A stretch of 64,000 nucleotides of DNA, taken from IMG/VR virus record IMGVR_UViG_3300032053_000002, positions 186,001-250,000 of that record; one strand, written 5' to 3'. Under the pieces are notes generated by a model. That model was not told the origin of the DNA. It saw only the letters and a program-made list of their open reading frames with translations, and made no database searches. This document shows, piece after piece, positions 1 to 64,000 of the stretch (position 1 is its first letter; every line of letters starts with the position of its first letter). Made by a program: the position numbers and the translations under genes.

Positions 1-134
1 CGAACATCTCCGATTTTTATATCAAACCTATCCATCTCAATTAATGCGTTCGCAATATCTACGGCATGGCTACCATAACCACTGCGAGTTCCAACTGGCG
101 CGGTCATTATCAAAAAAGGTTTGCTTTTGCCCAT
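1..134 (-). CDS. Glycosyltransferase (GT4-like), N-terminal fragment running off the window edge
   Basis: Manual translation MGKSKPFLIMTAPVGTRSGYGSHAVDIANALIEMDRFDIK; the TRSGYG glycine loop is typical of GT-B N-termini. Confidence 0.6.
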   Translation of the reverse strand, partial: MGKSKPFLIMTAPVGTRSGYGSHAVDIANALIEMDRFDIKIGDV

Positions 135-137
135 AAT

Positions 138-344
138 TTATTTCCTCATAAGTTTTAATTCATTCAATAATTGTTTTTGTTTTGCCTTCCCACCCGATAT
201 TTCTCTTTTCAGATAAATCCAATGGTCATCCTTAAACATAACTTCCCAACCGTTCAACCCGGCCGCATTTAATCTAATTATCAAATCCTCCGGTTCAATA
301 ACGCTGGCAATAATATCTATTTTTTTATACTCAAACTCCTTCAT
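138..344 (-). CDS. Small hypothetical protein, DUF4177-like
   Basis: EYK...LNAAGLNGWEV pattern; tight packing with neighbours. Confidence 0.5.
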   Translation of the reverse strand: MKEFEYKKIDIIASVIEPEDLIIRLNAAGLNGWEVMFKDDHWIYLKREISGGKAKQKQLLNELKLMRK

Positions 345-799
345 TTTTTCAACCCCCTTTTTGCTGAAAGTTTCCCGTTCCCTTCAATGAAATCTTTATT
401 CCATAATGAAGGATTTTTTCTTATTTTAAATTTTTCGCCCGTTTTGGTATCTTTTATGACAATGTTTTCCGGTTCCGTTTTTTCAACTGCCGCGATTGCT
501 TTTTTTACCACATCATCTTTTACTCCATAACGCAACCGTAAAAGATTTTTAACGTTACGAAAAAAATTCTTGATTTTAGTTTTTAGTGAAGGTTTGAGCA
601 TTTCAATTTCAAGATCATTTGGTGTATTTTTCTTCCTCTTCAAAGAACTTGCTGATGCGGGTTTTGATGCGGATATGAACCCGGTTCCCCATTTTTCATC
701 AATATCAAAAATTTCAAAATTCGAATCGAGAGATTCTAGCGCCGATTTCTTTTTCGGTCGCGGTTTTGTTTGTGTGCTAATTTTCTTTTTGGTACTCAT
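341..799 (-). CDS. Basic hypothetical protein
   Basis: Start MSTKKK follows GGGAGG SD; ATGA overlap with the upstream gene. Confidence 0.6.
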   Translation of the reverse strand: MSTKKKISTQTKPRPKKKSALESLDSNFEIFDIDEKWGTGFISASKPASASSLKRKKNTPNDLEIEMLKPSLKTKIKNFFRNVKNLLRLRYGVKDDVVKKAIAAVEKTEPENIVIKDTKTGEKFKIRKNPSLWNKDFIEGNGKLSAKRGLKK

Positions 800-2409
800 T
801 TTGTTTCCTCCCATTTAGTCGCGAATTCTTTTTGAAAATCCGATATTCCGAAAGATTCGGCGACAAATTTTATTTTATCATCCACTGGTTTTATTTCAAA
901 AATATCAAATCTTTTTCTCGATTTAAAATTTTCAAAAGTGATGTCTATAAAATCCATAAAATTCTTACCCATCATTTCAGACGTCATTCCACATTTAATT
1001 AAATATTCTCGCCCTTCCAATCCACGCTTATCTCTTTCCTCTTTGGGCACGTCATACCAGTATTTTATCGCAACCGCCGCATCGTACCAGTCGCATCTAT
1101 CGTCAAAAATGTATGGCGTTGGAGGCGACCCAACTAGTGCACGATTAGTCGGGAACAGTGGTCTTACCCAACTACCGTGTTTTTTATATTTTCCATCGTG
1201 ATTTGAACCCCATTCCGAATTGAAGTGCTTATCGGGATCGATGTATTCTCCGTTCTCATCGACAAATCCCATTTGATCCTGTAATCCTCCAGTAACCGTT
1301 GCTATAATAGGTTTCCCGACCATAAGAGATTCGCAAGTAGATAACCCGAAACCCTCGTTTGACGCCATGTTGATTGTCACATCGCAAACATTGTATAAAT
1401 AATTTAAGTATTTTGGCTCTAGCCTATCATTAGAAAAGATTAGATTTATATCAGGTGCAACTGCACGTTTAACCGCAATCAAATCCGTTCCATTTTCGTC
1501 TATTGGTTGAGTATGCATGACCAACGCAACTTTTTTTCGTTGTTCTTCGGTTAGCATATCAGTGAAGCATTTAAATGCTAAAATCACATCACCCGGCATT
1601 TTTCTGCGAATATTTCTATTATTGTAAAATACAATGAAATCAAAATCTCTTTCCTTAAAAATCTTTTTTCTGAAATCTCGTAATTCTTCGTATTCATTAG
1701 TGATTTTAACGGTTTCGGTTTTTTTATCTTTTATTTCGAAACTTTCTTCGGGAGATGATAAGCCGAGAGGTTTAAAGTTTATATGATCTACTCCGTGTGG
1801 TAAGTATCTTAGCGCCCAAGATTCAAGAGGCAATCTTTTTCTTGATTGTTTGACTATGTTGTATGTCTGTTTGCTAATACACCCAACACTGTCACATGAT
1901 TCATAATAATCCTGATTATACATTGGAATCGGAACATCGTCCCATATCGCGTAAAATGACAATGGTATGTATTGCCGTATTTCGTGTTCCATCTGATATA
2001 ACCAAATCCAGAATCTAGGGTCTGTAAAATGAATGATCGCATGGACTTTTTCTGCGTTAATCATGTAACGAACTAAATCCGGATCCCCGTATCCATCATA
2101 CGGATATATTCTCATATAATTTTCGCCAATTCCGAACAATCTGTCCATCTCTTTAGACATATCAACGATTTTACCTTTCTCCGGATGCTTAATCGCGCCT
2201 CCAACTTGCACCCAATTATATCGATGAATAGTTTTTAATACGATTTCTTTAGACATTGTTCCGACACCACTTGGAAGTCTTAAATCGTCGGATAATAAAA
2301 GAATTTTCTTTCGTATATTAAAAGGCAAAAATGTATCCCGTCTCCACTCTTCACTTGACTTAAGCACTAAATTTTTTCTGTATTCCTGTAAGTCAAAATT
2401 ATTTTCCAT
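796..2409 (-). CDS. Glycosyltransferase family 4 (GT-B)
   Basis: SDDLRLPSGVG N-terminal loop; NEGFGLSTCESLMVGKPIIAT (E-x7-E) motif; start MENN after GGAG. Confidence 0.9.
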   Translation of the reverse strand: MENNFDLQEYRKNLVLKSSEEWRRDTFLPFNIRKKILLLSDDLRLPSGVGTMSKEIVLKTIHRYNWVQVGGAIKHPEKGKIVDMSKEMDRLFGIGENYMRIYPYDGYGDPDLVRYMINAEKVHAIIHFTDPRFWIWLYQMEHEIRQYIPLSFYAIWDDVPIPMYNQDYYESCDSVGCISKQTYNIVKQSRKRLPLESWALRYLPHGVDHINFKPLGLSSPEESFEIKDKKTETVKITNEYEELRDFRKKIFKERDFDFIVFYNNRNIRRKMPGDVILAFKCFTDMLTEEQRKKVALVMHTQPIDENGTDLIAVKRAVAPDINLIFSNDRLEPKYLNYLYNVCDVTINMASNEGFGLSTCESLMVGKPIIATVTGGLQDQMGFVDENGEYIDPDKHFNSEWGSNHDGKYKKHGSWVRPLFPTNRALVGSPPTPYIFDDRCDWYDAAVAIKYWYDVPKEERDKRGLEGREYLIKCGMTSEMMGKNFMDFIDITFENFKSRKRFDIFEIKPVDDKIKFVAESFGISDFQKEFATKWEETK

Positions 2410-2428
2410 AGTTAATTTCTCCAATCAT

Positions 2429-2878
2429 TCATTCTAAATAAATTATATCTATGCCAACCTCGTTGAGCATTTCCCGTGAAACAATGTGGTTTTCTTTCCA
2501 ACGTTCTTCCTTCCAACGACCGTTTTCTTCTGGATTATAACAAACCAACATTGTTATTCCGGATTGTATTATAGCACGAGCACAATCAGCACAAGGAAAT
2601 CCATTGACATATAAAGTACATCCAAACAAACATACACCGGCTCTTGCGGCACTATATATTGCATTTCTTTCGGCGTGTTCGCTGTAAAAATATTTTATAG
2701 GTCGCTCGTGTCTTTTATCTATGTCGTCATTGCATCCACTTGGAAATCCATTATAACCAGTACTTAGAATTCTATGATTTTTATCGGTGATAATAGCCCC
2801 ATATTTAGTCGACCTATCTTTACTCCACAACGAAATATATTTCGCCAATTCAATAAATCTTTTATTCCAATCCATCAT
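2429..2878 (-). CDS. dCMP deaminase
   Basis: HAERNAI and PCADC zinc motifs, STGYNG. Confidence 0.92.
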   Translation of the reverse strand: MMDWNKRFIELAKYISLWSKDRSTKYGAIITDKNHRILSTGYNGFPSGCNDDIDKRHERPIKYFYSEHAERNAIYSAARAGVCLFGCTLYVNGFPCADCARAIIQSGITMLVCYNPEENGRWKEERWKENHIVSREMLNEVGIDIIYLE

Positions 2879-2888
2879 ATTGTCTTTC

Positions 2889-3428
2889 TTATTCCTCTGA
2901 AAAGTATTCGTTAAATTTATAAAATGCAACATACACCATCGGATCCACTGCGGCTGATATATCAGACGTCCAATAACAATGAGCCATAGCTTCTAACTTA
3001 GTTCCATCTCCAGTTGCTTCTTTCTTTTCTATTTTAGTCAATTCAACCGTAAACAAATAATATACCGTATCAACCGATTTTGTTCCGCGACTAATTCCCA
3101 GAAAAACCATATCTTGCGGCTCAACTTCATACCCGGCTTCTTCTTTTAGTTCTCTTACTGCATCTAGTATTTTACTAGTAGAATCCTTTTCAACTTCGCC
3201 AGTGATACTGCTTATACTTTCGTTCATGCCCCACGGTGGCGTGACTTCACTCCTAAGTAAAAATTCCAGCAAATTAGTTTCTGGATTATACCGATACGGA
3301 AGTATAGCAACAATTTGACCATCGCAACGATCTTCGTGCAAATAGTCATAACCATTTACACCATGTTCTGGGTCTATCATTTTGCGTAGGGAAACCCATT
3401 CGGTTTTACATAATATTTTTTCTTCCAT
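2889..3428 (-). CDS. NUDIX hydrolase
   Basis: GEVE-x-DAVRELKEEAGY Nudix box. Confidence 0.8.
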   Translation of the reverse strand: MEEKILCKTEWVSLRKMIDPEHGVNGYDYLHEDRCDGQIVAILPYRYNPETNLLEFLLRSEVTPPWGMNESISSITGEVEKDSTSKILDAVRELKEEAGYEVEPQDMVFLGISRGTKSVDTVYYLFTVELTKIEKKEATGDGTKLEAMAHCYWTSDISAAVDPMVYVAFYKFNEYFSEE

Positions 3429-3658
3429 TATTTCATACTCCCTGAAAAGATTACGTGTTCTAATATAAAGTTTGGATTAAAGCTGCTTGATAAAATAAGA
3501 TTTTCAAAATTTTCGTTATTGCTAAAAATAAATAATGCGGCTTCGACGAATTTATTAAAAGTTAACTGTCTTTCTACCGATTTATACTTAAACTTACGGT
3601 ATAATTCCGAATTTACCTTTACTGAAGTAATTTGTGTGTATTCTAATTTATTTTCCAT
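3428..3658 (-). CDS. Small possible ribbon-helix-helix DNA-binding protein
   Basis: Start MENKLE after AGGAG; TSVKVNSELYRKFK strand-helix pattern. Confidence 0.45.
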   Translation of the reverse strand: MENKLEYTQITSVKVNSELYRKFKYKSVERQLTFNKFVEAALFIFSNNENFENLILSSSFNPNFILEHVIFSGSMK

Positions 3659-3719
3659 AATGATTTTACTCCTAAAAAATATACATATACATATAAATAT
3701 ATGGAAATTAAAAAAAACC

Positions 3720-5375
3720 TTACTCAATTTCAAAAAATTTATTTTTTATTTCTTCTTTAACTCTTACAAAATCATCATTTTTACCGCGAAGCCACCAGGT
3801 TTTCCAATCATACTTTAGTCTCTCTGTCGCAATCTTGTAATACTCGGGGTCTATTTCAGAACCAATATACGGTCGGTCTAATATTTTACACGCGATTAAA
3901 GTTGTTCCGCTTCCGGTAAAGGGATCATAAACCGTTCCACCATCGGGAGTTGAAAACATTTTTACCAGATAATGCATGAGTTCTGTTGGCTTTACTGTCG
4001 GGTGGTTATTTTTAACTTTTGATATACGATTTAATCCAATATGATTTTGTAGGTATTCTGTTTTACCTTCTTTTTCTGCGTATTGCGCGCCACCACTTCT
4101 CGCCATCAATTTATCATCCAATTTTTCCAATCCCAAGTTTCTTTCAGAAGTGGACGCTTTTGCGGTATAAAAGAAGCGAGATGCTCCACCTTCATCTCCC
4201 AAACCACCCGCGTTATCACCAAGTTTTTTATTATATTTACCGTAAACCAAATCTCCCAGTGCTCCCATGCTTTTTTCTCCTCGTCCCCCAGAAGATTTAC
4301 TTATTCCGCTCTGTTCGTCCAATATCTTTACAGGGCAATCATCTGAACATTGCCAGTCTTCTACTTCTTCCATACCGTTTTCGTCGGCATATCCAATCGG
4401 AGTTCCCAACTCACTTTCGTCGCAACCAGAATATCCGCCGCTATATTGATGACCGTGTTTCCAGTTTCCGCTTTTCGTTCCTGTTATGGCTTTTATTTTT
4501 TTCTTTCCGACCAATTTACACTCTGGAGCGTGACTTAAAACCAGATTGGCGGGAAAACGACCTTTTTCAGAAGCAGATGCGATATCGTTTTTAGTGGGAT
4601 CGAAACCGCAATTTTCGCTAGAAAAAACGCCTTTTTGTCGCGGTTGGCAAGAAGTTGTTTTTGTTTCTTCGTTATGACTTATCCGACTACCATCTATATT
4701 TATTCCAGCGACACCGTGAGTAAGCGCATTATTTACAAAGTTTTTATCAGTTGGTTTCATTCCGATAATAATCGGCTCGTAAGCAGGCTTGAGAGCAGTT
4801 CCCCAACCGTTCCATTTTTTTGCTTCGTCGGTAGCAGGACGTGTTATATCAACCATTCCGTTTTTTAGATGCATTTCTGAAACAAAATCTATGCCACTTT
4901 TTTTATTAGCAGTTCTTCTCTTTTTTCCATCAATAAACGGATTCCTTTGTCCAACAACTTCTCTTTCCGCATTAGCATTTTTATCTATTCCCTTGCTTAT
5001 ATCAAAACTTTTCGGAAATCCGCTTCCGTAAAGCCAGCAAATAGTATCGCGTATTTCAAATCCAACATCTTCCATTGCGGATGCCAATCGGTGTGATGTT
5101 CTCGTTCCACCAAATGCAACAAGAAACCCGCCGGGCTTTAAAACACGATAGGCTTCTTTTACCCATTCTAAATGCCACTTATACATTTTTTGACCGTCAT
5201 TGTCGCCTTCGAGTTGTTTATGCTGCGAATCAAAAGCGGCATTCATGAAATTGAGGAGATATGGTGGATCGGTTATTATGAAGGGAATAGAATTTTCTTC
5301 CATTTTTTGCATTGTCAGCTTGCAGTCTTCGTTATATAGCATATTTTTACTCAAAAAACTTATTTTCCTTTTCAT
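3720..5375 (-). CDS. DNA N6-adenine/N4-cytosine methyltransferase (beta class)
   Basis: DPPY catalytic motif at the N-terminus; HPTVKP and DPFTGSGTT SAM-binding motif at the C-terminus. Confidence 0.9.
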   Translation of the reverse strand: MKRKISFLSKNMLYNEDCKLTMQKMEENSIPFIITDPPYLLNFMNAAFDSQHKQLEGDNDGQKMYKWHLEWVKEAYRVLKPGGFLVAFGGTRTSHRLASAMEDVGFEIRDTICWLYGSGFPKSFDISKGIDKNANAEREVVGQRNPFIDGKKRRTANKKSGIDFVSEMHLKNGMVDITRPATDEAKKWNGWGTALKPAYEPIIIGMKPTDKNFVNNALTHGVAGINIDGSRISHNEETKTTSCQPRQKGVFSSENCGFDPTKNDIASASEKGRFPANLVLSHAPECKLVGKKKIKAITGTKSGNWKHGHQYSGGYSGCDESELGTPIGYADENGMEEVEDWQCSDDCPVKILDEQSGISKSSGGRGEKSMGALGDLVYGKYNKKLGDNAGGLGDEGGASRFFYTAKASTSERNLGLEKLDDKLMARSGGAQYAEKEGKTEYLQNHIGLNRISKVKNNHPTVKPTELMHYLVKMFSTPDGGTVYDPFTGSGTTLIACKILDRPYIGSEIDPEYYKIATERLKYDWKTWWLRGKNDDFVRVKEEIKNKFFEIE

Positions 5376-6219
5376 TTTTTATTTTGTCGCCAGAAACCTC
5401 TAGCTCGCCCTCTTTGCGAAAAATCAGCAAATATTCGTGCACTTTTGAAGTATACCGTTTCGCCGCAACTTTCCCTATTTGATTTGAGGCGAAAGGCGAA
5501 ATGTTTTTAATGATAATCGTGTCCCAATGCAACAAACCTTCGGCGACAAACATCCTAATAATATCTGAATGAAACGAGCGAAACTTTCCATCACTTCTCC
5601 AATCTGCACAAACCCACGCAACGAACCCGCCCGGTTTTAATACTCTTTTTATATTTTTTCCAGTTACCGCCATTTCGGCTAAAAAGTCGCCATATTCTTT
5701 AATGTCGGACAGTTGTCCTTTTACGGATTCGTATTTTTCCAGATCGTGATATGGTGGGCAGGTCATAACTAAATGGGCAAAGTTATCAGGTGTTTCCCCC
5801 ATAAGGCAACCATTACTATTATAGATCGTCGCCTCGATTGAATGCGTCTCCAAATGTTTTTTCACCCGGCCAACCGTCGTTGGCGAGATTTCGTATCCGT
5901 AGTATTTTCTTCCCAACTTTGAGGCGACAAACGCTCTAGTCGCTCTTCCTGCAAACGGGTCTACTATTATTGAATCCACCATTGACCAGTATAAAACTAT
6001 ATTCTCGGCTAATCCGGCGTGAAACTCGCTGAACTCCAAACCCGGTAAATACTTTGCGTCTTCGGAGCGTTTTAACTCTTTTACGGCGTCGTCAAGGTAT
6101 GCGTCTTTCCATTTTGCTTTGGACTGTTTCTCAGGTTCTATTACCGACAAGGGAACAAATCCGAATTGCGAGTTTATCCGTCTTATATCTTCAAACGGAA
6201 GTATTTTTTCGTATCTCAT
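5347..6219 (-). CDS. Second amino-DNA methyltransferase
   Basis: DPFAGRAT motif I followed by TCPPY motif IV. Confidence 0.8.
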   Translation of the reverse strand: MRYEKILPFEDIRRINSQFGFVPLSVIEPEKQSKAKWKDAYLDDAVKELKRSEDAKYLPGLEFSEFHAGLAENIVLYWSMVDSIIVDPFAGRATRAFVASKLGRKYYGYEISPTTVGRVKKHLETHSIEATIYNSNGCLMGETPDNFAHLVMTCPPYHDLEKYESVKGQLSDIKEYGDFLAEMAVTGKNIKRVLKPGGFVAWVCADWRSDGKFRSFHSDIIRMFVAEGLLHWDTIIIKNISPFASNQIGKVAAKRYTSKVHEYLLIFRKEGELEVSGDKIKNEKENKFFE

Positions 6220-6662
6220 AAATAATAAACTCTCGCGTTATTTTTTACAAAAACACTTTCTATTATTTTACTAACGACATCCCAGTCGCCACCAGCAAGT
6301 CCGCAACCAATTTTAGGCATAGCAAATGATTTACTACGAAAAACAAATTCCGCGGCTTCCAATCCAGTACGGATTGCGTCGTAGTCGGTATAAACTCCGC
6401 CGTGACCGTATTTATACTGGGAATATAAGTTGATTACTATTATATCCTGATCATAATAATGATGTTTCCCGTACCAAAACGTAAAAGTTCCCAATTTGCC
6501 TTTGTCGCCTTTTTTTGTCAAGTCGTCTATGTTCCAGGCCTCAGGATATAATTTTTTCATAGTTTTGGCGACACCGGCTCCCCAGGTACAGAAACAGTTA
6601 CAGCCGTGCACGAGAATATCTTCTTTTGCTTTAAATAGATCGTCTTTGATTAGTTGTATCAT
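6216..6662 (-). CDS. Macro domain ADP-ribose hydrolase
   Basis: HGCNCFCTWGAGVA and AMPKIGCGLAGGDW motifs. Confidence 0.88.
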   Translation of the reverse strand: MIQLIKDDLFKAKEDILVHGCNCFCTWGAGVAKTMKKLYPEAWNIDDLTKKGDKGKLGTFTFWYGKHHYYDQDIIVINLYSQYKYGHGGVYTDYDAIRTGLEAAEFVFRSKSFAMPKIGCGLAGGDWDVVSKIIESVFVKNNARVYYL

Positions 6663-7084
6663 TCATTTCTTTCTTTAACATGTTTAATCATATCATTAAT
6701 TATTCCTTCTGTATTTTCTACGATATTCTGCGCGGCATCATCGACTCTATTTTCGCCGCATGCATATACGGCATGTTTTAAAAAAAATTCATCCTGCGGA
6801 GTTCGTAAATTTAAAAGCGTCCATACGACGGATAGAGCGGACACATTATTATTGTCCGGATTCACGTTGATTGATCTAATTCTGAGTCTCATATAAATCG
6901 TGTCGCTCTCCGTTATATTTCTTAAAAACGACGAGTTGGAAATTTTATAAACAACACACGTAATAACCATTTTACCGACATAATTTTGCCCACTTGATAC
7001 TACTTCAACAGGATGTTGCCCGAATGCATATCCAACCAATATAAAAATTAAAAGGCATTTAATAATATTTATTTTATTTTCCAA
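6659..7084 (-). CDS. Hypothetical secreted protein
   Basis: N-terminal hydrophobic signal-like segment CLLIFILVGYAFG. Confidence 0.5.
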   Translation of the reverse strand: MENKINIIKCLLIFILVGYAFGQHPVEVVSSGQNYVGKMVITCVVYKISNSSFLRNITESDTIYMRLRIRSINVNPDNNNVSALSVVWTLLNLRTPQDEFFLKHAVYACGENRVDDAAQNIVENTEGIINDMIKHVKERNE

Positions 7085-7406
7085 CGCATTTTCCTCTTGG
7101 CTTTAATAACCACTCTTTCAATTTAATAAAAACGCCCGACTTCGTAACATCTTTAGCAGAAAAAAGTCCGTCGTTTATATCTTTTTCAGATACCCATCCA
7201 GCATCTTCATTAAAGAAAAATTCTTCTTTGTGTTCTCGCCGTGGAAGGGAGTTCCATCCCGCTATAGCGTCTTCTGGGTGCCCGTCGAATTGCGGGCCGC
7301 CTACTCCGCAATGTTTGCAAAAAACATAATCAAAATTCTTGTGAATTTCCAAATTAAAACTTTCGCAATTTGGGCAATTCGCTAATCTGTGGCTAAAATC
7401 TTTCAT
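7074..7406 (-). CDS. Lar-like (restriction alleviation) zinc-finger protein
   Basis: CPNC...CKHCG...AIAGWN pattern; start reassigned to MKDFSH. Confidence 0.5.
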   Translation of the reverse strand: MKDFSHRLANCPNCESFNLEIHKNFDYVFCKHCGVGGPQFDGHPEDAIAGWNSLPRREHKEEFFFNEDAGWVSEKDINDGLFSAKDVTKSGVFIKLKEWLLKPRGKCVGK

Positions 7407-7416
7407 TTTTTTTCTC

Positions 7417-7575
7417 CTATTTACTCTTTCTCTCTCGCACACGAACCGGATAAAATGTATAACAATACGCACACCAAACATAATCGGGGTTCCGTTTGAT
7501 TCCAAAAATTCTAAAAATCGGGCCTTCGGCGAATTTACCGTGGCATCTTGGACAGGGGATTTCAATTTGTTTCAT
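7417..7575 (-). CDS. Small zinc-finger protein
   Basis: CPRC and CAYC pairs in 52 aa. Confidence 0.45.
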   Translation of the reverse strand: MKQIEIPCPRCHGKFAEGPIFRIFGIKRNPDYVWCAYCYTFYPVRVRERKSK

Positions 7576-7585
7576 TTTTAACTCT

Positions 7586-8374
7586 CTATAACATTTTAAA
7601 CAGTTGACCGAGAACACCCTTTTTATTTCCCGGTGTATGAAAAACCGAAGGGTATGTGTTGTATAATCGGTTTTTTACTTTTTTATTTTTATAGTCGTAT
7701 GTCACATCAAAATAAGTTGTTTTTTCGTCGTCCCACTTTGACATCAGTTGCAAGTTCTGAAAAATTTTATTCTCATAATCCAATTTTATATCATATTCAT
7801 TGGTTATATATAAAAGTTGATAAATAAGTTGATCGTCCTCTCCAGGATACGTTCCTGACATGGATAGCAAACCATTTTCATCTATGGATGGTTTAACCAA
7901 ATCCATGTAATAAGAATTTTTATTCGCCAGTTTTTGTTTTAACACAATTGCGTCATCTATGAATTGGCGAAAATCTTTTACACGCGCTATACAGGCTCCA
8001 GAGTTTAAAAATCTTGACTTATGACCATTTTCTTGAAAATGTTTTGCAATACAGCTTGCAGGATAACAAAAAATTTCCGCTCCAAAAAGTATTTTTGCAT
8101 TTATTTCAAGAAATTTCTTCATAATGTTTTCGCCAGTTTCAAAAATAATGGTGTCTCTAAAATCGAGCATTAAAATAAAATCGTCGCCGTTCAAATTTTT
8201 CAAATGCGACTGAATTATATTTATTTTTGTTGCCAAATCAAATTTTTCAGTTCCCTGACCTATTATCCATAAATCTATTCCGAATTTTTTACAACTTTTC
8301 ATCAAGGAATTGCCGTTGATCCCGTTAAATTTTGTTAGCGGGGTTGTTTCAATCGCGCAGACGTGCAGAGTCAT
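7586..8374 (-). CDS. PLOD/LH3-type glycosyltransferase domain protein (GT-A)
   Basis: ILMLDFRD, ILFGAEIFCYP, FLNSGACI, DDQL, IFQNL and VFHTPG match the PLOD GT-domain motif series. Confidence 0.7.
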   Translation of the reverse strand: MTLHVCAIETTPLTKFNGINGNSLMKSCKKFGIDLWIIGQGTEKFDLATKINIIQSHLKNLNGDDFILMLDFRDTIIFETGENIMKKFLEINAKILFGAEIFCYPASCIAKHFQENGHKSRFLNSGACIARVKDFRQFIDDAIVLKQKLANKNSYYMDLVKPSIDENGLLSMSGTYPGEDDQLIYQLLYITNEYDIKLDYENKIFQNLQLMSKWDDEKTTYFDVTYDYKNKKVKNRLYNTYPSVFHTPGNKKGVLGQLFKML

Positions 8375-8666
8375 ATAATTTTCTCGGTATTATTATAGAG
8401 TTGCTAACATTTTTTACATACATCTGGGTTCTCTTATTTAAAGTAGATTTCATCCCCAACGTGCTTACCTCATAAACCAGAACGTTATCCTTTAAAGACG
8501 CCTCGTGAATATCGGGGGGATACTTTCTTATGCTCGGAATTATGATAACTAACGTCTTATTAAATTTGCGTAGAATGTCGCCGACCTCCGAAAAAAAGGT
8601 GTCATGTTTATTTCCAAATATAACAAACTCGTCAATCTCAGAATTCTGGCGAATAAAATTCTCCAA
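8349..8666 (-). CDS. Hypothetical protein
   Basis: ORF in operon context only. Confidence 0.5.
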   Translation of the reverse strand: MENFIRQNSEIDEFVIFGNKHDTFFSEVGDILRKFNKTLVIIIPSIRKYPPDIHEASLKDNVLVYEVSTLGMKSTLNKRTQMYVKNVSNSIIIPRKLYDSARLRD

Positions 8667-8709
8667 TTCTAAATTAGTATATGCGGTTTTATCAACATCA
8701 AAAAACTTT

Positions 8710-9120
8710 TTAATACAACACCAACACTTTCTTTCCCATCTTTTTCGCCTTAGTAATGGTATCGTTAGTCCCGCGACTGTCTTCTATTTTCCAATTCTTA
8801 GGAATAAACGCAACTACTATGTCAGCGTATTTTGCTATTTTTGTATTTCTTTGCAAGTAATGATATACCCGATATGGCTTTCCATAATTAAAAGGTTCGT
8901 CGCCACAATGCTGATTGAATGAAAAATGTTCCGGTGGAAACTCGACATATTTCGCACCCAACTCAACCGCGAATTTTTTAGCAAATCCGTCGGCCCCTTT
9001 TGGTTGCCCACCAGAAACTATTTCCAATTCATCACCGTATTTTTCAATTAGTTTTCTAATAAAATTTTTGATCTTCAATGAATCGCGATACTCACGACTC
9101 CCTATTATCGCAACTTTCAT
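8710..9120 (-). CDS. SLOG-superfamily (DUF2493/YspA-like) protein
   Basis: VAIIGSR, IVSGGQPKGAD, RN, SRGT motifs. Confidence 0.75.
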   Translation of the reverse strand: MKVAIIGSREYRDSLKIKNFIRKLIEKYGDELEIVSGGQPKGADGFAKKFAVELGAKYVEFPPEHFSFNQHCGDEPFNYGKPYRVYHYLQRNTKIAKYADIVVAFIPKNWKIEDSRGTNDTITKAKKMGKKVLVLY

Positions 9121-9535
9121 TATTATTATTTTCCTTTTTATAGATTACTTTTTTTCCATGCCCACTTTCTACAAATTTAATAACAGATTTAAAATTGTCA
9201 ATACCTTTTATTATATCACTTAGTTTTTGATAAACATATGAAAAACGATTGCATTGGGTATGGTTATTTTTAGCAAAACTATAATTTAATACATCAAACC
9301 AGACAAATTCTTCGTTGGGTCTATTTTTGGTAATTTTAATATGGGAACAAAAATTGTATAAGGGTTGTATCTTTTCTTTAAACATTTGTATTTGCGCATC
9401 GTCAACCCCACCGTTGTGCCAAAACACTATTCTTCTTATTTCGTGCTCTTTTGCGATAGATTCCAATCGGAACATGATTTCGTTCTCCAATTCCGCACGC
9501 AAAATATCTTCTAAGTTCAGCCGAATCTCGTTCAT
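9092..9535 (-). CDS. Hypothetical protein
   Basis: Start MNEIRL after AGGAG. Confidence 0.55.
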   Translation of the reverse strand: MNEIRLNLEDILRAELENEIMFRLESIAKEHEIRRIVFWHNGGVDDAQIQMFKEKIQPLYNFCSHIKITKNRPNEEFVWFDVLNYSFAKNNHTQCNRFSYVYQKLSDIIKGIDNFKSVIKFVESGHGKKVIYKKENNNNESCDNRES

Positions 9536-9545
9536 TAAATTTCTC

Positions 9546-10430
9546 CTAATTCTTTTTGTCGCATAGTTCTGGTACTTGATTGAATTCACAATACCTACAA
9601 TTATTTTCAGTTGCTATTTTCGGATATACGATTCCACTCACACAATTCCCGACACTATCAAAACAGGTGTTTAAAAACCGATTAAAATTTTGTATTGTTT
9701 TATTGACGGTCGGCTTTCCCGACGCCGGAACGAATCGCTGGATTCTCTTTTGTGGGTAAGGCGAATCTTCATATAATTCTCTTTTTAATATTATGAATTC
9801 AACGTCTATGTCTTTCAGGTCTACTTTAAATTTTTCAGAATAAAATGATTTATAGATAACCAATTGCGAAGTCTTATTCTCATCATTTTTTTGATATTTC
9901 CAGCCTCGTCTAGAAGTTTTAAAGTCAACAATCCTAATCTTACCAGTAACCTTATTTCGTAGAACAACGTCTAGGTACGCAACGAAATTCAAATTTTCCC
10001 TGAGAGAATACTCTATGGGAACTTCTACTCCTATCAACTCTTCATCTCTATAATTAAAATAGTCTCTGCGATGTTTTAAAAACCCGTCCAATATTTTTAT
10101 TCCATCATAATAAAATTTGAGCATATCATTTTTAGTAATTTTATTATCTAGACTTTCGCCGTATATTTCTTTTAATTTTCTATACTCGTTCCCCATATAT
10201 TCGCGAAGAATATCTTTTAGTTCCATCGAGTCGGCAAATTTAACGCCATTGCTATAAAGTGCGGTCAAATACGCCTGTAACGTATGATGTATCGCACTTC
10301 CAAAAATCAACTCTATCCCCGGTTCATCAATCCGTTTCTTATCAATATAGATCACTTTCCACCTATGAGGGCACTGACTCCAAAGAGAATATTGTGAATA
10401 ACTTATTTTATTTTTATATTCTTCTTCCAT
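9546..10430 (-). CDS. PD-(D/E)xK RecB/Cas4-like exonuclease
   Basis: SYSQ..CP, GSAIH, YLDVV..IVDFKTS, Q-L-x-x-Y and C-terminal CRYC. Confidence 0.85.
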   Translation of the reverse strand: MEEEYKNKISYSQYSLWSQCPHRWKVIYIDKKRIDEPGIELIFGSAIHHTLQAYLTALYSNGVKFADSMELKDILREYMGNEYRKLKEIYGESLDNKITKNDMLKFYYDGIKILDGFLKHRRDYFNYRDEELIGVEVPIEYSLRENLNFVAYLDVVLRNKVTGKIRIVDFKTSRRGWKYQKNDENKTSQLVIYKSFYSEKFKVDLKDIDVEFIILKRELYEDSPYPQKRIQRFVPASGKPTVNKTIQNFNRFLNTCFDSVGNCVSGIVYPKIATENNCRYCEFNQVPELCDKKN

Positions 10431-10432
10431 AA

Positions 10433-11074
10433 CTATCTTCCAACTATCTCATCCACGAGCCCATGTTCCAAACATTCTTCCGCAGAAAAATATAAATCAT
10501 GTTTCATCAATTCATCTATTTTACTTTCTTTCAGTTTAGTGGATTCTAAATAGATCTTTTTCAGCGCCTTCATTAAATTTTCCGAATTCTTCTGGTCATC
10601 TGACAATTCCTGATGGGTAAATGTTCCCCAATATTCCATTCTAACTTGATGAATTAGCATAAAAGAGTTTTCATAGATAAACCTTTTAGTTCCCGCAATA
10701 TTTAAAAGTGTCGCCGCGGATGCGGAAACTCCATCCACATAAGTATGAATCGGGATTTTGGATGTCTTGATTGCGTCATAAGTCGCCAACGCAGAATGAA
10801 CCAACCCACCATACGATTGAATGTGCAGGTGAAGAATCGGATTTTCCGCTAGCGACCATATTTGTTTCTTAAACGCAAAATCGTCAATTTTTTCTTGCAA
10901 CATTTTAGTCAACATAAGAATTCTATCTGGGGTTATGTCCGAATAAAAATAAATTTTATTATAGGTTGTAGATTCTAAAAATCCCTTTTCCTCATCGGAC
11001 AGGGAAGCGCCTTGTGGGATCGAATGTGTTTTACCGGCGTCTTCTTGCATTTTCCAACTCGTTTTGTATAGCAT
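10433..11074 (-). CDS. clpP: ClpP-like serine protease
   Basis: IQSYGG, SASAAT (catalytic Ser), MLIHQ (His), DLYFSAEECLEHGLVD. Confidence 0.8.
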   Translation of the reverse strand: MLYKTSWKMQEDAGKTHSIPQGASLSDEEKGFLESTTYNKIYFYSDITPDRILMLTKMLQEKIDDFAFKKQIWSLAENPILHLHIQSYGGLVHSALATYDAIKTSKIPIHTYVDGVSASAATLLNIAGTKRFIYENSFMLIHQVRMEYWGTFTHQELSDDQKNSENLMKALKKIYLESTKLKESKIDELMKHDLYFSAEECLEHGLVDEIVGR

Positions 11075-11095
11075 AAATCAATCTCCTCATCATAA

Positions 11096-12532
11096 TCATA
11101 ATTCAAAAAACTTAATAGATTTTTTAGATTCCATTGCAATAGTAGATGTGAATGGTTTAATATAAACTTTAACGTCTTTAATCATTTCACGAAATTTATC
11201 TTTATCCTTTTCCTGAATAAAATAATTTGTGAATCTAGAGTCTGGATTATCCTTGACTCCATGCTGCAATAACCAACGGCGAGTCCATTGCCAGGCAGAA
11301 TTTTCGCTCATTACGTCGCTCGTTTGAGAAATAATGTCTTTTTTATATCCTATCCCATTTAAAATATAATAAATCCAATCGTTTCCGTATTTTGTATCTT
11401 GGATGGTTTTGGAATAAAAAGTTTCATTCATCGCGTTGTGAAGATTTTGTTTAAATTGGGTTTCAAAATCCGCCAATTTCCATTTAAACATTGGTGGAAC
11501 GGTTTTAACTAATTGCTCAAATTCGTCTTTTGTTTTAAAGAAAAATGGGTAATCAACTCCCAAAATTCTTTCCAGAGTTGGGTGACGATATACTATAACT
11601 GGTTTGTTTAATCTAACTCCGTCTTGTGATGATAAATTCCAGGTTGCGTAACCACTGACAAAACAAACTGACGCCAGACTATTCTCTATTAAATATCTAT
11701 ATTGCGAAAATTTTAAGTTTCTGGCGACCAGTTCTTTTGGAGCCCTAATGTCAGTGCACCAGACAATATATTCACCGCTATTCCGAAGATTTTCAGTATA
11801 TTCCATCATCATATCCCAGCCGGTTGATTTATTCCATCGGTGATTGAATACCAGTATTTTTTTATTTGTCGGAAAGTCTGATATCGGTTCAGATGGAGGA
11901 AAATCGTCCGAACTTAACGGCATACATTCAACTTTTTTCATCAAATTATCAATATTTAATCCAACAACCATATCTTTTCTAAAGTTTTTTTCATAATACA
12001 ATGGAGATTGTTCCGTATGAAAAAACGCCTTATCGGCAATATTTATTGCTTCCAGTTGTCGCATAAATGTTGGTGGAACTTGAGAAGAACCGCGAGAAGA
12101 CGGATTATCTACCCAGTGAAAGAATAAAAATCTATCAACGATTTCGCCGTATCTTTTTTCCGACAGAGAAGTCATTATATCCAACATTACTTCTGATTGA
12201 TGGTTAAAAATAAAATCAAAATCTATTTGCCGTAAATCTATATGTTTTCTAAATGCGAGAAAATCATAGTGGGTGCGATTCACCACTGCATTTTTTACAT
12301 ACTCAAAAGGAATATACGTAACGTTTTTTCGTTGGTCGTATCCGTCAAGTTTATTTATTTTCGGAACAATTACGTAGTGATGACAGAACGGCAGAAAATT
12401 AATTGTTTTTTCTAAAACTTTATAGTTTGAATCGGATTGATGCAAAAATGTTCCGTCCGGACTAAATTTTACTGGCGCAGAATAGTGAAGTATTCTCATT
12501 CCGTACAATGGGTGGTCAATATAATTTTCCAT
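11096..12532 (-). CDS. GT-B glycosyltransferase, paralog 1 (possible DNA base glycosyltransferase)
   Basis: ILVFNHRWN motif; aligns by eye over its full length with 19131..20657. Confidence 0.65.
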   Translation of the reverse strand: MENYIDHPLYGMRILHYSAPVKFSPDGTFLHQSDSNYKVLEKTINFLPFCHHYVIVPKINKLDGYDQRKNVTYIPFEYVKNAVVNRTHYDFLAFRKHIDLRQIDFDFIFNHQSEVMLDIMTSLSEKRYGEIVDRFLFFHWVDNPSSRGSSQVPPTFMRQLEAINIADKAFFHTEQSPLYYEKNFRKDMVVGLNIDNLMKKVECMPLSSDDFPPSEPISDFPTNKKILVFNHRWNKSTGWDMMMEYTENLRNSGEYIVWCTDIRAPKELVARNLKFSQYRYLIENSLASVCFVSGYATWNLSSQDGVRLNKPVIVYRHPTLERILGVDYPFFFKTKDEFEQLVKTVPPMFKWKLADFETQFKQNLHNAMNETFYSKTIQDTKYGNDWIYYILNGIGYKKDIISQTSDVMSENSAWQWTRRWLLQHGVKDNPDSRFTNYFIQEKDKDKFREMIKDVKVYIKPFTSTIAMESKKSIKFFEL

Positions 12533-12534
12533 AA

Positions 12535-12930
12535 TTATTTTGCCCACATGCCACTTTTAACAACTCTTGCAATTTTAGAATAAACTGCTAAATCGCGATA
12601 ACTATCTTCTACAGATTCATTATTTGCTTCCAATGTTTCTTTTATCAGAATAATATTAAACAATCTTTGCATCTTGTCATTGCATCGAAACCAAATCCCT
12701 TCTAAACTCACCATTATTTCCTTTATTGTTTTTAATTGGGTTCCGACCGCAATATTCCCAGTTCCATAATCGCTTTGTTTTTTACAGAACACAATATACT
12801 CTTCTAAAAGATAATGCTTGAAAGACGATGTTGTTTGCGGATAGTTTTTTTCCATTGTTTGTATTACTTCAATGTCTTTTTCAGACAATTCTGTTAATAA
12901 ATTTAATTCGTATTTTTTTTCTTCGCCCAT
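12535..12930 (-). CDS. DUF1599 / nucleotide-modification-associated domain 1 protein
   Basis: KQSDYG, RCNDKMQRL and ESVEDSYRDLAVY motifs. Confidence 0.8.
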   Translation of the reverse strand: MGEEKKYELNLLTELSEKDIEVIQTMEKNYPQTTSSFKHYLLEEYIVFCKKQSDYGTGNIAVGTQLKTIKEIMVSLEGIWFRCNDKMQRLFNIILIKETLEANNESVEDSYRDLAVYSKIARVVKSGMWAK

Positions 12931-12931
12931 A

Positions 12932-13471
12932 TTAACTCCTAGTTTTTAATAAATTTTTTATTTCTTCTTCAGTCTTTGCATACATTTTACATATTTTTAT
13001 GAGACTCTCTTTTAAAACGTCGGCAGAGAAAAATATCATTAAATAGTCGGTCGCATCTCGTTTTGATATCTGATAGTGATGCGCGATTAATTCTAATAAC
13101 TCATTGTTAAATCTTTTTTCTTTTTTTCCTTTGACGTATTTTAAAAATGTTCTGCCCTTTGGAATTATATTCCCATAGATTTTATACAACGCCTCAGGCG
13201 AAACATCATAACTTATTTTTTGAATCATGCTTACGATAGATAGCCAATCGGGGTTCATTGACAGATACCTATTTATCATATATGTAGAAAATGTTTTCCT
13301 GTCAGATTCCGATAAATTATCAAAATATTCCTTATCGTACTTATGTTCCGTAATATATTTGAGATGGTCGAAAAGAGTTATGGATTTTATTTTTTCGGCT
13401 TCATCTTTCGCCTTTTCAATAGGAAATTCTATCGGCAAATCCTCTACGATAAAAAAATCTCTATTCTTCAT
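12932..13471 (-). CDS. Clamp loader small subunit (gp62-like)
   Basis: FSTYMINRYLSM motif; position beside the clamp loader. Confidence 0.6.
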   Translation of the reverse strand: MKNRDFFIVEDLPIEFPIEKAKDEAEKIKSITLFDHLKYITEHKYDKEYFDNLSESDRKTFSTYMINRYLSMNPDWLSIVSMIQKISYDVSPEALYKIYGNIIPKGRTFLKYVKGKKEKRFNNELLELIAHHYQISKRDATDYLMIFFSADVLKESLIKICKMYAKTEEEIKNLLKTRS

Positions 13472-13733
13472 CTATTAAATTTCCGCCAAATTCTTTTGGA
13501 ACCGCTCCGCAATTTGTGCAGGAAAAAACTTGAACGGGAACAACCGCTTCTTTTCCAACCGGCGACTGTAACGCACTTACTTTTTTAATTATGTAGAAAA
13601 CTTGAAAAAGATTGTGCCCACACTGGCATTTAAATGTGGTTAGATCTTTAACATTTACATTTAATCTTAATTGTTCATTCGCACCCATTGACGGGTCATC
13701 TCCACCCGGAGTGAAAATCATTTTGTCGGCCAT
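13461..13733 (-). CDS. Zinc-binding hypothetical protein
   Basis: CQCG and CTNCG pairs. Confidence 0.55.
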   Translation of the reverse strand: MADKMIFTPGGDDPSMGANEQLRLNVNVKDLTTFKCQCGHNLFQVFYIIKKVSALQSPVGKEAVVPVQVFSCTNCGAVPKEFGGNLIDEE

Positions 13734-13747
13734 TTTTATTCTCCTTA

Positions 13748-14044
13748 CTATTTATTATTTTCGCCAATCGCAGTTCCTTGTGACATATTATTCGATATTA
13801 AAGGAATCGATCCGATTGGAACGTATTGTTTCAATTTATTATGCAATAATTCATAAACTTCTTCTGGTATTGATAAGTTGTATACTACAGGTGTCATATA
13901 CTCTCGAACATCAATGCCATTTCTCACCGCGATATAAAAATCCATTTTGCAATCCATTTTTTGCTCTTCGCTCTTCAAAACCGCCTCTTTGGATATTCGT
14001 ATCGGGATTAAATAAAAATTTAACATATTACTCTCCAAATTCAT
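13748..14044 (-). CDS. Hypothetical protein
   Basis: ORF in operon context only. Confidence 0.45.
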   Translation of the reverse strand: MNLESNMLNFYLIPIRISKEAVLKSEEQKMDCKMDFYIAVRNGIDVREYMTPVVYNLSIPEEVYELLHNKLKQYVPIGSIPLISNNMSQGTAIGENNK

Positions 14045-14954
14045 TTATTAGTGTTATTAACGTGCCCATAAAACAAATTTCTTTGTCTACGCTCATGAAA
14101 TCATTTTGAATGCCATTGGCGAGTATTAAAATAGAATTCGCAACATTATTTGGAGCAAACTCGTCAATCTTATCATACAGAAATCTATAAACTTCGATGA
14201 AATCGTTTATATGATTATCCGCAACCAATTGCCTTACACTTCTAAATATGTCTTTCTTGTTTTTTCCTTTTAAAATCTCTAGAAGTTTAAGTCTAAAATC
14301 CGACTCAATTATTTGCGCTCTATCAACTTTTAATTCACCGTTCATACAATTCATTTGCGCAGAATTTATTAATTGTCTTATATCAGGATATGTTGCGTCA
14401 ACCAATACCTTAATGTCCGCTACATCAAATTTTATATTTTCCGCCTTCAATATATTTCCCAATCGTACTGCAACATCCTTTCTCGTTGGCGGCACAATTT
14501 GATAAATCTGGCATCTTGAAATTATCGGATCGATTATTTTTTCATGGTAATTCGCGGTTAAAATAAATCTAGTTGTTCGCGAAAAAGTTTCCATTAAATT
14601 TCTCAATGCCGCTTGCCCGGAAGGGGAAATAAAATCGCACTCATCCAAAATAATTATTTTAAGCGACTTGAACCCCACACTCGATGCGAATCCCTTAATT
14701 TTATTTCTAACGGTTTCGACCGAGTTTTCATCCGACGCATTAACATACATTACGTCAGATACAGTGTTTTCCGCGATAATTTTCGCCAGTGAAGTTTTCC
14801 CAGTTCCCTGTTTGCCATAAAAAAGTAAATGCGGTGGATCGTTTTCCTTAATATATTGCGCAACTTTTTTCTTCACGTGGTCGTTTCCGACATATTCTTC
14901 CAGATTTGTTGGTCTATATTTTTCAACCCAGATTGTGTGTTCTTTTTTTATCAT
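14028..14954 (-). CDS. gp44: Clamp loader AAA+ subunit (RFC/gp44-like)
   Basis: WVEKYRP, GKQGTGKT Walker A, LDECD Walker B, SRC motif. Confidence 0.95.
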   Translation of the reverse strand: MIKKEHTIWVEKYRPTNLEEYVGNDHVKKKVAQYIKENDPPHLLFYGKQGTGKTSLAKIIAENTVSDVMYVNASDENSVETVRNKIKGFASSVGFKSLKIIILDECDFISPSGQAALRNLMETFSRTTRFILTANYHEKIIDPIISRCQIYQIVPPTRKDVAVRLGNILKAENIKFDVADIKVLVDATYPDIRQLINSAQMNCMNGELKVDRAQIIESDFRLKLLEILKGKNKKDIFRSVRQLVADNHINDFIEVYRFLYDKIDEFAPNNVANSILILANGIQNDFMSVDKEICFMGTLITLINEFGE

Positions 14955-14965
14955 GTGCGTATTCC

Positions 14966-15721
14966 TTAATTGGAAAAGTCAGTATCAGCTTCAACAATAT
15001 AATACTTGGCGGTATAATTGTCGCCTTCGAAGGCGACAAACCCTAATCCTTCAGAACTAATCTTAAAAACCGCTTTTTTAGCACCTTTGTTAGCGGAAAA
15101 AATTTCTTTAATATAATCCGCGTTATATGATATTGTTTTGTCTACTGAATTTATTTCATTGACTTTGACATCCAAAAATGCTCGATTGGTATTTATCGAT
15201 GAATATCCCAATACGAGTTTATATTCCCCGTCTCGATTTTTCAAAAGCGTCGCGATCTTGGTTTCGGAAAAAACACCTTTTACTTTAATGTAGTCGTTCA
15301 TAAACTCTTTCGTTAAACCGATTTCCAAATCATATGGCGGTTCATCCTTTAACCCCTTTGGTTTTGGAATAACCAATAAATCAGACAACATATAATTTAA
15401 TTGCTGTTTTTTATCTCTCATTTGCACAGACACGTATTTTTCTTCTCCACTCTCATTAATATTTTGCAAATCGAGTTCGAATTCGTCGTCCATCAAAGAC
15501 AAAAATTTTGAAAGTAGGCCGGAATTCAATATTCCTATTTTAGTATCTATCCCAGTAAATCCGGCCTTATTCACGACAACTTCTCCCATGAGAGATTTAT
15601 CTTCAGTAATTATTTTCGTGCTCAACGTGTCTTCTGAAATATCCCACGCAGCTGCCTCAACCGTTCCGCTTAGATAATATTTTTCAATAAAATCAAGCAA
15701 ATATGACTTCTTCATTTTCAT
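14966..15721 (-). CDS. gp45: Sliding clamp (gp45/PCNA-like)
   Basis: Size, beta-rich acidic pattern, position between polymerase and clamp loader. Confidence 0.78.
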   Translation of the reverse strand: MKMKKSYLLDFIEKYYLSGTVEAAAWDISEDTLSTKIITEDKSLMGEVVVNKAGFTGIDTKIGILNSGLLSKFLSLMDDEFELDLQNINESGEEKYVSVQMRDKKQQLNYMLSDLLVIPKPKGLKDEPPYDLEIGLTKEFMNDYIKVKGVFSETKIATLLKNRDGEYKLVLGYSSINTNRAFLDVKVNEINSVDKTISYNADYIKEIFSANKGAKKAVFKISSEGLGFVAFEGDNYTAKYYIVEADTDFSN

Positions 15722-15743
15722 AATCTTACTCCTTTTATGTTAG

Positions 15744-18281
15744 TTAAAAATCAAAATATTTATTTATCGCACTTCTTTGAAATGTCGGCATTTCCCAATT
15801 AACCGCTTTATAACAATCTTCTATTTTTGACTTTAAAATTCGCTCAAAGATTTTTTCTCTGTCTATGTATTTTCTCGCGAATTCCAAAACTTCTATTGGG
15901 TCGTCATATCCTCGAATGGCGAGTCCATCCATACCGAATTCATTTTCTTTTAAATACATCCAACGTATTTTTTCGCCAGATTTTATTGGAGAAAATTTAT
16001 TACGTAACTTGTAATAATCCAACAATTCATTGTGACTAACCGCCGCCTTAACATGAGCGGGAGTAGCTTTAATCCAATTTCCAAATGTCTTATTATTTGT
16101 TTTTTTATAGGTTTCAAATTTTGATACATTTTTTACAGAAGTTGGAACCGCAATTTCTTCTATTTTCACATTTTTGATCATCTCTTTAAAATCCAAAACT
16201 TTTTTATCAATTATATCTCGGTCAATATTTTTTAACATATCGCTGAGAAGTATAGTTAAAAAGTTTTTGAACGCGTTTGGAAAATTGGAACGAACAACAT
16301 CCAATCCTTTATAGTCTATTTCATCGGTTATTACGCCCTTGTCATAAATAACCCACAGCGCATATCTTTTTTTAGTTATCCATATTCCGCTCTTCGCGAT
16401 TATTTCTCTTTTTACGTCAAACCTATGAGAATCAACATTTAAAAAGTTTTTTCCAAACAACTTGAAAGAATTATTCAAAAAATCTTGAACCTGTATTGTT
16501 ATTTTAGAAATATGTTCCGTCATCTGCACGTCATCATTGGTGTCCACTTCCGGATATATTTTTTCTATTAATGGTTTTGCTGGGCAAAAAATAGAATCGG
16601 TGTCCATATAAATCACGTAATCTTTATGGCTTTCCATAATTTTGTTGTAATAATGATTTGTCATTAACTCCGTATATTTTATTAGACTAACTCCCGTTGT
16701 GGTGACCGCTTCTGCATTGGCGAGATCATAAAATCTAAAACTTGGCAGTCCCAAAACACCGTAAACAGAATTTAACATAACCTTTGCAATGGTTCTTCGT
16801 CTTTTATAGTATCGTGATTTTTCCTTGTCGCCTTTATTTCCATATTCTTTCATTAACGAGTCATAAATATTTTTATCCTTATTCCATTCTTCTAATATTT
16901 TTGGAATGATACCGATTTTGTCTTTTCTATAAACTACACCGTTAGAAGATATACAAAATCCATATTTTTCTAAAGTTTCTTGAAGTTCGTCGCCAGTAAA
17001 TTGATAATCTTTACCTAGCATATTTGCCGTGTATGAAACGGACTTATCTTTTAGATGAACAGAAGAGTCCCAATTTTCAACTTTTCCAACTTTAGTTTCT
17101 GGCGAAATATTTAATGTCAATACAATTGATGGGTATAGAGAAGTAAAATCTAGATCGTAAATCCATTCATATTTAGCAGTTTCCGGAGATTTTACGTACG
17201 CACCAGAAAATCTTACGTCGGTATCACTCATCAACTTTCTATTTTCTGGATTTTTATTTGGAGCGACCAACTTATGATGCTTCATATAAGTCAATATCGC
17301 ACCCTCTATCCACCGACTAGAATAAAATATATCTTCATACGGAACGTGACCTTTGTGGCAAATACCCTGAACTAAATCTATGAAATTTAATTTTTGATCT
17401 AGTTTAACCACTAATTTTGTGTCCACCAGAGAATATTCAATAAACTTGTTTATATCGTCTTTTCTCAGTTTACCAAAGTTTCCATCGTATTTTACTTTCC
17501 CTTCTCCTAATTCGAGGCGAGAAATAAAATCCAAACTATACGATGAACGTTCTTTATACGCATAATTTCTATACAGTGGGAGATAATCCAGACACGACAC
17601 CCCCGCAATAAAATATCTTCTTCGGTTTTCGTTATAAAAAATAATCCCAATGGGACTTAATTTTCTTGCATAATTTTCGCCCAACACTTTTAACAGACGA
17701 TGATATAAATATGGAACATCAAAATTATCTATGTTCCACCCAGTAATAATCGTCGGGTGAATCTCTTCCCACTTTTGCAGAAATGCTAATAAAAGGTCTT
17801 CTTCGTTAGCAAATGAAATAATTTCTTCGTTTTCACGACGATATTGTTGTATTGTATTTTCATCGTCCAAAACATAAACAAAATAATCATCGGAGATCTG
17901 GTCGTATATGGAAATGGCGGTGATTTTATTTTCCGCTTTTCTAATGTCGGGTAGACTAAATTCGGTTTCTACTTCAATATCAAAAAATAAAATTCGATGG
18001 CCGGTGGAAATATCATCACTTTCATAATATAAATCAACTAAAATTCTAGTTTCAGACGACACATCCGATTCAAATATCTTTCCCTTTTCCGCATCCCACT
18101 TTGTCCACGAGTGTACCTTACTAACTTTTTGTCCGTAGATTGTTTCGTAATCACCGACGTCGCCCAATTTATATGCATAATTGATAAAATCAAACTGTTT
18201 ATAACCCAATTTGTCATCCCAAATATGCGCTATACTTTTTCCGAATGTCGGTGTTCTTTGAATAAAAATGTTTTGATAAAT
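15744..18281 (-). CDS. gp43: Family B DNA polymerase, probable ATT start
   Basis: Exonuclease DIE motif, DFTSLYPS, KVMLNSVYG, YMDTDS; frame stays open upstream to ATT at 18281 (MYQNIF), 9 nt after AGGAGG. Confidence 0.95.
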   Translation of the reverse strand: MYQNIFIQRTPTFGKSIAHIWDDKLGYKQFDFINYAYKLGDVGDYETIYGQKVSKVHSWTKWDAEKGKIFESDVSSETRILVDLYYESDDISTGHRILFFDIEVETEFSLPDIRKAENKITAISIYDQISDDYFVYVLDDENTIQQYRRENEEIISFANEEDLLLAFLQKWEEIHPTIITGWNIDNFDVPYLYHRLLKVLGENYARKLSPIGIIFYNENRRRYFIAGVSCLDYLPLYRNYAYKERSSYSLDFISRLELGEGKVKYDGNFGKLRKDDINKFIEYSLVDTKLVVKLDQKLNFIDLVQGICHKGHVPYEDIFYSSRWIEGAILTYMKHHKLVAPNKNPENRKLMSDTDVRFSGAYVKSPETAKYEWIYDLDFTSLYPSIVLTLNISPETKVGKVENWDSSVHLKDKSVSYTANMLGKDYQFTGDELQETLEKYGFCISSNGVVYRKDKIGIIPKILEEWNKDKNIYDSLMKEYGNKGDKEKSRYYKRRRTIAKVMLNSVYGVLGLPSFRFYDLANAEAVTTTGVSLIKYTELMTNHYYNKIMESHKDYVIYMDTDSIFCPAKPLIEKIYPEVDTNDDVQMTEHISKITIQVQDFLNNSFKLFGKNFLNVDSHRFDVKREIIAKSGIWITKKRYALWVIYDKGVITDEIDYKGLDVVRSNFPNAFKNFLTILLSDMLKNIDRDIIDKKVLDFKEMIKNVKIEEIAVPTSVKNVSKFETYKKTNNKTFGNWIKATPAHVKAAVSHNELLDYYKLRNKFSPIKSGEKIRWMYLKENEFGMDGLAIRGYDDPIEVLEFARKYIDREKIFERILKSKIEDCYKAVNWEMPTFQRSAINKYFDF

Positions 18282-18294
18282 TTTTAGTATCCTC

Positions 18295-18879
18295 CTATTT
18301 TTTTAATTTACAATTATCTAAGTGCCATCTATATAAATTCTGGATTGTCATTTTCTTGTGACAATGGAGACATTCTCCCAATTTATTATGTTTGCCTTTA
18401 TTTGATTCTGAAATTTTCTTTTTATGTGTATTTGACTTTGGCGCTTTTAACCATTCATAAGAATATTTTCCGTTTTTATGACTTCTCTTTAGCCAATCCG
18501 AAAAAGTTGGTCTGGCCTGTCCCCTACATTTACTCGGTTTTCCTTTTAATGCGTCCGATTTTCGCTTAAGCCATTGTATATATTTTGTTTTTGTATATCC
18601 CATTCGCGTATTTCCACCATCCCCACCTTCAGATATATTATAACCCAATTTTATTGTATTTAATTTTTTTATCCAAAATATTTCACGCTTATTTAAATTT
18701 GCAATAGAATTACAAGATTCAACTATTTCTTTTTTGAAATTTTCTATACCATATTTTTTAATGGCTTTTTTCAGATATATCCCAGACCCCAAATATTCAG
18801 AACTTTTTTCTTCCGACGATTTACATTTTCCAATATATACTTTTCCATTTATTAAATTGGTGGTTTTATAGATATACAC
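18295..18879 (-). mobile_element. Free-standing GIY-YIG homing endonuclease with NUMOD-like basic tail
   Basis: YIYKTTNLINGKVYIG, YLGSG, REIFWI, GYNISEGG. Confidence 0.88.
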
Positions 18880-18934
18880 AATTCTCCTATTACGAAATAC
18901 ACATTAGGATTCCGCCCCCCCCGTTTTTAGATTT

Positions 18935-18950
18935 TCTTTATGCATAAAGA
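18935..18950. promoter_or_regulatory. 16-bp perfect palindrome, possible operator
   Basis: TCTTTATGCATAAAGA in the leader of the endonuclease/polymerase operon. Confidence 0.35.
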
Positions 18951-18991
18951 TTAAATCAAGTTAAAAGATTTAAGTTAAAACCATTATTCAT

Positions 18992-19020
18992 ATTATACTA
19001 AACTATTTAATAAAAGTTCC
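18992..19020 (-). promoter_or_regulatory. Putative middle promoter GGAACT-N17-TATAAT
   Basis: Same elements and spacing recur at 21702, 37146 and 57730. Confidence 0.7.
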
Positions 19021-19126
19021 ATTTTTTCTTTTTTTTATTGTCGCGAATCATCCATATTATAGCGATAATCGCGATTATCGCCATCAAATAGCCAATACCG
19101 GCAATAATTGCCCAAAGATTTTCCAT
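19007..19126 (-). CDS. 39-aa single-pass membrane protein (below the ORF-track cutoff)
   Basis: GGAG SD, then MENLWAIIAGIGYLMAIIAIIAIIWMIRDNKKKKKWNFY. Confidence 0.55.
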   Translation of the reverse strand: MENLWAIIAGIGYLMAIIAIIAIIWMIRDNKKKKKWNFY

Positions 19127-19130
19127 ATGA

Positions 19131-20657
19131 TTACTCCGTTTCAAACATATTTTTCTTAGATATTTTTATAAACTTCGGATCTTTTTTTGCTTCGCTACAA
19201 AACTTTTTGTTTTTCCATTCTGGGTCGTCTAATAATTTTTGTACTTCTTCTTTCCTATCATCTCGAATTTCCAAACGAGTGTCCGAATCAAATGGGTCGT
19301 CAACCGCACCCATCATTATAACCCATCTCCTCAGATGCTCCCACGAATTAGACAAGTGAAGGTCTCGATGTGTATTATAGAGAATATTTCTCTTATATCC
19401 GTTTCCGTTTATAATATGTTGTAACCATTCTCTTCCGTATAATCGTTGCCCACCGTCACTGTACTCGCGATCATCACCCAGACTATGCGGTTCTTTTTTT
19501 CTTGCATCTTCATAATTTTTTATACACTCCGTCATCGAAGAAAGTAAATTATTTTTAAACACTTCTTCGTGCGATGGTGAAGGTAATTTCCATTTATTTT
19601 TATCGGGCGACATTTCGAGTAATGATAAAAAATCACTTTTCGTTTTAAAGTACTGAGTATAATTGTCGCCCAAAACGTATTTCATAATTGGATGCTCATA
19701 AACCAATGACCTCGCGCCCAATTCTATTCCGTCCTGAACCGACAAGTTCCATGTAGCATAATCGTCCACAAATGTCAATGTCGCAAAACAATTTTCTATC
19801 AAATACCGATATTCTCCACGGCTTGGAAGCGATTCTACCCTCATCCAGTTCGGAGCGGCTTCACCGGCAGTTGGGTGTAGAGCATTTTTATCCGTTACCC
19901 AAATCAGATATTCGTCCCTGGATAAATCTTTCGTGTATTCTATTAAACGTTTAATTCCCGTGGAATTATTCCAGCGGTGATTGAAAACTAAGATATTTTT
20001 CTTTGGTAACGAAATTGGTTTGGATGGCGGGAACGGGTCTGGCGACAGAGGCATATAAGTGATTTTCTTTTTTATTTCAGTGTCGATTATCTCTCCGGCA
20101 ATTCTCGATCTTTTCCAGTTGTCTTTTAAATAATTTATGGAAACATCACTGTGTATAAATGTCTTCGCAGATAAATCTATCGCTTCAATCTGTCGCCAAA
20201 ATCCATCCGTATATGTTTCGGACGGCTTTGACTTTGGGGAGTCTATCCAGTGAAAAAACAGAAATGTATCTACTGATGTTCCATATCTTCTCGATAACAT
20301 CCCGCTCATAATATTATAAAATAGTTCTGGTTGATGTAGAAAAATAAAATCAATGTCGTATCTTCGCCAGTCGAAAAAACTGGCCAGCGCGGAATATTCA
20401 AAATATCCCCGATTCGCTAAAACCGAAATCGGGTATGGAAAAGGCACCCACGTAACATTTTTCCTAATGTAGTCGCCTCCAATTTCGTTTAATTCAGGAA
20501 CCAGAATAAAATGGTGGCAATCAGGTAAGAAGTTTACGGTTTTCCATAAAACTTTGAAATTGGAATCCGCGTGATGTTGCCAGACGTTTCCACTCCATCT
20601 AACAGGCGACATACAATGTAAAACTCTTCTACCGTATAATATACTTTTTTTATCCAT
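19131..20657 (-). CDS. GT-B glycosyltransferase, paralog 2
   Basis: ILVFNHRWNNSTG; full-length similarity to 11096..12532. Confidence 0.65.
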   Translation of the reverse strand: MDKKSILYGRRVLHCMSPVRWSGNVWQHHADSNFKVLWKTVNFLPDCHHFILVPELNEIGGDYIRKNVTWVPFPYPISVLANRGYFEYSALASFFDWRRYDIDFIFLHQPELFYNIMSGMLSRRYGTSVDTFLFFHWIDSPKSKPSETYTDGFWRQIEAIDLSAKTFIHSDVSINYLKDNWKRSRIAGEIIDTEIKKKITYMPLSPDPFPPSKPISLPKKNILVFNHRWNNSTGIKRLIEYTKDLSRDEYLIWVTDKNALHPTAGEAAPNWMRVESLPSRGEYRYLIENCFATLTFVDDYATWNLSVQDGIELGARSLVYEHPIMKYVLGDNYTQYFKTKSDFLSLLEMSPDKNKWKLPSPSHEEVFKNNLLSSMTECIKNYEDARKKEPHSLGDDREYSDGGQRLYGREWLQHIINGNGYKRNILYNTHRDLHLSNSWEHLRRWVIMMGAVDDPFDSDTRLEIRDDRKEEVQKLLDDPEWKNKKFCSEAKKDPKFIKISKKNMFETE

Positions 20658-20660
20658 AAA

Positions 20661-21662
20661 TTATATTTCCTTGTATAAATTTTGTATCCAATTTTCTGCG
20701 AAAAACTTCTCTAAAATGTTTTGTTGCTTTAAAACTATTTCATTCTTTTTATCAGTATTCGCCGTATAATAATTTATTTTTTCTATTAAGTCGCCCATCG
20801 AATCGTATCGTAACTCGTCAATAACATATTCTTTATATGCGGTTGTATTATTATTAGGCACGAAATAACAGAGACCACTCACCATACCCTCAATTACCGC
20901 ATATCCGAAATTATCATAATCCGATAAAGATAATCCGAATCCGCAAGTATAAAGAAATTGCTTGTACTGACCATCACTTATTTCTGGATTATACCTAACA
21001 TCAAACTCCTCTTTAAATTTTTCCGGAAATGAAGAGAACGGTTGAAATGGGCAAGTAATCACCATTCTATTTTTTATTTCTTTTGGTAACTCAAATAATT
21101 TTTGCGGATTCTTTTCTTTAACAAGACGATGATTAAATAAAATGATATTAGAATTCCTCGGACTTAATTTTTTTTCAAAAATTGGTAAACCCATTGCGAT
21201 TGTTTCATATGGTAATAAATCGGAAAACCATTTCGTCGCAACAAAAACTTTTGTCGCCAATTCAGCGACAACTTTTTCATATTCCCTCAATTTTTTAGAA
21301 TTTCCCGGTTCGTATTTTGAAAAATTGGAACCGTGAACTATACCGTATATTTGTTCAGCAAACCCCGCTTTAATTATGTCGGGAGTAAAATCTTCTATCA
21401 AATTAGCGAAAAATACTTTCTTAATTTCCCTATCTCTCATTTCTTTAATAATTGTCGCCAAAAGTTTATGCTGTTCCGTTCTCCCTGGTAAATACGTATC
21501 TTCTCTAAACGGGGATGGCGACACAAATACTTTTGATAAAAATACGTTTAAATCACGAGACCACTTTACGTTGTAAAGATGCGGAACGAAAATAATATCT
21601 TTCCGTTTATACTTTTCCGCAAAAGAAAATTGGTCATCTTCTGATTCGAATGTTTTACTCAT
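20661..21662 (-). CDS. GT-B glycosyltransferase, divergent paralog 3
   Basis: IILFNHRL motif and DNFGYAVIEGM (E-x7-E-like) motif. Confidence 0.62.
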   Translation of the reverse strand: MSKTFESEDDQFSFAEKYKRKDIIFVPHLYNVKWSRDLNVFLSKVFVSPSPFREDTYLPGRTEQHKLLATIIKEMRDREIKKVFFANLIEDFTPDIIKAGFAEQIYGIVHGSNFSKYEPGNSKKLREYEKVVAELATKVFVATKWFSDLLPYETIAMGLPIFEKKLSPRNSNIILFNHRLVKEKNPQKLFELPKEIKNRMVITCPFQPFSSFPEKFKEEFDVRYNPEISDGQYKQFLYTCGFGLSLSDYDNFGYAVIEGMVSGLCYFVPNNNTTAYKEYVIDELRYDSMGDLIEKINYYTANTDKKNEIVLKQQNILEKFFAENWIQNLYKEI

Positions 21663-21701
21663 AGATTATATTGTCGTAATGATTAATAAATAACTTTAAA
21701 T

Positions 21702-21730
21702 ATTATACTACACGGAAAATAAAAAGTTCC
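21702..21730 (-). promoter_or_regulatory. Putative middle promoter GGAACT-N17-TATAAT
   Basis: Intergenic, directly upstream of the glycosyltransferase pair. Confidence 0.7.
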
Positions 21731-22201
21731 CTAAATTCCTGTTGAGCCGAATCCGCCATCTCCGCGAGAAGTATCCGATAATTCATCTACTACCTGTATC
21801 TCGGGAGTTATTACCGGACAAACCACCAATTGCGCGATTTTTTGACCTTTTTTTATTTCTACCGCATGATAATTGACATTATACAGTATCACACAAATTT
21901 CTCCCCGATAAAGATAGTCCACGGTTCCCGGTGTATTCAATATAGTCAACCCCTTTAATGCCAACCCGCTTTTTGGACGAACTTGCGCTTCCCAGATTAT
22001 TTTAACTTTTGGATATGCGGGAATGTTGATACTTATTGGCGGTGGCAACTCAATGGCCATTCCAGTATGAATAAGTTCCTGTGATTTTGAAACCAACCAA
22101 AAATCTTTATCAACCGAATATAAATCCAACCCGGAATCAGTATCATGCGCTCGTATTGGTATAATCGCGTCTTCTCGTAGTTTTTTAATTTTTAATATCA
22201 T
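21731..22201 (-). CDS. dut: Trimeric dUTPase
   Basis: SGLDL, RPKSG, GTVD..YRGE, RGDGGFGSTG. Confidence 0.95.
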   Translation of the reverse strand: MILKIKKLREDAIIPIRAHDTDSGLDLYSVDKDFWLVSKSQELIHTGMAIELPPPISINIPAYPKVKIIWEAQVRPKSGLALKGLTILNTPGTVDYLYRGEICVILYNVNYHAVEIKKGQKIAQLVVCPVITPEIQVVDELSDTSRGDGGFGSTGI

Positions 22202-22880
22202 GTTTTTTAACCATTTTTACTTTTTTCTTTATTTCTCTAAATACATCTTTTGATTTTTTACAGTCACCTTTTTTAATTTTTAATATTTGATTTTGTAATT
22301 CTTTTAATTTATCTTCTCGCCGAGAAGGGCTTCCAAACCAACTTATTTCATAAAGTATTGCGCTTACTACATCATATACAGTAAATATTTTGGTAGATGA
22401 AAACAACTTTTTTGGTTTAATAGAATCCGAATAAATTTCAAATTTGGTATCCAGTTTAAGCGGATAGTTTTTAAAATTGTTTATTGGAGTAAGTTCCAAC
22501 GCGAAACCAATATTTCTCCATTTTCCTTTTTCTTTTATTCGTCCTTCGCCACCAAACTCCACCCCTTCAGCTAATTCTTTTTCAAATATATAGGTTCTCC
22601 ATCGTATACTGAGATATGTCATTTCTTCGGCATAGGTATCGTTGAGTTTGTCAGTGAAAGGCAAATTCCACTCTTCAACCCAATCAGACAGATGTGCATG
22701 ACCCAAATGACTGGCAAATGCTTCTGAATATTTATCGTGTTCTTTCATTATGTGATTAAAAAAATCCTCGAAAGTAACACCATCTTCTATTTCTATGTTT
22801 TGTATTAAAAATGGCAATAAACTATTTACCTTCTTTTTTCCAAACCATATACCGTTCTTTTTAATCTTAATTGTTATCAT
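22185..22880 (-). CDS. Hypothetical protein
   Basis: 231-aa ORF overlapping both neighbours. Confidence 0.6.
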
Positions 22881-23250
22881 TTTTTATGTCCTCTTCCTTA
22901 ACTTCTATCCATTTGGCATCTCTGGTAATTTCTATTTTAATGTTTTTCGCCTCTAATTGTTTCTCTACCCATTTTTCAACGTCTATCCAATTTTTCATTC
23001 TTTTCGCAGTTTCTATTTTGTGCCAATTTTTAAAGGCACTCGTTTCAATACATCGTTTGAAAGCAATAATTTTATTCTGATGCTGAGAACGAGTCTCGCG
23101 ACATTCACCAACCGCGCCAGATGCGATATGTGTTATTCTCACGCCGGATGAAGTTTTATTCTGATGCTGCCCGCCTTTACCACCGGACCGAAAAGTATCA
23201 ACTTTAAAATCTTTTCGAGTTATGCTGAAAAGTAGTTTTCGCTCTTGCAT
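22867..23250 (-). CDS. RF-1 domain peptidyl-tRNA hydrolase (ArfB/PrfH-like)
   Basis: [21 protein letters not shown] and RSQHQNK; no codon-recognition domain. Confidence 0.85.
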
Positions 23251-23265
23251 TTCTAACCTCTTATT

Positions 23266-23418
23266 TTATTCCTTTTTATGTAGTTTGATAGCAACCTTTG
23301 CTCCCTCTTTAATTGCCATGTCGATTAGCTTTTTATTGTGATCATCCACGACAAAATAAACCTCGCAAAATAGTTTTGATGTCCTTTCCAGTTCTTTTGT
23401 CAGTTCATTATTTTCCAT
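23266..23418 (-). CDS. 50-aa hypothetical protein (below the ORF-track cutoff)
   Basis: GGAGG SD, then MENNELTKELERTSKLFCEVYF... Confidence 0.5.
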   Translation of the reverse strand: MENNELTKELERTSKLFCEVYFVVDDHNKKLIDMAIKEGAKVAIKLHKKE

Positions 23419-23450
23419 TTGTTTTCCTCCTTGTTTATATTATATTTATA

Positions 23451-26054
23451 TTATATGCATCGGCTCCATCCACAAAATGAACATTTTACGCAACCATTTT
23501 CGTAAATTAAATTAGTATTATTGCATGACGGGCAACTCATTCCGCTCACCGATTCACCATCCTTAATATATTTTTTTAGAACTCGGGCAGCAGCAGCGGT
23601 GAGTGAATGCATCTCTTCTACAGATTTGCTCAATTGTTCCACGATAAAGCGAATCGGGACTCCGTGTCTGAGACCGGTGGAAACCATTCTAAATAACGCC
23701 TTTTCTACTGGCTCAAACTGTTCCGAAAAATCATCTATTATTATTTCATTCGCAATGACTAATTTATATTGCGATCTTTTAACTTTTTCTATGATTCCGG
23801 ATTTTTCTTTTCCGAAAGAGAACTTCAATCCGTTCATTTTTCCACCGAACATTTCGTATGGGACACCATTAAGTAATCCAATCGCCAACAAAAATCGTTC
23901 ATCCTTAACCTGGATCGTGAAAACGTCAGCGTCCAGTATTCTTGGTCGAGCGGGGGCGAACGCAGGAGTGATGCTATCCCGACTTAAATTCAACTCTTTT
24001 AATTCGTCATCGTCGAAATTTTGCGGGTGTAAAGACACTCCCTCCGATTTTAATTTCATTGCTGATTCTCGGAACGGAATGAATGAAACTATCCCATACA
24101 TTTTTTTATCAGGAAATGTGGCAATAGATTTAACTCCCCGTTTCCAACCTTCCAGTAAAAAGTTTTCTACATCGTGTATCTTTGTATTTTCTGGAAGCAT
24201 ATACGTTACAGAAATAGAACTATCTATCCATTTCATAACTTTCGCCATCAAGTCCATTTTTTTCATCGGACTTATTTCCGTTGAAGTTTTAAAACGTATC
24301 TCGATTTTTTCCTTATTTTCTTCTATAAACTTCGCAATTGGGCTCCCTCGTTTCCCGTCCCATGTATCTTCTATCATATCAGCTTCCATTGGAAGTTCCA
24401 ATCCGCGTTCTTTAAACAACATCCTGACCTCATTCGGGACTACAAAATAGTATTTATACTTTCCAGTAATTCGAGTTCTTTTCCAAAAATACATCCCGAA
24501 CGCCGGTTCTATTCCATAACTCATTGTCGCCGTTCGTTTCATCAAGGTAAGTGTCCCGGTTGGGGCGACAGACGAAACGGTAACATTTCTCATCGCATCA
24601 AATTTTAATTCAGGAAATTCTTTATTCATATGTTGGATAAATTTTGATTTTTTAATTTTGTCCGGATCAAACAACTTGAAAGAACCTTTCTCCTTTCCAA
24701 GAGAAATTGTGCTCTCATACAAATAATAATTATACCACTTAGCAAATTCTTCCACTTTATTATTTGCGTCTTCATCACCGTATTCCAAATTCATTTTGAA
24801 CACCCATCCACCCAAATCAGTTATTCCAGCACCGGTTCTTCGTAAACTCTCTATCGCTAATTTTTGAAATGGCGTCGCATACGTACCGTACACTAATTCG
24901 CACTCATTCACATCGTCTAAAAATCGGTTGATCGAATACGCGACAGTTTTCAGTTCTTCTTTGTATTGTTCGGGATAGATGGAAAAACTGCTCATAAAAA
25001 TAGACGATAAAACGCATAAACTGTCTCGGGACATGTACTGTTCCGAACATGCGTTAGTCCCAATAATTCTGCTATCATATTCCGCACTTTCGTTGTATAC
25101 GGCATCTGAGTTCGAGTATTTTCTGGCGACATCTATATTTTGAATTCCAGGTTCGGCATTTTTCCACATATTCTCGGCTATAAGTCTGAATAATTTTTTC
25201 GCAGAAATTGTTTTTTTAATCACTTCTTTTTCTTTGTTAAATTTTGCGGTATAGTAATAACCGTTTTCATCTTTCTCGTGATCCATCAGCGCGGAATGAA
25301 TATCAACGTATACTTTGTCGCCTTTTTTAACTTGCGGAATTGTAAAAACCAACTCCCAATCTTTATCTTCCAGCACCGCTTTGTAAAATTCGTCCGTTAC
25401 TTGCACAGATATATTTGCATTTTGTATCATCGTATAATCTTTTTTAACCGTGATGAATTCTTCTATATCTGGGTGTTTTATATTTAAAGAAAAAAGCATA
25501 GCGGGTATTCTACCTTTTTGCCCGACGAAATATCCGATAGAATCTATAAGTTTCATCCAGTGAATCGCACCAGTGGATTCGTTGGACGAGTTCATTATTT
25601 TTGAACCCCGTGGTCTCAGCCGAGAAAAATCCACACCGAGTCCCTGACGATACGCGGCAGTTTTGGCGACAGTGTAACCGAAGTTACGAAATATCCCTTC
25701 TAAACTGTCCCAGCTTAAATTGTCTAATCCACCGGCAGAAATGTGGGTGCAATTTGCTAATGATATTTTGCGACCACTACCGGCCCCCTGCATAATAGAA
25801 CCTGCTGGATGCCACCAATCACTTAAAATTTCCATTTGCCATCGTGCAGACCAATACTTTCTAAGTTCTTCGGTTGTTTCTACAGACGAAATAAAATCAC
25901 ATACTCGTTTTACGGCGTCGGAATACGTTTCATCTCCCTGTCTATATTTTTTATTAAACGCGTCTATCGAAAATTGGTTGCCCCCAAAGTATTCTTCGGT
26001 TGTCATGTTTTTATATTTATTTATCACATCGTTCATTTTTCTAATTTCTTCCAT
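23451..26054 (-). CDS. nrdJ: Class II (B12-dependent) ribonucleotide reductase
   Basis: LANC, TNACSE catalytic motif, VAPTGT, C-terminal CPSC...CSFCGWSRC zinc ribbon. Confidence 0.92.
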   Translation of the reverse strand: MEEIRKMNDVINKYKNMTTEEYFGGNQFSIDAFNKKYRQGDETYSDAVKRVCDFISSVETTEELRKYWSARWQMEILSDWWHPAGSIMQGAGSGRKISLANCTHISAGGLDNLSWDSLEGIFRNFGYTVAKTAAYRQGLGVDFSRLRPRGSKIMNSSNESTGAIHWMKLIDSIGYFVGQKGRIPAMLFSLNIKHPDIEEFITVKKDYTMIQNANISVQVTDEFYKAVLEDKDWELVFTIPQVKKGDKVYVDIHSALMDHEKDENGYYYTAKFNKEKEVIKKTISAKKLFRLIAENMWKNAEPGIQNIDVARKYSNSDAVYNESAEYDSRIIGTNACSEQYMSRDSLCVLSSIFMSSFSIYPEQYKEELKTVAYSINRFLDDVNECELVYGTYATPFQKLAIESLRRTGAGITDLGGWVFKMNLEYGDEDANNKVEEFAKWYNYYLYESTISLGKEKGSFKLFDPDKIKKSKFIQHMNKEFPELKFDAMRNVTVSSVAPTGTLTLMKRTATMSYGIEPAFGMYFWKRTRITGKYKYYFVVPNEVRMLFKERGLELPMEADMIEDTWDGKRGSPIAKFIEENKEKIEIRFKTSTEISPMKKMDLMAKVMKWIDSSISVTYMLPENTKIHDVENFLLEGWKRGVKSIATFPDKKMYGIVSFIPFRESAMKLKSEGVSLHPQNFDDDELKELNLSRDSITPAFAPARPRILDADVFTIQVKDERFLLAIGLLNGVPYEMFGGKMNGLKFSFGKEKSGIIEKVKRSQYKLVIANEIIIDDFSEQFEPVEKALFRMVSTGLRHGVPIRFIVEQLSKSVEEMHSLTAAAARVLKKYIKDGESVSGMSCPSCNNTNLIYENGCVKCSFCGWSRCI

Positions 26055-26925
26055 GAATAAACCCCCCAAAGTCCAGTTTGTCGTATTCTAATAGGTTATT
26101 GTCTCCCCACGCCTTCAAAATTCGGAAAGATTCTTCAGTTAAAAACATATTTTTACGACTGTTATGTTTATGGTTTATCATTTTAAGGTTAATTATGTCT
26201 GATACCAAATAAGGAGATATTTTATTGACAAACGAAAATTTGATTGGAACTATGTGGTCAATAGATAGGGTTACTGAATTGTTTTGATGCCCTCTTTTAT
26301 TAAAATTTTTTAAATTATGATATTTAATATTTTTAATTGACAATTTTTCTATATTTCTTTTGTATTTTTTATATTCTGGCACAGAATCCAAATGTTCTTC
26401 ATATGACTTTCCTCTAGAATATATTCCTTTTTCATATATTTTTTTTCTTAATTCATTTCCTTGAATTCTATCCAACATATCCCACCATTCAGATCTGTTT
26501 CTAATTTTTATTTTATATTTTTTGAGCAAATTACTGCATGATTTTGAAGAAATAGACAATATGTTAGATATGTCCGAAATTCCCATTTTTTTATTTATAT
26601 ATAAATCATACAAAACATTTTTCTTTATTGTTTTTACATATGTTCTAAATTTTATTTTTTTTATATTAAAAAATTTAAATAAAAATAAAATGTCGTTTTT
26701 ATGGCAATCAAATTCTTTTGATAGTTTTTCAATAGAAAATCCTCTTTTGTAATGTAAATTATATAATTTGCTTTTTGTTATATTATTACATAAAATAATT
26801 TTGTTTAATCTATTAAATCGTATCAAAACCCAACATTTCACTAAATGTTTTGGTTGAGTTTCTGATGTTATTTTATTACAAAAAAAATATAGTTTTTGAT
26901 TTTTCACTTCCTCGTATTTTACCAT
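26041..26925 (-). mobile_element. Free-standing HNH homing endonuclease
   Basis: SIDHIVP..NLKMINHKHNSRK; very AT-rich; start MVKYEE after GGAG. Confidence 0.78.
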
Positions 26926-27045
26926 AGATTTTTCTCCAGAGTTGAATAGTAACAAGATAATACATCACAGGCCGAACTCCTATGTGGTGATTTTGTATTT
27001 GAGATTAAATAAAAGAATGTTTATAAACATTCGTATATCTATAAA

Positions 27046-27101
27046 TAGTATAAAAAACTATTTTATAGTTAAACGACTTGAAAGAGTATTTTGTTCCCGA
27101 A
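27046..27101 (-). repeat. Regulatory repeat, copy 1
   Basis: TAGTATAAAAAACTATTTTATAGTTAAAC-N19-TTCCCGAA; second copy at 27461. Confidence 0.75.
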
Positions 27102-27132
27102 AAAACAAAGAAGCGATCAACGCCTATCGCTT

Positions 27133-27435
27133 CTAATTTTTATCTGAATTATTGTTTTTTGATTTTTCTATTTCTTCTTTTTCACACTCTAAACAAATAA
27201 ATTTGGGAGATTCGTTTTTGGGTAAAAAACTTACTCTATATTTTGTTTCATGGTTTTCCGCACCAAAACTCGCGTCTACAAAATATATCTTTGTTTCTTT
27301 CTTTGGTAAGTCGCAAATACTACATACGGCGGGTATTATTTCATAATTTACGGCCATATTTAAAAAATTCTCGTTATTATTAAACTTTCCATCCTCCCCT
27401 ATAGCATCACCCCGCAGATTTTTGGGTATTCTCAT
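27133..27435 (-). CDS. Hypothetical protein with CxxC pairs
   Basis: GGAG SD; CSIC and CLEC. Confidence 0.55.
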   Translation of the reverse strand: MRIPKNLRGDAIGEDGKFNNNENFLNMAVNYEIIPAVCSICDLPKKETKIYFVDASFGAENHETKYRVSFLPKNESPKFICLECEKEEIEKSKNNNSDKN

Positions 27436-27460
27436 AATAATTTCTCCATTTCTTGTTTAA

Positions 27461-27517
27461 TAGTATAAAAAAACTATTTTATAGTTAAACAATTTGATAT
27501 AAGTTTTAATTCCCGAA
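27461..27517 (-). repeat. Regulatory repeat, copy 2
   Basis: Same elements and N19 spacing as 27046..27101. Confidence 0.75.
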
Positions 27518-27524
27518 GGATTGA

Positions 27525-28133
27525 CTATTCTTTATATTTCTTAGCAATTTTGTTTAATCTTTTTATTTCATTCGCGTCTAAAATATGGTCGCCAACTTCT
27601 TGTACGGCCCGAGTATACAGAGATTCAACAAAATTCATATCATTATCGTAATTCTTTCTACCAAAGCCAATAAATACCAAAGAACGTAACCGATTCAATC
27701 TTTCCGCGATACTTTGTATTTTTTTCTCTCGATACCTAACAGTTGCGTCGCAAATTGCGTCAAATAACTCTTTATATTCCTCAACCGATTTTATAGATTT
27801 CCCCCGCACCGCTTCACATACTTCCCACTTTTCGTTAGAATAACAAACAAAATATTGGTCTTTAAGATTAAAACTATATGGATTATCGGCCACCCATAAA
27901 TGATAATTTCGATGTGGGCTGTTCGGACGTAAATCTTTAAGCCACTTTCCTGCCGATCTTAATATATTTTCGCGAGTCAAACAACGACGACCCGATAATA
28001 AATTAATAATAAAAAAATTTCCATAAAAATTATAAAAAAATTCCCAGTTCGGGTAAATATATTTTATTTCCCATCTATTGTCTTTTAGATACGTATATTG
28101 ATACGGGTTTATTTTACGAAACACTCTAGGCAT
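27525..28133 (-). CDS. Hypothetical protein
   Basis: C-terminal ~40 aa resemble those of 28715..29182. Confidence 0.6.
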   Translation of the reverse strand: MPRVFRKINPYQYTYLKDNRWEIKYIYPNWEFFYNFYGNFFIINLLSGRRCLTRENILRSAGKWLKDLRPNSPHRNYHLWVADNPYSFNLKDQYFVCYSNEKWEVCEAVRGKSIKSVEEYKELFDAICDATVRYREKKIQSIAERLNRLRSLVFIGFGRKNYDNDMNFVESLYTRAVQEVGDHILDANEIKRLNKIAKKYKE

Positions 28134-28134
28134 T

Positions 28135-28431
28135 TTATCTTGTTAGTCTCCCCCGAATACCACGATATTCACGATACTGAGTTTTATTTTTTGCATTATT
28201 CATTAAAAGTTTAATTTTCTTTTTTCGTTTTTCGATGACTCCAGGGATTAAACCGTCGGCCATTTCCACCAACATTTTTGCGTTGCATTGACCGCAATCA
28301 CGATGGGATTTTTTTTCAGTGAGTTCCTTGATGTAGTTGTCTACATAAATAGGATTTTCGCCATCCGAAAATTGAAGTTTTTCGGAATACGCATGACCGC
28401 ACTTGTATTTTAAAGTAATGATTTTTATCAT
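28135..28431 (-). CDS. Hypothetical protein (YKCGH...CGQC)
   Basis: ORF in operon context. Confidence 0.55.
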   Translation of the reverse strand: MIKIITLKYKCGHAYSEKLQFSDGENPIYVDNYIKELTEKKSHRDCGQCNAKMLVEMADGLIPGVIEKRKKKIKLLMNNAKNKTQYREYRGIRGRLTR

Positions 28432-28697
28432 ATCGGCTCCTTTTTATTAAAAAATTCAAAAATAGTTACTTCTTGTCGCGAGTCAAGATTGATACATTCT
28501 ATTGGCGACAACAAATCAACTTTCGTCTCTTTTTGTATTTTTCCATCTTTTAAATACGCGCGTATGTGAACGTTTAGTGTATTACCTGCTCCCCTAGTTC
28601 CATATAATTCCATGAACGGAAGATAATAATACCACTTCTCATAAAATTTAATACTGACCCACATTCCAACAGGTACAAATTCAAATAAAGTTTTCAT
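28428..28697 (-). CDS. Hypothetical protein
   Basis: ORF in operon context. Confidence 0.5.
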   Translation of the reverse strand: MKTLFEFVPVGMWVSIKFYEKWYYYLPFMELYGTRGAGNTLNVHIRAYLKDGKIQKETKVDLLSPIECINLDSRQEVTIFEFFNKKEPI

Positions 28698-28714
28698 TAC
28701 TCAATATACCAAAT

Positions 28715-29182
28715 TTATTTGTTATTGTCAACCGTTTTATATTCTCTATACAAAAAATTTAATTTTTTTACCTGCGCGATTGTTAGTTTTTCAACTCCAT
28801 AAAGAAGAGAACTGCCCGTCATAATAGTTGACACGTATCTTTCATTGGATTCGTCCATCTGCGTTTCAAGACTATTTTTAAAAATGCGGGTCGCCATTAC
28901 AGATTGAATAAGTTCACGTAATTTTTTTAACCTTAAATAAATAAACGCACCTTTATAATATTTTTCCGCGTATGTTATGGCGGCATTTCGGTGTTCAATT
29001 TGAGCGATCGCCGGTATACCAAACATTTCCGGCGCAATATCCAATAAAATCGGAGCTTCTATTACATACCAATTACCAGTCGTACTAATCATTTGTTTAA
29101 TTTCTACAGTACGAAAATATTTATTCCTGGGATCCCGCAAAACCCAGTAATTAGTGAGCACTTCTTCCCAGGTAATTGTCAT
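28715..29182 (-). CDS. Hypothetical protein
   Basis: ORF in operon context. Confidence 0.55.
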   Translation of the reverse strand: MTITWEEVLTNYWVLRDPRNKYFRTVEIKQMISTTGNWYVIEAPILLDIAPEMFGIPAIAQIEHRNAAITYAEKYYKGAFIYLRLKKLRELIQSVMATRIFKNSLETQMDESNERYVSTIMTGSSLLYGVEKLTIAQVKKLNFLYREYKTVDNNK

Positions 29183-29183
29183 A

Positions 29184-30143
29184 TTATTTAACTCCGAAAT
29201 GTCTTTTTAACATTTTTTTAATCAAATCCTGCACTTCATTATATCTGGGTTTCGAGGGAAGTTTGCTAGTATTAGATAAACTTTCAACTTCCTTTTCTAA
29301 TTCTTCAGACATTTTTAAAACATCGGTCATTTTATACTTTCCATTTTTAACATCTAAAATCAGGTCGCGGTCTTTTAAAGGAAAAATCAACTCACCGGTT
29401 TTTAATAACTCAATTCCTTCAAACATAAGACGTAATAAATGACTTCCGAACTTAGTGTCGAATCCTTTATTTAACAATAAATCTTTACGATTACTCACTT
29501 TAGATAATCTTTCAGCTAACATTTTTTTTACTTTTTTAACCATGAAATGTCGTTGAAAATTTAAATCCCCACATTGAATATTGTCGCCTTTAACAGTGAA
29601 AAAAGGAAGTTTTTCCAAAGGCAATTCAACCAATAATTTTTTATTTTCTTCTACGGTATTAAAGTTTTCTTCCAAATATTCATATGTGTTTTTTAAGGCA
29701 TAAAAATTCTCGGTACGAATAACCATTTTTCTTTTTTGAGTAAACGCATAACCTAAAAACCTATGTTTCAATCCAACATGAAGAAAAAGATGGCGATTAT
29801 CCAATAATTCTTTCCCAAAATCGTTGGCGAAAAGCAAATTTTCTTTATTCACAAAAAGAGTTTCTAGTACATTGGGATTATTGTCGAGCGACAACTTGGC
29901 GTATTTTCGTAATTCATAAAAAACAACATCTATCGCTTCTTTAGAATTTCGCCCACTTTCCAATTTATCTTTGACGGATAAATCAATAAAATTGGCGGTT
30001 TCAAACCCGAAAACTTGATTTTCTTCAGGCATAAAAACACCGGCATAGTCTTCATCGGAATTAACGGTGTTAGTTCCATATAGAAAACTACCAATACGAA
30101 ATTTTAAAATCTTATTTTCTTTAACTAATTTTTCGGCGTTCAC
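29184..30143 (-). CDS. Pol-beta-superfamily nucleotidyltransferase (RlaP/Nuc-transf-like)
   Basis: GSFLYGTNTVNSDEDYAGVF, NNPNVLETLF, FDTKFGSHLLRL. Confidence 0.85.
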   Translation of the reverse strand: MNAEKLVKENKILKFRIGSFLYGTNTVNSDEDYAGVFMPEENQVFGFETANFIDLSVKDKLESGRNSKEAIDVVFYELRKYAKLSLDNNPNVLETLFVNKENLLFANDFGKELLDNRHLFLHVGLKHRFLGYAFTQKRKMVIRTENFYALKNTYEYLEENFNTVEENKKLLVELPLEKLPFFTVKGDNIQCGDLNFQRHFMVKKVKKMLAERLSKVSNRKDLLLNKGFDTKFGSHLLRLMFEGIELLKTGELIFPLKDRDLILDVKNGKYKMTDVLKMSEELEKEVESLSNTSKLPSKPRYNEVQDLIKKMLKRHFGVK

Positions 30144-30170
30144 GATACATAACCTTTTTATTTATAATAA

Positions 30171-30199
30171 AATATAACCACAAAACTCTCAATTGTCAA
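30171..30199 (-). promoter_or_regulatory. Sigma70-type early promoter TTGACA-N17-TATATT
   Basis: Shares a ~30-bp downstream leader with the 30481 copy. Confidence 0.75.
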
Positions 30200-30212
30200 G
30201 ATAAAATTTCGT

Positions 30213-30452
30213 TTATTCAATATTTAAAACGGTCACGACGGTTTTTTCGGTTGGATTAAAAACCAATCCGATAATTTTACCATTAAGACGTACTGTTATG
30301 GTCAGGCTGTTGCGAAGGGCTTCTTCTTTGATAACATAAAACTTTTTCAAACTAACAAGAAACCGAATAGCGTCCAATTCACGTTTTAGTTTTATATCGT
30401 ACCTTTCAAACAACCGCATGACGGCATGGTTCGTTAATTTTATCTCGTTCAT
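30213..30452 (-). CDS. Small protein, DUF4258/RelE-like HAxxR motif
   Basis: LTNHAVMRLFERY. Confidence 0.5.
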   Translation of the reverse strand: MNEIKLTNHAVMRLFERYDIKLKRELDAIRFLVSLKKFYVIKEEALRNSLTITVRLNGKIIGLVFNPTEKTVVTVLNIE

Positions 30453-30480
30453 AGTAACATAACCCTTTTATTTATAATAA

Positions 30481-30509
30481 AATATAGTCATTATAACCAT
30501 ATCAGTCAA
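30481..30509 (-). promoter_or_regulatory. Sigma70-type early promoter TTGACT-N17-TATATT
   Basis: Near-identical leader to the 30171 copy. Confidence 0.75.
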
Positions 30510-30558
30510 GAGAAAAATTAACTATTTTGAAGTTGGTGTACGAGTGTTCACCATTGGA

Positions 30559-31959
30559 CTATCCCATGCCCTCAACTTTTTTTACCGGCGTCTCTATCAG
30601 TTCTTCAAATTTCTGATTTAATAATCTTCTTTCCAACAGAGTTCCGCTTTCCATTTCTTTTTTGATTTTCTGACCCGTGTCCGTCTTTTCATCAAATATT
30701 TCAATCGTACCATTCGCCGCATTTATTTTGGCCGGATAAGTAAACCCGTCCGGCCCGAATCTATTTTTGGCGACATGAATTCTTCCAGTGTGAGATAATT
30801 TATCCTTTGTTCTTCTCTGCAAAGTCATTATAAAGTCGCTTATCATCACCTTAGAATATGCTTCCGATATTCTATTCGCTTCGATGTATTCGTCTTCGGT
30901 AGATGACCGATTACTTTGTGATGCGCTCCATAACGGAACTTCAAATTCTCCGGCCATTCCTCTAAGTTCTTCGTATATGCCTTCTAATTCGAACCGTTTT
31001 TCTTTTGCGTTATATAAAATATTCCCTTTTATTAAATCTCCGTAATCCACTATAATCATATCCGGTTTAAACCCAAAATTTATACAACGAGTTATATGCG
31101 CTCGTATGGTATCGATTGTCGCATGTTTTGTTGGATAGTGTTTTATTATAACATTTCCTTTAACTTTTCCTATTTCTTTTAAAACGTCATCCTGATGAAA
31201 TTTTATCTCTTGAGATGGATACCCCGATAATCTAGAATCATACCTCAGTCCGATATAATCGTCAGATAATTCTAAAGTATAATGCAAAACTATTTTTCCC
31301 TTATTCGCGGCAGCAATGCCTATGCAAGTCAATGCCCATGTTTTTCCAATTCCACCTGGCGCAACAATCACTCCCATTTCTCCCTTTCCCAGTCCGCCAT
31401 CCAATATTTCATTTATGATTGGCCAGGGTGTTGAAATAGTATTTCTAACCGTTTCGCTAACTCGTCTCTTGAAGAACTCCAAGTCTTTATAAATCACCCC
31501 TAACTCTCTGGACTCCCCCGCTTTAAGCGCTTTATCGACGATTGGGCGAACACCGTCCAGCTTTCCTTTGTTTATCAAATCTGCGCATTCTATAATTGCA
31601 TTTTTCATCGCTTGGTTTTTGGCGAAATTTAAAAAATTTTCCTTAACATAATCTAAATCTGTCGCCCCCATATTTTGATATACGGAACGCAAATTCTCTA
31701 TTATGGATTTTTTTAGTATATCAGGTAAATCATTTTTTTCTAACTCTATCTTGAAAACGTCTAAAGTCGGGTAGTTTTTATATTGTTGATGATACGATAA
31801 AATATTTCTAATGATCCACTTATTTGCGTCAGAATCGTAATATTGAGGCAAGACTATATCCGATATCTGTTCTAAATATTTGGAATCCTTTAATAAACAA
31901 GTAATAGTTTTTATTTGAAATGAAACTCCGAATTGAAATAGGCTATCGTATTCGGTCAT
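30559..31959 (-). CDS. gp41: Replicative helicase (DnaB/gp41-like)
   Basis: APGGIGKT, YTLE, IVDYGD, SASQSNR, KNRFG. Confidence 0.93.
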   Translation of the reverse strand: MTEYDSLFQFGVSFQIKTITCLLKDSKYLEQISDIVLPQYYDSDANKWIIRNILSYHQQYKNYPTLDVFKIELEKNDLPDILKKSIIENLRSVYQNMGATDLDYVKENFLNFAKNQAMKNAIIECADLINKGKLDGVRPIVDKALKAGESRELGVIYKDLEFFKRRVSETVRNTISTPWPIINEILDGGLGKGEMGVIVAPGGIGKTWALTCIGIAAANKGKIVLHYTLELSDDYIGLRYDSRLSGYPSQEIKFHQDDVLKEIGKVKGNVIIKHYPTKHATIDTIRAHITRCINFGFKPDMIIVDYGDLIKGNILYNAKEKRFELEGIYEELRGMAGEFEVPLWSASQSNRSSTEDEYIEANRISEAYSKVMISDFIMTLQRRTKDKLSHTGRIHVAKNRFGPDGFTYPAKINAANGTIEIFDEKTDTGQKIKKEMESGTLLERRLLNQKFEELIETPVKKVEGMG

Positions 31960-33011
31960 TATTTTTCTCCCTGGGTTTGTAATGCAAATATATTTAACTT
32001 ATTAAAATTAGTCAGCAACCACGAATTCAAATTAGGAATTGCGGAATACATCTTGTCCTCTAGAAACAAGCGTTTAAATTGAAACTGATTTATTATACTT
32101 ATCGGCTTATCAATAAGTTCCCGAATAATTGATTTACTAGTTCCGCTAATATTACTGGTACTGAGTTGCATTAATTTATAATTTCTAATCAGTTCATCTT
32201 TTTTTTCAGATAAAGTTTTAAGTGTCTTATTATTTTCCGACTCTTTTTGTATGTATTCCATGAAAGAATCAAAATCTATTTTTTTATCTTCGCAGATTAT
32301 TGCGACATTTTTATGCACCGTTTTTTCGCCGATTCCTTTTATACCTGGAACATTATCAGATTTATCCCCGGTAATAATTTTAAATAAAATATGATTGTCA
32401 GATATAACTCCGTAGTCTTCTTTCACCGAAGAAGGGGTATAGAGTTTTTTTCGGGTTGGACTCCAAACCGAAACCTTATCGTTTATTAACTGTATAAAAT
32501 CCGCGTCGGTCGACATTATAGTTACTTTTTCTTTGAATATATCATTCGCAAGATACGCCATCACATCGTCGCCTTCTACATTTTCTATCACAATAGTTGT
32601 TACCGGCAAAAAATCCAAATACTCCGCTATTCGTATTAATTGTCGCATCGCATTTTTATGTTCTTCATCCGCATCTTCAAAATCGTATGCACGATTCAAC
32701 CTTACTCGTAATCCTTTTCTGTTTTGCTTATATTCGGGGTATATTTTTCGCCTTCGTTGACTTCCACCTTTACCATCGAAAACAATTACACAACGAGTTG
32801 GGCTCAGCAATCGAACGGCATACGCGACAGTATTCAAAAACCCGACAATCCCTCCAATGTGAGTTCCGTCATCATTCATGGACGGATTGACCGAAAACGC
32901 TCTTAAATAAGAGTTGAGCCCATCGATTATTAAAACATTAGAATTTACGGTTTGCTCAACGGAATGTTCCTTTTGTATCTCTTTTAAGAGATTGTTAAAA
33001 TTTACGGTCAT
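31959..33011 (-). CDS. 5'-3' flap exonuclease (T4 RNase H-like)
   Basis: IIDGLN, VFDG, EGDD, STDADFIQ, GDKSDNVPGIKGIG. Confidence 0.92.
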   Translation of the reverse strand: MTVNFNNLLKEIQKEHSVEQTVNSNVLIIDGLNSYLRAFSVNPSMNDDGTHIGGIVGFLNTVAYAVRLLSPTRCVIVFDGKGGSQRRRKIYPEYKQNRKGLRVRLNRAYDFEDADEEHKNAMRQLIRIAEYLDFLPVTTIVIENVEGDDVMAYLANDIFKEKVTIMSTDADFIQLINDKVSVWSPTRKKLYTPSSVKEDYGVISDNHILFKIITGDKSDNVPGIKGIGEKTVHKNVAIICEDKKIDFDSFMEYIQKESENNKTLKTLSEKKDELIRNYKLMQLSTSNISGTSKSIIRELIDKPISIINQFQFKRLFLEDKMYSAIPNLNSWLLTNFNKLNIFALQTQGEK

Positions 33012-33562
33012 GGATTTAACACATCAACCAATTTCTCAGTCGCCTTTCCATAAATTTGTTTAGTCCAACCGTTTGTTTTTCCGCGATTGTTTCCTATTAA
33101 ACAACCTCGCTCTTCATTTTTTGCTTTTACTATATGAAGATAAAATTTCCCCTTTACTTTGCAATAAACAATGTCGCCTACTTTAACATCTTCCATTTTA
33201 ATCGGCACCAATCTAACAGGTTGTTTTGATTTAATTAGGGGAGTCATAGAATTTCCAGATTCTTTAACTATTATTGATTCTCCTTTTTGGAGCATTTCTA
33301 CTTTCCAATTATTCAACTCCGTTTCCTCCAATATATTATTTTTTTTATGTAATTCAAGTTCTTTTTCAAACTTTTTATCCGCCGCCCTAAAACAATGAAA
33401 GTTTTCGCATTGACTTCCAGGATCTCGTTCTTCTTTATGTTTTCTACACCAACCTTTTTCTATATAGCCACCAAACTCATTTCCGTTAAAATTATAATAA
33501 ATACAAAAATCGCAAACGGGCAAGCACTCATCGCAACAAGTTATTGGTAAATTACTTTTCAT
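33008..33562 (-). CDS. Cys-rich N-terminus fused to an S24/S26 peptidase-like domain
   Basis: SGNSMTPLI...VGDIV...YLHIVK. Confidence 0.6.
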   Translation of the reverse strand: MKSNLPITCCDECLPVCDFCIYYNFNGNEFGGYIEKGWCRKHKEERDPGSQCENFHCFRAADKKFEKELELHKKNNILEETELNNWKVEMLQKGESIIVKESGNSMTPLIKSKQPVRLVPIKMEDVKVGDIVYCKVKGKFYLHIVKAKNEERGCLIGNNRGKTNGWTKQIYGKATEKLVDVLNP

Positions 33563-33944
33563 ATTTTTCGACTATCCTCTGAATAAAAAGTTTTTTATTT
33601 GAAGTTTTTTTCCATTCACTTTGCCATATAATTTCTATATTAAATCCCATTTTCTTAGCGAAATCCATCTTTTCTTCGTCTTTTTCCCACTTTTCCCACG
33701 CATACTGATTTTTTATCTTATCATAGAAATCTGGCGAATATGTATTTTTATTATAATGCCATCTGTCGCCATAATACTCAACGATTAAATTTAAATCTTC
33801 AATATACATATCGTATGGAAAAGTGTTTAAATAAAATTCATTTCTGATTTTAAATCCACAAGATTTAAATTCTTCGGCTACCTGAATATGTCCCTGACTA
33901 TATCGACGGCGAAGTATTTTTTTCTTCTTATTGTTTTTAGGCAA
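33552..33944 (-). mobile_element. Vsr/EDxHD-like endonuclease
   Basis: PYDMYI..IVEYYGDRWH..KD..K..GF..IWQSEW. Confidence 0.72.
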
Positions 33945-33962
33945 AATAGTTCTCTATGAGCG

Positions 33963-34853
33963 CTATTCTTCGCCCACAACTTCATCCGTGTGAACTACCG
34001 TATCATCTTCGCTCAACCCGATAGTCGATTCAGAACGATATTTGGTGATTAAAATATCGCAAATCTTATTATAAACGAATTCTTTAAATTCGGGTTTGCT
34101 CTCCAATATAGATTTCCAGTTACTTAACTCGAATTTTACTTCTTCTCCATTTTGGTCATCCATCTTATATCCCGGGCTTGAACGTTTCGCAACGTCATAG
34201 TCTTTTAGAATGTTAAGCCAACTTTCGTAGTCGTCTATTCCGCGATCAAAATACATATCAAAGTCGGCAGTTCTAAATGGTGGTGCGACACGATTTTTAA
34301 TAACCTGCGCTCTTGCTTTAACTCCGAGTACCCTATCTTCACTTTTTGTTTTTTGTTTTATTTGCCCTATACATTTTAAGCGAAGTCGTACAGAAGAATG
34401 AAATGCTATTGCTTTTCCGCCAGAAGTTGTATTATGATTTAATCTTCCATTGGCATAATAATTTTCGCCATCAACTTCAATGTCAACTATATTTAATGGT
34501 TCGTCAGTAACCCACTTAAAATCTTCATGGCTTCTTAGCGTAATATCTTTATAGATTTTTTTTGTTTTAAATTCTTCTCCACCAAATGAATCCGCGGGTC
34601 TCCTCAACTCTATTATTCTATGATTTCCACTTCCTTTCAATTTTCCATCTGTATAATAATCTTCAACGGATTCTTTAACCAAAAAGGTTTTTACTTTCTT
34701 ATATTCATCTTTTCCAGTTTCCAGATTCTTTCCCAACACTTGAATATCAAAATCAGATAAATCATACTCGCATGGTGTCTTAAAATCATTTATACCGATA
34801 AATTTTTCAGCGAATTCTGCTAAAGTCAATTCTTCTTCAATGTATTTTTCCAT
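33963..34853 (-). CDS. uvsX: RecA/UvsX C-terminal half preceded by a 141-aa C-intein
   Basis: ...NGRLNHN|TTSGGKAIAFHSSVRL..IKNRVAPPFR; own GGAG SD. Confidence 0.9.
   Translation of the reverse strand: MEKYIEEELTLAEFAEKFIGINDFKTPCEYDLSDFDIQVLGKNLETGKDEYKKVKTFLVKESVEDYYTDGKLKGSGNHRIIELRRPADSFGGEEFKTKKIYKDITLRSHEDFKWVTDEPLNIVDIEVDGENYYANGRLNHNTTSGGKAIAFHSSVRLRLKCIGQIKQKTKSEDRVLGVKARAQVIKNRVAPPFRTADFDMYFDRGIDDYESWLNILKDYDVAKRSSPGYKMDDQNGEEVKFELSNWKSILESKPEFKEFVYNKICDILITKYRSESTIGLSEDDTVVHTDEVVGEE
34431..34853 (-). mobile_element. Split intein, C-part (141 aa)
   Basis: Block B-like KGSGNHRI; blocks F/G VDIEVDGENYYANGRLNHN, followed by Thr+1. Confidence 0.88.
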
Positions 34854-34855
34854 AA

Positions 34856-35287
34856 TTATTCTCCAAAAAATTCAAACGCAACTATTTTTTCGTTTTTTCG
34901 GATTCCCCGACCTTCTTGATTAAAATGATCACGTAAATACTCGTGACTTTTAAAAAATATCATTCTATTCTCTTTAAAAAAATCTTGATTCATAATAATT
35001 CTATAACTGTTTTTCGATTGTTCAAAAATATTTTTATCCGTTCTTTTTGATCTTAAATATTCCCTACACATTTTATATATTTCTCTATCATTATATTCTT
35101 TCGTATATCTCTCTATACTATCGCATAAACCATCCAATTCAAAAATAAAACTATGTATTAATATTTTTCTTTTTGATTCTAATAAATCTCTTTCTGATTC
35201 TTGATATCCTTTAAATTTCAATATAAAATTAATAACATCCGCAACATCGGTTTTTCTTTCTTCAATCATTTCTAAAATATAGTTCAT
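34856..35287 (-). CDS. Hypothetical protein lying between the two recA halves
   Basis: GAGGAG SD; no nuclease motif recognised. Confidence 0.65.
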   Translation of the reverse strand: MNYILEMIEERKTDVADVINFILKFKGYQESERDLLESKRKILIHSFIFELDGLCDSIERYTKEYNDREIYKMCREYLRSKRTDKNIFEQSKNSYRIIMNQDFFKENRMIFFKSHEYLRDHFNQEGRGIRKNEKIVAFEFFGE

Positions 35288-35389
35288 AATAAATTCTCCT
35301 CAATTATATTTTTCCATCAACTATTTTAATTTTCTTCATAAAATAAAACTCCTTTAATTATTTTTAATATTATCTAATATGAAGAATAT

Positions 35390-36130
35390 TTATTTTTCAT
35401 TCAATTTATATCTAATTTTTATTTTTGTTGTATATGGGTCAACACACCACGGGTCTCCGAACATTACTCCGAGTTTCTGCCTAAGTTGATTTGTCAGAAC
35501 AACGCATATCTTTTGTTTTCCGATTAGACGAGTTATTTTGCGAAGTGCTCTAGAAATGATAATCGCTTTATCGGTATTCCAACCTTCTTTAGAATAGTCG
35601 CCTTCGAGTTCTCCAGTAGTCGTCGCTGCGGCGACCGAATCCACAACAATCGTTACTAATTTATCTTTGTGCGCTTCACGAACTTCATTTATTATTTTAT
35701 CTATTGCGGAAAAAATTTGTTCGACCGTATCAAGTTGAGTATAGACCATTTTACTTATATCTATTCCGATTGCTCGTAAGAAATCCATACTCAATGCATT
35801 TTCAGTATCAATATAAACCGCAACGCCGTCTCTCTTTTGAGTATTCGCCAAAATGTGGGCGGCCAATAACGATTTTCCTGATGCTTCCAATCCATTTATT
35901 TCTATGATTCGCCCAACCGGAATACCACCGTGCGGACGATTAGAAATCGCCAAGTCCAGCATCGTACTTCCAGTAGAAATCCAATCGTCAACATCCGTAG
36001 GAGTTTCTTCTTCACCTATAAAATATGCCACTTTTCCTATGTCTTTAAATTCTTTATTTAAGTTCTCCGCCAACGAATGCGCTAAATCATTTTTGTCCGT
36101 TTTATTCTTTTCACTTTTATTTGTCGCCAT
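35390..36130 (-). CDS. uvsX: RecA/UvsX N-terminal half ending in an 18-aa N-intein
   Basis: GLEASGKS Walker A, YIDTE, VVDSVAA, TNQLR..GVMFGDPW|CVDPYTTKIKIRYKLNEK*. Confidence 0.92.
   Translation of the reverse strand: MATNKSEKNKTDKNDLAHSLAENLNKEFKDIGKVAYFIGEEETPTDVDDWISTGSTMLDLAISNRPHGGIPVGRIIEINGLEASGKSLLAAHILANTQKRDGVAVYIDTENALSMDFLRAIGIDISKMVYTQLDTVEQIFSAIDKIINEVREAHKDKLVTIVVDSVAAATTTGELEGDYSKEGWNTDKAIIISRALRKITRLIGKQKICVVLTNQLRQKLGVMFGDPWCVDPYTTKIKIRYKLNEK
35393..35446 (-). mobile_element. Split intein, N-part (18 aa)
   Basis: Block A-like CVDPYTTKI starting with Cys1. Confidence 0.82.
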
Positions 36131-36161
36131 AATTTTTCTCCATCTCCAATCAATAAAAATA

Positions 36162-36187
36162 AAATGAGCCGGAATCCCGGCTCATTT
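36162..36187 (-). terminator. Intrinsic terminator after ssb
   Basis: AAATGAGCCGG-AATC-CCGGCTCATTT, 11-bp stem with T-rich tail on the minus strand. Confidence 0.8.
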
Positions 36188-36205
36188 GTTAGTCGCAATT
36201 AAATG

Positions 36206-37057
36206 TTATTTCTCGTTAAAAACCGCATTAAACGCATCTTGTAATTCACCGGCATCTAGTGGTTTCGTAGATGGTTTCGGTGGTTTAGGCGGAGCGGGTT
36301 TTTTTGGAGCTTCTTCTTCTTCGACGACGCTGTCTGGGTCTGGAACTTCTTCTTCGTCTTCCGAATAACTGACAGCTTCCTTACCTTCTGGCGCATCTTC
36401 CGGATTCAGGTGTTTTTTGAGTATACTCGTCAACTCTTCATAGCTTTTTTCTTCGTACAATTCGGAAATGTCAATCTGAGAATCAACGATGATTTTCATA
36501 ATTTCCTTATCGTCCGTAATAGGCGTTTGGTTTACCCGAATACGCATATTTGTTTTCGGATAATCTTGACCTTCGGCTTTTTTGGAGCTGACAATTATAT
36601 CTCTACCGGATACTACGTCAGTAATATCACCGTATTCAGGATCGGCGATATGTGCTAACAGTTCTTCGTATACCGTTTTACCGAATCCCCAGAACTTAAC
36701 TCCCTCTTGTTCTTTTTTACGAATAATAATCGGAACAAAAGTTCTCAGTTTAGGTTCTAACTTTTTACCCATCTTCCAGTTTTCCTTGTCGCCAGAAGTT
36801 TTCAACTTTTGTGCGAATTCCATTATCGGGTCAGGACGACCAAATGAAACGGGCGACAAAAGTGTTTTACCGGCGAGTTCATAATGGAAATACAGTTCGA
36901 TAAAAGGATTTTCGCGATTGAATTTGTACGGCACAATTCGTATAACCTGTTCTTGTACTGTAGGCTTCCAAATCATATCAGATTTACGATTTGTTTTCTT
37001 TAAAGCGTCCAGACGTTGCTTGATTGCATCGATGTTGATGCCTTTTTGAGGTGACAT
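36206..37057 (-). CDS. Single-stranded DNA-binding protein (gp32-like)
   Basis: WKP..RIVP, FWGFGKTVY, YGDITD..GRD, acidic/Pro-rich tail; start MSPQ after AAGGAG. Confidence 0.82.
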   Translation of the reverse strand: MSPQKGINIDAIKQRLDALKKTNRKSDMIWKPTVQEQVIRIVPYKFNRENPFIELYFHYELAGKTLLSPVSFGRPDPIMEFAQKLKTSGDKENWKMGKKLEPKLRTFVPIIIRKKEQEGVKFWGFGKTVYEELLAHIADPEYGDITDVVSGRDIIVSSKKAEGQDYPKTNMRIRVNQTPITDDKEIMKIIVDSQIDISELYEEKSYEELTSILKKHLNPEDAPEGKEAVSYSEDEEEVPDPDSVVEEEEAPKKPAPPKPPKPSTKPLDAGELQDAFNAVFNEK

Positions 37058-37145
37058 AGCAATTCTCCTTGTTTTATGATTCAAAGTTTAAGGTTTACCA
37101 TTCAGACTTATTCGCCTAAATGCAACCCTTTTTGTTTTATGTTTT

Positions 37146-37174
37146 ATTATACTACCTATAAATATAAAAGTTCC
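37146..37174 (-). promoter_or_regulatory. Putative middle promoter GGAACT-N17-TATAAT with an embedded TATTTATA
   Basis: Upstream of ssb/recA/helicase. Confidence 0.7.
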
Positions 37175-37179
37175 AAAAA

Positions 37180-37575
37180 TTATAAATTTATTATTTCAAA
37201 TATTTTGGTGTTTATTTTCTTTAATCCATTTTCATCAGTGACTAATAGAGTGTTCTGAAATTTTTCCCAATCTATCTGAAAGTTTGGATCGGGTTTTCCG
37301 TCGTTTAATAGACTGACAATATGATTTAACGCGTTTATGGTATAAAGAGTGTTGGTTTGTTTCTTCCTATGAACTGAAATCGTATTGTGTAGTGTTTCGG
37401 AAGGAGTTTCTTTTAATTCGATATTATATGTGCACATTAGTTCTCGGTTATTTTCTTTATTTTCTAATACATATATTCGCCCGAATACCACATTATAAGT
37501 TTTTTTTATCAAATCAATCGTTTCCTGTAATTTGTTTTTTTTAGTAAATGTACACAGTAACTGAGTTTTATCCAT
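37180..37575 (-). CDS. Conserved-looking phage hypothetical protein
   Basis: QLLCTF..TYN..HRKKQTNTLYTINALN. Confidence 0.6.
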   Translation of the reverse strand: MDKTQLLCTFTKKNKLQETIDLIKKTYNVVFGRIYVLENKENNRELMCTYNIELKETPSETLHNTISVHRKKQTNTLYTINALNHIVSLLNDGKPDPNFQIDWEKFQNTLLVTDENGLKKINTKIFEIINL

Positions 37576-39868
37576 CGCGTTTCTCCTCTTGTTTTTGTTT
37601 CAATTTTTCACCAATTCGCGTAATATGGCCCATTATTTCCTTTTGGGCTTTTTGATTGCCTTTATTTGCATTTAGTCGCTCTTCATATTCTCCTTTTAAT
37701 TTTTTGAGAAAATTGACTCTTTGAATTGGATTCCATTTTTCTATATCAAACGTTTTAAATTTTAAAGCGTTCGCCATATATGGGGTTTGATGTACTTCAA
37801 GTACTGGAGCGGCGCCGATTCCTCTTGTTCTAGAAGCTATAGTAAAAATGGGATATTCCTTACCATCTTCATGTTTTACTTTTATTACACCGTCTTTCGC
37901 TCCATCTTTAAAATCAATATAAATACTATCGTTTATATTTTTTATTATCATACCAGAATATTTTTTCTCCTCTTCTGAAGTTTCGGCTTTTTGAAATTGC
38001 TCGTAGATTTCCAAATTCTCGTATAATGCGGTAGTCTTTTTACCGAATAATTCTAATAAAGTTTCCTTACTCAACTCGGCTCCATCCGGGGGTTCTCCAT
38101 ACGCAACAATAAATTGATCCAGTTTATTATTTTGTTCTAGATTAAGAATCTCCTTTATATGAACTTTATTTATAATATTTTTTTTAACATTTGCCGCGAA
38201 TTTCGGATTCTCTTCAAAAACTTTTAATAGTCTAGAAGTAAGTCTATTATCAGCTAAATTTATATCGTCATATAAATTTGGATGTTTTTCGTAAATAGGG
38301 GAACCGCGACCAATGATTCTTGATACAGATTTTATTTCATCCGCAGTCAATTTTTCTCCGAAACTATATTTTTTAACTAACGAATTAAAATTAGATAGTA
38401 TCCCTAAATATTTAGGATAATTACTACCAAATACAGATTTAGATAATTCAGAATTAGATTTAAATTTTTTCAATGAGGATTGTAAGTCTTCTTTCATTTC
38501 TTTATTCAAAGTACTGACCGCCCTTCCTAACTTCTCATCTCTGTCGGCATAATAAGTTTTTACTCCGGCCATATTGGAAATTTTTTGTTTTTCGGAGTCG
38601 CTCATGCCTTCTGTCAGATCAGACAATGCCAGTTCATATCCAAGATTTACCAAAAATACGTCGCCGTTTTTCTTTAATGATATACCGATTCTCGACATCC
38701 CCTTTTTTGTTTTCACTGTAATAAACATATCAGAAGGAGTTTCGTGTCCTTCAACTCCAACCAACTTTCTTCCGGATGGAGTATCCCACGCAACTTCACC
38801 TATATTTTCTATTCCATATTTTTTTACTATGAGTTTTGTAGTGCTAATCGCTCCATTAACCCACGATTCGTCTAAATAAGTGTTTTTTCCACCCATTTTT
38901 TTCTTACTCGCGATTTTCATTAAAGCATCTTCTATATCTTCAATAGATTTTCCTTCTTTTAATTGCCGGATAGCATAATGTACACTGGCCTCTCCCGCTC
39001 TAGATTCGGGCGTACCTAATCCGCGACTTAATAATTTTCCACTTTTTCTTAATTTTTCTTCTTCATTATATTGATCTTCAGTAAATGTTAAAGCTTTATC
39101 CGTTTCATCATGATCGATTTTCCTTAATCTTTCTTTTTGTTTATCATCCAATTTTTCAGGAGTCGTTGGTTCTTTTTCTGGGGGTTCTTCCGGTTTATCC
39201 TCCTTAGATGCTACATACTTTCCCGCTTTTGCCTTTTCAACATCTTCCGGATTCGCGTCCTTTTTTATTAATGCTTGCCCTTTTTTTGGATCGTATTGTT
39301 GCACCGGATAAACATTTCCACTTTTTTTCTTTTTTACTAAATCTTCTTCGCCGACCAACTTTTTCGAATTTTTTTGCCACTCTTTTAAATCATCATATTT
39401 AACAAACAATCCTTTTTGTATTTCAACAACTATATCATTTGTAGGCAACCTCTTTATATTTTCAGCAATAGTTAATAAAGACAAATCTTCTACAGAAATC
39501 AGGTTTTCGGTTTTTTCTAATCTGTTATTATCGTAAAAATATGATGGCATAGTATTTTCTGAAACATCTTCTTTTTCGTCGCCTTCGATTTTTTCTGGCG
39601 ACTCTTCTTCTTTTGGTTCTGGTTCTTCAGGCACTAATATTTTACGAACTACCAAACTTTCTGGTTCGTCAATACCTTCTCCTTTTTCAGATATTGCTAT
39701 CAATCGTTCTATGATTATATCTGAAGGTATGTTTGATTTTTTTAAAATATCTTTTAATACAATAAGATGCGACATATTAAAAATATCCGGCATACCATCG
39801 TGCACTTTGTATGCCCATTCTTCTAATAGTTCATCTATAAAATTTTCACTGTTTATATCAAGTAGCAT
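37568..39868 (-). CDS. Large protein with a possible PD-(D/E)xK-like nuclease domain
   Basis: SRAGE...PSDMFI...IGISLKK; preceded by TATTTATA. Confidence 0.5.
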   Translation of the reverse strand: MLLDINSENFIDELLEEWAYKVHDGMPDIFNMSHLIVLKDILKKSNIPSDIIIERLIAISEKGEGIDEPESLVVRKILVPEEPEPKEEESPEKIEGDEKEDVSENTMPSYFYDNNRLEKTENLISVEDLSLLTIAENIKRLPTNDIVVEIQKGLFVKYDDLKEWQKNSKKLVGEEDLVKKKKSGNVYPVQQYDPKKGQALIKKDANPEDVEKAKAGKYVASKEDKPEEPPEKEPTTPEKLDDKQKERLRKIDHDETDKALTFTEDQYNEEEKLRKSGKLLSRGLGTPESRAGEASVHYAIRQLKEGKSIEDIEDALMKIASKKKMGGKNTYLDESWVNGAISTTKLIVKKYGIENIGEVAWDTPSGRKLVGVEGHETPSDMFITVKTKKGMSRIGISLKKNGDVFLVNLGYELALSDLTEGMSDSEKQKISNMAGVKTYYADRDEKLGRAVSTLNKEMKEDLQSSLKKFKSNSELSKSVFGSNYPKYLGILSNFNSLVKKYSFGEKLTADEIKSVSRIIGRGSPIYEKHPNLYDDINLADNRLTSRLLKVFEENPKFAANVKKNIINKVHIKEILNLEQNNKLDQFIVAYGEPPDGAELSKETLLELFGKKTTALYENLEIYEQFQKAETSEEEKKYSGMIIKNINDSIYIDFKDGAKDGVIKVKHEDGKEYPIFTIASRTRGIGAAPVLEVHQTPYMANALKFKTFDIEKWNPIQRVNFLKKLKGEYEERLNANKGNQKAQKEIMGHITRIGEKLKQKQEEKRDG

Positions 39869-39907
39869 CTATTTTCTCCAAAAAATGTTTTCATATCTAT
39901 AAATATG

Positions 39908-41251
39908 TCATAATTCAAATATATTATTTAAAATTTTCATATCGCCATAGTTTTTTCCCTTAAATACCTTGAAAGGAAACACTTTAATAATATCATTTAT
40001 TTTCGCAATTGCGTCTTCCCCATCTTCAATTGAATGGTCGAACAGAAACGAATCGTATGTATATAACAGCAATTTAGTTTTATATGGCTTTAAAACTTCT
40101 ATTATTCTTTCAATCATCGCGAAATTCGCTTCCGTTTCGATAAGTTGTAAAAAATAATTAAATACTTTTGTCGCATTTGGCGACCCGATTTTATCCAAGA
40201 AGATTTTTCTTTTTGTCAATGGCGACTCGTAATATCCAACCTTATTAACCTCTTTCCACATTTCATATACATATTTATTAACTTCGGCAAAAAATGGTAT
40301 CGCCTCTCGTATGTCTCGTGGAATCCCGCCGTATAAATACTTAAAATTCAACTTCTTCGCTTCTTCATATTCCCAATCGTCAAGAGTTTCTTTCCCGAAG
40401 TAATATTTTCCCAAATATGAATGAAGGTTTTTTTCGGCAAATTTAAATTTTATTATTCTGGAAATTAAGTGTAAATGGAAGGAATCAAAATCAATCATAA
40501 AAAATTGGTCGTTTTGTGGAATGAAAGCGGAGCGGGAGCCATCTTTCTTATTTACTGCGGCGAAATTAATATTTCCAAAGGAATTACTCGGTCTACCTGT
40601 TGAAGTATAGAAATTATAATCAGAATATACTTTATTCTCTCTGTTTATAAATCTTGATACTTCTTCTCCATAGTATTTTTGTAATATAGTCGGGTCTACT
40701 TTGATACCGATGCGCTCTATACTGTATACTATCCCCCCGTACTTGGAGTATTTTTTATACTCTTCAAAATCTAAAAAGTTCCCGACAATTTCAATTATTT
40801 TATCGGTATTAAATTGGTCTATTTCAATGTGTTTCATTAAAGGTATTATTTTATTAATGTTAATCATATTATTAAATTTTCGCCGAAAATAAATATGGGC
40901 GGGAGTTTCCAGTTGCCAACTCGGAGTAGTGTTATTTTGAAGATAATAATACATAGTTGCGTCTTCTATGATATCTGAATTAAAATATGGTAAGAGATGT
41001 TTTTTGTTTATCGTCCACATTTTTCTCGGGCAAAGTTCGTTTATTATATTTCTCGGAAGAGATTTCGCTTCTTCGTGCCCGAAAGGTAATACGAAAAAAT
41101 TCTTGTTTTCGAGATTGGTTATACCCAACATTAAAAGTTCAGATTGACTATAATGTTGGACTGAGTCGGAAAATGTAGGCAAAACGACAACTTCTTTGCC
41201 TTCAATCTCTTTACGAAAGTTTTCAAATGTTTCTATATTTTCTATTATCAT
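39908..41251 (-). CDS. Compact family A DNA polymerase-like protein
   Basis: TSTGRPS, IDFDSFHL (motif A), AKKLNFKYLYG (motif B), YTYDSFLF (motif C). Confidence 0.8.
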   Translation of the reverse strand: MIIENIETFENFRKEIEGKEVVVLPTFSDSVQHYSQSELLMLGITNLENKNFFVLPFGHEEAKSLPRNIINELCPRKMWTINKKHLLPYFNSDIIEDATMYYYLQNNTTPSWQLETPAHIYFRRKFNNMININKIIPLMKHIEIDQFNTDKIIEIVGNFLDFEEYKKYSKYGGIVYSIERIGIKVDPTILQKYYGEEVSRFINRENKVYSDYNFYTSTGRPSNSFGNINFAAVNKKDGSRSAFIPQNDQFFMIDFDSFHLHLISRIIKFKFAEKNLHSYLGKYYFGKETLDDWEYEEAKKLNFKYLYGGIPRDIREAIPFFAEVNKYVYEMWKEVNKVGYYESPLTKRKIFLDKIGSPNATKVFNYFLQLIETEANFAMIERIIEVLKPYKTKLLLYTYDSFLFDHSIEDGEDAIAKINDIIKVFPFKVFKGKNYGDMKILNNIFEL

Positions 41252-41281
41252 ACATAAAACCTTTGGTAAGACATAACCGGT

Positions 41282-41656
41282 TTACTTCCAAAATTCTAAA
41301 CGGTTCCCCAATTTTAAATTTAGACCTGGGAATATGGGTTCTAATGATTTAACTACTCTATCGTTGGAAAGTTCCACATCAGAACGTTCTCCCGAAATTT
41401 TCCAGCGAAGAGATGTCGATAAATACAAGTCCGACAAAGACGATGCGACCACCGATGTAAACATTTTGAATTCTTTTTCTTCGACTTCTATAATAGAAGA
41501 ATCTTTATTAGATTTTAACTTTATAAAATACCGAATAATATATCCTCGCGCATAATCGTTCTGTGTTGGGGCGGGAGTATAATTTCTTGGATATTTATAA
41601 ACCATTCGCCTATTGCCAGTAATTATTTTATATTCTTTATTTATATTCATTGTCAC
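41282..41656 (-). CDS. Hypothetical tail/baseplate-module protein
   Basis: PTQNDYARGYIIRYF..LRWKISG; position in the module. Confidence 0.55.
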   Translation of the reverse strand: MTMNINKEYKIITGNRRMVYKYPRNYTPAPTQNDYARGYIIRYFIKLKSNKDSSIIEVEEKEFKMFTSVVASSLSDLYLSTSLRWKISGERSDVELSNDRVVKSLEPIFPGLNLKLGNRLEFWK

Positions 41657-43677
41657 CCTGCCGTTCCACTGGCCCCCTCATTACTTACATATTTTGTCGG
41701 TCTATAAAATGCTCGTATTTTAGTTGTCCATACGTCACTACTTATTTCGTGTGAAATCCCGGTCGCTTGAAACACCCCCCATTCTTTATATATTTGTGGA
41801 ATATTTTCAACCGTAAATACATTTCCGGGAAGAATCCCGCTTATTCCATCGATAGTAACTTCTATTTCTAACGGATATATTGGCATATGTCTAGTTTCAT
41901 TACCACGCTTATCCCTTCTTAAATATTCTGATAGTGTTTTCTTGCACTCTTCGCTTAAAACTATGTATCCGCCGGGTTTTTTAAGTTTATTACTGTTTGG
42001 AGGAATGGATAATATAAAATCATCGTATTTTACTTTATAGTCCGCTTCTTCCTTGGCTTTAGCTTCTTCGGCCTTTTTTCTTTCCTCGGCCTGCTCTTTA
42101 GTTTCTTCTGGAAGTTTCAAATCTTTTAAAATTCGGTCTTTTACATCTCCATATAAAAGTTTTACGATTACGTCTGAATATGCGCCTAAAACTTGATTGG
42201 GATCGGCTTTATTTCTTCCAAAATATTGAGTCAACGCAATTTGATTAGTCATTTTTGAAGTAAATGATAAATCAGATACAATACTTCTCCCAGAATATCC
42301 ACCAAAAACAAACGGCCGGTCTTTCGAGTATATACTATTTATATTATCTCCAGAAACATAATTTAAATCGATAACATATGAAGTATATCCTACATACGGA
42401 TCTACATATAATTTAAAATTCCATATATCCGCCGCCGCCGAACTTATTTTTTTTAAAATTCGATTTAATCCTTCTTCAAGGGTTTCCGACTCGCTCAATT
42501 CTTTTTTGATCAAATCAATATTAACATAAACATATTTCAGGTATCCTGATTTTGTATTTGGTGCCTGTTTCTCAAAAGACTTGCGATTTGCGGAATCCTC
42601 TTTATACAAAAACATTATATTATCATCCGTCGTATATAAAAGAGGGTCATTACATATTAGTGTTTCCCCACTGTCCATTTTAAAAGTCGGCTCTTCCTTT
42701 TTACCATTTGTTGCCAATGCGCCAAGATGCCCGTTGATTATAACTTTTTCTAAAAATTCCCATGTCACGAATATTAATGGTTTAGATAGGGATGTCGATG
42801 GATATACAACTCCCGGTAACGATGAAAACGAATAGCTACTAACCACTTCATTCGCAATAAAAATAGAACCCGGTTCAGGGTTTCCATCTTTTCCGGTGCA
42901 GCGTTTAATTTGAGACCGAAGACCTTCTTCTGAAAAAGTAGTATCTAGATATTCTTTAATAGTCACCGTTTTTTTATTCTTTTGTGCTTCATCAGTTCCC
43001 ATCACATTACTTTCAATCTGTATATTAAGCGCTAACATTGTCTCGCCAAGAGTGGTTAGTTCTGTCATACAACTAAAAGAACCGTCATCGTTTTGATTCC
43101 AAGAGAAATTTGTTATCAATCCAATATAAAAATCCTGATTACCATTTGATGCTAATATTATATCATCGTATATTTTTCGCGGACTAAAATAATAGTCGTG
43201 TAATTTGCCAGTATTTTCTACTGATGTTTGGATCGGGGTTTCCGCAATGTCTGCCCATCCCCACTCCACTATTACAGAAATTCCCGGGGATAACCAATAT
43301 TTCATGAGTTCGTCCAAATCTTCCGCACTGGGGCAAAACCAGTTTATTGTTACTTTTCTTAAAGAACCATATTCTCCTTTACTTTCAACTGATATATTTT
43401 CTATACCTGGAATTGGACGATCTTGTATTTTTCTCCCCGGTCGCCTATATACCGGTTCAAATCCACTGGCAATCTTTCCCGATTTTGTCAATAGCCCGCC
43501 GACCATTACATTCTTAGAAGAGTCAAACCCGGTTGGTGGAATACCATTTGATATGGCTCTTACCCATATCGATTTTGGCTTATTAGAAGAACCGAATGAA
43601 CGAGATTTTCTACTGTCTAGTTCTTTTATTATTTTTTCATCTATATTAGAAAGACGTGGGAAACTTTGAATAGCCAT
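41653..43677 (-). CDS. Baseplate hub-like protein
   Basis: Position; IVEWGW, GLITNFSW, TIDGISGI..F..GVFQ. Confidence 0.6.
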   Translation of the reverse strand: MAIQSFPRLSNIDEKIIKELDSRKSRSFGSSNKPKSIWVRAISNGIPPTGFDSSKNVMVGGLLTKSGKIASGFEPVYRRPGRKIQDRPIPGIENISVESKGEYGSLRKVTINWFCPSAEDLDELMKYWLSPGISVIVEWGWADIAETPIQTSVENTGKLHDYYFSPRKIYDDIILASNGNQDFYIGLITNFSWNQNDDGSFSCMTELTTLGETMLALNIQIESNVMGTDEAQKNKKTVTIKEYLDTTFSEEGLRSQIKRCTGKDGNPEPGSIFIANEVVSSYSFSSLPGVVYPSTSLSKPLIFVTWEFLEKVIINGHLGALATNGKKEEPTFKMDSGETLICNDPLLYTTDDNIMFLYKEDSANRKSFEKQAPNTKSGYLKYVYVNIDLIKKELSESETLEEGLNRILKKISSAAADIWNFKLYVDPYVGYTSYVIDLNYVSGDNINSIYSKDRPFVFGGYSGRSIVSDLSFTSKMTNQIALTQYFGRNKADPNQVLGAYSDVIVKLLYGDVKDRILKDLKLPEETKEQAEERKKAEEAKAKEEADYKVKYDDFILSIPPNSNKLKKPGGYIVLSEECKKTLSEYLRRDKRGNETRHMPIYPLEIEVTIDGISGILPGNVFTVENIPQIYKEWGVFQATGISHEISSDVWTTKIRAFYRPTKYVSNEGASGTAG

Positions 43678-43678
43678 T

Positions 43679-43990
43679 TTATCTAGCCTTATTTACGGTA
43701 TCTAAATCGGAAAAAATCTTGCCCAAATTTTGCGGAATTCTTAATTGAGTTCCTGGGTCTATATTCAGCGTTCCTTTTCCAATGTGGTTTGCCTGAGCAA
43801 TAATCCACCACAGAGTTACATCTCCGTAATAACGATACGCTAATAAATCCAGTCTATCCCCAACATTTGAATAAATATAAATATCATTTTCATCGTCTTC
43901 TATTTTTGGATAAATTGTGGAACTAATTTTACGAAACCCGGAATCTGTATCATTTGCAACAATCGAACTTCTATATCTATCACTGGACAT
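43679..43990 (-). CDS. LysM-like baseplate/tail protein
   Basis: GDRLDLLAYRYYGDVTLWWIIAQAN..PGTQLRIP. Confidence 0.8.
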   Translation of the reverse strand: MSSDRYRSSIVANDTDSGFRKISSTIYPKIEDDENDIYIYSNVGDRLDLLAYRYYGDVTLWWIIAQANHIGKGTLNIDPGTQLRIPQNLGKIFSDLDTVNKAR

Positions 43991-44008
43991 ATATTATCTC
44001 CGAAAAAA

Positions 44009-46072
44009 TTATACTTTCTTTGTTTTCCAATTTTTAATTGCTGAATAAAATGGACTTGTGGAACTAATGGGTGAATTATCCAATCCGAATATCGTGAATC
44101 CACTAATTGTTACTTCGATAAATCTAGGTAATTTGGCTATATCAATTTCTTTTCCACTACTGTCTTTATTAGGCGTGGAGTCGCGAACCTCCCACGTCGC
44201 TTCATCAGGAATACTAATAGTTATTCCACCGTTTAATATTCCAGGAACATTCGCAAATAAGTCGCCAATGGTTAATTTGACGAACGGGGCTTCCATATAT
44301 TTACCTTCATTATCTGATAAATCTCTATATTTTGGATAGCACAATCCTATTAAGTAATTTACTTTTTCCCATACCGGTCGGACTTCTATTTCAGAATGAA
44401 CAGATACCTTAAAACCGAAATTAACAACACGAGTCGCACCTTTATAGATATAAACATTATCCGCTCTGCCAATATATTTTCTGGAATTCCAATCTGGGGT
44501 AATTGAGTCGGTTAATCCAGTCAAAGCGGCTCTAAATATAATCCACTTGGCATTATTCACATGATAAAACTTAAACGGGATTAAATCAGTTACTCCAGAA
44601 GGATAATCTTCGCCGTATGGAATGGTGTTTATCTTATCAGCGAGCCGAGTTTCTTTTATGGCTGCCCCGGGATTGGCGAACCCGTAATCCACGTAAATAG
44701 TTTTTGTTTTATTTTTTTGTAATTCTTTCGTGTAAGGTAATTTTTGGTCTGAACCTAAATCCACTATATTTGCGCCTCCGGCGGCATCCGCCCCTCTCTT
44801 CAAAACAATGTCTCCGTAACTCTGCAAATATCTTTTATTTAGTTTCGCGTTATCTTGCGGATTGCGAAGAATCCTATTATCTGGAATAGTAGTATTACCC
44901 AATTTACGCGCAAGTTCTTCTCTAGATTGGAACGTCCCAGTAGTTGGTTTTCCCTTATCGATAGTTTGTATTTTTTTAATCCCTTCCAGCATTGCGGCGA
45001 GAGGAGATTCAGAATTTAAAATATCATATGTCGCAATAACGCGACCTTCTTTATTTAACATTCTAATAAACTTCGGAAGATTGGTATTATCAACATATCC
45101 GTAAGTTGGATTATATCTATTGAATATTTTTATTTCTGTCGCCTTCGTTCCCATTATACCGTAACCGAGAAGTTTTAAGAGCACGTCTGAATACGGAATA
45201 GCTTTTAATAAGTTGGATAAAAATCCCGCCCCTGCTTCCTGGTTCATAGTAATCTGCGCGTCTATGATCGGATTATATCCGGTAGACATAGTAAACCTAA
45301 ACGCCTGAGTCGCCAATCCGATATTTTTTTTCATTTCTTCGCGAGGACTTAATCTACTGGTTAAAGGTAGACCCGCCCCATCCGCCCCGATAGGATATAA
45401 ATACTTATTCGGATTCAAATTAAAATAAGTCTGAGGCATAGTCATTATATCCCGACCAACATTTGCGTAATCTAACCCGGGATATTCGTCGCCTTTTCCA
45501 ATGGAAACCTGCGGAGACTGATGTATATTTCGGCTTTTATATTCTGAAGAAAATACGGCCTGAGTATAAGTTTCAGGAACAGCACCTTTTATGAAACTAG
45601 TATCCAGCCCGAACAAAGAAGAGAGAGACATATGCCTTCTTTCATGATAACCAAACACTGGAAGTGTATTGCTAAATAGTGATAATGGATTCCATATCTT
45701 TGTTTCTATCGTCGGGTTAAACGTTTGTATCATTGTTTGATTAAAAATCATTTGTAAACCTTTTGGACTAACTAAATAATTCGCCAATCTTTTCGCGCTA
45801 GTAAGTGCATAACTTGTTTTATCGGAAAATCGTTCTTTCCCAGATGTTTCACTCGGAAGAGTCGAAAAAATCGTATCTCCCGCCAGAGCAGAGCGAACCG
45901 GTCTCGGCGCACTTTGATAAGATTGTTCCGCCATTTTTAAGGAATTGGTTTCATTCATAGCCGGTGGCATATTTTGCACAGGTTTATCCAGCGTTGCGGT
46001 TTTCGGGGTCGGCATTGCCGAACCCAGATTCCTAAAAATCGACCGTTCATATAGTCCTAAAATCGTTGCCAT
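44009..46072 (-). CDS. Baseplate/tail-tube initiator-like protein
   Basis: C-terminal IPFKF..FRAALTGLTD..W..YIGR..YIY..R..F. Confidence 0.62.
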   Translation of the reverse strand: MATILGLYERSIFRNLGSAMPTPKTATLDKPVQNMPPAMNETNSLKMAEQSYQSAPRPVRSALAGDTIFSTLPSETSGKERFSDKTSYALTSAKRLANYLVSPKGLQMIFNQTMIQTFNPTIETKIWNPLSLFSNTLPVFGYHERRHMSLSSLFGLDTSFIKGAVPETYTQAVFSSEYKSRNIHQSPQVSIGKGDEYPGLDYANVGRDIMTMPQTYFNLNPNKYLYPIGADGAGLPLTSRLSPREEMKKNIGLATQAFRFTMSTGYNPIIDAQITMNQEAGAGFLSNLLKAIPYSDVLLKLLGYGIMGTKATEIKIFNRYNPTYGYVDNTNLPKFIRMLNKEGRVIATYDILNSESPLAAMLEGIKKIQTIDKGKPTTGTFQSREELARKLGNTTIPDNRILRNPQDNAKLNKRYLQSYGDIVLKRGADAAGGANIVDLGSDQKLPYTKELQKNKTKTIYVDYGFANPGAAIKETRLADKINTIPYGEDYPSGVTDLIPFKFYHVNNAKWIIFRAALTGLTDSITPDWNSRKYIGRADNVYIYKGATRVVNFGFKVSVHSEIEVRPVWEKVNYLIGLCYPKYRDLSDNEGKYMEAPFVKLTIGDLFANVPGILNGGITISIPDEATWEVRDSTPNKDSSGKEIDIAKLPRFIEVTISGFTIFGLDNSPISSTSPFYSAIKNWKTKKV

Positions 46073-46090
46073 TCATTTTCTCTCTGTTAT

Positions 46091-49000
46091 TTATTTACGG
46101 GCAGTTTTTGCTAAAAATTCTCCTATACGGGCGCCATTGAGCTTTAGCTCTACTCCGTTTTCCAACCGACTTGCAATGTTATCTAATCTATCAACCACTT
46201 CTCCCATATCTATTTCCGTCGAGGCCACTGTTCCAACGGCTTCAGCCGCAGGTGCTACTACGCCCCCAACCACCCCGCCAACTCCACCTGTCGCGATGAT
46301 TTTTACTGCGTTAGCAGTTTCTTGCAATCCCGGTGCTAACGACGCAAGTTTTTCCAACTGCTCAATAAGTCCACCGCCAGGAAGCAAACCGGTTATAAAT
46401 CCACCAACTCCCGCTACAGCATTCGCCGCTGAAAAAGCGACAAGCGCGGACGATAAAGAAAGTATGGCAACAGAAGCGGTCATAAGACTGGTCGCAATCT
46501 CACCCAATTTAGAAAGTGGGTCTATTATTGCGTTTAATCCAGTAGATAAAATTTGAGTGGAGAATCCAAGTGCGGTAAATGCACCCGCTAGTGCAAACAT
46601 AGCAACTATTCCCGCGCCAAATAAAACCGCTCCGACACCGGATGTTATTAATGCGCCCAACGCGAAGACCGCCGCAGTCAATCCAACTAACACAACCGCT
46701 GCTTTAGCTAAATCTCCCCAACCAACGTCAGTAAACTTTTGCATTGCGATTCCTAAAAGAAGCATTGATCCGGCCATTAAACCAATTGCGACCGCTCCAA
46801 TGATAGCCTTTCCAGCAATTTTGGATAACACTTCAACGGCTACTACTAATCCGACTAAAGAAGCACCCGCCTTTGCCATGTCACCAACACCAACCGTCGC
46901 AAACTCTTGCATTGCTTTTGCCAGAATAAATACTGCTCCCGCAATCATAATCAGAGACGCTCCTGCCGCTAACATCTGAGTAGGTTTCATATCCCCAAAA
47001 ATACTGCCAAGTATTCCGCGTTTCCCGCCGACTTTACCCGCCGCCCCTTTACCGCCAAGAAGACTTCCCAATCCAGTTTTTGCTAAACTAAATGTTTTGA
47101 ATATCCCCCACAGCGCTCCAGCAGCTGCTGCTGCGTAAAGAAGTGCCTTTCCTATTCCAGTTATACTAATACCCGCTTCTTTGCTCACAGTAGTAGCTTT
47201 ATCCCAACTACCCGTTAATTTGTCGATCCCTCCCATAACCCAACCAATACCGCTGGCGACCTTACTAAGCGTGGTCATAACCAGATTAAGCAAAGGTAAT
47301 ATGGTTTTGAGAACAACCGTTCCGATATTCGCCAGAGAGTTTTTTAATTGCGTTAACGGCGACAATACACCTTCTACATCGAGCGCTTCGGATAATGATA
47401 GCCCTTCAACTTCAAACGCGCTCATCGCGTGTGTGGCGACTTTATCTAATTCTTTTGATCGAGAAATCATTTTTCCTAATTCAGAAACAGAAACTCCAAT
47501 AGCATCAGCCATTGCTTTTCTTTGTATAACATTCATTCGTTGAAATTCCGCTTCAGAACCGATCACGTTCACTATTTCTTTTTGAAGACCCATCAAGTCG
47601 CCTTCCAATGCGAGTGCGCGAGCCCTATCCAAGTTGACATTTCTTCCAGTCAAAACCATTGCGTTCATTTGTGCTTCGATGGAACTTTCAAAGTCTAATA
47701 ACTTATCCGCAATCCCAGTTACTGTAGCAAGATTCACTCCGAGTTTTCTGGCCGCAACCGCTGCCATGACGATATTCTGGCCCATTCCTTTCGAGTATTT
47801 TGCGGCTTCTTCTGAACTTTCAGCAATATCTCTCATTACCACACCCGGCGCGACACCGCTAGCTTCCGCAAACTTTTTCGTGATTTTAATCATATTTATC
47901 GCCGTTTCGCTAGATCCGGCAGTCATATTCATAAATGAAGCGACAAGTTTAGCGGATTCATCTGCGGACATACCCAATGCGACAGATATAACGGTCGCAT
48001 CTTCTATCAATTTAGTGTTTATCATATCAAGAGAACCAAACTCACCAACCAACGCTTGAGTTTGTTCGAGCGCTTCTTTTTGAGTTATTCCAAATCTTCC
48101 CAGTGTTGACGCGACAGCTGTTGCCTGGTCATTCAAAACAGTAAATTGCGCTCCAGTTATAGCTGTTGCTTTACGAAAATCTTCACCGGCCTGAACCCAA
48201 TCCACAAAAATCTTTCCAATCCAGGTCGCGATTGCTAAGGCAGCAGTAAGCGGGTTAAAAATAAATCCCATTACTGCGCCTTTTACGCGCTCAATTTTAT
48301 TTCGGAGTTCGTCTATTTTATTAGCCTGTTCTTTATATCCTTCCAAGTACGCATCTTGTATTGTTTTTACTTTTTGTAATTGTTTGATGTTTTCATTAAA
48401 TAGTTCACCGGCCTTTTCTTCGGACAGTACTTTTGCTTTTACTTTATCGAGTATCGATACCGAATCATCAAGAATTTCAGAAGACATTTTTTTAAATTGC
48501 TCAGTAATAACGCCTTCTTCGCGATATGTTTTAATCATATCTATGTGTAAATCCCCAATTGTTTCGAATAGGTCTTTATATGATTCTTCGTCTCTAATCT
48601 TTTTTTCTAATTTTTTTACAATATCTTCCTCAACTTTTTTTATTTTTTCGCGGGATCCCTTACTCCGTTCATCAATTTTTTGTTGTTCTTTTTTGGTTTT
48701 AACAAGTTCTCCACTTAATTTGATTCTCTCTTTTGATTTTTTCGATAATTTTTCAGTAATTTTAAGAAGCTCTCCGGAAAGATTTGTTAGTATTTTTTCA
48801 TAGCCACCCTGTTCCTTAATCATGTCCAGCATACTATCACGTCTATCACCAATGTTATCTAGAGCATGAATAAGTATTCCCAAGTTCTTTATTTCTTTTT
48901 CGTAATTCTTTGAAAGATCGCCCTCTTCTTTTACTTTCATAACAGTTGAAAGCAATTCTTTTGCAAACCCAGTAAGTATTTGTAATTTTTTTGCACTTTC

Positions 49001-49687
49001 ATTATACGTTTCAACCGAATCTTCTTGATAATTTCCAATTTTTTCCGATTCCGACGCAAACCCTTTTATTCTTTCCGTCAATTCATTTATGCGATTTTTA
49101 TCATCAATATTAGCGTTGTCTTTGAGAGCCGTTTCTTTTTTTATGTTTTTTATTGCATCGTTTGTTATTTCATTATATTTTTCAGATATTTTTTCTTTAT
49201 TTTTTATTTCGTTCTTATAGTGGTCATTTTCGGCTTTTGAAACTTTGCTTATATTTTCTATTTGGCTTAAAGATGTCTCGGATATTTCTTTCACTTTATC
49301 TCTAATACTAGTTAGGTAATCAATTCTATCTCGATGTTTCTTTGCAACATCTTCTTCTAAATCCTGGGTTTTTTCAAGATTATTATATATTTCTTTATAT
49401 TTTGAAATTTGGTCGTTTAATGACTCTATCGCCCGAGGTAAAAGCTTAATAGTACTGACCATGCTTTTTAAAATTCCCTTTTCATTAAAGAATTGGGATT
49501 TTTTAAAATCCAATACTTTTTTAACTTTTTTTATAATTCTATCCGTAAGATCTATATCGGCTTCAAGATAGTTGTTAGTTTTTTTACGTTCATCGGTTAA
49601 TTTTTTAGTCAGCTTAACAACTCTATTAAGAGCCTTTTCGTGAGCGTCTAGTAATTTCTTTTGTTTTTCTAAATCTTCCATTGCCAT
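46091..49687 (-). CDS. Tape measure protein
   Basis: 1198 aa, coiled-coil N-half, Ala/Gly-rich hydrophobic repeats; FESSIEAQMNA..NLDRAR. Confidence 0.85.
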   Translation of the reverse strand: MAMEDLEKQKKLLDAHEKALNRVVKLTKKLTDERKKTNNYLEADIDLTDRIIKKVKKVLDFKKSQFFNEKGILKSMVSTIKLLPRAIESLNDQISKYKEIYNNLEKTQDLEEDVAKKHRDRIDYLTSIRDKVKEISETSLSQIENISKVSKAENDHYKNEIKNKEKISEKYNEITNDAIKNIKKETALKDNANIDDKNRINELTERIKGFASESEKIGNYQEDSVETYNESAKKLQILTGFAKELLSTVMKVKEEGDLSKNYEKEIKNLGILIHALDNIGDRRDSMLDMIKEQGGYEKILTNLSGELLKITEKLSKKSKERIKLSGELVKTKKEQQKIDERSKGSREKIKKVEEDIVKKLEKKIRDEESYKDLFETIGDLHIDMIKTYREEGVITEQFKKMSSEILDDSVSILDKVKAKVLSEEKAGELFNENIKQLQKVKTIQDAYLEGYKEQANKIDELRNKIERVKGAVMGFIFNPLTAALAIATWIGKIFVDWVQAGEDFRKATAITGAQFTVLNDQATAVASTLGRFGITQKEALEQTQALVGEFGSLDMINTKLIEDATVISVALGMSADESAKLVASFMNMTAGSSETAINMIKITKKFAEASGVAPGVVMRDIAESSEEAAKYSKGMGQNIVMAAVAARKLGVNLATVTGIADKLLDFESSIEAQMNAMVLTGRNVNLDRARALALEGDLMGLQKEIVNVIGSEAEFQRMNVIQRKAMADAIGVSVSELGKMISRSKELDKVATHAMSAFEVEGLSLSEALDVEGVLSPLTQLKNSLANIGTVVLKTILPLLNLVMTTLSKVASGIGWVMGGIDKLTGSWDKATTVSKEAGISITGIGKALLYAAAAAGALWGIFKTFSLAKTGLGSLLGGKGAAGKVGGKRGILGSIFGDMKPTQMLAAGASLIMIAGAVFILAKAMQEFATVGVGDMAKAGASLVGLVVAVEVLSKIAGKAIIGAVAIGLMAGSMLLLGIAMQKFTDVGWGDLAKAAVVLVGLTAAVFALGALITSGVGAVLFGAGIVAMFALAGAFTALGFSTQILSTGLNAIIDPLSKLGEIATSLMTASVAILSLSSALVAFSAANAVAGVGGFITGLLPGGGLIEQLEKLASLAPGLQETANAVKIIATGGVGGVVGGVVAPAAEAVGTVASTEIDMGEVVDRLDNIASRLENGVELKLNGARIGEFLAKTARK

Positions 49688-49692
49688 TGGAT

Positions 49693-49983
49693 TTATTCTT
49701 CCTTAGATTTTCCTAACGATTTTACATATTCAATATCATCATATTTCGCTAATCTTTGCGGTCTCTGTGCATCCCATTTTTTTGCGTAATTTTTTCCATA
49801 TCTATCTTCCAGATACTTCAATAAATCTTTATAATTTTGATCTATTTTCGACACGATGGCTTTTAATTCCGGATCTTTTTGTATTTTACTTTTAACTCGT
49901 TCCAATTCTTGCCGTTTCATCGAGTCAATGATGCGGTCAATAAATCTAGTAATGATCCCCTCGTTCAGTTGTTTTTTAGGCAT
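49693..49983 (-). CDS. Hypothetical virion-module protein
   Basis: Starts MPKKQLNEG (LxE motif); follows TATTTATA. Confidence 0.55.
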   Translation of the reverse strand: MPKKQLNEGIITRFIDRIIDSMKRQELERVKSKIQKDPELKAIVSKIDQNYKDLLKYLEDRYGKNYAKKWDAQRPQRLAKYDDIEYVKSLGKSKEE

Positions 49984-50037
49984 CGGTATTCTCCCATTTA
50001 GAATATATAATTTACTAAATATAAATAGTTATATATC

Positions 50038-50292
50038 TTATTTTTTTGTTTTAGAAGATGGTTTTATGTTTTTATATCTGGATGGGGATGGAGGCGGCGA
50101 ACTTTTTTTAGTGGATTGTTGTTCTATCTGTTGTTTTTCTTTTTGCTTGGCTTCAGTTAATTTTCGCAGAAAAAATCGTCTTTTATGAACAGGCATAAAA
50201 TACACTTCGGAAAAACCAAATGCGCCCTCGGAATAATAGCACAGGTCAAAGATTTCTTCGTGGAAGGCGACGTTATAACCTTCCGGATGGCC
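50038..50292 (-). CDS. Tail chaperone frameshift extension (84 aa, +1 frame, no canonical start until codon ~30)
   Basis: GHPEGYNVAFHEEIFDLCYYSEGAFGFSEVYFMPVHKRRFFLRKL...; begins right after the T7 run at 50293-50299. Confidence 0.65.
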   Translation of the reverse strand, partial: GHPEGYNVAFHEEIFDLCYYSEGAFGFSEVYFMPVHKRRFFLRKLTEAKQKEKQQIEQQSTKKSSPPPSPSRYKNIKPSSKTKK

Positions 50293-51097
50293 AAAAAAAG
50301 GAGAGTTCCATTGGTATAGTCATTGTTTGCTGATGCATACAGGAATTACATTCGAAATTAAAATCACTACTAATATCCGGGGAAACTCTGGCGATTTCAG
50401 ATCGTAACGCTAATGAGTCTCTACTGAGCATAGTATTGACTAAATTGGTTATAACGGCTTTTTCTTTATTCCCATCGACTTCCGTAATTGAATGTTTTAG
50501 ACGAGTAGTGATTTCAAAGTCGGATTCGGATCTCAACTTTTTTAATCCTTGTAAATCTTTTTCTATTTCTTTATCTTCGATGTGAGTTAGCAGTTTAAAT
50601 TTTACTTGTTTTTTAGACGTTGGTAACTGAAAATCAAATTCTTGTTGACCTTTGACATATGTATTAAAATCGATTTCTTTCGCCTCTAATGACGTTAGAT
50701 CAATCTTAACATCTTTATTAACCGCATTACATTTAGGGCAAGTAACTTCCACAGTATAATCTGACCCATATGCGAGTATTCTTGCGGAAAACATGATACC
50801 GTTCTTATCGCCTAATAATAAAGAATTATAATCAAGTTTGGTTACGATAATAGATTCGAAAAATTTATCCAATACGACACCTTTCTGAATTAAATTCTTT
50901 GATGTCAGAATATCTTCTTCCCGAGCAGTAGGATATTTTAATTCTATTCGCCCGTCCGATTCAAATAGTGGATGCCCCGAAGGATAGAAAAATCCTTTAG
51001 ATGGGAGAGTGACTATTTCAGTCGGATAATCTATTTTGGTTTTCAGAGTTTCCTGATACTCTTTTAATGCTTTTTCTCTTAATTCTTTGTCATTCAT
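50273..51097 (-). CDS. Tail assembly chaperone / baseplate hub assembly protein (gp26-like)
   Basis: LPSKGFFY, PTAREEDILTS, CPKC..C..C, ends FFWP; lies between tube and tape measure. Confidence 0.72.
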   Translation of the reverse strand: MNDKELREKALKEYQETLKTKIDYPTEIVTLPSKGFFYPSGHPLFESDGRIELKYPTAREEDILTSKNLIQKGVVLDKFFESIIVTKLDYNSLLLGDKNGIMFSARILAYGSDYTVEVTCPKCNAVNKDVKIDLTSLEAKEIDFNTYVKGQQEFDFQLPTSKKQVKFKLLTHIEDKEIEKDLQGLKKLRSESDFEITTRLKHSITEVDGNKEKAVITNLVNTMLSRDSLALRSEIARVSPDISSDFNFECNSCMHQQTMTIPMELSFFWPSGRL

Positions 51098-51209
51098 AAA
51101 CTACTCCTTTTGAATTGATAATAACTATTAAACTATAATAAAATCAAATTGTTCCCAAGTATATATATAAATATAACAAAAATGAATTTTTAGTTTCGCC
51201 AGAAAAAAT

Positions 51210-51240
51210 AAAGACCGCTCCACCTGGGTGTGCGGTCTTT
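51210..51240 (-). terminator. Intrinsic terminator after the tail tube gene
   Basis: AAAGACCGC...GCGGTCTTT with T-tract on the minus strand. Confidence 0.72.
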
Positions 51241-51274
51241 TATATTGAAAACGTTTAAATTTAACACGGCAATT

Positions 51275-51769
51275 TTAGAATTCGAGTATCGCCCAATCGT
51301 AATTCAGTGTGACGTTGATTTCTATCGGCGAATCACTGGTGTAATCATAACCACCAAAATCTACGGTTTCCAAAAAGGCACCATATAATTTCCATTTTTC
51401 TACCAAGTCGCCAACCGGCCCTAATCCATATAAATCCAAATCTTTTTTATAAAAGTCTTGGTATCCATCGCGACCAGTTAAACTTTCATGATGCAATCTA
51501 AGCCATTCCATTATAGCTTGTGCGGCGGATGGGACTACCGGATCAATCAAAGTAATACTGATCGAATTCCAGGTCCATTTTCCAGCGAATTTTCTCTGCA
51601 TGTTAATATAATCAATCGGAATTACATTGGTTTGAGGTTGCGGTCTTTGAGCCGTTTTAATTACCCATGACGGAATTCCATCGATATACATAATAAACCT
51701 GTGCATCTGCTTTGGCTGGAAACGGTCTATCATCAATTCGTTTGCTTCTACCATGCGTTCTGTAGGCAT
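51275..51769 (-). CDS. gp19: Tail tube protein (gp19-like)
   Basis: FQPKQMHRF, W..ITL.DPV, WKLYGAF, YDWAILEF. Confidence 0.88.
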   Translation of the reverse strand: MPTERMVEANELMIDRFQPKQMHRFIMYIDGIPSWVIKTAQRPQPQTNVIPIDYINMQRKFAGKWTWNSISITLIDPVVPSAAQAIMEWLRLHHESLTGRDGYQDFYKKDLDLYGLGPVGDLVEKWKLYGAFLETVDFGGYDYTSDSPIEINVTLNYDWAILEF

Positions 51770-51779
51770 TTTATTTCTC

Positions 51780-52661
51780 CTAAATTTTTATTCTTATAAA
51801 ATTACATCCAAGAAATTTTTTTATTTCTTCTTGTCTATAAATATCTTTTTCTCTCAATTTTCCATCAATATAATGATGTTTTTCATCAATTTCTATTACT
51901 ATATTCTTTTCTTTACTATATCCGTCTACCCAATATCCTAACTCTTTAATACAGTATTCGCCACCATTCTCGGCGTGTTGAAGATCCGTAATCCCAAGCT
52001 CTTTTGCTTTTTGCTCAAGTATTGGAATGGCGGTTGGATTATATCCAGGAATTATTTGAGAGCCATTAAATTTATTTTTTTCAATCCTTTTTATAGCAAT
52101 TAATCTTAACTTTTCAATATTCTCCCTCGTTAATTTTTTCCCAGTGTTTGCCCGGCCAATTTTTATTTTAGTTTCAATACTTCTCGGTTTCCTCCAACAA
52201 GGATTTTTTTCCCCAATTTTTGTCATACTTAATTTTTTTCGATGCTCTTCTGATAATTTTTTCCCAAAGAACGGGTGATTTTCCATCTGTTTAGATATAC
52301 TCATTCTTTTTCTTGATTCTGGGTTTTTCGCCGGATTTTCATTCCCATACATTCTCTTGCTCAATATCATTCTACAATTCTCCGAAACTTTATGCCCCCG
52401 AAGAGATTCACCAATCTTTCGTTTAACTTCTTCGGTACGATGTTTTCCAAACATTCCATTTTTTTCTCCACGCTGAGCATCACTCATTCTTTTTCTCGTT
52501 TCATTTGAACGTTTTACGCCCCACCCAGGATTTTTCTTTCCGAGTTTAGCACAAACTCCGCACAATGAATTAGCTTTATTCGCGCGATTTAATGAGCTCT
52601 TTTGAGAATATTTTAATTCTGTTTTACATCCTGAGCATTCTCTTATAAATTGTCTATCCAT
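51780..52661 (-). mobile_element. NUMOD3-repeat EDxHD/Vsr-like homing endonuclease
   Basis: GEKNGMFGKHRTEE repeats; YWVDGY..VIEIDEKHH..RQ. Confidence 0.8.
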
Positions 52662-52666
52662 ATTTT

Positions 52667-52948
52667 TTACTTATTTAAAATTTTTTCTATTAACTCGGCT
52701 TTAGTCCCGACCGCAGCAACACCAACTGATTTGGCGTATGTTTTTAATTGAGCGTATGTAAGCGCATCAAGATCTTCCGCGGTGTTCTTTGGTTCTACCA
52801 TTATGTCGGAAACTACTCCTTCTTCGGCTACCAACTCGTTCGTAAAATTCATCGGCGACATATCTTCACCTGCAAAAGTTTTTTTGTTGGCATTTTGAGC
52901 ACGAAATTCTTTTATCATATTGCGTTTTTTATGTATTGCACTACCCAT
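52667..52948 (-). CDS. Small protein with a C-terminal HeH/SAP-like domain
   Basis: LTYAQLKTYAKSVGV..GTKAELIEKIL. Confidence 0.6.
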   Translation of the reverse strand: MGSAIHKKRNMIKEFRAQNANKKTFAGEDMSPMNFTNELVAEEGVVSDIMVEPKNTAEDLDALTYAQLKTYAKSVGVAAVGTKAELIEKILNK

Positions 52949-53000
52949 AATACAATCTCCCAGTTATTATAAATATAAATATAAAGATTTTTAAAAAGTG

Positions 53001-53852
53001 TTATAAATATTTCTTCAGAAAGGTTATAAGTTTAGGAAGTTGTTCTTTTTTTATAAAAATTATTTCCCAGCGAGTTACTCCGTCCTGTTTCAGTACTATA
53101 TCGTTTTCATTATCAACATACGCAATAATTGGCATCCCTTCCCCGACTTCTTTTGGATTGATGGTCTGCAAATCTTTTTTTTCTTTAATCAAATTTTTTA
53201 ATTTCATTATGTTATCTCCCAGCCCTTTTTTCATTCTGAATCTTGTCGCCGCGGGAATCTCGCCAGGTAAGGCTCCAGGAACCCTATGTCGCGACCCCAT
53301 TCCCGGCGGAACTTTTACGTTACGTTTCAACATCGGCGACACCATGTGTTGAGCCCCCTTTTCAGAATCAGATCTTTCTTCACTTCCAACATAATCTTTT
53401 AGTGGAATGAACTGAATTTTATTTTTTCCGGCAGAAGAATCCCATTTATCGTTATTCCTTTTACTGTTGGGATTTATCATTTTTTCATGTTTACTTATAA
53501 TAACTTCTATACGATATTTCGGGTCGTTAGAAATTTTTATATTTTTGCCAAGTTTTATATTTATTTCGGATTCCAGATCAGCGGCAACTTTTTTTATCAT
53601 ATTCTTTGGCGGATATTGCCAGAAAGAAATTATTTTCTTATTTGTCCATACTCTCCCAGGATATTTAAAATTTTCTCGATCTGCATGGGAGTGCATATCA
53701 TCATAGTATTGACGAATATTATTATGTGTCCCACTACTAACTCTCATTTTGTTTTTATAGTATCCAAAGCAAATTGCGCTATTGTCCCCCCAACTCAATC
53801 CCTTTTTGTCGATAAAATCCGGACTTTCTAATATTTTTTTTAATTTAATCAT
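53001..53852 (-). CDS. Probable head-internal protein with a nested in-frame start at 53207
   Basis: N-terminal MIKLKKILE and internal MKLKNLIKE with its own GGAG. Confidence 0.55.
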   Translation of the reverse strand: MIKLKKILESPDFIDKKGLSWGDNSAICFGYYKNKMRVSSGTHNNIRQYYDDMHSHADRENFKYPGRVWTNKKIISFWQYPPKNMIKKVAADLESEINIKLGKNIKISNDPKYRIEVIISKHEKMINPNSKRNNDKWDSSAGKNKIQFIPLKDYVGSEERSDSEKGAQHMVSPMLKRNVKVPPGMGSRHRVPGALPGEIPAATRFRMKKGLGDNIMKLKNLIKEKKDLQTINPKEVGEGMPIIAYVDNENDIVLKQDGVTRWEIIFIKKEQLPKLITFLKKYL

Positions 53853-53876
53853 TTTTTATTTTCTCACCTATCTCCT

Positions 53877-53939
53877 TATAAATATAAAGATTATTTGTTT
53901 TTTTAGAACCGAGTGTTTTTTTATTTTTTTATATTTATA
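53877..53939. promoter_or_regulatory. Divergent pair of TATTTATA motifs
   Basis: 53877-53884 on the minus strand and 53932-53939 on the plus strand, each upstream of its gene. Confidence 0.65.
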
Positions 53940-53970
53940 CACTACGTTTAAAATAAAAGAGGGAATAAAA

Positions 53971-55068
53971 ATGGAAAGATGGCAAAAAATTCTGCAAAAA
54001 AGTTTAACGAAACCCGAACAAATTGCTAAAAAATTTAATTTACCGTTATCGGAAATTCAACAAGTAAATAAATCATTTAAGACTCGTATCACTCCGCATT
54101 TCGCCGCATTGATAAAAGAAAACGGCGACGCACTGTATCGTCAAGTTATACCTGATAAAAACGAATTATTAGAAGGAGATTCTGACGAAGACCCGTTAGG
54201 AGAAGACGGAGATTCTCCCGTCCACAACATCGTTCATCGCTATCCAGATAGAGTATTATTTTTAATCAGCCATGTATGCGCATCTTATTGCCGTTTCTGC
54301 ACGCGCAAAAGAAAAGTAGGCGACGCATCAAAAATCAGTTGGAAATATGTTGATGAAGGGATCGAATATATCTCCAATCATTCGGAGATTCGCGACGTTA
54401 TTTTATCTGGTGGAGATCCATTACTTTTATCTGATGACAAAATAGAATATGTTTTACGAAAACTTCGGGATATTCCGCACATTGACATCATCCGCATTCA
54501 CACGCGCGTTCTCGCGTTTTTACCGCAGCGCATCACGGCGAAACTATTAAAAATGCTAAAGAAGTATCATCCACTGTTTATGAACGTGCATTTTAATCAT
54601 CCAGACGAATTGCATCCGATGGCAGTTAAAGCATTAAATAGATTGTCAGATTCAGGAATACCGTTGGGGAGTCAAACCGTTTTGCTCAAAGGAGTTAATG
54701 ATGATCCGATTATCATGAAAAAATTGATGCAAAAGTTATTAAAAGCCAGAGTAAAACCGTATTACATTTATCAGGCCGATAGAGTGTTTGGAACGGATCA
54801 CTTTCGTACTAGTGTTGAACGTGGTTTAGAAATTATGGAAAATTTAAGGGGGTGGACGTCGGGATTGGCGAATCCTTATTACGTAATAGACGCGCCAGGT
54901 GGTGGTGGCAAGATACCACTTTTACCTAACTACGTTATTCGCCTCACCGATGATGAAGTCGTGTTGAGAAACTATAAAGGGAAAATGTTTAGATATAAAC
55001 AATCTGATAACGAACAAATAAAAGTGGAAGAATTGATAGGCGAAAATTTAGACTTATCGTTGGTTTAA
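53971..55068 (+). CDS. kamA: Lysine 2,3-aminomutase (KamA family radical SAM, PLP)
   Basis: HRYPDR, CASYCRFC, ILSGGDPL, YQADR, DAPGGGGKIP; start MERWQ after GAGGG. Confidence 0.92.
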   Translation: MERWQKILQKSLTKPEQIAKKFNLPLSEIQQVNKSFKTRITPHFAALIKENGDALYRQVIPDKNELLEGDSDEDPLGEDGDSPVHNIVHRYPDRVLFLISHVCASYCRFCTRKRKVGDASKISWKYVDEGIEYISNHSEIRDVILSGGDPLLLSDDKIEYVLRKLRDIPHIDIIRIHTRVLAFLPQRITAKLLKMLKKYHPLFMNVHFNHPDELHPMAVKALNRLSDSGIPLGSQTVLLKGVNDDPIIMKKLMQKLLKARVKPYYIYQADRVFGTDHFRTSVERGLEIMENLRGWTSGLANPYYVIDAPGGGGKIPLLPNYVIRLTDDEVVLRNYKGKMFRYKQSDNEQIKVEELIGENLDLSLV

Positions 55069-55376
55069 CGATCTACATTTTTTGGAATATCGTCGCCTAT
55101 TAAAAACCGGTATGTAAAATTGGAATTTATTACGTCATAAAACAAAAGTCTGGCCATTGTCCATTCCGAGTTATCATACATACGCATTTCACCGGTAGAT
55201 GTAATACTTTTTTTAATCCCGTGTTTTTTCATAACAGAATAAAACTTTTTTCGTAATGTCGCCAGAGAATCATCGTCCTTGATATTCATTTTAATAATAT
55301 CTTTGGCGACATTTTTCATAAAGTCGTGTTTTTGCGTAGATAAACTATTCCAGGCCGCAAGTTTTGGCGTTTTCAT
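55065..55376 (-). CDS. Hypothetical protein
   Basis: Convergent TTAA stop overlap with kamA. Confidence 0.5.
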   Translation of the reverse strand: MKTPKLAAWNSLSTQKHDFMKNVAKDIIKMNIKDDDSLATLRKKFYSVMKKHGIKKSITSTGEMRMYDNSEWTMARLLFYDVINSNFTYRFLIGDDIPKNVDR

Positions 55377-55377
55377 T

Positions 55378-55566
55378 TTATTTTCCTACATTTTTTAGTG
55401 GGCAACTTTTTTGAAAATCTCCCTTTCCAATAAAAAGAATCGGTATTCTGGCATCAACAGGTTCAAACATTAACCTTGTCCCATAGTCTTTAGATCCAAT
55501 ATATCGCATCGAATAAGTTTTTCCGGTTCGTTTATCAGTGAAAGTTATTATTTCTCCAATTTTCAT
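55378..55566 (-). CDS. Small hypothetical protein
   Basis: AAGGA SD; packed operon. Confidence 0.5.
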   Translation of the reverse strand: MKIGEIITFTDKRTGKTYSMRYIGSKDYGTRLMFEPVDARIPILFIGKGDFQKSCPLKNVGK

Positions 55567-55567
55567 T

Positions 55568-55828
55568 TTATTCCTTTTCTATTTTTTCATATGGAAATTG
55601 CGTTTCCAAATCGTCATAAATAACCAATTGACCACACAACAAACATCGGTCTTTTCTCTGTAAATGAAATGTGACAGCGTTTCGGCTAACCGGTAAAATC
55701 CCGTCTTTACACGCCGGACAAATAGATTTATACAAGGAACTTTCATCGAGTCGTTCAAGTTCAGCATGATTTACGTGAATGGCTTCTTTATATATGTTTT
55801 TTGGAAATCCCGATTTCACCCTTTTCAT
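55568..55828 (-). CDS. Small zinc-ribbon protein
   Basis: CPAC and CLLCG. Confidence 0.55.
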   Translation of the reverse strand: MKRVKSGFPKNIYKEAIHVNHAELERLDESSLYKSICPACKDGILPVSRNAVTFHLQRKDRCLLCGQLVIYDDLETQFPYEKIEKE

Positions 55829-56013
55829 TTTTTCGATTCCTTTATATTTATTTTTGATTCATTCGCCCACGCCAAGAGTATATATCCGGCGTCACGAAAT
55901 ATTTTTTTGGCTTCGAATTCACCGACTTTTAGTGCGTCCGACAGGGAATGAGCCGTATAATTAAAGGAAATTTTGCGACCCATGTAGGACGCTGTGATTT
56001 TGTAATCTACCAT
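55825..56013 (-). CDS. Small early hypothetical protein
   Basis: First gene after a sigma70 promoter. Confidence 0.55.
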   Translation of the reverse strand: MVDYKITASYMGRKISFNYTAHSLSDALKVGEFEAKKIFRDAGYILLAWANESKINIKESKK

Positions 56014-56042
56014 TTTATTTAACCCTCTTTTTTATTTAATAC

Positions 56043-56071
56043 AATATACAAAATTAAACACTAAAAGTCAA
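56043..56071 (-). promoter_or_regulatory. Sigma70-type early promoter TTGACT-N17-TATATT
   Basis: Exact spacing; intergenic. Confidence 0.75.
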
Positions 56072-56108
56072 GTTTAATTTTTATTGCGCTCATTTTTTAA
56101 TTGTTCTC

Positions 56109-56300
56109 CTAATAGTCCCAAGGCATTTCTTGAAATCTTTCTCTGCCCTCTTTAATGGAAATTTCTAACAAGTCATAAATGGCGCCAGCGTCTTCAACCG
56201 ATAAAATCACCATCATTTTTTTATTCACATGAATTTCTTCTGATTTAAGTATGGCGCGTTTAAGTATATCCCTAGCAAGTTTTAAGTTTTCTAAAATCAT
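56109..56300 (-). CDS. Small hypothetical protein
   Basis: GGAG SD. Confidence 0.5.
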   Translation of the reverse strand: MILENLKLARDILKRAILKSEEIHVNKKMMVILSVEDAGAIYDLLEISIKEGRERFQEMPWDY

Positions 56301-56316
56301 CTCTTTATCTCCAAAT

Positions 56317-56610
56317 TTAATAATAATATTTTTTTACTTTATGCCGGTATTTACGTCCAACAATTCCGACAACCAGCATAGCAACAACCGCCAAAAAACA
56401 AAACCCTAAATAATATGGAATATATGTTTCCAAAAAATTACCGACTTTTGGATAATCTTTCGCCAACGCAGACCCCATAAATAATACTCCAATTAAAATA
56501 CTCGTCGCGAATGCTGTTATCACATATAAAATATCATCAAGTTTTTCGATAGTTTTACTTGAATATTCAGTAAAGTATTTCGCTCGTTTATGATTTCTTG
56601 GTTGTCTCAT
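56317..56610 (-). CDS. Two-TM membrane protein
   Basis: Two hydrophobic segments. Confidence 0.6.
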   Translation of the reverse strand: MRQPRNHKRAKYFTEYSSKTIEKLDDILYVITAFATSILIGVLFMGSALAKDYPKVGNFLETYIPYYLGFCFLAVVAMLVVGIVGRKYRHKVKKYYY

Positions 56611-56637
56611 CAGATTATAACCCTTTCTTTATAACAG

Positions 56638-56666
56638 AATATACCAAATTAAAGAGTAACAGTCAA
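56638..56666 (-). promoter_or_regulatory. Sigma70-type early promoter TTGACT-N17-TATATT
   Basis: Exact spacing; intergenic. Confidence 0.75.
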
Positions 56667-56719
56667 GTAAAAAATAATATATTTTTACCACCTTTTAACT
56701 CAATGTGGGGCAAATATAT

Positions 56720-57361
56720 TTATCGTTTTCTCGATACCGATGACCTTCCTGAAGACCGATGGGATTGTGATACACTTTGTTTGCTTGTGTTGCCAGTGGG
56801 TCGCGTATGAACTTTCGGAGTGTTATTTTCAACCCTTTGTCTACTTAATGGTTTGAATTCGGAACGTGAACGGGTAGGCTCCTTTCTCTTAATCGTTCCA
56901 CGAGTATTTTGTTTAGCGACTCTATTTCCATTTAATTCGCGAGTATTGTTATAGATTCGTTCTCTTTTAATAGGTTGTCGCCTAATTTGTTGCGCCGTAT
57001 TGGATATCTGAGTTCGGTGAGTATTCATCGGGCGACGATCATAAAAAGAGTAATGATGGTTAGCAGCTAAATAGTGTGGGCGACTATGATAATAATGGTC
57101 GTGGTAATAATAGTAATCGGGATAATAATATGGATAATAGTAATAATAATCAGGCCAGTAATAATACGAATAATAATATGGATAATAATAGTACGGAGCC
57201 CATCCCCAATAAAGTTCTAAATAAACTCGGGAATAACTTTCCGTGTCAACGCAGGTTACACTATCACTGTATACATCGTTGTCAGTCTGGGCGACAACCC
57301 ACGGTGTGCAAGACGACAAAAGTAAACCTAACATCAATACAAATAATAATTTAATTTTCAT
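56720..57361 (-). CDS. Lipoprotein with a Tyr-rich tract and an Arg/Ser-rich disordered tail
   Basis: LLLSSC lipobox; YYYYP/DYYYY repeats. Confidence 0.7.
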   Translation of the reverse strand: MKIKLLFVLMLGLLLSSCTPWVVAQTDNDVYSDSVTCVDTESYSRVYLELYWGWAPYYYYPYYYSYYYWPDYYYYYPYYYPDYYYYHDHYYHSRPHYLAANHHYSFYDRRPMNTHRTQISNTAQQIRRQPIKRERIYNNTRELNGNRVAKQNTRGTIKRKEPTRSRSEFKPLSRQRVENNTPKVHTRPTGNTSKQSVSQSHRSSGRSSVSRKR

Positions 57362-57429
57362 GGCGACTTTCTCCATCTATTTACTACTATAAATATACTA
57401 CAAATATCATACCAACTTTGAGAAATAAA

Positions 57430-57456
57430 AAAAAGCCGCTTTATGGGCGGCTTTTT
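57430..57456 (-). terminator. Intrinsic terminator after cspA
   Basis: AAAAAGCCGC-N7-GCGGCTTTTT. Confidence 0.8.
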
Positions 57457-57479
57457 CCAATCAACAAAAGATAAACGGC

Positions 57480-57683
57480 TTATACTATTACTTTAACATT
57501 TACAGCCTGTAAACCTTTTGCAGTTTTTTCAACATCAAATTCAACTTTATTTCCTTCACTTAAAGATTTGAAGCCATCGCTTACGATACTTTTAAAATGA
57601 ACAAATACGTCTTCTCCCTCTTCGCGAGAGATGAAGCCAAAGCCCTTACTTGAGTTGAACCACTTTACGGTTCCTTGTTCCAT
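57480..57683 (-). CDS. cspA: Cold-shock protein
   Basis: GTVKWFN, KGFGFI (RNP1), DVFVHF (RNP2). Confidence 0.95.
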
Positions 57684-57729
57684 AGTTCTTCCTCGTTTGT
57701 TTATTGTTTCCGTTAATTACTCTATAACT

Positions 57730-57758
57730 ATTATACTCACATATAAGTAGTTAGTTCC
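57730..57758 (-). promoter_or_regulatory. Putative middle promoter GGAACT-N17-TATAAT
   Basis: Upstream of cspA; a TATTTATA lies 10 bp further upstream. Confidence 0.68.
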
Positions 57759-57787
57759 CAATAATAATATAAATATATTTTTTCGGC

Positions 57788-58309
57788 TTACTTTTCTACG
57801 TAGAGTGGTGTTCTCGCACTTTTTTGAATTTCGGCTCTTTCTGTCATTCTTCCACGAGAATGCGCATGGCTAATAGCAAGATCCGACAATAAATGAGATT
57901 CCCACGCACCTGCGCAGTTTGTGTAGTTATACTTTTCAATCAAATCTATTGAGCCCATCGGATTCAAAAAACAATGAACTATTCTATGAAAAAGAGGCAG
58001 AATTTCATCTTCTTCATAAGTCATAGCCAAAACCGAATATCCATGAAAAATTTGAAGGAAAACTTTTAGATATTTTTTGGTTATCTCTTGATCTTCCTCA
58101 TAATCCGATATTAAGTAATATACCGCCCTTTCATCCAGAAATTTAGTTATTCCTCTTACATATTTCCCTTTACACCGAATAACTGAAAAAGTTCCTTCAT
58201 AAAAGAAATGCCAAGTATCATCTTTATGGAGAATTTTTTCATAGAGAGTCTTAAAAAGTTCTCTATCATAAATCGTAGTTTCTAGTAACTTTATTTCTTT
58301 TAATTCCAT
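57788..58309 (-). CDS. Possible Lant_dehydr_C (thiopeptide biosynthesis domain)-like protein
   Basis: WHFFYE..IR, YEED, IFHGYS, IVHCFLNPMG resemble the W.F.RY/Y.PE/F..DS/H...NR pattern. Confidence 0.4.
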   Translation of the reverse strand: MELKEIKLLETTIYDRELFKTLYEKILHKDDTWHFFYEGTFSVIRCKGKYVRGITKFLDERAVYYLISDYEEDQEITKKYLKVFLQIFHGYSVLAMTYEEDEILPLFHRIVHCFLNPMGSIDLIEKYNYTNCAGAWESHLLSDLAISHAHSRGRMTERAEIQKSARTPLYVEK

Positions 58310-58596
58310 CGTGTGCTCGTTCCCATTAAACCGGTTTCTAAACCTTGAATCCAGTGCGGTTCGCCATTTAGCCATTCTATTTCGTCGGGAATATCCCAAA
58401 CAATATTGCCGCAATCATAACACCGCGTTCCCATGGCTCCGACTCCTTGAGCACCGCCACCTAACGTATTTGAGCCACGGCGCCAATGTGAATACTTCAG
58501 TTTTGCTGAACCGCACTTTTTACATTTGGGCAATCTGAGATAGGCGACAATCGGTAAAAGAATAATAACTAAAACTACTAAGAGAAAAATATACAT
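58300..58596 (-). CDS. Membrane-anchored zinc-ribbon protein
   Basis: N-terminal TM; CKKCG and CYDCG. Confidence 0.55.
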   Translation of the reverse strand: MYIFLLVVLVIILLPIVAYLRLPKCKKCGSAKLKYSHWRRGSNTLGGGAQGVGAMGTRCYDCGNIVWDIPDEIEWLNGEPHWIQGLETGLMGTSTRWN

Positions 58597-58624
58597 AGGC
58601 GACTCCCCATTTTTATTTTAATAT

Positions 58625-58653
58625 AATATACAAAATAAAAAAGGAAATGTCAA
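58625..58653 (-). promoter_or_regulatory. Sigma70-type early promoter TTGACA-N17-TATATT
   Basis: Exact spacing; intergenic. Confidence 0.75.
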
Positions 58654-58661
58654 GGTTTATT

Positions 58662-60491
58662 TTACCTGCTATATATCAACTCATATTTTAGGTTTCCGCA
58701 ATCCCAAACTCTATCGTATTCGTTTAGTTGCATATTTTGCCATTCGGTAAGGTTAGGATCGTATTTTTTTAATTTCTTATGTAAGACTTTTTTCCTAAAA
58801 TTAAAACGATGTATTCTACTACTGCCGTTCATATTAAAATACCAATAACTAGGAGATGTTTCTGATACTTTTGTAAATCCCATCTTATTGTATAGATTGC
58901 TGCCGGATTTTGTCCAACGGCGATCGGCGAAACTTATTATTTTTTCTGGAGAATATTCGCGCACAAAAAAATTGAGTAATTTACTAGCTAATCCATTTGA
59001 CCGGACAGATGTTGCAAATCTCATCAATTCATATTCTCCTTTATTTTTTCCAGACCCAACAGACCTTTTTGATTTTCCAAAAGTCATCACGGCAACCAAC
59101 TCATTATCATAAAATGCACCTAATTTTATTTTGGTATTGTCACTTCCTTGTATGTGATTTTCGTTTAGGAATTTGTTTTTTGATGCGTTGTCTATTTCTT
59201 TTATATCACAATTTCTAGCATAAACTTTTCTGGTTTCATCGGACAATATGTATTCTAATCTGTTTTTTACTATATTTTGTTTTTCTATCCATTCATCTTC
59301 AAATATCTGAATTAAATGAATTCCCTTGCTCTCGGCTAATGAAGTCTTACTTAGATGATATTTTTTATCTTTGTTTCCATTTATTTCGGAATGCCAAAAT
59401 ATACCATTATATTCTATACCAATTTTTTTATCTGGAATGTAAAAATCTAGCTCCTTCCCGTTCAATGTTTTTCTATCATTTCTTATTATTTCGCCAGAAT
59501 ATATTTTCTTCAAGAAGTTATTTATTTCGTCTTCGGCTTTAGAAACACCGCTCCACAATAACGGATAACACGTTAAACATCTTGGAATGCGCCCATTTTC
59601 CAAGCTGCCAAAAAATATATTATTGCACTTTTTACAACGAAATTCATATTTTTTATTTTTAACTCCCTGATAATCATTTAAGGTAAATAACACTTCAACG
59701 TATTCGCGTATTTTAGGTGAGCTTAAAAAATTATTATACACCGTTTCAAATAATGATTTTTTAATCTGCGCCATTCCTTCTTCGGTTTGAGTAAAAGAAT
59801 TTGCACCGTATTTCTCTTGGTTGGTTTTCTTTATTTTTGCAACCATCATTTGTTTAATCATTGGGTCGTTAGCTTTCAACGATTGTAGTTTACTGGTTTT
59901 ATTAGATGTGGTTTTTTTTATTCCATATTTAACAATGTAATCCAATGGCAAGATATTATGTTTTTTTAGATGAGTATTGCTCAATTTAAAAAAATGTTCT
60001 TGACAAATTTCGCATTTAATTCTATTATCTGGAATTAGTAGTTTATCTTTTCTATCCTTTTTTATATGATATAATTTCCAGAGATATTTATATCGCGGGT
60101 ATTTATTCAGAAAGTCGTCTACGTTTATGTTGTGAATACTTTTTAGATGCGCAGTAAACACGCCAGATTTATTCTGTGTATCAGAAGTTTTCCATTCTTG
60201 GCACATTGGGCAGGAAAAACTTTCTTTTTTAATCGCGTTCTTTATTATGAAATTTTCTATGAAAAACGGAGAATTGTGCAAAGATGTTGAATGTGTAGTC
60301 AATGCTCCAGATAAATTATTTATATCAATACTTTCCCAATCGCATAATTTACATTTTATTATTTTTGAATTATCGTTGATTTTCCTCTTTACTGTTCGTT
60401 GTTTATTATATTCTTTGTCGGAAAACTTGCATTCATTTGAACAGTATATTCTTTTTTTGAAAATTTCTTTTTTACATATCTTACACTTCAT
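58662..60491 (-). mobile_element. Hef-like endonuclease: Zn fingers + Vsr-like nuclease + Mom/GNAT-like C-terminal domain
   Basis: ELDFY..IEYNGIFWHS..IFEDEW; ARNC..FL.ENHIQG..ELMRFA..ASKLL..SFADRRW; start MKCK after AAGGAG. Confidence 0.72.
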
Positions 60492-60573
60492 TTTCACTCC
60501 TTTAGTAGTTATTTTGACCTTATATGTATAGATATGAAATAAAATAAAAAAAGTTCCATTTTTTGTAAAATAA

Positions 60574-60599
60574 AAAACCCGCTCCGAAGAGCGGGTTTT
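60574..60599 (-). terminator. Intrinsic terminator after the major capsid gene (UUCG loop)
   Basis: AAAACCCGCTC-CGAA-GAGCGGGTTTT. Confidence 0.88.
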
Positions 60600-60636
60600 C
60601 ATTAGATTTTATAGTTTAACTGTTAAGTGTCAGAAA

Positions 60637-62268
60637 TTAGACGGTTTCCAACCCATGAACTACTATTTTTCCGTAAAATTCCGGACGCACGATTTTCTTT
60701 GCGTATCGCGTCATAACCCCGCGTCTTGGCGTGAAGTTATCCGGGTCGTATACAAGAGGAGTCATGATTAATGGAATGTATGGAGCATAAACAGCGCCAG
60801 TTTCCAAGAAACTAGTTCCTCTGAATCCGACTAGAATTACGTTTTCAACCATATAAGGATTCTTATATACTGTAAAACGTGAATTCAACATACCGACTTT
60901 TTGAACGCCCATCGCGAACGACATGGCGGTTCCATCAGTATCAGCCGCATATCCAGGAATAGATTCAATAATCGTAGCAATATCCGGTGATAAAACTATG
61001 AAGTTTGCACCACCGCGAAGAGTCAATTGATGAATCTTGTTGGATACTTTTTGAATCTTGTTGCCAAGAGTTTGATACCATTCGTTCTTTGTACCAGTGT
61101 GAGAAGTTGCATCATAGAACGACGCTTTATCGGAAGAGATTTCCCACCCAGGAATGGCTGACCAGTATTCTTTAGTAACGGCATTCACCATTAACATATC
61201 AAGAATTTCGAGGTCAATTTCCATACCAATATATTCGCTTAACAGAGCGGTAAGCTCGGCTTCAGCGTCTATTGAATGGTATGCATTCAAGTCTTGGGCA
61301 AGTTCAGGAGTCCATACGGCTTTCATCTTACGAGTTTTCGAGACGATGGATTCTTGAGCGACCGATAGGTCAATTTCAGGAATGTCAAGTTTTAATGCAC
61401 TACCGGATTCAGACGTATCTTCGAAATCACCGCGAGCAGTAGCCGTTGGTTGTTTATGATAACGAATTACATACGAACTTCCAGAAAAATCAGTTAATTT
61501 GGCACTACCAGAAACAACCCACATAATATTTGCACCGACAATTTTGGTAAATTGTGGCAAATAAGAATGAATACTACTACCAGAAACGGAAAATGCGCGA
61601 ACGCCTTCCAAATCCAGATCGGATAATGAACCGGTGTTATAGAAGATTTTTACTAGCTGGCCCGCAGAAAGTGAAGCTGAAACTAATCCGGTTGTAAAAT
61701 CAATATCAGCGTATGCACACGCAGCAGATGCAAATGTATTTGTGGCAGCCGTTGCGCCCCAAATAGGTATACCACCAACACTAGTATCATTGACGGAATA
61801 ACCGAATTTTCCAGCGCCATAGAGACCGCCGACCGTATCATCAGTTGTTCCCGGGGTTTTTCCAACACCTGAACCACCATATACGGATTTGTTCTGGGTA
61901 AACCCAGGTTGATGACCGCTTCCATATTTAAAATCGATATAGAATACGAGTCCAGAAGGAAGATTCATCGGCTGAATAGAAACGAATTCCTTAGCAGCCA
62001 CTTCGCCGAAAATACGGCGAACCAATGGAAGAGCGACACCAGACCATTGTTCAGCACCACCCCCGCCGGTTTGCGATACTTCATGCAATACCTGACGAGC
62101 TTGGTTTTCCAAAAGGATTGCCATTCCGTATACTTCATGTTCTTTTTCCAGACCATCAAGTAAACCGGTTGGCTCCCATTTCTTTACTAAACCACGAGTC
62201 TGCTCAATAAGAGCGTCGTAAGGGTTTTTCCCTTCCATTAACTTTTTTAAGTTGAGCAATGTACTCAT
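60637..62268 (-). CDS. gp23: Major capsid protein (T4 gp23-like)
   Basis: SIQPMNLPSGLVF, KTRKMKAVWTPELAQDLNAYH, YAPYIPL, GVMTRYA. Confidence 0.96.
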   Translation of the reverse strand: MSTLLNLKKLMEGKNPYDALIEQTRGLVKKWEPTGLLDGLEKEHEVYGMAILLENQARQVLHEVSQTGGGGAEQWSGVALPLVRRIFGEVAAKEFVSIQPMNLPSGLVFYIDFKYGSGHQPGFTQNKSVYGGSGVGKTPGTTDDTVGGLYGAGKFGYSVNDTSVGGIPIWGATAATNTFASAACAYADIDFTTGLVSASLSAGQLVKIFYNTGSLSDLDLEGVRAFSVSGSSIHSYLPQFTKIVGANIMWVVSGSAKLTDFSGSSYVIRYHKQPTATARGDFEDTSESGSALKLDIPEIDLSVAQESIVSKTRKMKAVWTPELAQDLNAYHSIDAEAELTALLSEYIGMEIDLEILDMLMVNAVTKEYWSAIPGWEISSDKASFYDATSHTGTKNEWYQTLGNKIQKVSNKIHQLTLRGGANFIVLSPDIATIIESIPGYAADTDGTAMSFAMGVQKVGMLNSRFTVYKNPYMVENVILVGFRGTSFLETGAVYAPYIPLIMTPLVYDPDNFTPRRGVMTRYAKKIVRPEFYGKIVVHGLETV

Positions 62269-62284
62269 TGTTTTTCTCCTAAAT

Positions 62285-63466
62285 TTATTTTTTAAGTTTA
62301 ATGTTCGCCAATTTGTGAATACGAGATTTCATATCAGCGTTAGCGTTGACAATTGGATCATCAACTTTCGGCTTGGTCGTACCGACCGATCTCGATGCGC
62401 CTTCTACAATCCTTTGGGTTCTGTTTGGCGAGTCGCCAGAACCGAGATTTTCCATCAAAGTGGCGTAAACCAGTTTGATTTCGCGAATTGATTTTGCGCG
62501 GTCAAAGTTTTCAACAACTTTCATTTTGCTTTTGTTATCGAGAGCAAAATTACGGAAAACTTTGTTTGTGAATAGTAATTTAGCGTTGAGCACATTAATT
62601 TCGTTCAATTTACTTTTCATAAATCTCACTACTTCAATAGCTTTCGCAAGTTTGTTTTTGGTTTTTGCCAATTCCGTTCGAAGAGATTTGATTTTGGCTT
62701 CACCGACGAAATTATCAACTTCGTCTTCGTCATCATCTTCTTCTTCCGGCACTTCGGCAGGAACTTCTTCTTCGGCTTCACCGACCGGTTCTTCTTCAGG
62801 AACTTCTTCATCTTCCTCGATGTCGATGTCTAACTCTTCATCATCATCAGCAGCGGGAACTTCTTCGGCTTCACCAACCGGCTCTTCAGGAACTTCTTCC
62901 TCGTCATCTTCAACGTCGAAATCTAAATCGTCGTCTTCATCAACAACGGGTTCTTCCAGAGGTTCATCTTCTTCACCGGCTTCGGCTTCCAATTCGGCGA
63001 CAACTTGTTCCAAATCAAGGTCATCTTCTTCCGGCGCTTCTTCGTCTTCAGGTTCGTCCTGTTCAGTCAACTCAGACTCTTTCGCGTCTTCATGGTCAGA
63101 CTTTACTTTGGTCGCACCTTCTTCGTCATCAGTAGTCGTTTCAGATGATTCTTTGGATGGTTCTTTGTTATCACCAGTTCCGATATCAGAAGTGTCTTCT
63201 TGTTCGGTTAATCCAGAATCTTCTTCCGCTTTTTCGTGATCATCATCGGTTCCGATTTGAGCACCAGCGTCATTCGTGACTTCTTCTTCTACAGGTTCTT
63301 CCAATTCTTTTTCTTCTTCATCTTCCATTTCCTGTTGAATCTTGCGAGAAATCATCGACTTAACTTGCGGAGCAAAAGCTTCTTCCAAAAACGCCTTGGC
63401 TTGCTTTAACGCCATTTCACGAATCGTTTTTGCTTCAGCAATCGATTCTTTAAGTAATTTAGTCAT
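62285..63466 (-). CDS. Prohead core/scaffold protein
   Basis: LLKESIAEAK start, long acidic middle, NAKLLFTNK..FDRAKSIREIKLVY; AGGAG SD. Confidence 0.85.
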   Translation of the reverse strand: MTKLLKESIAEAKTIREMALKQAKAFLEEAFAPQVKSMISRKIQQEMEDEEEKELEEPVEEEVTNDAGAQIGTDDDHEKAEEDSGLTEQEDTSDIGTGDNKEPSKESSETTTDDEEGATKVKSDHEDAKESELTEQDEPEDEEAPEEDDLDLEQVVAELEAEAGEEDEPLEEPVVDEDDDLDFDVEDDEEEVPEEPVGEAEEVPAADDDEELDIDIEEDEEVPEEEPVGEAEEEVPAEVPEEEDDDEDEVDNFVGEAKIKSLRTELAKTKNKLAKAIEVVRFMKSKLNEINVLNAKLLFTNKVFRNFALDNKSKMKVVENFDRAKSIREIKLVYATLMENLGSGDSPNRTQRIVEGASRSVGTTKPKVDDPIVNANADMKSRIHKLANIKLKK

Positions 63467-63488
63467 TACGGTTCTCCTAATACATTTA

Positions 63489-63604
63489 TCCAATATTATT
63501 GGTTTGGATTTTAACACTATTGATGAGTGTTAATGAATTACTAACATCATTTATTTCGGTACACTATATCGTAGATAGTGTATTCGGTAGGTTAAATATA
63601 AATA
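63489..63604 (-). promoter_or_regulatory. TATTTATA motif plus a structured leader with twin hairpins
   Basis: Motif at 63597-63604; 8-bp stems with 7-nt loops at 63511-63533 and 63560-63582. Confidence 0.55.
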
Positions 63605-63651
63605 TATGTAAAAAATAAAAACATATTAAAAATGATATATTTTCTTCATAC

Positions 63652-63879
63652 TTATTGGTTTCGCCTCATTTCACTTCGCATCCTCGCTTTCGCGCGATTG
63701 CGTTTTTCGCGTTTTATAGCAGATGGTTTACGAAAATTTGATTTTTCCTGTATATGGAGCATCAACTCTTCTTTTTTAATCATTTGTTTTAATTTTTTCA
63801 GTGCTCCATCAATATTTTTGTCACGTACAGTTACTTGTAATCCAGTAAACCTTGATAAAACTTCTTCATTTGGGATCAT
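63652..63879 (-). CDS. rpsU: Ribosomal protein bS21 homolog
   Basis: VTVRDKNIDGALKKLK..FRKPSAIKREK; adjacent to head genes. Confidence 0.88.
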   Translation of the reverse strand: MIPNEEVLSRFTGLQVTVRDKNIDGALKKLKQMIKKEELMLHIQEKSNFRKPSAIKREKRNRAKARMRSEMRRNQ

Positions 63880-63891
63880 ATTCCCTCCTAT

Positions 63892-64000
63892 TTATTTCAC
63901 TTGATTATATTTTCTTTCTTCTACACTGTCGCCAAGAACATAGGTATTAAAAAGAACTTCTAATTTTCTACCTTTGTCGCCTTTAATCATTTTTAACTGG
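63892..64000 (-). CDS. C-terminal fragment of an upstream gene
   Basis: Open frame QLKMIKGDKGRKLEVLFNTYVLGDSVEERKYNQVK*. Confidence 0.5.
   Translation of the reverse strand, partial: QLKMIKGDKGRKLEVLFNTYVLGDSVEERKYNQVK

What the first reader, a model, noticed from the sequence alone, without database searches (positions are those of the whole stretch)
859..63981. Highly iterated non-palindromic hexamer GGCGAC/GTCGCC across the window
Seen: a manual scan finds about 80 copies (about 37 GGCGAC and 45 GTCGCC on the + strand; the count may be off by a few), roughly one per 800 bp, about half extended as GGCGACA. A zero-order estimate at ~32% GC gives only about 4-6. Copies occur in both orientations within same-strand genes and in different frames (GGC GAC Gly-Asp, GTC GCC Val-Ala, ATG GCG ACA, TCG CC), and in translation-initiation regions (57362, 58598), so a single codon pair does not explain them. 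I found none in the five homing-endonuclease genes (~4.7 kb), consistent with those being recent arrivals. Established: cyanobacterial HIP1 and Dcm/Vsr-shaped motifs show that methyltransferase-linked repair can iterate a word genome-wide; Chi sites are strand-polarised. Inference: this is the target of a phage or host modification, recombination or replication system. Candidates in the window are the two amino-MTases, the glycosyltransferases and the Vsr-like nucleases.
Basis: partly seen in the sequence, partly recalled or inferred. Interest (0 to 1): 0.88.

Follow-up and report, generated by a model that had tools for sequence, protein, structure and literature searches.

The report
Iterated GGCGAC word in jumbo phage
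A 293-kb T4-like phage from a metagenome carries the six-letter word GGCGAC about once per 750 bases on both strands, far more often than protein coding or base composition allows, often as back-to-back pairs, which points to an unidentified DNA-reading system that counts on many copies.

Summary
The window has 38 GGCGAC and 50 GTCGCC, 88 copies in all. Expected counts are 6.5 (zero order), 11 (order-2 Markov), 15.6±3.5 (synonymous-codon shuffle) and 27.9±4.0 under a shuffle that keeps protein sequence, codon usage and every dinucleotide (z=13.8). It is the top hexamer under the first three; only four words were run under the strictest.

The word is enriched in all six frame/orientation classes, with no strand polarity and little flanking information. 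GGCGAA is a weaker second form. The dipeptides that encode the word are themselves enriched.

The excess holds over 117 kb of the same contig and in close relatives (capsid 73-79% identical). It is absent from more distant relatives and from cultured relatives. Site positions turn over.

One new feature: within 150 nt, copies prefer the divergent arrangement 5'-GTCGCC…GGCGAC-3' over the convergent one (hexamer 25:2). Protein sequence does not explain this.

So this is a selected, strand-symmetric signal at the DNA level. Its reader is unknown. My best guess, at about 0.3, is a Chi-like signal for end-processing nucleases. Rivals are the target of the two adjacent amino-methyltransferases, a primase or initiation word, and a repair drive. 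A Vsr-type route is disfavoured.

The parts
859..63981 (.). 88 dispersed copies of GGCGAC/GTCGCC (38 + 50), mean spacing 725 nt, with a weak preference for A at +1
5202..6572 (.). Densest cluster: 9 copies in 1.4 kb over the second methyltransferase gene and the macro-domain gene. The relative L160 has 6 copies in the matching 1.4 kb
6504..6572 (.). Divergent pair GTCGCC-N57-GGCGAC, conserved in position in relatives L160/L161. It encodes G-V-A … G-D of the macro domain
15018..15039 (.). Divergent pair with a 6-nt spacer, forming a perfect 22-nt palindrome inside a gene
21454..21522 (.). Divergent pair, start-to-start distance 63
24526..24569 (.). Divergent pair, start-to-start distance 38
35597..35635 (.). 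Divergent pair, start-to-start distance 33
36788..36857 (.). Divergent pair, start-to-start distance 64
39578..39602 (.). Divergent pair, start-to-start distance 19
55258..55310 (.). Divergent pair, start-to-start distance 47
56977..57036 (.). Divergent pair, start-to-start distance 54
19606..19670 (.). The only convergent pair (GGCGAC…GTCGCC) within 100 nt in the window
3720..5375 (-). Beta-class amino-methyltransferase (PF01555). The DPPY part is at aa 13-122 and the AdoMet part at aa 449-521, separated by a 338-aa insert with no Pfam match. Best solved relatives are DpnA and CcrM. Candidate writer, not shown
5347..6219 (-). Second amino-methyltransferase (PF01555). Its solved relatives are mostly N4-cytosine enzymes. 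Candidate writer for the A-less strand, not shown
33552..33944 (-). Small ORF with a weak hit to the Vsr-like restriction-endonuclease fold (PF18741, E=7e-6, below the family cut-off)
60637..62268 (-). Major capsid gene (Gp23 family). It has no copies, against 5.3 expected at the genome's enrichment factor (P=0.005)
58662..60602 (-). Homing-endonuclease-family gene with no copies. It is one of five such genes (also 18295-18879, 26041-26955, 34856-35287, 51780-52661)

Best explanation
Shown: GGCGA(C>A) is a short asymmetric word kept at high copy number by selection on the DNA itself, in one lineage of T4-like jumbo phages. It is enriched equally in both orientations, in every reading frame and in non-coding DNA. 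Synonymous codons and even dipeptide choice are bent towards it. Its density is kept while individual positions turn over. At distances up to about 150 nt, copies prefer the divergent arrangement 5'-GTCGCC…GGCGAC-3'. Inferred, and my committed guess: it works like a Chi site. A helicase-nuclease that enters at DNA ends (the host's AddAB/RecBCD type, or a phage enzyme) reads 5'-GGCGAC-3' on the 3'-ended strand, stops degrading it and hands the tail to the phage RecA/UvsX-type recombinase. Each extra copy then shortens the stretch lost from any end of the linear, concatemeric, recombination-replicated genome. That would explain selection for number rather than place, and for both orientations. 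With that polarity, a divergent pair makes the word-terminated 3' tail fold into a terminal hairpin. This would account for both the polarity and the distance limit of the pairing, but it is speculation.
For: The DNA-level, selected nature of the word rests on (nulls and all six frames; 34 of 77 Gly-Asp dipeptides are GGC-GAC against 3.7 expected; GTC-GCC 18 against 2.0). One search shows the motif-encoding dipeptides at 284 against 222±14, while the reversed dipeptides are not enriched. There is no strand polarity: 38:50 in the window and 60:80 over 117 kb. The trait is confined to one lineage, with turnover of positions. Divergent pairs: 12:1 within 100 nt in the window plus 14.5 kb of flanks; replication in data not used for discovery gave 20:9 and 22:9 with the pentamer core; the excess is confined to 150 nt or less; GGCGA and GGCGAC rank 1 and 2 of 463 words for this asymmetry; pairs that are possible at the amino-acid level show no bias, 36:41. 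For the Chi-like reading, the word has the shape of known Chi sites: 5-8 nt, asymmetric, G-rich and species-specific (PMC4614115 abstract, listed). Chi is over-represented in phages that lack RecBCD inhibitors, most strongly in the virulent T5-like and the P1-like phages that package concatemers (PMC3784561). The Chi of the Bacteroides AddAB enzyme was unknown in 2010 (PMC2887965). The window encodes a RecA-type recombinase, gp32, a Cas4/AddB-type PD-(D/E)XK nuclease and a DprA-like protein.
Against: No host is known. The only host lead is a KamA-type gene 68-72% identical to homologues in Calditrichia and KSB1 genomes. It points to genomes where GGCGAC is not a top word (Calditrichia loci 22 against 14.9 expected), although E. 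coli Chi itself is only about 2.3x enriched. Spacing is Poisson-like or slightly clumped (CV 1.19), not even. A plain Chi model does not predict paired sites, so the hairpin idea is ad hoc. T4-type phages usually protect their ends in other ways (own knowledge). An 8-fold excess and 1.2-1.4 copies per kb exceed known Chi figures (0.2 per kb in phages). If the DNA is heavily glycosylated, as the sugar gene cluster suggests, a host enzyme might not read it.
Confidence: 0.3

Rival explanations
1. The word is the target of the phage's own pair of adjacent amino-methyltransferases. One enzyme would write m6A on GGCGAC and the other m4C on GTCGCC, which has no A. The copies would then be a dense epigenetic self-mark, used for example for strand discrimination, replication or packaging control, or accumulated by a motif-directed repair drive as proposed for HIP1.
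For: There are two adjacent PF01555 genes. One has solved relatives among adenine enzymes (DpnA, CcrM) and the other among N4-cytosine enzymes. The word has A on one strand only, so full modification needs two enzymes (read directly from the sequence). Homologues of the first enzyme at 56-59% identity sit in contigs that also carry the excess (L160/L082 15 against 1.1; L161 8 against 0.4), whereas a 45% homologue sits in a contig without it. The densest cluster of sites lies on these genes, in the window and in L160.
Against: Specificity cannot be read from sequence. Phages often carry several methylases aimed at host restriction sites (own knowledge). Under restriction-modification logic, a genome should lose rather than gain targets of this kind. 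No known orphan methylase target is enriched 8-fold in its own phage (own knowledge). The co-occurrence with homologues may simply reflect relatedness.
Confidence: 0.22
2. The word is a preferred start or loading site for the phage replication machinery. It could be a primase template word (5'-GTCGCC-3' would give a five-base primer beginning pppGC plus one cryptic base, as in T4-type primases) or an initiator-binding word. Divergent pairs would then give outward-pointing starts.
For: Density per orientation is one copy per 1.3-1.7 kb, in the range of T4 Okazaki fragments (fragment size from own knowledge). Both orientations are used and there is no link to genes or frames. The polarity of the pairs and their limit of about 150 nt fit a local unwound bubble.
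Against: Known primases need only three bases, and no enrichment of their sites has been reported (own knowledge). Spacing is not more even than random. No primase gene was identified in the 117 kb that was read. About 75-85% of copies are unpaired, depending on the distance cut-off.
Confidence: 0.17
3. The excess is a mutational or repair drive without any function for the copies: very-short-patch-type correction (Vsr-like nuclease plus methylase) or another biased conversion turns near-matches into matches.
For: One-step synonymous neighbours are depleted about 3-fold, while two-step neighbours are near expectation. A weak Vsr-fold ORF is present.
Against: Depletion is the same for neighbours that differ by T, A or G (GGT/GGA/GGG-GAC 2/6.7, 3/10.8, 0/4.0). 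The deamination products of the other strand are not depleted (GGCAAC 1.29, GACGAC 1.09, AGCGAC 1.37). No C5 methylase was found in the window ORFs scanned (most of those over 100 aa) or in the Pfam gene tables of the flanks read. Dcm/Vsr gives only small effects in E. coli (own knowledge). A drive of this kind does not explain the pair polarity.
Confidence: 0.08
4. The excess is an artefact of composition, codon usage, CpG excess or a repeated protein motif.
For: CpG-containing tetramers are enriched about 1.4x in general, and the order-4 Markov expectation is 64.
Against: Every null fails: z=19 for the synonymous shuffle and z=13.8 for the shuffle that also keeps dinucleotides. All six frames and the non-coding DNA are affected. 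There is no flanking conservation.
Confidence: 0.02

Closest known systems
Chi sites (crossover hotspot instigators) of RecBCD/AddAB, including their over-representation in some phage genomes
   Same: Short, asymmetric, G-rich and species- or lineage-specific. Over-represented inside genes without regard to frame. What matters is number, not place. There is a precedent in virulent and temperate phages (PMC3784561).
   Different: Density and excess are several times higher. There is no strand polarity. No host genome is known to share the word. Divergent pairing has not been described for Chi.
HIP1 (GCGATCGC), the highly iterated palindrome of cyanobacteria and some cyanophages
   Same: A word iterated across the genome in all frames, with turnover of positions and a suspected link to methyltransferases.
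   Different: HIP1 is a palindrome, and this word is not. The HIP1-like arrangement of the half-words (GGCGA followed by TCGCC) is the disfavoured one here, and GCGATCGC occurs once. The excess is tens of times smaller.
DNA uptake sequences (USS of Pasteurellaceae, DUS of Neisseria)
   Same: About one copy per kb, both orientations, inside genes with a preference for cheap frames, effects on peptide composition, and frequent inverted pairs.
   Different: Those are 9-12 nt words in competent bacteria, driven by uptake bias, and their inverted pairs act as terminators between genes. Here the genome is a phage, the pairs lie inside genes, and they are followed by A, not T.
Targets of single-strand-modifying systems (Type III Mod, MmeI-family Type IIL such as TCCRAC and ATCGAC, BREX PglX)
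   Same: A six-base asymmetric word with the only adenine at position 5 and none on the other strand (own knowledge of those motifs).
   Different: Those targets are avoided or neutral in phage genomes, not enriched. The methylases here belong to the beta class (PF01555), not the gamma-class enzymes of the MmeI and BREX families.
Stoperators of cluster A mycobacteriophages
   Same: Many dispersed copies of one asymmetric site inside genes of a phage genome, read by a phage protein.
   Different: Stoperators are 13 nt, number 20-35 per genome and are oriented with transcription. Here the word is a hexamer at about 1.2 per kb in both orientations.

Membership tests
Chi site | Short asymmetric word over-represented in the genome that uses it | tested here: met
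   88 copies against 6.5-28 expected under five nulls
Chi site | Recognised by the host RecBCD/AddAB enzyme and over-represented or skewed in the host chromosome | tested here: inconclusive
   The host is unknown. In the loci of the nearest cellular KamA homologues the word is not a top word (Calditrichia 22 against 14.9). The test has too little power.
Chi site | Orientation-dependent action, usually seen as strand polarity | tested here: not met
   38:50 in the window and 60:80 over 117 kb, with no switch along the contig. A circularly permuted phage would not need polarity.
Chi site | Attenuates nuclease activity and stimulates recombination | not testable with these tools
   This needs biochemistry or genetics.
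HIP1-type iterated palindrome | Palindromic word | tested here: not met
   GGCGAC is not a palindrome. GCGATCGC occurs once and GGCGATCGCC not at all.
HIP1-type iterated palindrome | Iteration in all frames with turnover of positions | tested here: met
Dcm/Vsr-shaped word | C5 methylase plus Vsr endonuclease present | tested here: not met
   No PF00145 hit in the window ORFs scanned (most of those over 100 aa) or in the Pfam gene tables of the flanks read. There is only a sub-threshold PF18741 hit. About 176 kb of the contig remains unread.
Dcm/Vsr-shaped word | Specific depletion of the T-containing deamination neighbours | tested here: not met
   Transition and transversion neighbours are equally depleted at synonymous sites, and the other-strand products are not depleted.
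Target of an asymmetric-site methyltransferase pair | Two methylases able to modify the two different strands | tested here: met
   Adjacent PF01555 genes with adenine-type and N4-cytosine-type relatives
Target of an asymmetric-site methyltransferase pair | The word is actually methylated | not testable with these tools
   This needs SMRT or nanopore kinetics, or expression of the enzymes.
DNA uptake sequence | Word of 9-12 nt in a naturally competent bacterium, with inverted pairs acting as terminators | tested here: not met
   This is a phage genome and a 6-nt word. The pairs lie inside genes and are followed by A.
Primase recognition word | Even coverage of both template strands at Okazaki-fragment scale | tested here: inconclusive
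   The density fits (one copy per 1.3-1.7 kb per orientation), but the spacing is Poisson-like or clumped (CV 1.19).

The most novel reading that the evidence does not exclude
A genome-wide cis-signal not described before in a lineage of jumbo T4-like phages: an asymmetric hexamer selected for copy number on both strands and preferentially laid out as divergent pairs up to 150 nt apart. It would be read directionally by machinery specific to the phage lineage, such as its own Chi-like, priming or initiation signal, possibly written by a two-enzyme m6A/m4C module, rather than borrowed from the host.
Probability: 0.35. Interest if true: 0.8.

Novelty: new variant of a known kind. Interest (0 to 1): 0.66.

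Why it matters
Iterated words such as Chi, HIP1 and uptake sequences are rare windows onto machinery that reads whole genomes. Here a six-base word has reshaped codon choice: 44% of all Gly-Asp pairs use it. It has also shifted dipeptide content, in an uncultured 293-kb phage and its close relatives. It carries a directional pair architecture that none of the known classes predicts. If it is a Chi-type word, it would give the first Chi candidate for a host group where none is known and would help to name the host. If it is read by the phage, it would be a new kind of phage self-signal. Either way the word is a cheap marker for this phage clade in metagenomes, and the question can be tested directly with modification calling and two methylase clones.

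Tried and rejected
1. I first thought that distant relatives carry other iterated words (AGGCGG, CCACCGCC and others). They turned out to be one-stranded and to extend to 9-mers, so they are repeated coding units and not the same phenomenon.

2. Cultured relatives (Microcystis phage Mel-JY01, Flavobacterium phage immuto, the uncultured LR756508) have no comparable word, and the top words of Mel-JY01 and immuto show no pair bias.

3. The host-signature test used the single genome scan, with the KamA-type gene as query. The best hits are Calditrichia and KSB1 at 68-72% identity, and the word shows no clear excess there. The test is inconclusive, not negative.

4. Linking the methylase to the word through homologues in viral and metagenome contigs showed co-occurrence only among close relatives.

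L198, a phage with several methylases, has a modest excess (10 against 1.7, including the two ascertained copies). L224 is one gene of a Mu-like prophage with a local cluster and unenriched flanks. This was a dead end.

6. A hairpin-stability explanation of the pair polarity was rejected, because both arrangements have identical nearest-neighbour stacks (reasoning, not a tool result).

7. A protein-level explanation of the pair polarity was rejected.

8. A PolB query found no relatives, because a single-protein query reaches only close ones.

9. Literature searches for the word as a methylation motif found nothing useful.

10. tRNA search: none in the window.


Full report
**What the window is.** The window is positions 186001-250000 of the metagenome contig Ga0315284_10000017 (IMGVR_UViG_3300032053_000002, 292,723 bp), in the same orientation. 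It belongs to a T4-like jumbo phage. The window encodes a Gp23-family capsid protein, PolB, a clamp loader, a DnaB-type helicase, gp32, a RecA-type recombinase, ribonucleotide reductase and a baseplate protein, nearly all on the minus strand. The terminase and a portal with inteins lie just downstream on the contig.

No record in the phage collection is close at the DNA level. The nearest cultured relatives are Microcystis phage Mel-JY01 (capsid 53%, PolB 44%) and the Flavobacterium immuto phages (capsid 53%).

| Null model | Expected | Observed |
|---|---|---|
| Zero order | 6.5 | 88 |
| Markov order 2 | 11.1 | 88 |
| Markov order 3 | 30.7 | 88 |
| Synonymous codons shuffled within each gene | 15.6±3.5 | 83 in CDS |
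| Protein sequence, per-gene codon usage and every dinucleotide kept | 27.9±4.0 (max 38 of 300; z=13.8) | 83 in CDS |

- The word ranks first of all hexamers at orders 0, 2 and 3 and under the codon shuffle.
- The order-4 expectation of 64 mostly reflects the hexamer's own contribution to its two pentamers. Without the hexamer copies, the pentamers are 1.5-1.7x enriched, little above the general 1.4x excess of CpG tetramers.
- Flanking positions carry almost no information apart from A at +1, so this is a hexamer and not a piece of a longer repeat.

**Anatomy.**
- All six frame/orientation classes are enriched: sense 34/4.4, 3/0.7 and 13/4.9; antisense 18/2.7, 2/0.6 and 13/2.8.
- Of 77 Gly-Asp dipeptides, 34 are written GGC-GAC against 3.7 expected. 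Val-Ala is written GTC-GCC 18 times against 2.0.
- Five copies lie in the 4.7% of the window that is non-coding or at gene boundaries.
- GGCGAA is a weaker second form, enriched 1.9-4.7x in all six classes. GGCGAT is depleted.
- The four dipeptides that can carry the word (GD, VA, AT, SP) total 284 against 222±14, while their reversals are not enriched. The pressure therefore reaches protein sequence.
- There is no strand polarity: 38:50 in the window and 60:80 over 117 kb.
- Spacing is roughly Poisson (CV 1.19), with one dense cluster of 9 copies in 1.4 kb over the second methylase gene and the macro-domain gene.
- The capsid gene has none where 5.3 would be expected (P=0.005). The five homing-endonuclease genes also have none, but only 2.7 are expected there (P=0.067).

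- In the window plus 14.5 kb of flanks, the arrangement 5'-GTCGCC…GGCGAC-3' occurs 12 times within 100 nt and the convergent arrangement once. About 3.5 of each would be expected (my estimate from site density).
- Five relatives give 4:0. Shuffling orientation labels gives p<0.0002.
- With the pentamer core within 150 nt, the ratio is 51:23 in that stretch.
- In data not used for discovery, the ratio is 20:9 in 38 kb of newly read contig and 22:9 in relatives.
- The excess stops at about 150 nt and shows no preferred spacer length.
- GGCGA and GGCGAC rank first and second of 463 words for this asymmetry.
- Pairs that are possible at the amino-acid level show no bias (36:41), so the bias lies in codon choice.
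- Both arrangements would give hairpins with identical stacks (reasoning). The polarity therefore calls for a directional reader or process.
- About a quarter of copies have a divergent partner within 100 nt, against 6-8% at random positions.

**Distribution among relatives.**
- The excess holds over 117 kb of the contig: 140 copies, with the newly read regions at 12 against 2.4 and 22 against 2.5.
- It holds in contigs whose capsid is 73-79% identical (L003, L005/6, L007, weakly in L002) and in contigs with a 56-59% identical methylase (L082/L160, L161).
- It is absent in L004, in the relatives at 57% capsid identity or less, and in the cultured relatives.
- Positions turn over. In divergent orthologues, 1 of 20 site positions summed over three pairwise comparisons is shared (about 15 distinct positions). 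In the better-conserved macro-domain gene, 2 of 4 positions are shared, both at conserved G-V-A and G-D residues.

**What it is.** The evidence fits a signal selected at the level of duplex DNA: symmetric use of both strands, saturation of cheap synonymous opportunities, depletion of one-step synonymous neighbours with two-step neighbours near expectation, and density kept while positions move. A drive specific to T:G mismatches of the Vsr type is disfavoured:
- Neighbours that differ by T, A or G are equally depleted.
- The deamination products of the opposite strand are not depleted.
- No C5 methylase was found in the window ORFs scanned (most of those over 100 aa) or in the Pfam gene tables of the flanks read. 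The only Vsr-like hit is sub-threshold.

**How it may work.** No reader was identified, so every mechanism below is inference.
- *Chi-like signal (about 0.3, my preferred reading).* It gives a natural reason for selecting copy number in both orientations, and it has a precedent in phages (PMC3784561). If the G-rich strand is read on the 3'-ended strand, a divergent pair would make the protected tail end in a hairpin, which would fit the polarity and the distance limit. Against it: no host is known to share the word, the one host lead gives no clear excess, and density and excess are above known Chi values.
- *Target of the two adjacent beta-class amino-methyltransferases (0.22).* One resembles adenine enzymes and the other N4-cytosine enzymes. 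This would suit a word that has adenine on one strand only. It does not explain why the targets should accumulate.
- *Primase or initiation word (0.17).* It fits the density per strand and the outward-pointing pairs, but not the uneven spacing.
- *Repair drive (0.08) and artefact (0.02).* These complete the list.

**Comparison and novelty.** The word belongs to the known kind 'iterated genomic word', with Chi, HIP1 and uptake sequences as the other examples. It fails defining features of each: it is not a palindrome, it has no polarity, no competent host is involved, and no host counterpart has been shown. Its divergent-pair architecture is not part of any of them. I rate it a new variant of a known kind, with moderate to high interest. 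The mechanism is open and can be tested directly.

Noticed in passing
window 33963-36130 (-): The RecA/UvsX-type gene is split. The N-terminal part is at 35390-36130 and the C-terminal part at 33963-34853, with a 24% G+C ORF (34856-35287) between them. This looks like a homing-endonuclease or intron-type insertion.
   Followed up: partly
window 3720-5375 (-): The first methyltransferase carries a 338-aa insert (aa 111-448) between its catalytic and AdoMet-binding parts, with no Pfam match. It may be an unusually large target-recognition domain or an inserted element.
   Followed up: partly
contig 160761-186000, upstream of the window (L299, L301): A large nucleotide-sugar gene cluster: about eight genes with epimerase/dehydratase-family Pfam hits, a DegT aminotransferase, a B12-radical SAM enzyme and methyltransferases. 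With it come several glycosyltransferases, dCMP deaminase, dUTPase and NUDIX. This suggests elaborate glycosylation, possibly of the DNA. The 160.8-170.8 kb stretch has only 2 copies of the word.
   Followed up: partly
contig about 260.8-264.8 kb, downstream of the window (L298 3152-7174): The portal gene encodes 1340 aa, with two intein-splicing hits interrupting the Portal_T4 domain.
   Followed up: no
window 53782-55068 (+): A KamA-family radical SAM aminomutase lies on the opposite strand to nearly all other genes. It is 68-72% identical to homologues in Calditrichia/Caldithrix and KSB1 genomes. This suggests recent exchange with that bacterial group and is the only lead to the host.
   Followed up: partly
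window 60637-62268 (-): The major capsid gene (42.8% G+C) has no copy of the word, although 5.3 are expected at the genome's enrichment factor (P=0.005). Relatives have one each. Translational selection on a highly expressed gene may override the motif pressure.
   Followed up: partly
whole window: CpG is in general excess (2769 observed against about 1900 expected). CpG tetramers such as GCGA, CCGA and ACCG are about 1.4x enriched over the codon-shuffle expectation. Candidate host-lineage genomes also favour words of the TCGA type (CATCGA, ATCGAC).
   Followed up: partly
window 22867-23250 (-); L298 18121-18348: A small protein with an RF-1 domain (of the peptidyl-tRNA hydrolase/ArfB type) and a weak ribosomal protein S21 homologue are encoded. 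Mel-JY01 also encodes S21.
   Followed up: no
window 6216-9120 (-): A group of possible counter-defence genes lies next to the methylases: a macro domain, a weak Lar-like restriction-alleviation hit, a PLOD-type glycosyltransferase and a SLOG/DprA-like protein.
   Followed up: no
L089 (Mel-JY01 20000-69999): Mel-JY01 has its own moderately enriched two-orientation hexamers (TCTACA 63 against 21; CCGAGG 19 against 3.4), without pair polarity.
   Followed up: partly

What the first reader, a model, noticed from the sequence alone, without database searches (positions are those of the whole stretch)
11096..21730. Candidate DNA hypermodification module: three paralogous GT-B enzymes plus DUF1599 inside the replisome operons
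Seen: 11096..12532 and 19131..20657 align end to end (YG.R.LH, DSN.KVL.KT.NFLP.CHH, FLFFHW.D, MPLS.D.FPPS.PIS, ILVFNHRWN), and 20661..21662 shares ILFNHR. Paralog 1 is two bases downstream of DUF1599 in the clamp-loader operon. Paralogs 2 and 3 sit between dUTPase and PolB behind a GGAACT promoter. Established: T4 alpha- and beta-glucosyltransferases are GT-B enzymes acting on hmC-DNA, and DUF1599 is associated with nucleotide-modification loci. Inference: sequential or context-specific glycosylation of a modified base. No hydroxymethylase or TET gene is in this window.
Basis: partly seen in the sequence, partly recalled or inferred. Interest (0 to 1): 0.7.

Follow-up and report, generated by a model that had tools for sequence, protein, structure and literature searches.

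The report
Clamp-tethered glycosyltransferases in a phage replisome
Two old paralogous sugar-transferring enzymes sit among the DNA-replication genes of an uncultured 293-kb phage and end in the same short tail that its DNA polymerase uses to hold the sliding clamp, so they probably add sugars to newly made phage DNA, although the genome has no known way of making a base that accepts sugar.

Summary
ORFs 11096-12532 and 19131-20657 are true paralogs: 40% identity end to end, E 8e-122. The third ORF, 20661-21662, is only a remote GT4-type relative.

An AlphaFold model of the 508-aa paralog (pLDDT 90.6) is a GT-B/GT4-like fold (Z 21) followed by a winged-helix domain.

The new finding is the extreme C-terminus. 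It carries a di-aromatic motif (..NKFF and variants) in 98 of 119 family members. The same motif ends this phage's PolB and both of its N6/N4 DNA methyltransferases, and it changes together with the PolB tail across phage lineages. A complex model puts the tail in the PIP-type pocket of the phage clamp (score 0.61, best control 0.00).

In 167 viral contigs the family lies beside PolB, the clamp or the clamp loader. It has no Pfam or PHROG family and no hit in 50,697 deposited phage genomes.

Best reading: clamp-tethered, co-replicative DNA glycosyltransferases, functionally like T4 alpha-GT, which binds gp45.

Weakness: the 91%-complete genome has no ThyA-like hydroxymethylase or hydroxylase, TET/JBP, C5-methylase or DpdA, so the acceptor is unknown. 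A 20-kb sugar-tailoring cluster with more glycosyltransferases lies next door, which keeps a non-DNA glycan target possible.

The parts
11096..12532 (-). P0001, 478 aa. Clade-A member of the new family: GT-B catalytic region, winged-helix-like C-terminal region, and a tail ending ..SKKSIKFFEL.
   Evidence: 40% identical to P0002. 65% identical to its positional ortholog in L001. Falls in clade A of the tree. No Pfam or PHROG hit.
11099..11140 (-). P0001 residues 465-478: the putative clamp-interacting tail (F475, F476).
   Evidence: In the complex model these residues contact clamp residues 38-45, 121-128, 224-226 and 241-246. The K[FY]F C-terminal motif is enriched in this proteome: 7 observed against 0.97 expected.
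12535..12930 (-). 131-aa divergent DUF1599-like protein directly upstream of P0001. Function unknown.
   Evidence: phrog_1485, E 1.8e-11. 46% identical to an ortholog that carries PF07659. No direct PF07659 hit.
19131..20657 (-). P0002, 508 aa. Clade-B member of the family.
   Evidence: AF2 model with pLDDT 90.6. Fold searches. 129 homologs, none with a functional name.
19503..20657 (-). P0002 residues 1-385: GT-B (GT4-like) two-Rossmann catalytic region.
   Evidence: VIA Z 21.4 to 6kih, 20.5 to BshA, 19.8 to PglA, 16.3 to the phage HY126 glycosyltransferase (9iqz), 14.1 to T4 AGT. D309 aligns with the GT4 Glu of P0003.
19218..19451 (-). P0002 residues 403-480: winged-helix domain.
   Evidence: Separate model with pLDDT 80. 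Nearly all top-50 hits in both searches are winged-helix DNA binders, but Z is at most 7.2.
19134..19217 (-). P0002 residues 481-508: basic linker and degenerate tail (..KISKKNMFETE). Orthologs end in ..KNKFF.
   Evidence: net charge +5.
20661..21662 (-). P0003, 333 aa. A more canonical GT4-type glycosyltransferase, 3 bases upstream of P0002. It has neither winged helix nor tail.
   Evidence: Pfam Glycos_transf_1, E 1.2e-5, 25.4 bits; 27.4 bits with neighbouring stretches in the frame. Ortholog in L001 is 41% identical. Only 7 homologs found.
21702..21730 (-). Promoter-like GGAACT-N17-TATAAT upstream of P0003/P0002.
18992..19020 (-). Second copy of the promoter-like motif, upstream of the homing endonuclease and PolB.
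15744..18209 (-). Family-B DNA polymerase. Its C-terminus ..SAINKYFDF is the reference clamp-binding tail.
   Evidence: Pfam and PHROG hits. Tail. The RB69 gp43 C-terminal tail binds gp45 (PMC3012046).
14966..15721 (-). Sliding clamp, 251 aa, gp45/PCNA-like.
   Evidence: Lies between PolB and gp44. Atlas feature hits to gp45-slide_C and PCNA clusters, 0.94-0.95. Its L003 ortholog (34% identical) hits PCNA_C at E 0.0019. Folds as a trimer with pLDDT 89.
14028..14954 (-). Clamp loader large subunit (gp44-like).
12932..13471 (-). Clamp loader small subunit (gp62-like).
21731..22201 (-). dUTPase, upstream neighbour of the P0003/P0002 unit.
18295..18879 (-). GIY-YIG homing endonuclease between P0002 and PolB. 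The relative L001 has an NTP_transferase at this position.
3720..5375 (-). N6/N4 DNA methyltransferase, 551 aa, ending ..KNKFFEIE (same tail).
5347..6219 (-). N6/N4 DNA methyltransferase, 290 aa, ending ..ENKFFE (same tail).
7586..8374 (-). GT-A type glycosyltransferase (GT_PLOD). In relative L001 it lies in the same operon as the P0003 and P0002 orthologs.
796..2424 (-). GT1 glycosyltransferase, 542 aa. It is the first gene of the adjacent sugar cluster, which continues upstream of the window.

Best explanation
P0001 and P0002 are the two anciently duplicated members of a previously unnamed phage enzyme family. Each has three parts: a GT-B (GT4-like) nucleotide-sugar glycosyltransferase region, a winged-helix domain, and a flexible basic linker ending in a di-aromatic clamp-interacting motif of the same kind as the PolB C-terminal tail.

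Proposed mechanism (inferred): the tail docks in the PIP-type pocket of the phage sliding clamp. The enzyme then rides on, or is recruited to, clamps left on newly replicated DNA. From there it transfers a sugar from an NDP-sugar to a base of the nascent phage DNA, alongside two DNA methyltransferases tethered the same way. This would protect the genome from host nucleases.

The two paralogs would differ in sugar, linkage or sequence context, like T4 alpha- and beta-GT. P0003 is co-transcribed with P0002 but has no tail. It is a separate GT4 enzyme that may extend the sugar or serve another substrate.

Shown: the paralogy, the fold, tail conservation and its co-variation with PolB, and synteny. 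Inferred: clamp binding (supported only by a model), catalysis, DNA as acceptor, and the biological role. Unknown: the acceptor atom.
For: - Paralogy: 40% identity, E 8e-122. The tree has two clades, and every two-copy genome contributes one member to each.
- Fold: GT-B, Z 21.4. Donor-site D309 aligns with the GT4 Glu.
- C-terminal domain: winged helix.
- Tail conservation: 98 of 119 full-length homologs have a di-aromatic pair in the last 8 residues, against 40 of 422 ORFs of this genome.
- Tail sharing: the same motif ends PolB and both DNA methyltransferases. K[FY]F at the C-terminus occurs in 7 ORFs against 0.97 expected, P 7e-5.
- Co-variation across lineages. PolB ..EN[SA]WF goes with GTs ..DDSWF..EVSWF and ..EESWF in all 8 such distinct loci, and in both paralog clades. 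PolB ..INKFFEL goes with ..NKFF and ..NKFFDLE.
- Complex model (clamp trimer plus P0001 residues 440-478): score 0.61, best of 3 controls 0.00. That mark was reached by 58 of 80 solved complexes and 2 of 110 mismatched pairs. The runs agree in at least 60% of contacts and the partner's pLDDT is at least 50. My own alignment was used and the job is unlike the calibration, so those counts hold only roughly. Contacts lie in the interdomain-loop and C-terminal-strand pocket.
- Synteny: 167 IMG/VR contigs carry the family. Of 73 loci, PolB is within 10 kb in 48, the clamp in 47 and gp44 in 46. Copies sit directly before PolB (24), directly after the clamp (20), or between gp44 and gp62.
- A distant tail-less member sits in the PrimPol/DnaB-SSB replication module of an unrelated phage.
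- Precedent: T4 alpha-GT binds gp45 (PMC13216743). The gp43 C-terminal tail binds gp45 (PMC3012046).
Against: - No enzyme known to create a sugar-accepting base was found. PF00303, PF02511, PF12851, PF00145, PF13640 and PF01702 are all absent from the 91%-complete genome. PF00303 is also absent from 14 relatives' contigs.
- A large sugar-tailoring cluster with further GT1, GT2 and GT-A enzymes adjoins the module. Such clusters can serve virion or cell-surface glycans.
- Fold matches to true DNA glycosyltransferases (Z 14-16) are weaker than to generic GT4 enzymes.
- Winged-helix Z scores (at most 7.2) are at the tool's background level. The P0002 domain is net acidic.
- P0002's own tail is degenerate (..NMFETE).
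- Clamp binding rests on a structure model and sequence logic only.
- The first Glu of EX7E is not conserved.
Confidence: 0.55

Rival explanations
1. The enzymes glycosylate something other than DNA. Candidates are a replisome or virion protein, or a glycan or lipid intermediate built from the products of the neighbouring 20-kb sugar cluster. Their place among replication genes would then reflect only shared early or middle expression.
For: - The adjacent cluster holds at least 5 SDR epimerase/dehydratases, an aminotransferase, a B12-radical SAM enzyme, FkbM methyltransferases, a GT2, two GT1 and a GT_PLOD.
- The best fold matches are small-molecule, lipid or glycan GT4 enzymes.
- No acceptor-base pathway was found.
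- The best named viral structural matches are actinophage 'glycosyltransferases' of unknown target.
Against: This does not explain four observations. The tail is shared only with PolB and the DNA methyltransferases and co-varies with the PolB tail. There is a winged-helix domain. Genes sit between the clamp and clamp loader in many lineages that have no sugar cluster nearby. The other glycosyltransferases of the genome lack the tail.
Confidence: 0.22
2. The proteins are clamp- and DNA-associated but not catalytic. A GT-B scaffold would have been recruited as a replication or late-transcription accessory factor, or as a nucleotide-sugar sensor, much as T4 gp33 and gp55 use C-terminal tails to bind gp45.
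For: - The first Glu of the EX7E motif is not conserved, and there is no Pfam GT1 hit for P0001 or P0002.
- A winged helix plus a clamp tail resembles a clamp-dependent regulator.
- T4 late-transcription proteins bind the clamp through their tails (PMC2988020, title and abstract listed; the detail is from my own knowledge).
Against: About 27 invariant residues cluster in GT-B active-site positions: H48, H49, H136, H169, H227-R228-W229, W303-N304, Q308-D309. The ribose-binding acidic residue is retained. In the close relative the gene is operonic with an NTP_transferase and two other glycosyltransferases.
Confidence: 0.1
3. The shared C-terminal ..K-F-F tail is not a clamp-binding motif. It would be a degradation or sorting tag, for instance recognised by the ClpP-like protease encoded in the same module. 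It would then say nothing about DNA targeting.
For: - A ClpP-like protease gene (10433-11074) is conserved next to the module. A paralog elsewhere in the genome is followed by a 175-aa ORF ending in KNKFFA.
- Three of the seven ORFs with the tail have no obvious link to DNA.
Against: The PolB C-terminal tail is the established clamp-binding element in T4-type phages. The complex model places F475 and F476 in the canonical clamp pocket, with all controls at 0.00.
Confidence: 0.05

Closest known systems
T4 alpha-glucosyltransferase (AGT; Pfam PF11440, CAZy GT72)
   Same: A GT-B fold enzyme encoded by a T4-type phage. It is reported to bind the gp45 sliding clamp (PMC13216743). It occurs as one of a pair of DNA glycosyltransferases in one genome.
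   Different: No sequence-family match. Structural similarity is lower (Z 14.1) than to generic GT4 enzymes. AGT has no winged-helix domain (my own knowledge). Its acceptor, 5-hmC, is made by a ThyA-like enzyme that this genome lacks.
DNA arabinosyltransferases of the 5-hydroxycytosine pathway (phage HY126 glycosyltransferase, PDB 9iqz/9ir0; RB69, DLP3)
   Same: GT-B enzymes, described in PMC13326640 as part of a pathway that arabinosylates phage DNA. The HY126 structure is among the fold matches (Foldseek E 3.9e-9, Z 16.3).
   Different: That pathway needs a ThyA homolog making 5hodCMP and UDP-arabinose genes. Neither a ThyA homolog nor an NTP_transferase is present here. Those enzymes are about 366 aa, with no matching C-terminal region.
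TET/JBP-associated phage DNA glycosyltransferases (Burke 2021, PMC8256090; Pyle 2024, cited within PMC13229309)
   Same: Metagenomic phage glycosyltransferases that decorate DNA with diverse glycans, and that neighbour DNA methyltransferases.
   Different: They depend on a C5-methyltransferase plus a TET/5mYOX dioxygenase. Both are absent here. The methyltransferases here are the N6/N4 type.
GT4 retaining glycosyltransferases (BshA, PglA, PimA, sucrose-phosphate synthase, SenB)
   Same: The best structural matches (Z 19-21), with a conserved donor-site acidic residue.
   Different: No Pfam GT1 or GT4 hit for P0001 or P0002. These enzymes have no winged helix or clamp tail, and they are not encoded in replisome operons.
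PIP-box clamp clients (RB69/T4 gp43 C-terminal tail; eukaryotic DNMT1-PCNA, from my own knowledge)
   Same: A C-terminal hydrophobic/aromatic peptide predicted to bind the interdomain pocket of a trimeric clamp. A DNA-modifying enzyme is recruited to the clamp.
   Different: The motif is ..(N)K-aromatic-aromatic and lacks the canonical Qxxhxxaa spacing in most clients. Binding has not been measured.

Membership tests
GT-B fold / GT4-like glycosyltransferases | Two Rossmann-like domains with an interdomain cleft | tested here: met
   P0002 model, pLDDT 90.6. Z 21.4 to 6kih over 346 residues, and many GT4 matches at Z above 18.
GT-B fold / GT4-like glycosyltransferases | Sequence-profile match (Pfam PF00534 Glycos_transf_1 or relatives) | tested here: not met
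   P0001 and P0002 have no GT Pfam or PHROG hit at E up to 1. P0003 is borderline: 25.4 bits against a 26.4 cut-off, and 27.4 bits with neighbouring stretches.
GT-B fold / GT4-like glycosyltransferases | EX7E-type donor-binding motif in the C-terminal domain | tested here: inconclusive
   The second acidic residue is kept: invariant D309 aligns with E258 of P0003. The first Glu position is not conserved.
T4 alpha-glucosyltransferase (PF11440) | Profile match to the AGT family | tested here: not met
   No match in the genome at E up to 1.
T4 alpha-glucosyltransferase (PF11440) | 5-hmC supplied by a dCMP hydroxymethylase (ThyA homolog) | tested here: not met
   PF00303 is absent from the genome and from 14 relatives' contigs.
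T4 alpha-glucosyltransferase (PF11440) | Interaction with the sliding clamp | tested here: inconclusive
   In silico only. Score 0.61 against a best control of 0.00; the mark was reached by 58 of 80 solved complexes and 2 of 110 mismatched pairs; runs agree in at least 60% of contacts; partner pLDDT at least 50.
T4 beta-glucosyltransferase (PF09198) | Profile match to the BGT family | tested here: not met
   No match at E up to 1.
TET/JBP-linked DNA glycosylation systems | Co-encoded TET/JBP (5mYOX) dioxygenase and C5-cytosine methyltransferase | tested here: not met
   PF12851 and PF00145 are absent.
Sliding-clamp clients (PIP-like C-terminal tail) | Terminal hydrophobic/aromatic motif shared with the cognate polymerase | tested here: met
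   Tails of PolB, P0001 and two methyltransferases. 98 of 119 homologs carry it. It co-varies with the PolB tail.
Sliding-clamp clients (PIP-like C-terminal tail) | Physical binding to the clamp pocket | not testable with these tools
   Only the model is available. Pull-down, ITC or a structure is needed.
DUF1599 (PF07659) | Profile match to PF07659 | tested here: inconclusive
   No direct hit. A 46%-identical ortholog carries it. Atlas feature score 0.94 to PF07659 clusters.
DNA glycosyltransferase (any family) | Sugar transfer to a base in DNA; glycosylated nucleosides in virion DNA | not testable with these tools
   No isolate exists. Only assembled sediment metagenome contigs are available.

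The most novel reading that the evidence does not exclude
These enzymes define a new route of phage DNA hypermodification that needs no ThyA-type or TET-type hydroxylating step. A clamp-tethered GT-B enzyme would glycosylate a canonical base, an N-methylated base or another DNA position directly on nascent DNA. The sugars might be the unusual deoxy-amino or branched sugars made by the neighbouring 20-kb cluster. The system would be widespread in uncultured marine and sediment T4-like phages.
Probability: 0.2. Interest if true: 0.9.

Novelty: new variant of a known kind. Interest (0 to 1): 0.72.

Why it matters
DNA glycosylation is one of the strongest anti-restriction and anti-CRISPR shields phages have. 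It is known from only a handful of cultured lineages, mostly starting from a hydroxylated pyrimidine.

This family extends that picture in two ways.
- It is a sequence-distinct enzyme family: 345 clusters at 50% identity, 167 IMG/VR contigs, and no cultured representative. Its architecture (GT-B, winged helix, clamp tail) makes the clamp-coupled modification proposed for T4 alpha-GT directly testable with a short peptide and a clamp.
- The phages carrying it show no known acceptor-forming enzyme, so a chemically new modification is a real possibility.

The same tail on two DNA methyltransferases suggests that this phage lineage recruits its whole DNA-modifying machinery to the clamp. The enzymes could also serve as tools for labelling DNA.

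Tried and rejected
- Sequence searches of P0001/P0002 against Pfam, PHROGs and PDB sequences gave nothing meaningful.
- tblastn of P0002, P0003 and two distant members (P0283, P0304) against 50,697 deposited phage genomes found no match. A megablast of the region also found none.
- Genome-wide searches for ThyA/hydroxymethylase, ThyX, TET/JBP, C5-MTase, NTP_transferase, 2OG-FeII_Oxy_3, TGT/DpdA, AGT and BGT were all negative. The positive control PF00534 worked.
- I hoped the other ORFs with the tail would be gp33/gp55-like clamp clients. They are an NT5C nucleotidase, a DUF5661 protein and an unknown protein, so they give no extra validation.
- Charge and pI analysis did not mark the proteins as DNA binders. 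The P0002 winged helix has net charge -3.
- The unknown 231-aa ORF 22185-22880 next to dUTPase gave no Pfam, PHROG or Atlas lead.
- P0004 against PDB sequences gave nothing.
- Context look-ups of distant members P0282, P0268 and P0331 landed on contigs too short to help.
- Cluster look-up gave no names.
- Sequencing runs hold the region only as assembled sediment-metagenome contigs, so no read-level signal of modification could be sought, and read laying was not used.
- Literature searches found no description of this family or of a glycosyltransferase clamp tail in such phages.

Full report
**Setting.** The window is bases 186001-250000 of a 292,723-bp linear IMG/VR virus record, estimated 91% complete and 35% G+C. 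Nearly all genes are on the minus strand. The replication module reads, in the direction of transcription:
- gp32 (36206-37084), a split UvsX/RecA, a 5'-3' exonuclease, a DnaB helicase, a class II RNR (23451-26069), dUTPase (21731-22201);
- P0003 (20661-21662), P0002 (19131-20657), a GIY-YIG homing endonuclease;
- PolB (15744-18209), a 251-aa clamp (14966-15721), gp44- and gp62-like clamp loader subunits;
- a DUF1599-like ORF (12535-12930), P0001 (11096-12532), a ClpP-like protease, a PD-(D/E)XK nuclease.

The nearest cultured PolB is that of Microcystis phage Mel-JY01, at 44% identity. The DNA comes from sediment metagenomes.

**Checking the observation.**
- P0003 is different. It matches only about 100 residues around IILFNHR (23% identity, E 8e-4; profile-profile probability 84.6%).
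- P0003 scores at the Pfam Glycos_transf_1 threshold. It has only seven homologs in the 5.8-billion-protein search and homologs in 4 of 73 related loci.
- So there are two paralogs plus one remote superfamily relative.
- The 'DUF1599' ORF has no direct PF07659 hit, but it is 46% identical to an ortholog that carries PF07659.
- The GGAACT-N17-TATAAT element upstream of P0003 is real and recurrent: 5 copies against 0.23 expected.

**What the proteins are.** An AlphaFold2 model of P0002, built on 41 homologs, is confident (pLDDT 90.6).
- Residues 1-385 are a GT-B fold closest to GT4 retaining transferases: Z 21.4 to sucrose-phosphate synthase, 20.5 to BshA, 19.8 to PglA.
- The solved glycosyltransferase of phage HY126 (9iqz), whose DNA carries arabinosylated 5-hydroxycytosine, scores 16.3. 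T4 AGT, solved in complex with DNA (1y6f), scores 14.1.
- Invariant residues sit where GT4 enzymes bind donor and acceptor. D309 aligns with the conserved Glu of P0003's GT4 motif.
- Residues 403-480, modelled separately (pLDDT 80), have winged-helix topology. Nearly all top-50 hits in both structure searches are winged-helix DNA binders, although Z is at most 7.2, which is the tool's background level.
- The domain is not basic in P0002, so I treat it as suggestive only.

**The tail.** The family's C-termini are variable linkers that nearly always end in a di-aromatic pair: NKFF, NKWW, DSWF, HGFF, EFFT, HTWF.
- 98 of 119 full-length homologs have such a pair in the last eight residues, against 40 of 422 ORFs of this genome. 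Most exceptions end in LF, MF or FM.
- In this genome the same ending..NK[FY]F, closes PolB (..SAINKYFDF), P0001 (..SIKFFEL) and both N6/N4 DNA methyltransferases (..KNKFFEIE and ..ENKFFE). K[FY]F at a C-terminus occurs 7 times against 0.97 expected.
- In T4-type phages the polymerase's C-terminal tail is the PIP-type peptide that binds gp45 (PMC3012046).
- The tails co-vary across lineages. Where PolB ends ..EN[SA]WF, the glycosyltransferases end ..DDSWF..EVSWF or ..EESWF. This holds in all 8 such distinct loci and in both paralog clades. Where PolB ends ..INKFFEL they end ..NKFF or ..NKFFDLE, and so on. The match is looser among the FF, FW and WF variants.

**Complex model.** I modelled the clamp trimer with P0001 residues 440-478.
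- The score is 0.61, with the best of three controls at 0.00. That mark was reached by 58 of 80 solved complexes and 2 of 110 mismatched pairs.
- The runs agree in at least 60% of their contacts and the partner's pLDDT is at least 50.
- My own alignment was used and the job is unlike the calibration, so the counts hold only roughly.
- F475 and F476 contact clamp residues 38-45, 121-128, 224-226 and 241-246. These are the interdomain loop and C-terminal strand pocket used by PIP peptides.
- Because clamp-peptide complexes have been solved, this shows likeness and does not prove binding.

**Context elsewhere.**
- The family has 345 clusters at 50% identity in 1.84 billion representatives and 167 IMG/VR contigs.
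- It has no functional name and no member in deposited phage genomes.
- Of 73 loci, 48 have PolB, 47 the clamp and 46 gp44 within 10 kb.
- Copies sit directly before PolB (24), directly after the clamp (20), between DUF1599 and PD-(D/E)XK (5), or between gp44 and gp62.
- A tree splits the family into two clades. Every two-copy genome has one member in each, so the duplication is old and both copies were kept.
- In the close relative L001 the operon is dUTPase, a 114-aa ORF, GT_PLOD, the P0003 ortholog, the P0002 ortholog, NTP_transferase, PolB. That is three glycosyltransferases plus a sugar-activating enzyme inside the replisome block.
- Distant members keep the GT-B region and winged helix but lose the tail. 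One lies in a PrimPol/DnaB-SSB replication module of a different kind of phage.

**What argues against DNA.**
- The genome has no ThyA-like enzyme, ThyX, TET/JBP, C5-methyltransferase, 2OG-FeII_Oxy_3 or DpdA. Fourteen relatives' contigs lack ThyA homologs. No known acceptor-forming step is visible.
- The 20 kb just upstream of the window is a sugar-tailoring cluster: SDR dehydratases and epimerases, a DegT aminotransferase, a B12-radical SAM enzyme, FkbM methyltransferases, a split TPP enzyme, a GT2 and two GT1. GT_PLOD lies nearby. Such clusters can serve virion or surface glycans.
- None of those other glycosyltransferases has the tail.

**Verdict.** I give about 0.55 to clamp-tethered DNA glycosyltransferases that work like T4 alpha-GT (which binds gp45, PMC13216743) while belonging to a different, unnamed family. 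The acceptor chemistry is unresolved. 'Three paralogs acting in sequence' is not supported.

Noticed in passing
genome 166001-186000 (L010) and window 796-2424: A roughly 20-kb nucleotide-sugar tailoring cluster. It holds at least five SDR epimerase/dehydratases (two like GDP-mannose 4,6-dehydratase), a DegT aminotransferase, a B12-binding radical SAM enzyme, FkbM methyltransferases, a split TPP E1/transketolase-like enzyme, a GT2 and two GT1. The genome has no NTP_transferase.
   Followed up: partly
window 3720-5375 and 5347-6219: Two adjacent N6/N4 DNA methyltransferases both end in the PolB-like ..NKFF tail. This suggests clamp-tethered methylation. A methyltransferase in relative L041 ends ..KKFFEWK.
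   Followed up: partly
window 33963-36130: The UvsX/RecA gene is split into an N-terminal part (35390-36130) and a C-terminal part (33963-34853). A 143-aa ORF (34856-35287) of unknown kind lies between them, possibly a mobile insertion.
   Followed up: partly
window 18295-18879: A GIY-YIG homing endonuclease lies between P0002 and PolB, exactly where the close relative L001 has an NTP_transferase gene.
   Followed up: no
window 10433-11074; genome 47460-48624: A ClpP-like protease is conserved inside the replication module of many relatives. A second paralog elsewhere in the genome is followed by a 175-aa unknown ORF ending in KNKFFA.
   Followed up: no
window 2429-2932, 21731-22201; genome 113396-114073: dCMP deaminase, dUTPase and an NT5C-type deoxynucleotidase are present, but no thymidylate synthase of either type.
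   Followed up: partly
window 18992-19020, 21702-21730, 32092-32121, 37146-37174, 57730-57758: A recurrent promoter-like element, GGAACT-N17/18-TATAAT, is found on the coding strand only. There are 5 copies against 0.23 expected.
   Followed up: partly
L094-L097 (GTDB MAG contigs): Four short contigs binned into Flavobacteriales (3) and Ignavibacteria (1) MAGs are phage fragments with clamp-GT or gp44-GT-gp62 gene order. This is a weak hint at Bacteroidota-type hosts.
   Followed up: partly
window 6216-6662: A Macro-domain protein (phrog_335) lies between the methyltransferases and GT_PLOD. It could be an ADP-ribose-removing counter-defence enzyme.
   Followed up: no

Follow-up and report, generated by a model that had tools for sequence, protein, structure and literature searches.

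Split inteins with a short N-terminal piece (IntN) allow a synthetic peptide to be ligated onto a recombinant protein and are valued by protein chemists, and to our knowledge the natural examples characterized amount to a handful, namely VidaL, PolB16, AceL TerL and GOS TerL. Neugebauer et al. are also said to have described, in 2017, an intein ‘VidaL UvsX-2’ with a 15-aa IntN, a name that may already denote a UvsX split intein of the type analyzed here; a full-text literature search for UvsX-2, T4Lh or a UvsX intein returned nothing relevant. Published atypically split inteins have IntNs of 15–37 aa, and the S1 position, at which VidaL and PolB16 are split, is a break that directly follows strand 2 and precedes the first helix (PMC13014065). 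VidaL has a 16-aa IntN (Neugebauer 2017, Burton 2020, as cited in PMC13014065), and PolB16 OarG, a metagenomic intein in a replication gene, has a 15-aa IntN with an S1 split (PMC10189870). AceL TerL and GOS TerL, which are natural and phage-derived, also have short N-pieces (IntNs of 25 and 37 aa), but their split point, S2, follows the first helix and comes one structural element further on than S1, and they reside in the terminase large subunit (PMC13014065).

Genes fractured by split inteins were surveyed by Dassa et al. in 2009, the available part of which covers gp41, NrdJ, IMPDH and others, mainly from phage, with the N-half, a free-standing endonuclease and the C-half on one strand and with a Vsr-like endonuclease in half of the loci (PMC2677866). 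That part of the survey mentions RecA solely as hosting group I introns, and UvsX solely as a neighboring gene (PMC2677866). Well-known inteins of the survey, Gp41-1 among them, are described as split in the canonical way, the IntN comprising about 100 aa (PMC13014065). In phage 0305phi8-36, recA carries a group I intron and, with it, the endonuclease I-Bth0305I, which is Vsr-like, of the EDxHD type, and reads the codons for G-D-P of the L2 loop; L2 was noted as an intein host (PMC3239194).

Here the analysis concerned a recombinase locus of a jumbo phage within a 64-kb stretch of DNA (the window), in which a naturally split class 1 intein very probably interrupts a RecA-type recombinase in L2, so that the two halves would be joined by trans-splicing. 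This RecA split intein is a real, widespread and uncharacterized example of a rare kind of split intein that was already known. Its novelty had been overrated in a preliminary description made from the window, since natural S1-split inteins with 15–16-aa N-pieces were already in the literature, as were fractured phage genes that carry Vsr-like endonucleases.

A recombinase gene in two pieces

All the sequence quoted for the RecA fracture in the preliminary description was present in the window, on the minus strand, as are all features given below. The N-half ORF (35390..36130) encodes 246 aa, made up of RecA residues 1–228 and an 18-residue intein start, and ends ...GVMFGDPW|CVDPYTTKIKIRYKLNEK-stop. 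Specifically, the N-extein (35447..36130) contains the Walker A motif GLEASGKS and ends ...GVMFGDPW in the L2 loop, and is followed by the 18-aa IntN, CVDPYTTKIKIRYKLNEK (35393..35446), and a stop codon at 35390-35392. The C-half ORF (33963..34853, 296 aa) has its own ATG, seven bases after GGAGA, as had been claimed for a separate Shine–Dalgarno sequence. It consists of the 141-residue remainder of the intein (IntC, MEKYIEEELTLAEF; 34431..34853), which carries GSGNH (block B), IVDIEV (block F) and ANGRLNHN (block G), and of the last 155 RecA residues. This C-extein (33966..34430) corresponds to RecA 229–383 of the predicted spliced product, begins TTSGGKAIAF and terminates with a stop codon at 33963-33965. 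The reported order of block B (SGNH) and block F/G (...YYANGRLNHN) ahead of TTSGGKAIAF was borne out, along with the fractured RecA, the 18-aa IntN, the 141-aa IntC and Thr+1.

The gap separating the RecA halves is 536 nt long and holds a separate ORF. A spacer of 102 nt (35288..35389) contains the Shine–Dalgarno sequence GAGGAG serving an orphan ORF of 143 aa (34856..35287), the stop codon of which lies 2 nt before the ATG of the C-half. The locus had been presented as one of two genes, which is right as to two separate halves but leaves out this orphan lying between them. Neither promoter nor terminator signals between the RecA halves exceeded the level expected by chance. Immediately downstream of the C-half lies a 130-aa Vsr-like nuclease ORF (33552..33944). 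Strand, orphan ORF, downstream Vsr-like ORF and the endonuclease of the nearest relative (L043) were all absent from the preliminary description.

In profile searches with Pfam RecA (PF00154), the N-half matched profile positions 5–199 (E 1.4e-44) and the C-half, from its residue 139, covered positions 198–262 (E 2.2e-14), so that the two pieces abut exactly, as they also do on the TIGR profile. The N-half matched the UvsX-like recombinase family PHROG 97 (E 1.8e-53) and the alignment of the C-half with structures of E. coli RecA began at the NPETTTGG region, with E values down to 7e-14. Core, Walker A motif, L2 loop and C-terminal domain of the RecA family are all present. Removal of the intein gives FGDPW|TTSGG, restoring the L2 loop as had been proposed, and exactly this L2 sequence is read in 82 of the 93 close homologues that lack an interruption (64–73% identity). 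The predicted spliced RecA would have 383 aa, compared with 364–395 aa for uninterrupted homologues. The arrangement as a whole goes well past what chance would produce. No second RecA gene was found within the 64-kb window, the whole contig being 293 kb.

The insertion site is in L2, the loop that binds DNA, and falls between the counterparts of E207 and T208 of E. coli RecA. The M. leprae RecA intein is also in L2, presumably three residues upstream of the site in the window, but is contiguous and bacterial. The G-D-P target of I-Bth0305I immediately precedes the window’s intein, although the 0305phi8-36 element is an RNA intron and not a split intein. The L2 hot spot of RecA would thereby gain a third type of mobile element.

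Intein identity and split position

The identification as an intein draws on conserved residues, on contiguous relatives at the same site and on high-confidence structure models that matched only solved inteins. Cys1, which follows ...FGDPW, was found in 34 of the 34 distinct IntNs of the family, and the block B His showed no variation across 50 and across 48 aligned sequences. Block B reads S-G-N-H in the window’s IntC and T-x-x-H in most relatives, with Ser replacing the usual Thr. The block F Asp (IVDIEV) and the terminal HN of block G (ANGRLNHN) are invariant columns in the family alignments, and Thr+1, present in the window, occurs in 101 of 102 family members, the remaining one having Ser. 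Contiguous natural versions of the intein were identified at the identical site (P0022, P0056, P0095 and P0100). The model of a contiguous relative reached a pLDDT of 97.2 and its first 46 PDB matches were all inteins or related HINT domains (TM up to 0.78), and the model of the window’s IntC alone (pLDDT 90.8) gave intein or HINT domains for all of its best 33 PDB fold matches.

Direct searches were less informative. A phmmer search of IntC against PDB chains gave no match, TIGR01443 scored 12.6 bits on the window’s IntC (cut-off 15.6), and Pfam Intein_splicing (PF14890) gave no match on it and at most 18.5 bits on contiguous relatives against a cut-off of 35.8. The intein identity is therefore drawn from the family profile and structure prediction. 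Of the profile search put forward as a check, the standard intein profiles thus remained under cut-off, while the family profile matched the Spl DnaX and gp41-1 inteins. These values point to an intein family that is divergent in sequence.

The window’s IntN aligned to residues 1–15 of the contiguous relatives. In the contiguous model, the break falls at residues 14–15, in the turn between a strand at residues 8–13 and a strand at residues 16–21, with a helix at residues 22–30. The modeled fold thus places the split at S1, as in VidaL and PolB16, in agreement with the earlier term ‘atypically split’, and a split at this position, after strand 2, makes the IntN very short. With 18 intein residues before the stop, its length falls within the published range (PMC13014065).

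Like VidaL, the window’s intein is natural and predicted to be cysteine-dependent, with Cys1, an S1 split and an IntN within reach of peptide synthesis (PMC13014065). The VidaL sequence, CLPKEAVVQIRLTKG... and ...IVSHN|SGK, has Ser+1 in contrast to Thr+1 in the window. VidaL itself was rejected as the identity of the intein, the two sequences being unrelated and both phmmer and the family profile missing every VidaL PDB chain. PolB16 OarG shares the S1 split, and its 15-aa IntN equals the commonest IntN length in the window’s family. It is, however, a Ser1/Ser+1, cysteine-independent intein with a dispensable block B His and a PolB polymerase host (PMC10189870), whereas the window’s family has Cys1/Thr+1 and an invariant block B His. 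The Cys1/Thr+1 pair differs from both S1-split inteins compared, VidaL being Cys1/Ser+1 and PolB16 Ser1/Ser+1, and would leave Thr at the junction, not Cys or Ser.

Proposed trans-splicing and alternative explanations

In the mechanism proposed, two precursors, RecA(1–228)-IntN(18 aa) and IntC(141 aa)-RecA(229–383), would be translated separately, probably from a single transcript. IntN would provide the first two HINT strands and dock onto an otherwise complete IntC. Cys1 would then form a thioester, Thr+1 would attack it, Asn141 of IntC would cyclize, and the exteins would be ligated as ...FGDPW-TTSGG... to give the 383-aa RecA, with LGVMFGDPWTTSGGK as the expected tryptic junction peptide. 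The recombinase would in that case be made only by trans-splicing, as the preliminary description had it, and a jumbo phage recombinase would apparently depend on protein ligation. Points against this reading are the sub-threshold scores of the curated intein profiles and, within the window’s IntC, the Ser of block B and a 17-aa insert.

It is unlikely that the intein is instead a decaying relic, broken by the insertion of a mobile element, with non-functional halves and a phage that uses the host RecA or another recombinase. In favor of decay are the loss of the homing endonuclease, with an orphan ORF left that appears weakly constrained (dN/dS 0.63), and the unusual insert in IntC, a 17-aa low-confidence segment at about residues 83–100 that is otherwise present only in the nearest relative. 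Both halves are nevertheless intact ORFs with ribosome-binding sites, the catalytic residues are all kept, and over 90 protein clusters share this split form. Purifying selection acts on the locus, with a dN/dS of 0.02 against L043 across the entire N-half ORF, the N-extein together with IntN, and of 0.14, at a dS of 0.95, for IntC, and with a C-extein free of amino-acid change (100% aa identity to L043).

Less likely again is a recombinase assembled non-covalently through the intein pieces and working without splicing, like the fragmented phage ribonucleotide reductase (PMC3045599). The pieces of split inteins bind tightly, so a complex would form in any event, but a domain of 159 residues would then stay inside L2, the DNA-contacting loop of the filament (PMC3239194), and the invariance of the nucleophiles and of the terminal Asn would be needless. 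An assembly or sequencing artefact, or RNA-level joining through an intron or translational bypass, has nothing found in its favor and is highly improbable given the 536 nt and separate ORF between the halves, the recurrence of the split arrangement at about 25 IMG/VR loci and in independent JGI and ENA assemblies (three more of which hold the C-half with its upstream ORF), the lack of any Rfam family at threshold anywhere in the window, group I and II introns included, and a spacer RNA fold no better than that of shuffled sequence (z -0.09); the assembly error raised at the outset is contradicted by the repeated independent assemblies.

Endonucleases and the intein family

In most relatives of the locus, a Vsr-like endonuclease ORF of 285–365 aa lies between the halves on the same strand, exactly the layout of the fractured genes in the available part of the Dassa et al. 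survey, whereas the window itself has no endonuclease ORF between the halves and its intervening orphan bears no nuclease signature. In L043, a 706-nt segment with a Vsr-like endonuclease gene begins at the spacer position (blastn breakpoint), and its 251-aa ORF matched the profile of the relatives’ endonucleases with an E value of 1.6e-99. The relatives’ endonuclease gave no direct match to the I-Bth0305I structure, the profile reaching only Vsr itself (E 0.005).

The ORF downstream of the C-half matched positions 263–343 of the relatives’ between-halves endonuclease profile (E 5e-14) and PHROG 22677 (E 6.5e-12), together with Pfam MTES_1575 at an E value of 6.8e-6, below the family cut-off. 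It is a homologue of the nuclease domain, Vsr-like and of EDxHD type, that the relatives’ endonucleases contain. The 143-aa orphan between the halves matched no family in Pfam, NCBIfam, PHROGs or Atlas and had only two matches among 1.84 billion representatives, one of them the 138-aa ORF that occupies this place in L043; the Atlas model of the orphan had a pLDDT of 0.41. Its match to the middle of the endonuclease profile was weak at 7.8 bits and, with an E value of 0.03 for 376 ORFs, not significant, and is given no weight here.

Most likely, the split originated with a free-standing Vsr-like homing endonuclease gene once present in this turn of the intein; the gene would have been kept in most relatives and lost in the phage of the window, where the orphan ORF stands instead. 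Split loci without any endonuclease (L027, L028, L044 and L045) persist, indicating that the split state is self-sustaining and giving a case of a split intein that outlasts its homing endonuclease.

The family comprises more than 100 metagenomic clusters, mostly split, and had no match in 50,697 deposited genomes of phages. The consensus of its 34 distinct IntNs is the near-invariant C-V-D-P-x-T-T-K-[IV]-K-I-R-Y, with lengths of 15–28 aa; in the window, the first 13 residues form this conserved core and LNEK a variable tail. Dozens of natural variants with a near-invariant 13-residue N-core are thus available, together with contiguous counterparts for comparison.

A broader reading, offered tentatively and with somewhat less than even confidence, is that the family, which may be an undescribed one, switches repeatedly between contiguous and S1-split forms, the Vsr-like endonuclease lodging in the first hairpin turn of the intein and not at the canonical site, and that the window captures a stage after endonuclease loss that is still split. 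If so, the family would supply matched pairs of cis and trans forms as a natural series, with Cys1/Thr+1 and an IntN core of 13 residues. In a tree of 99 intein parts, the six contiguous forms were scattered among the split ones, and one contiguous form retains, internally, the Met with which the split C-piece is initiated.

Organization of the split recA locus

All features of the split recA locus lie on the minus strand of the window. The N-half (35390..36130, minus strand) encodes 246 aa, i.e. RecA residues 1–228, ending ...GVMFGDPW, and an 18-residue tail (CVDPYTTKIKIRYKLNEK) before the stop; in profile searches the first 228 aa matched PF00154 positions 5–199 (E 1.4e-44) as well as TIGR02012 and PHROG 97 (“UvsX-like recombinase”). 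The C-half (33963..34853, minus strand; 296 aa) has its own ATG seven bases 3' of GGAGA. Its residues 1–141 lack RecA similarity and terminate in ...YYANGRLNHN, and from residue 139 it follows RecA profile positions 198–262, aligning with E. coli RecA at NPETTTGG.... One RecA piece thus ends exactly where the other begins, the break falling between the equivalents of E. coli E207 and T208, within the L2 DNA-binding loop. The ORFs and the abutting profile positions thus bear out the fractured RecA of the preliminary description, with an N-half ending in GVMFGDPW and a separate C-half resuming at TTSGG, and the 18-aa N-terminal intein piece (IntN), 141-aa C-terminal piece (IntC) and Thr+1 it listed are all present in the window ORFs. 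Its anatomy of the locus stood; it had left out the strand and a 143-aa ORF (34856..35287, minus strand) that occupies most of the 536 nt separating the halves.

The N-half query retrieved thousands of relatives. Among the best 120, 93 were uninterrupted RecA proteins, nearly all of 364–395 aa with 61–73% identity, and 25 were truncated N-halves ending in a short CVDP... tail. FGDPWTTSGG, the exact product of joining the window exteins (the RecA parts flanking the intein pieces), occurs in L2 of 82 of the 93 uninterrupted homologues, in agreement with the earlier claim that joining restores the L2 sequence. The predicted spliced RecA (228 + 155 = 383 aa) falls inside their size range. An assembly error, raised earlier as a possible refutation, is excluded because the C-half with its upstream ORF recurs in three further independent assemblies. 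There was no sign of RNA-level joining, since no Rfam family reached threshold in the window and the spacer RNA between the halves showed no unusual fold. No second RecA gene was found within the 64-kb window, which covers 64 of 293 kb.

Identity, break position and proposed splicing of the intein

The insert in the split RecA is an intein, as established by contiguous family members, catalytic residues, a family profile and predicted structures. Searching with IntC returned 102 protein clusters, every one with a RecA C-terminus; most were 265–310 aa, a length indicating split forms, and a few of 504–515 aa had this element unbroken and in the identical position, with ...FGD(K/P)(Y/W) before it, CVDPYTTK...NGRLNHN within it and TTSGG after it. 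The block B His, block F Asp and terminal His-Asn did not vary in either alignment (50 and 48 members), the residue after the terminal Asn was Thr in 101/102 family members, and Cys1 was present in 34/34 distinct N-pieces. The intein-profile search suggested in the preliminary description gave a divided result: curated models stayed below threshold (TIGR01443 scored 12.6 bits on the window IntC against a cut-off of 15.6, and Pfam Intein_splicing was sub-threshold on relatives), and the IntC-family profile matched the Spl DnaX mini-intein (E 1.2e-4) and gp41-1 (E 0.014). A phmmer search of the PDB with the window IntC gave no match. The AlphaFold model of a contiguous relative (P0022:222–356; pLDDT 97.2, pTM 0.89) was compared with the PDB using Foldseek, and the first 46 matches were all inteins or related HINT domains (TM up to 0.78), including the Pho RadA, Aes123 PolB1, TFIIB and Mtu RecA inteins. 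For the window IntC modelled alone (pLDDT 90.8), the best 33 PDB matches were likewise inteins or HINT domains.

The window IntN aligns with residues 1–15 of contiguous relatives and IntC starts at the next strand. The contiguous model predicts a strand at 8–13, a turn at 14–15, a strand at 16–21 and a first helix at 22–30. Natural atypical splits occur at two positions, S1 right after strand 2 (VidaL, PolB16) and S2 after helix 1 (AceL TerL, GOS TerL) (PMC13014065). By the predicted fold the window break is at S1, in the turn after strand 2, which upholds the earlier claim of an atypically split intein with a very short N-part. Family IntN pieces are 15–28 aa long, most commonly 15, with the first 13 residues nearly invariant; the last four of the window IntN, LNEK, are a variable tail. 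Residues 1–10 were unstructured in the IntC-only model, as would be expected of a strand without its partner. A 17-aa insert (…RRPADSFGGEEFKTKK…) lies C-terminal to block B at IntC residues about 83–100 (window 34550–34610, minus strand); it is shared only with the nearest relative, P0002, and it alone is modelled with low confidence within IntC (pLDDT 63–73).

Two precursors are encoded whose intein pieces jointly form a complete HINT domain with all class 1 catalytic positions present. From established intein chemistry, IntN would dock onto IntC, Cys1 would undergo an N-S shift, the thioester would be attacked by Thr+1, Asn141 would cyclize and an O-N shift would leave a W228–T229 peptide bond. 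Splicing is likely; mere association of the halves is less so, because it would keep a 159-residue domain in L2, where RecA contacts DNA.

The components have each been published already and there is no new principle here: S1-split natural inteins with 15–16-aa N-pieces (VidaL, PolB16; PMC13014065, PMC10189870), fractured phage genes with Vsr-like endonucleases (PMC2677866) and invasion of RecA L2 by inteins and introns (PMC3239194). The window intein is unrelated to VidaL in sequence and differs from PolB16 in its nucleophiles. It was absent from 50,697 deposited phage genomes, and the open literature yielded no paper connecting UvsX or phage RecA to an intein in this way. In 2017 Neugebauer et al. 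reportedly gave the name “VidaL UvsX-2” to a split intein whose N-piece has 15 aa, and that intein may belong to this family. The split RecA intein is of use to protein engineers and makes a neat evolutionary case.

Divergence and possible changes of state

The window region 33963–36400 was compared by segment with positions 420–3557 of L043, the nearest relative locus, from a sister sample. Nucleotide identity was 99.3% upstream, 97.7% in the N-extein and 98.5% in the C-extein, which had zero amino-acid changes, against 83% in IntN, 69% in the 143-aa ORF and 80% in IntC. The intein cassette therefore has a history separate from that of the host gene, as would be expected for a mobile element, having either been exchanged or evolved on its own. 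The intein protein is nonetheless constrained, the IntC values (dS 0.95, dN/dS 0.14) indicating purifying selection; dN/dS was 0.63 for the 143-aa ORF. Four split loci (L027, L028, L044 and L045) have only 12–106 nt and no gene between the halves, so the split state persists without an endonuclease.

In a tree built from 99 intein parts, the six contiguous forms were scattered among split ones and well-supported branches forced at least four split/contiguous changes. The contiguous P0011 (L047:10–1092), compared with P0009 (L046:3001–3852), reads ...KIKIRK-MNYIEEE... and so still contains, internally, the start Met and opening residues found in the neighbouring split forms P0009 and P0010; in the P0009 gap only a decayed endonuclease C-terminus is left. 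These sequences suggest that P0011 is an in-frame re-fusion of a split intein, and that split and contiguous states have switched repeatedly at one position, possibly a new observation. Contiguous forms are under-represented through the length filter of the search and the tree rests on 127 columns, so the switching should be read as a lead and not as a result.

Endonucleases, the L2 site and neighbouring genes

Most related split loci have a gap of 870–1190 nt with one conserved 285–365-aa ORF. Models of DUF559, Vsr and MTES_1575 match its C-terminus, its profile matches Vsr endonuclease structures, and it carries an invariant D...E..GD.WH.N pattern. This ORF corresponds to the free-standing homing endonuclease of Vsr type described for “fractured genes” by Dassa et al. 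2009 (PMC2677866). The L043 copy of the gene (251 aa) scores E 1.6e-99 with the family profile and begins right where IntN ends; at that position 706 nt in L043 correspond to 62 nt in the window, which thus lacks the endonuclease between its halves. The 143-aa ORF between the window halves is served by a strong Shine-Dalgarno sequence (GAGGAG) and ends with a stop 2 nt ahead of the C-half ATG. It matched no family in any library searched; the one clear relative is the 138-aa ORF that occupies the corresponding position in L043 (49% identity), and a search of 1.84 billion representatives gave none outside this lineage. Another ORF, of 130 aa and initiated by TTG (33552..33944, minus strand), follows the C-half after 19 nt. 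It shows homology to the Vsr-like nuclease domain of the endonucleases that relatives have between the halves (E 5e-14) but lacks the N-terminal two thirds of those proteins, and it may represent a homing endonuclease in minimal or degenerate form.

I-Bth0305I, a characterized member of the endonuclease family seen at the relatives' loci, sits in a group I (RNA) intron of a phage recA gene and targets the codons for Gly-Asp-Pro of L2, a loop that also hosts inteins, e.g. in M. leprae RecA (PMC3239194). These are the residues just before the split intein, and L2 is thus a hot spot shared by introns, contiguous inteins and a split intein. A second, different intein was seen upstream in the same loop, running C...HN after ...RLG and followed by TSFGDPY and the Cys of the first (L013 about 3300–3870, L009 about 1700–1771, P0059:1–144); it is contiguous in L013, and in L009 and P0059 it is S1-split, its N-piece being 16 aa long (CVNPETTDVIFRTQIN). 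Two inteins seven residues apart thus occupy these RecA genes.

A strong terminator-like hairpin (36162–36187, minus strand; 11 pairs, 6 G-C, then a T-run) lies between a gp32-like gene and the RecA N-half. With no comparable signal between the halves, both are probably on one transcript. The spacer 3' of the N-half (35288–35389, minus strand) contains an 11-codon mini-ORF (MKKIKIVDGKI) after AAAGGAG, probably a chance occurrence in AT-rich DNA. The source is a 292,723-bp metagenomic contig, Ga0315284_10000017 (IMG/VR UViG 3300032053_000002). Nearly all large ORFs of the 64-kb window are on the minus strand, and it contains no tRNA genes. Replication-module neighbours comprise a gp32-like ssDNA-binding protein, a 5'-3' exonuclease (FEN), a DnaB-type helicase, a ribonucleotide reductase and a weak PolA match. 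A 184-aa ORF (33008–33562, minus strand) adjoining the recombinase genes is rich in Cys at its N-terminus and weakly matches S24 (LexA/UmuD-like) peptidases (E 3.2e-5).
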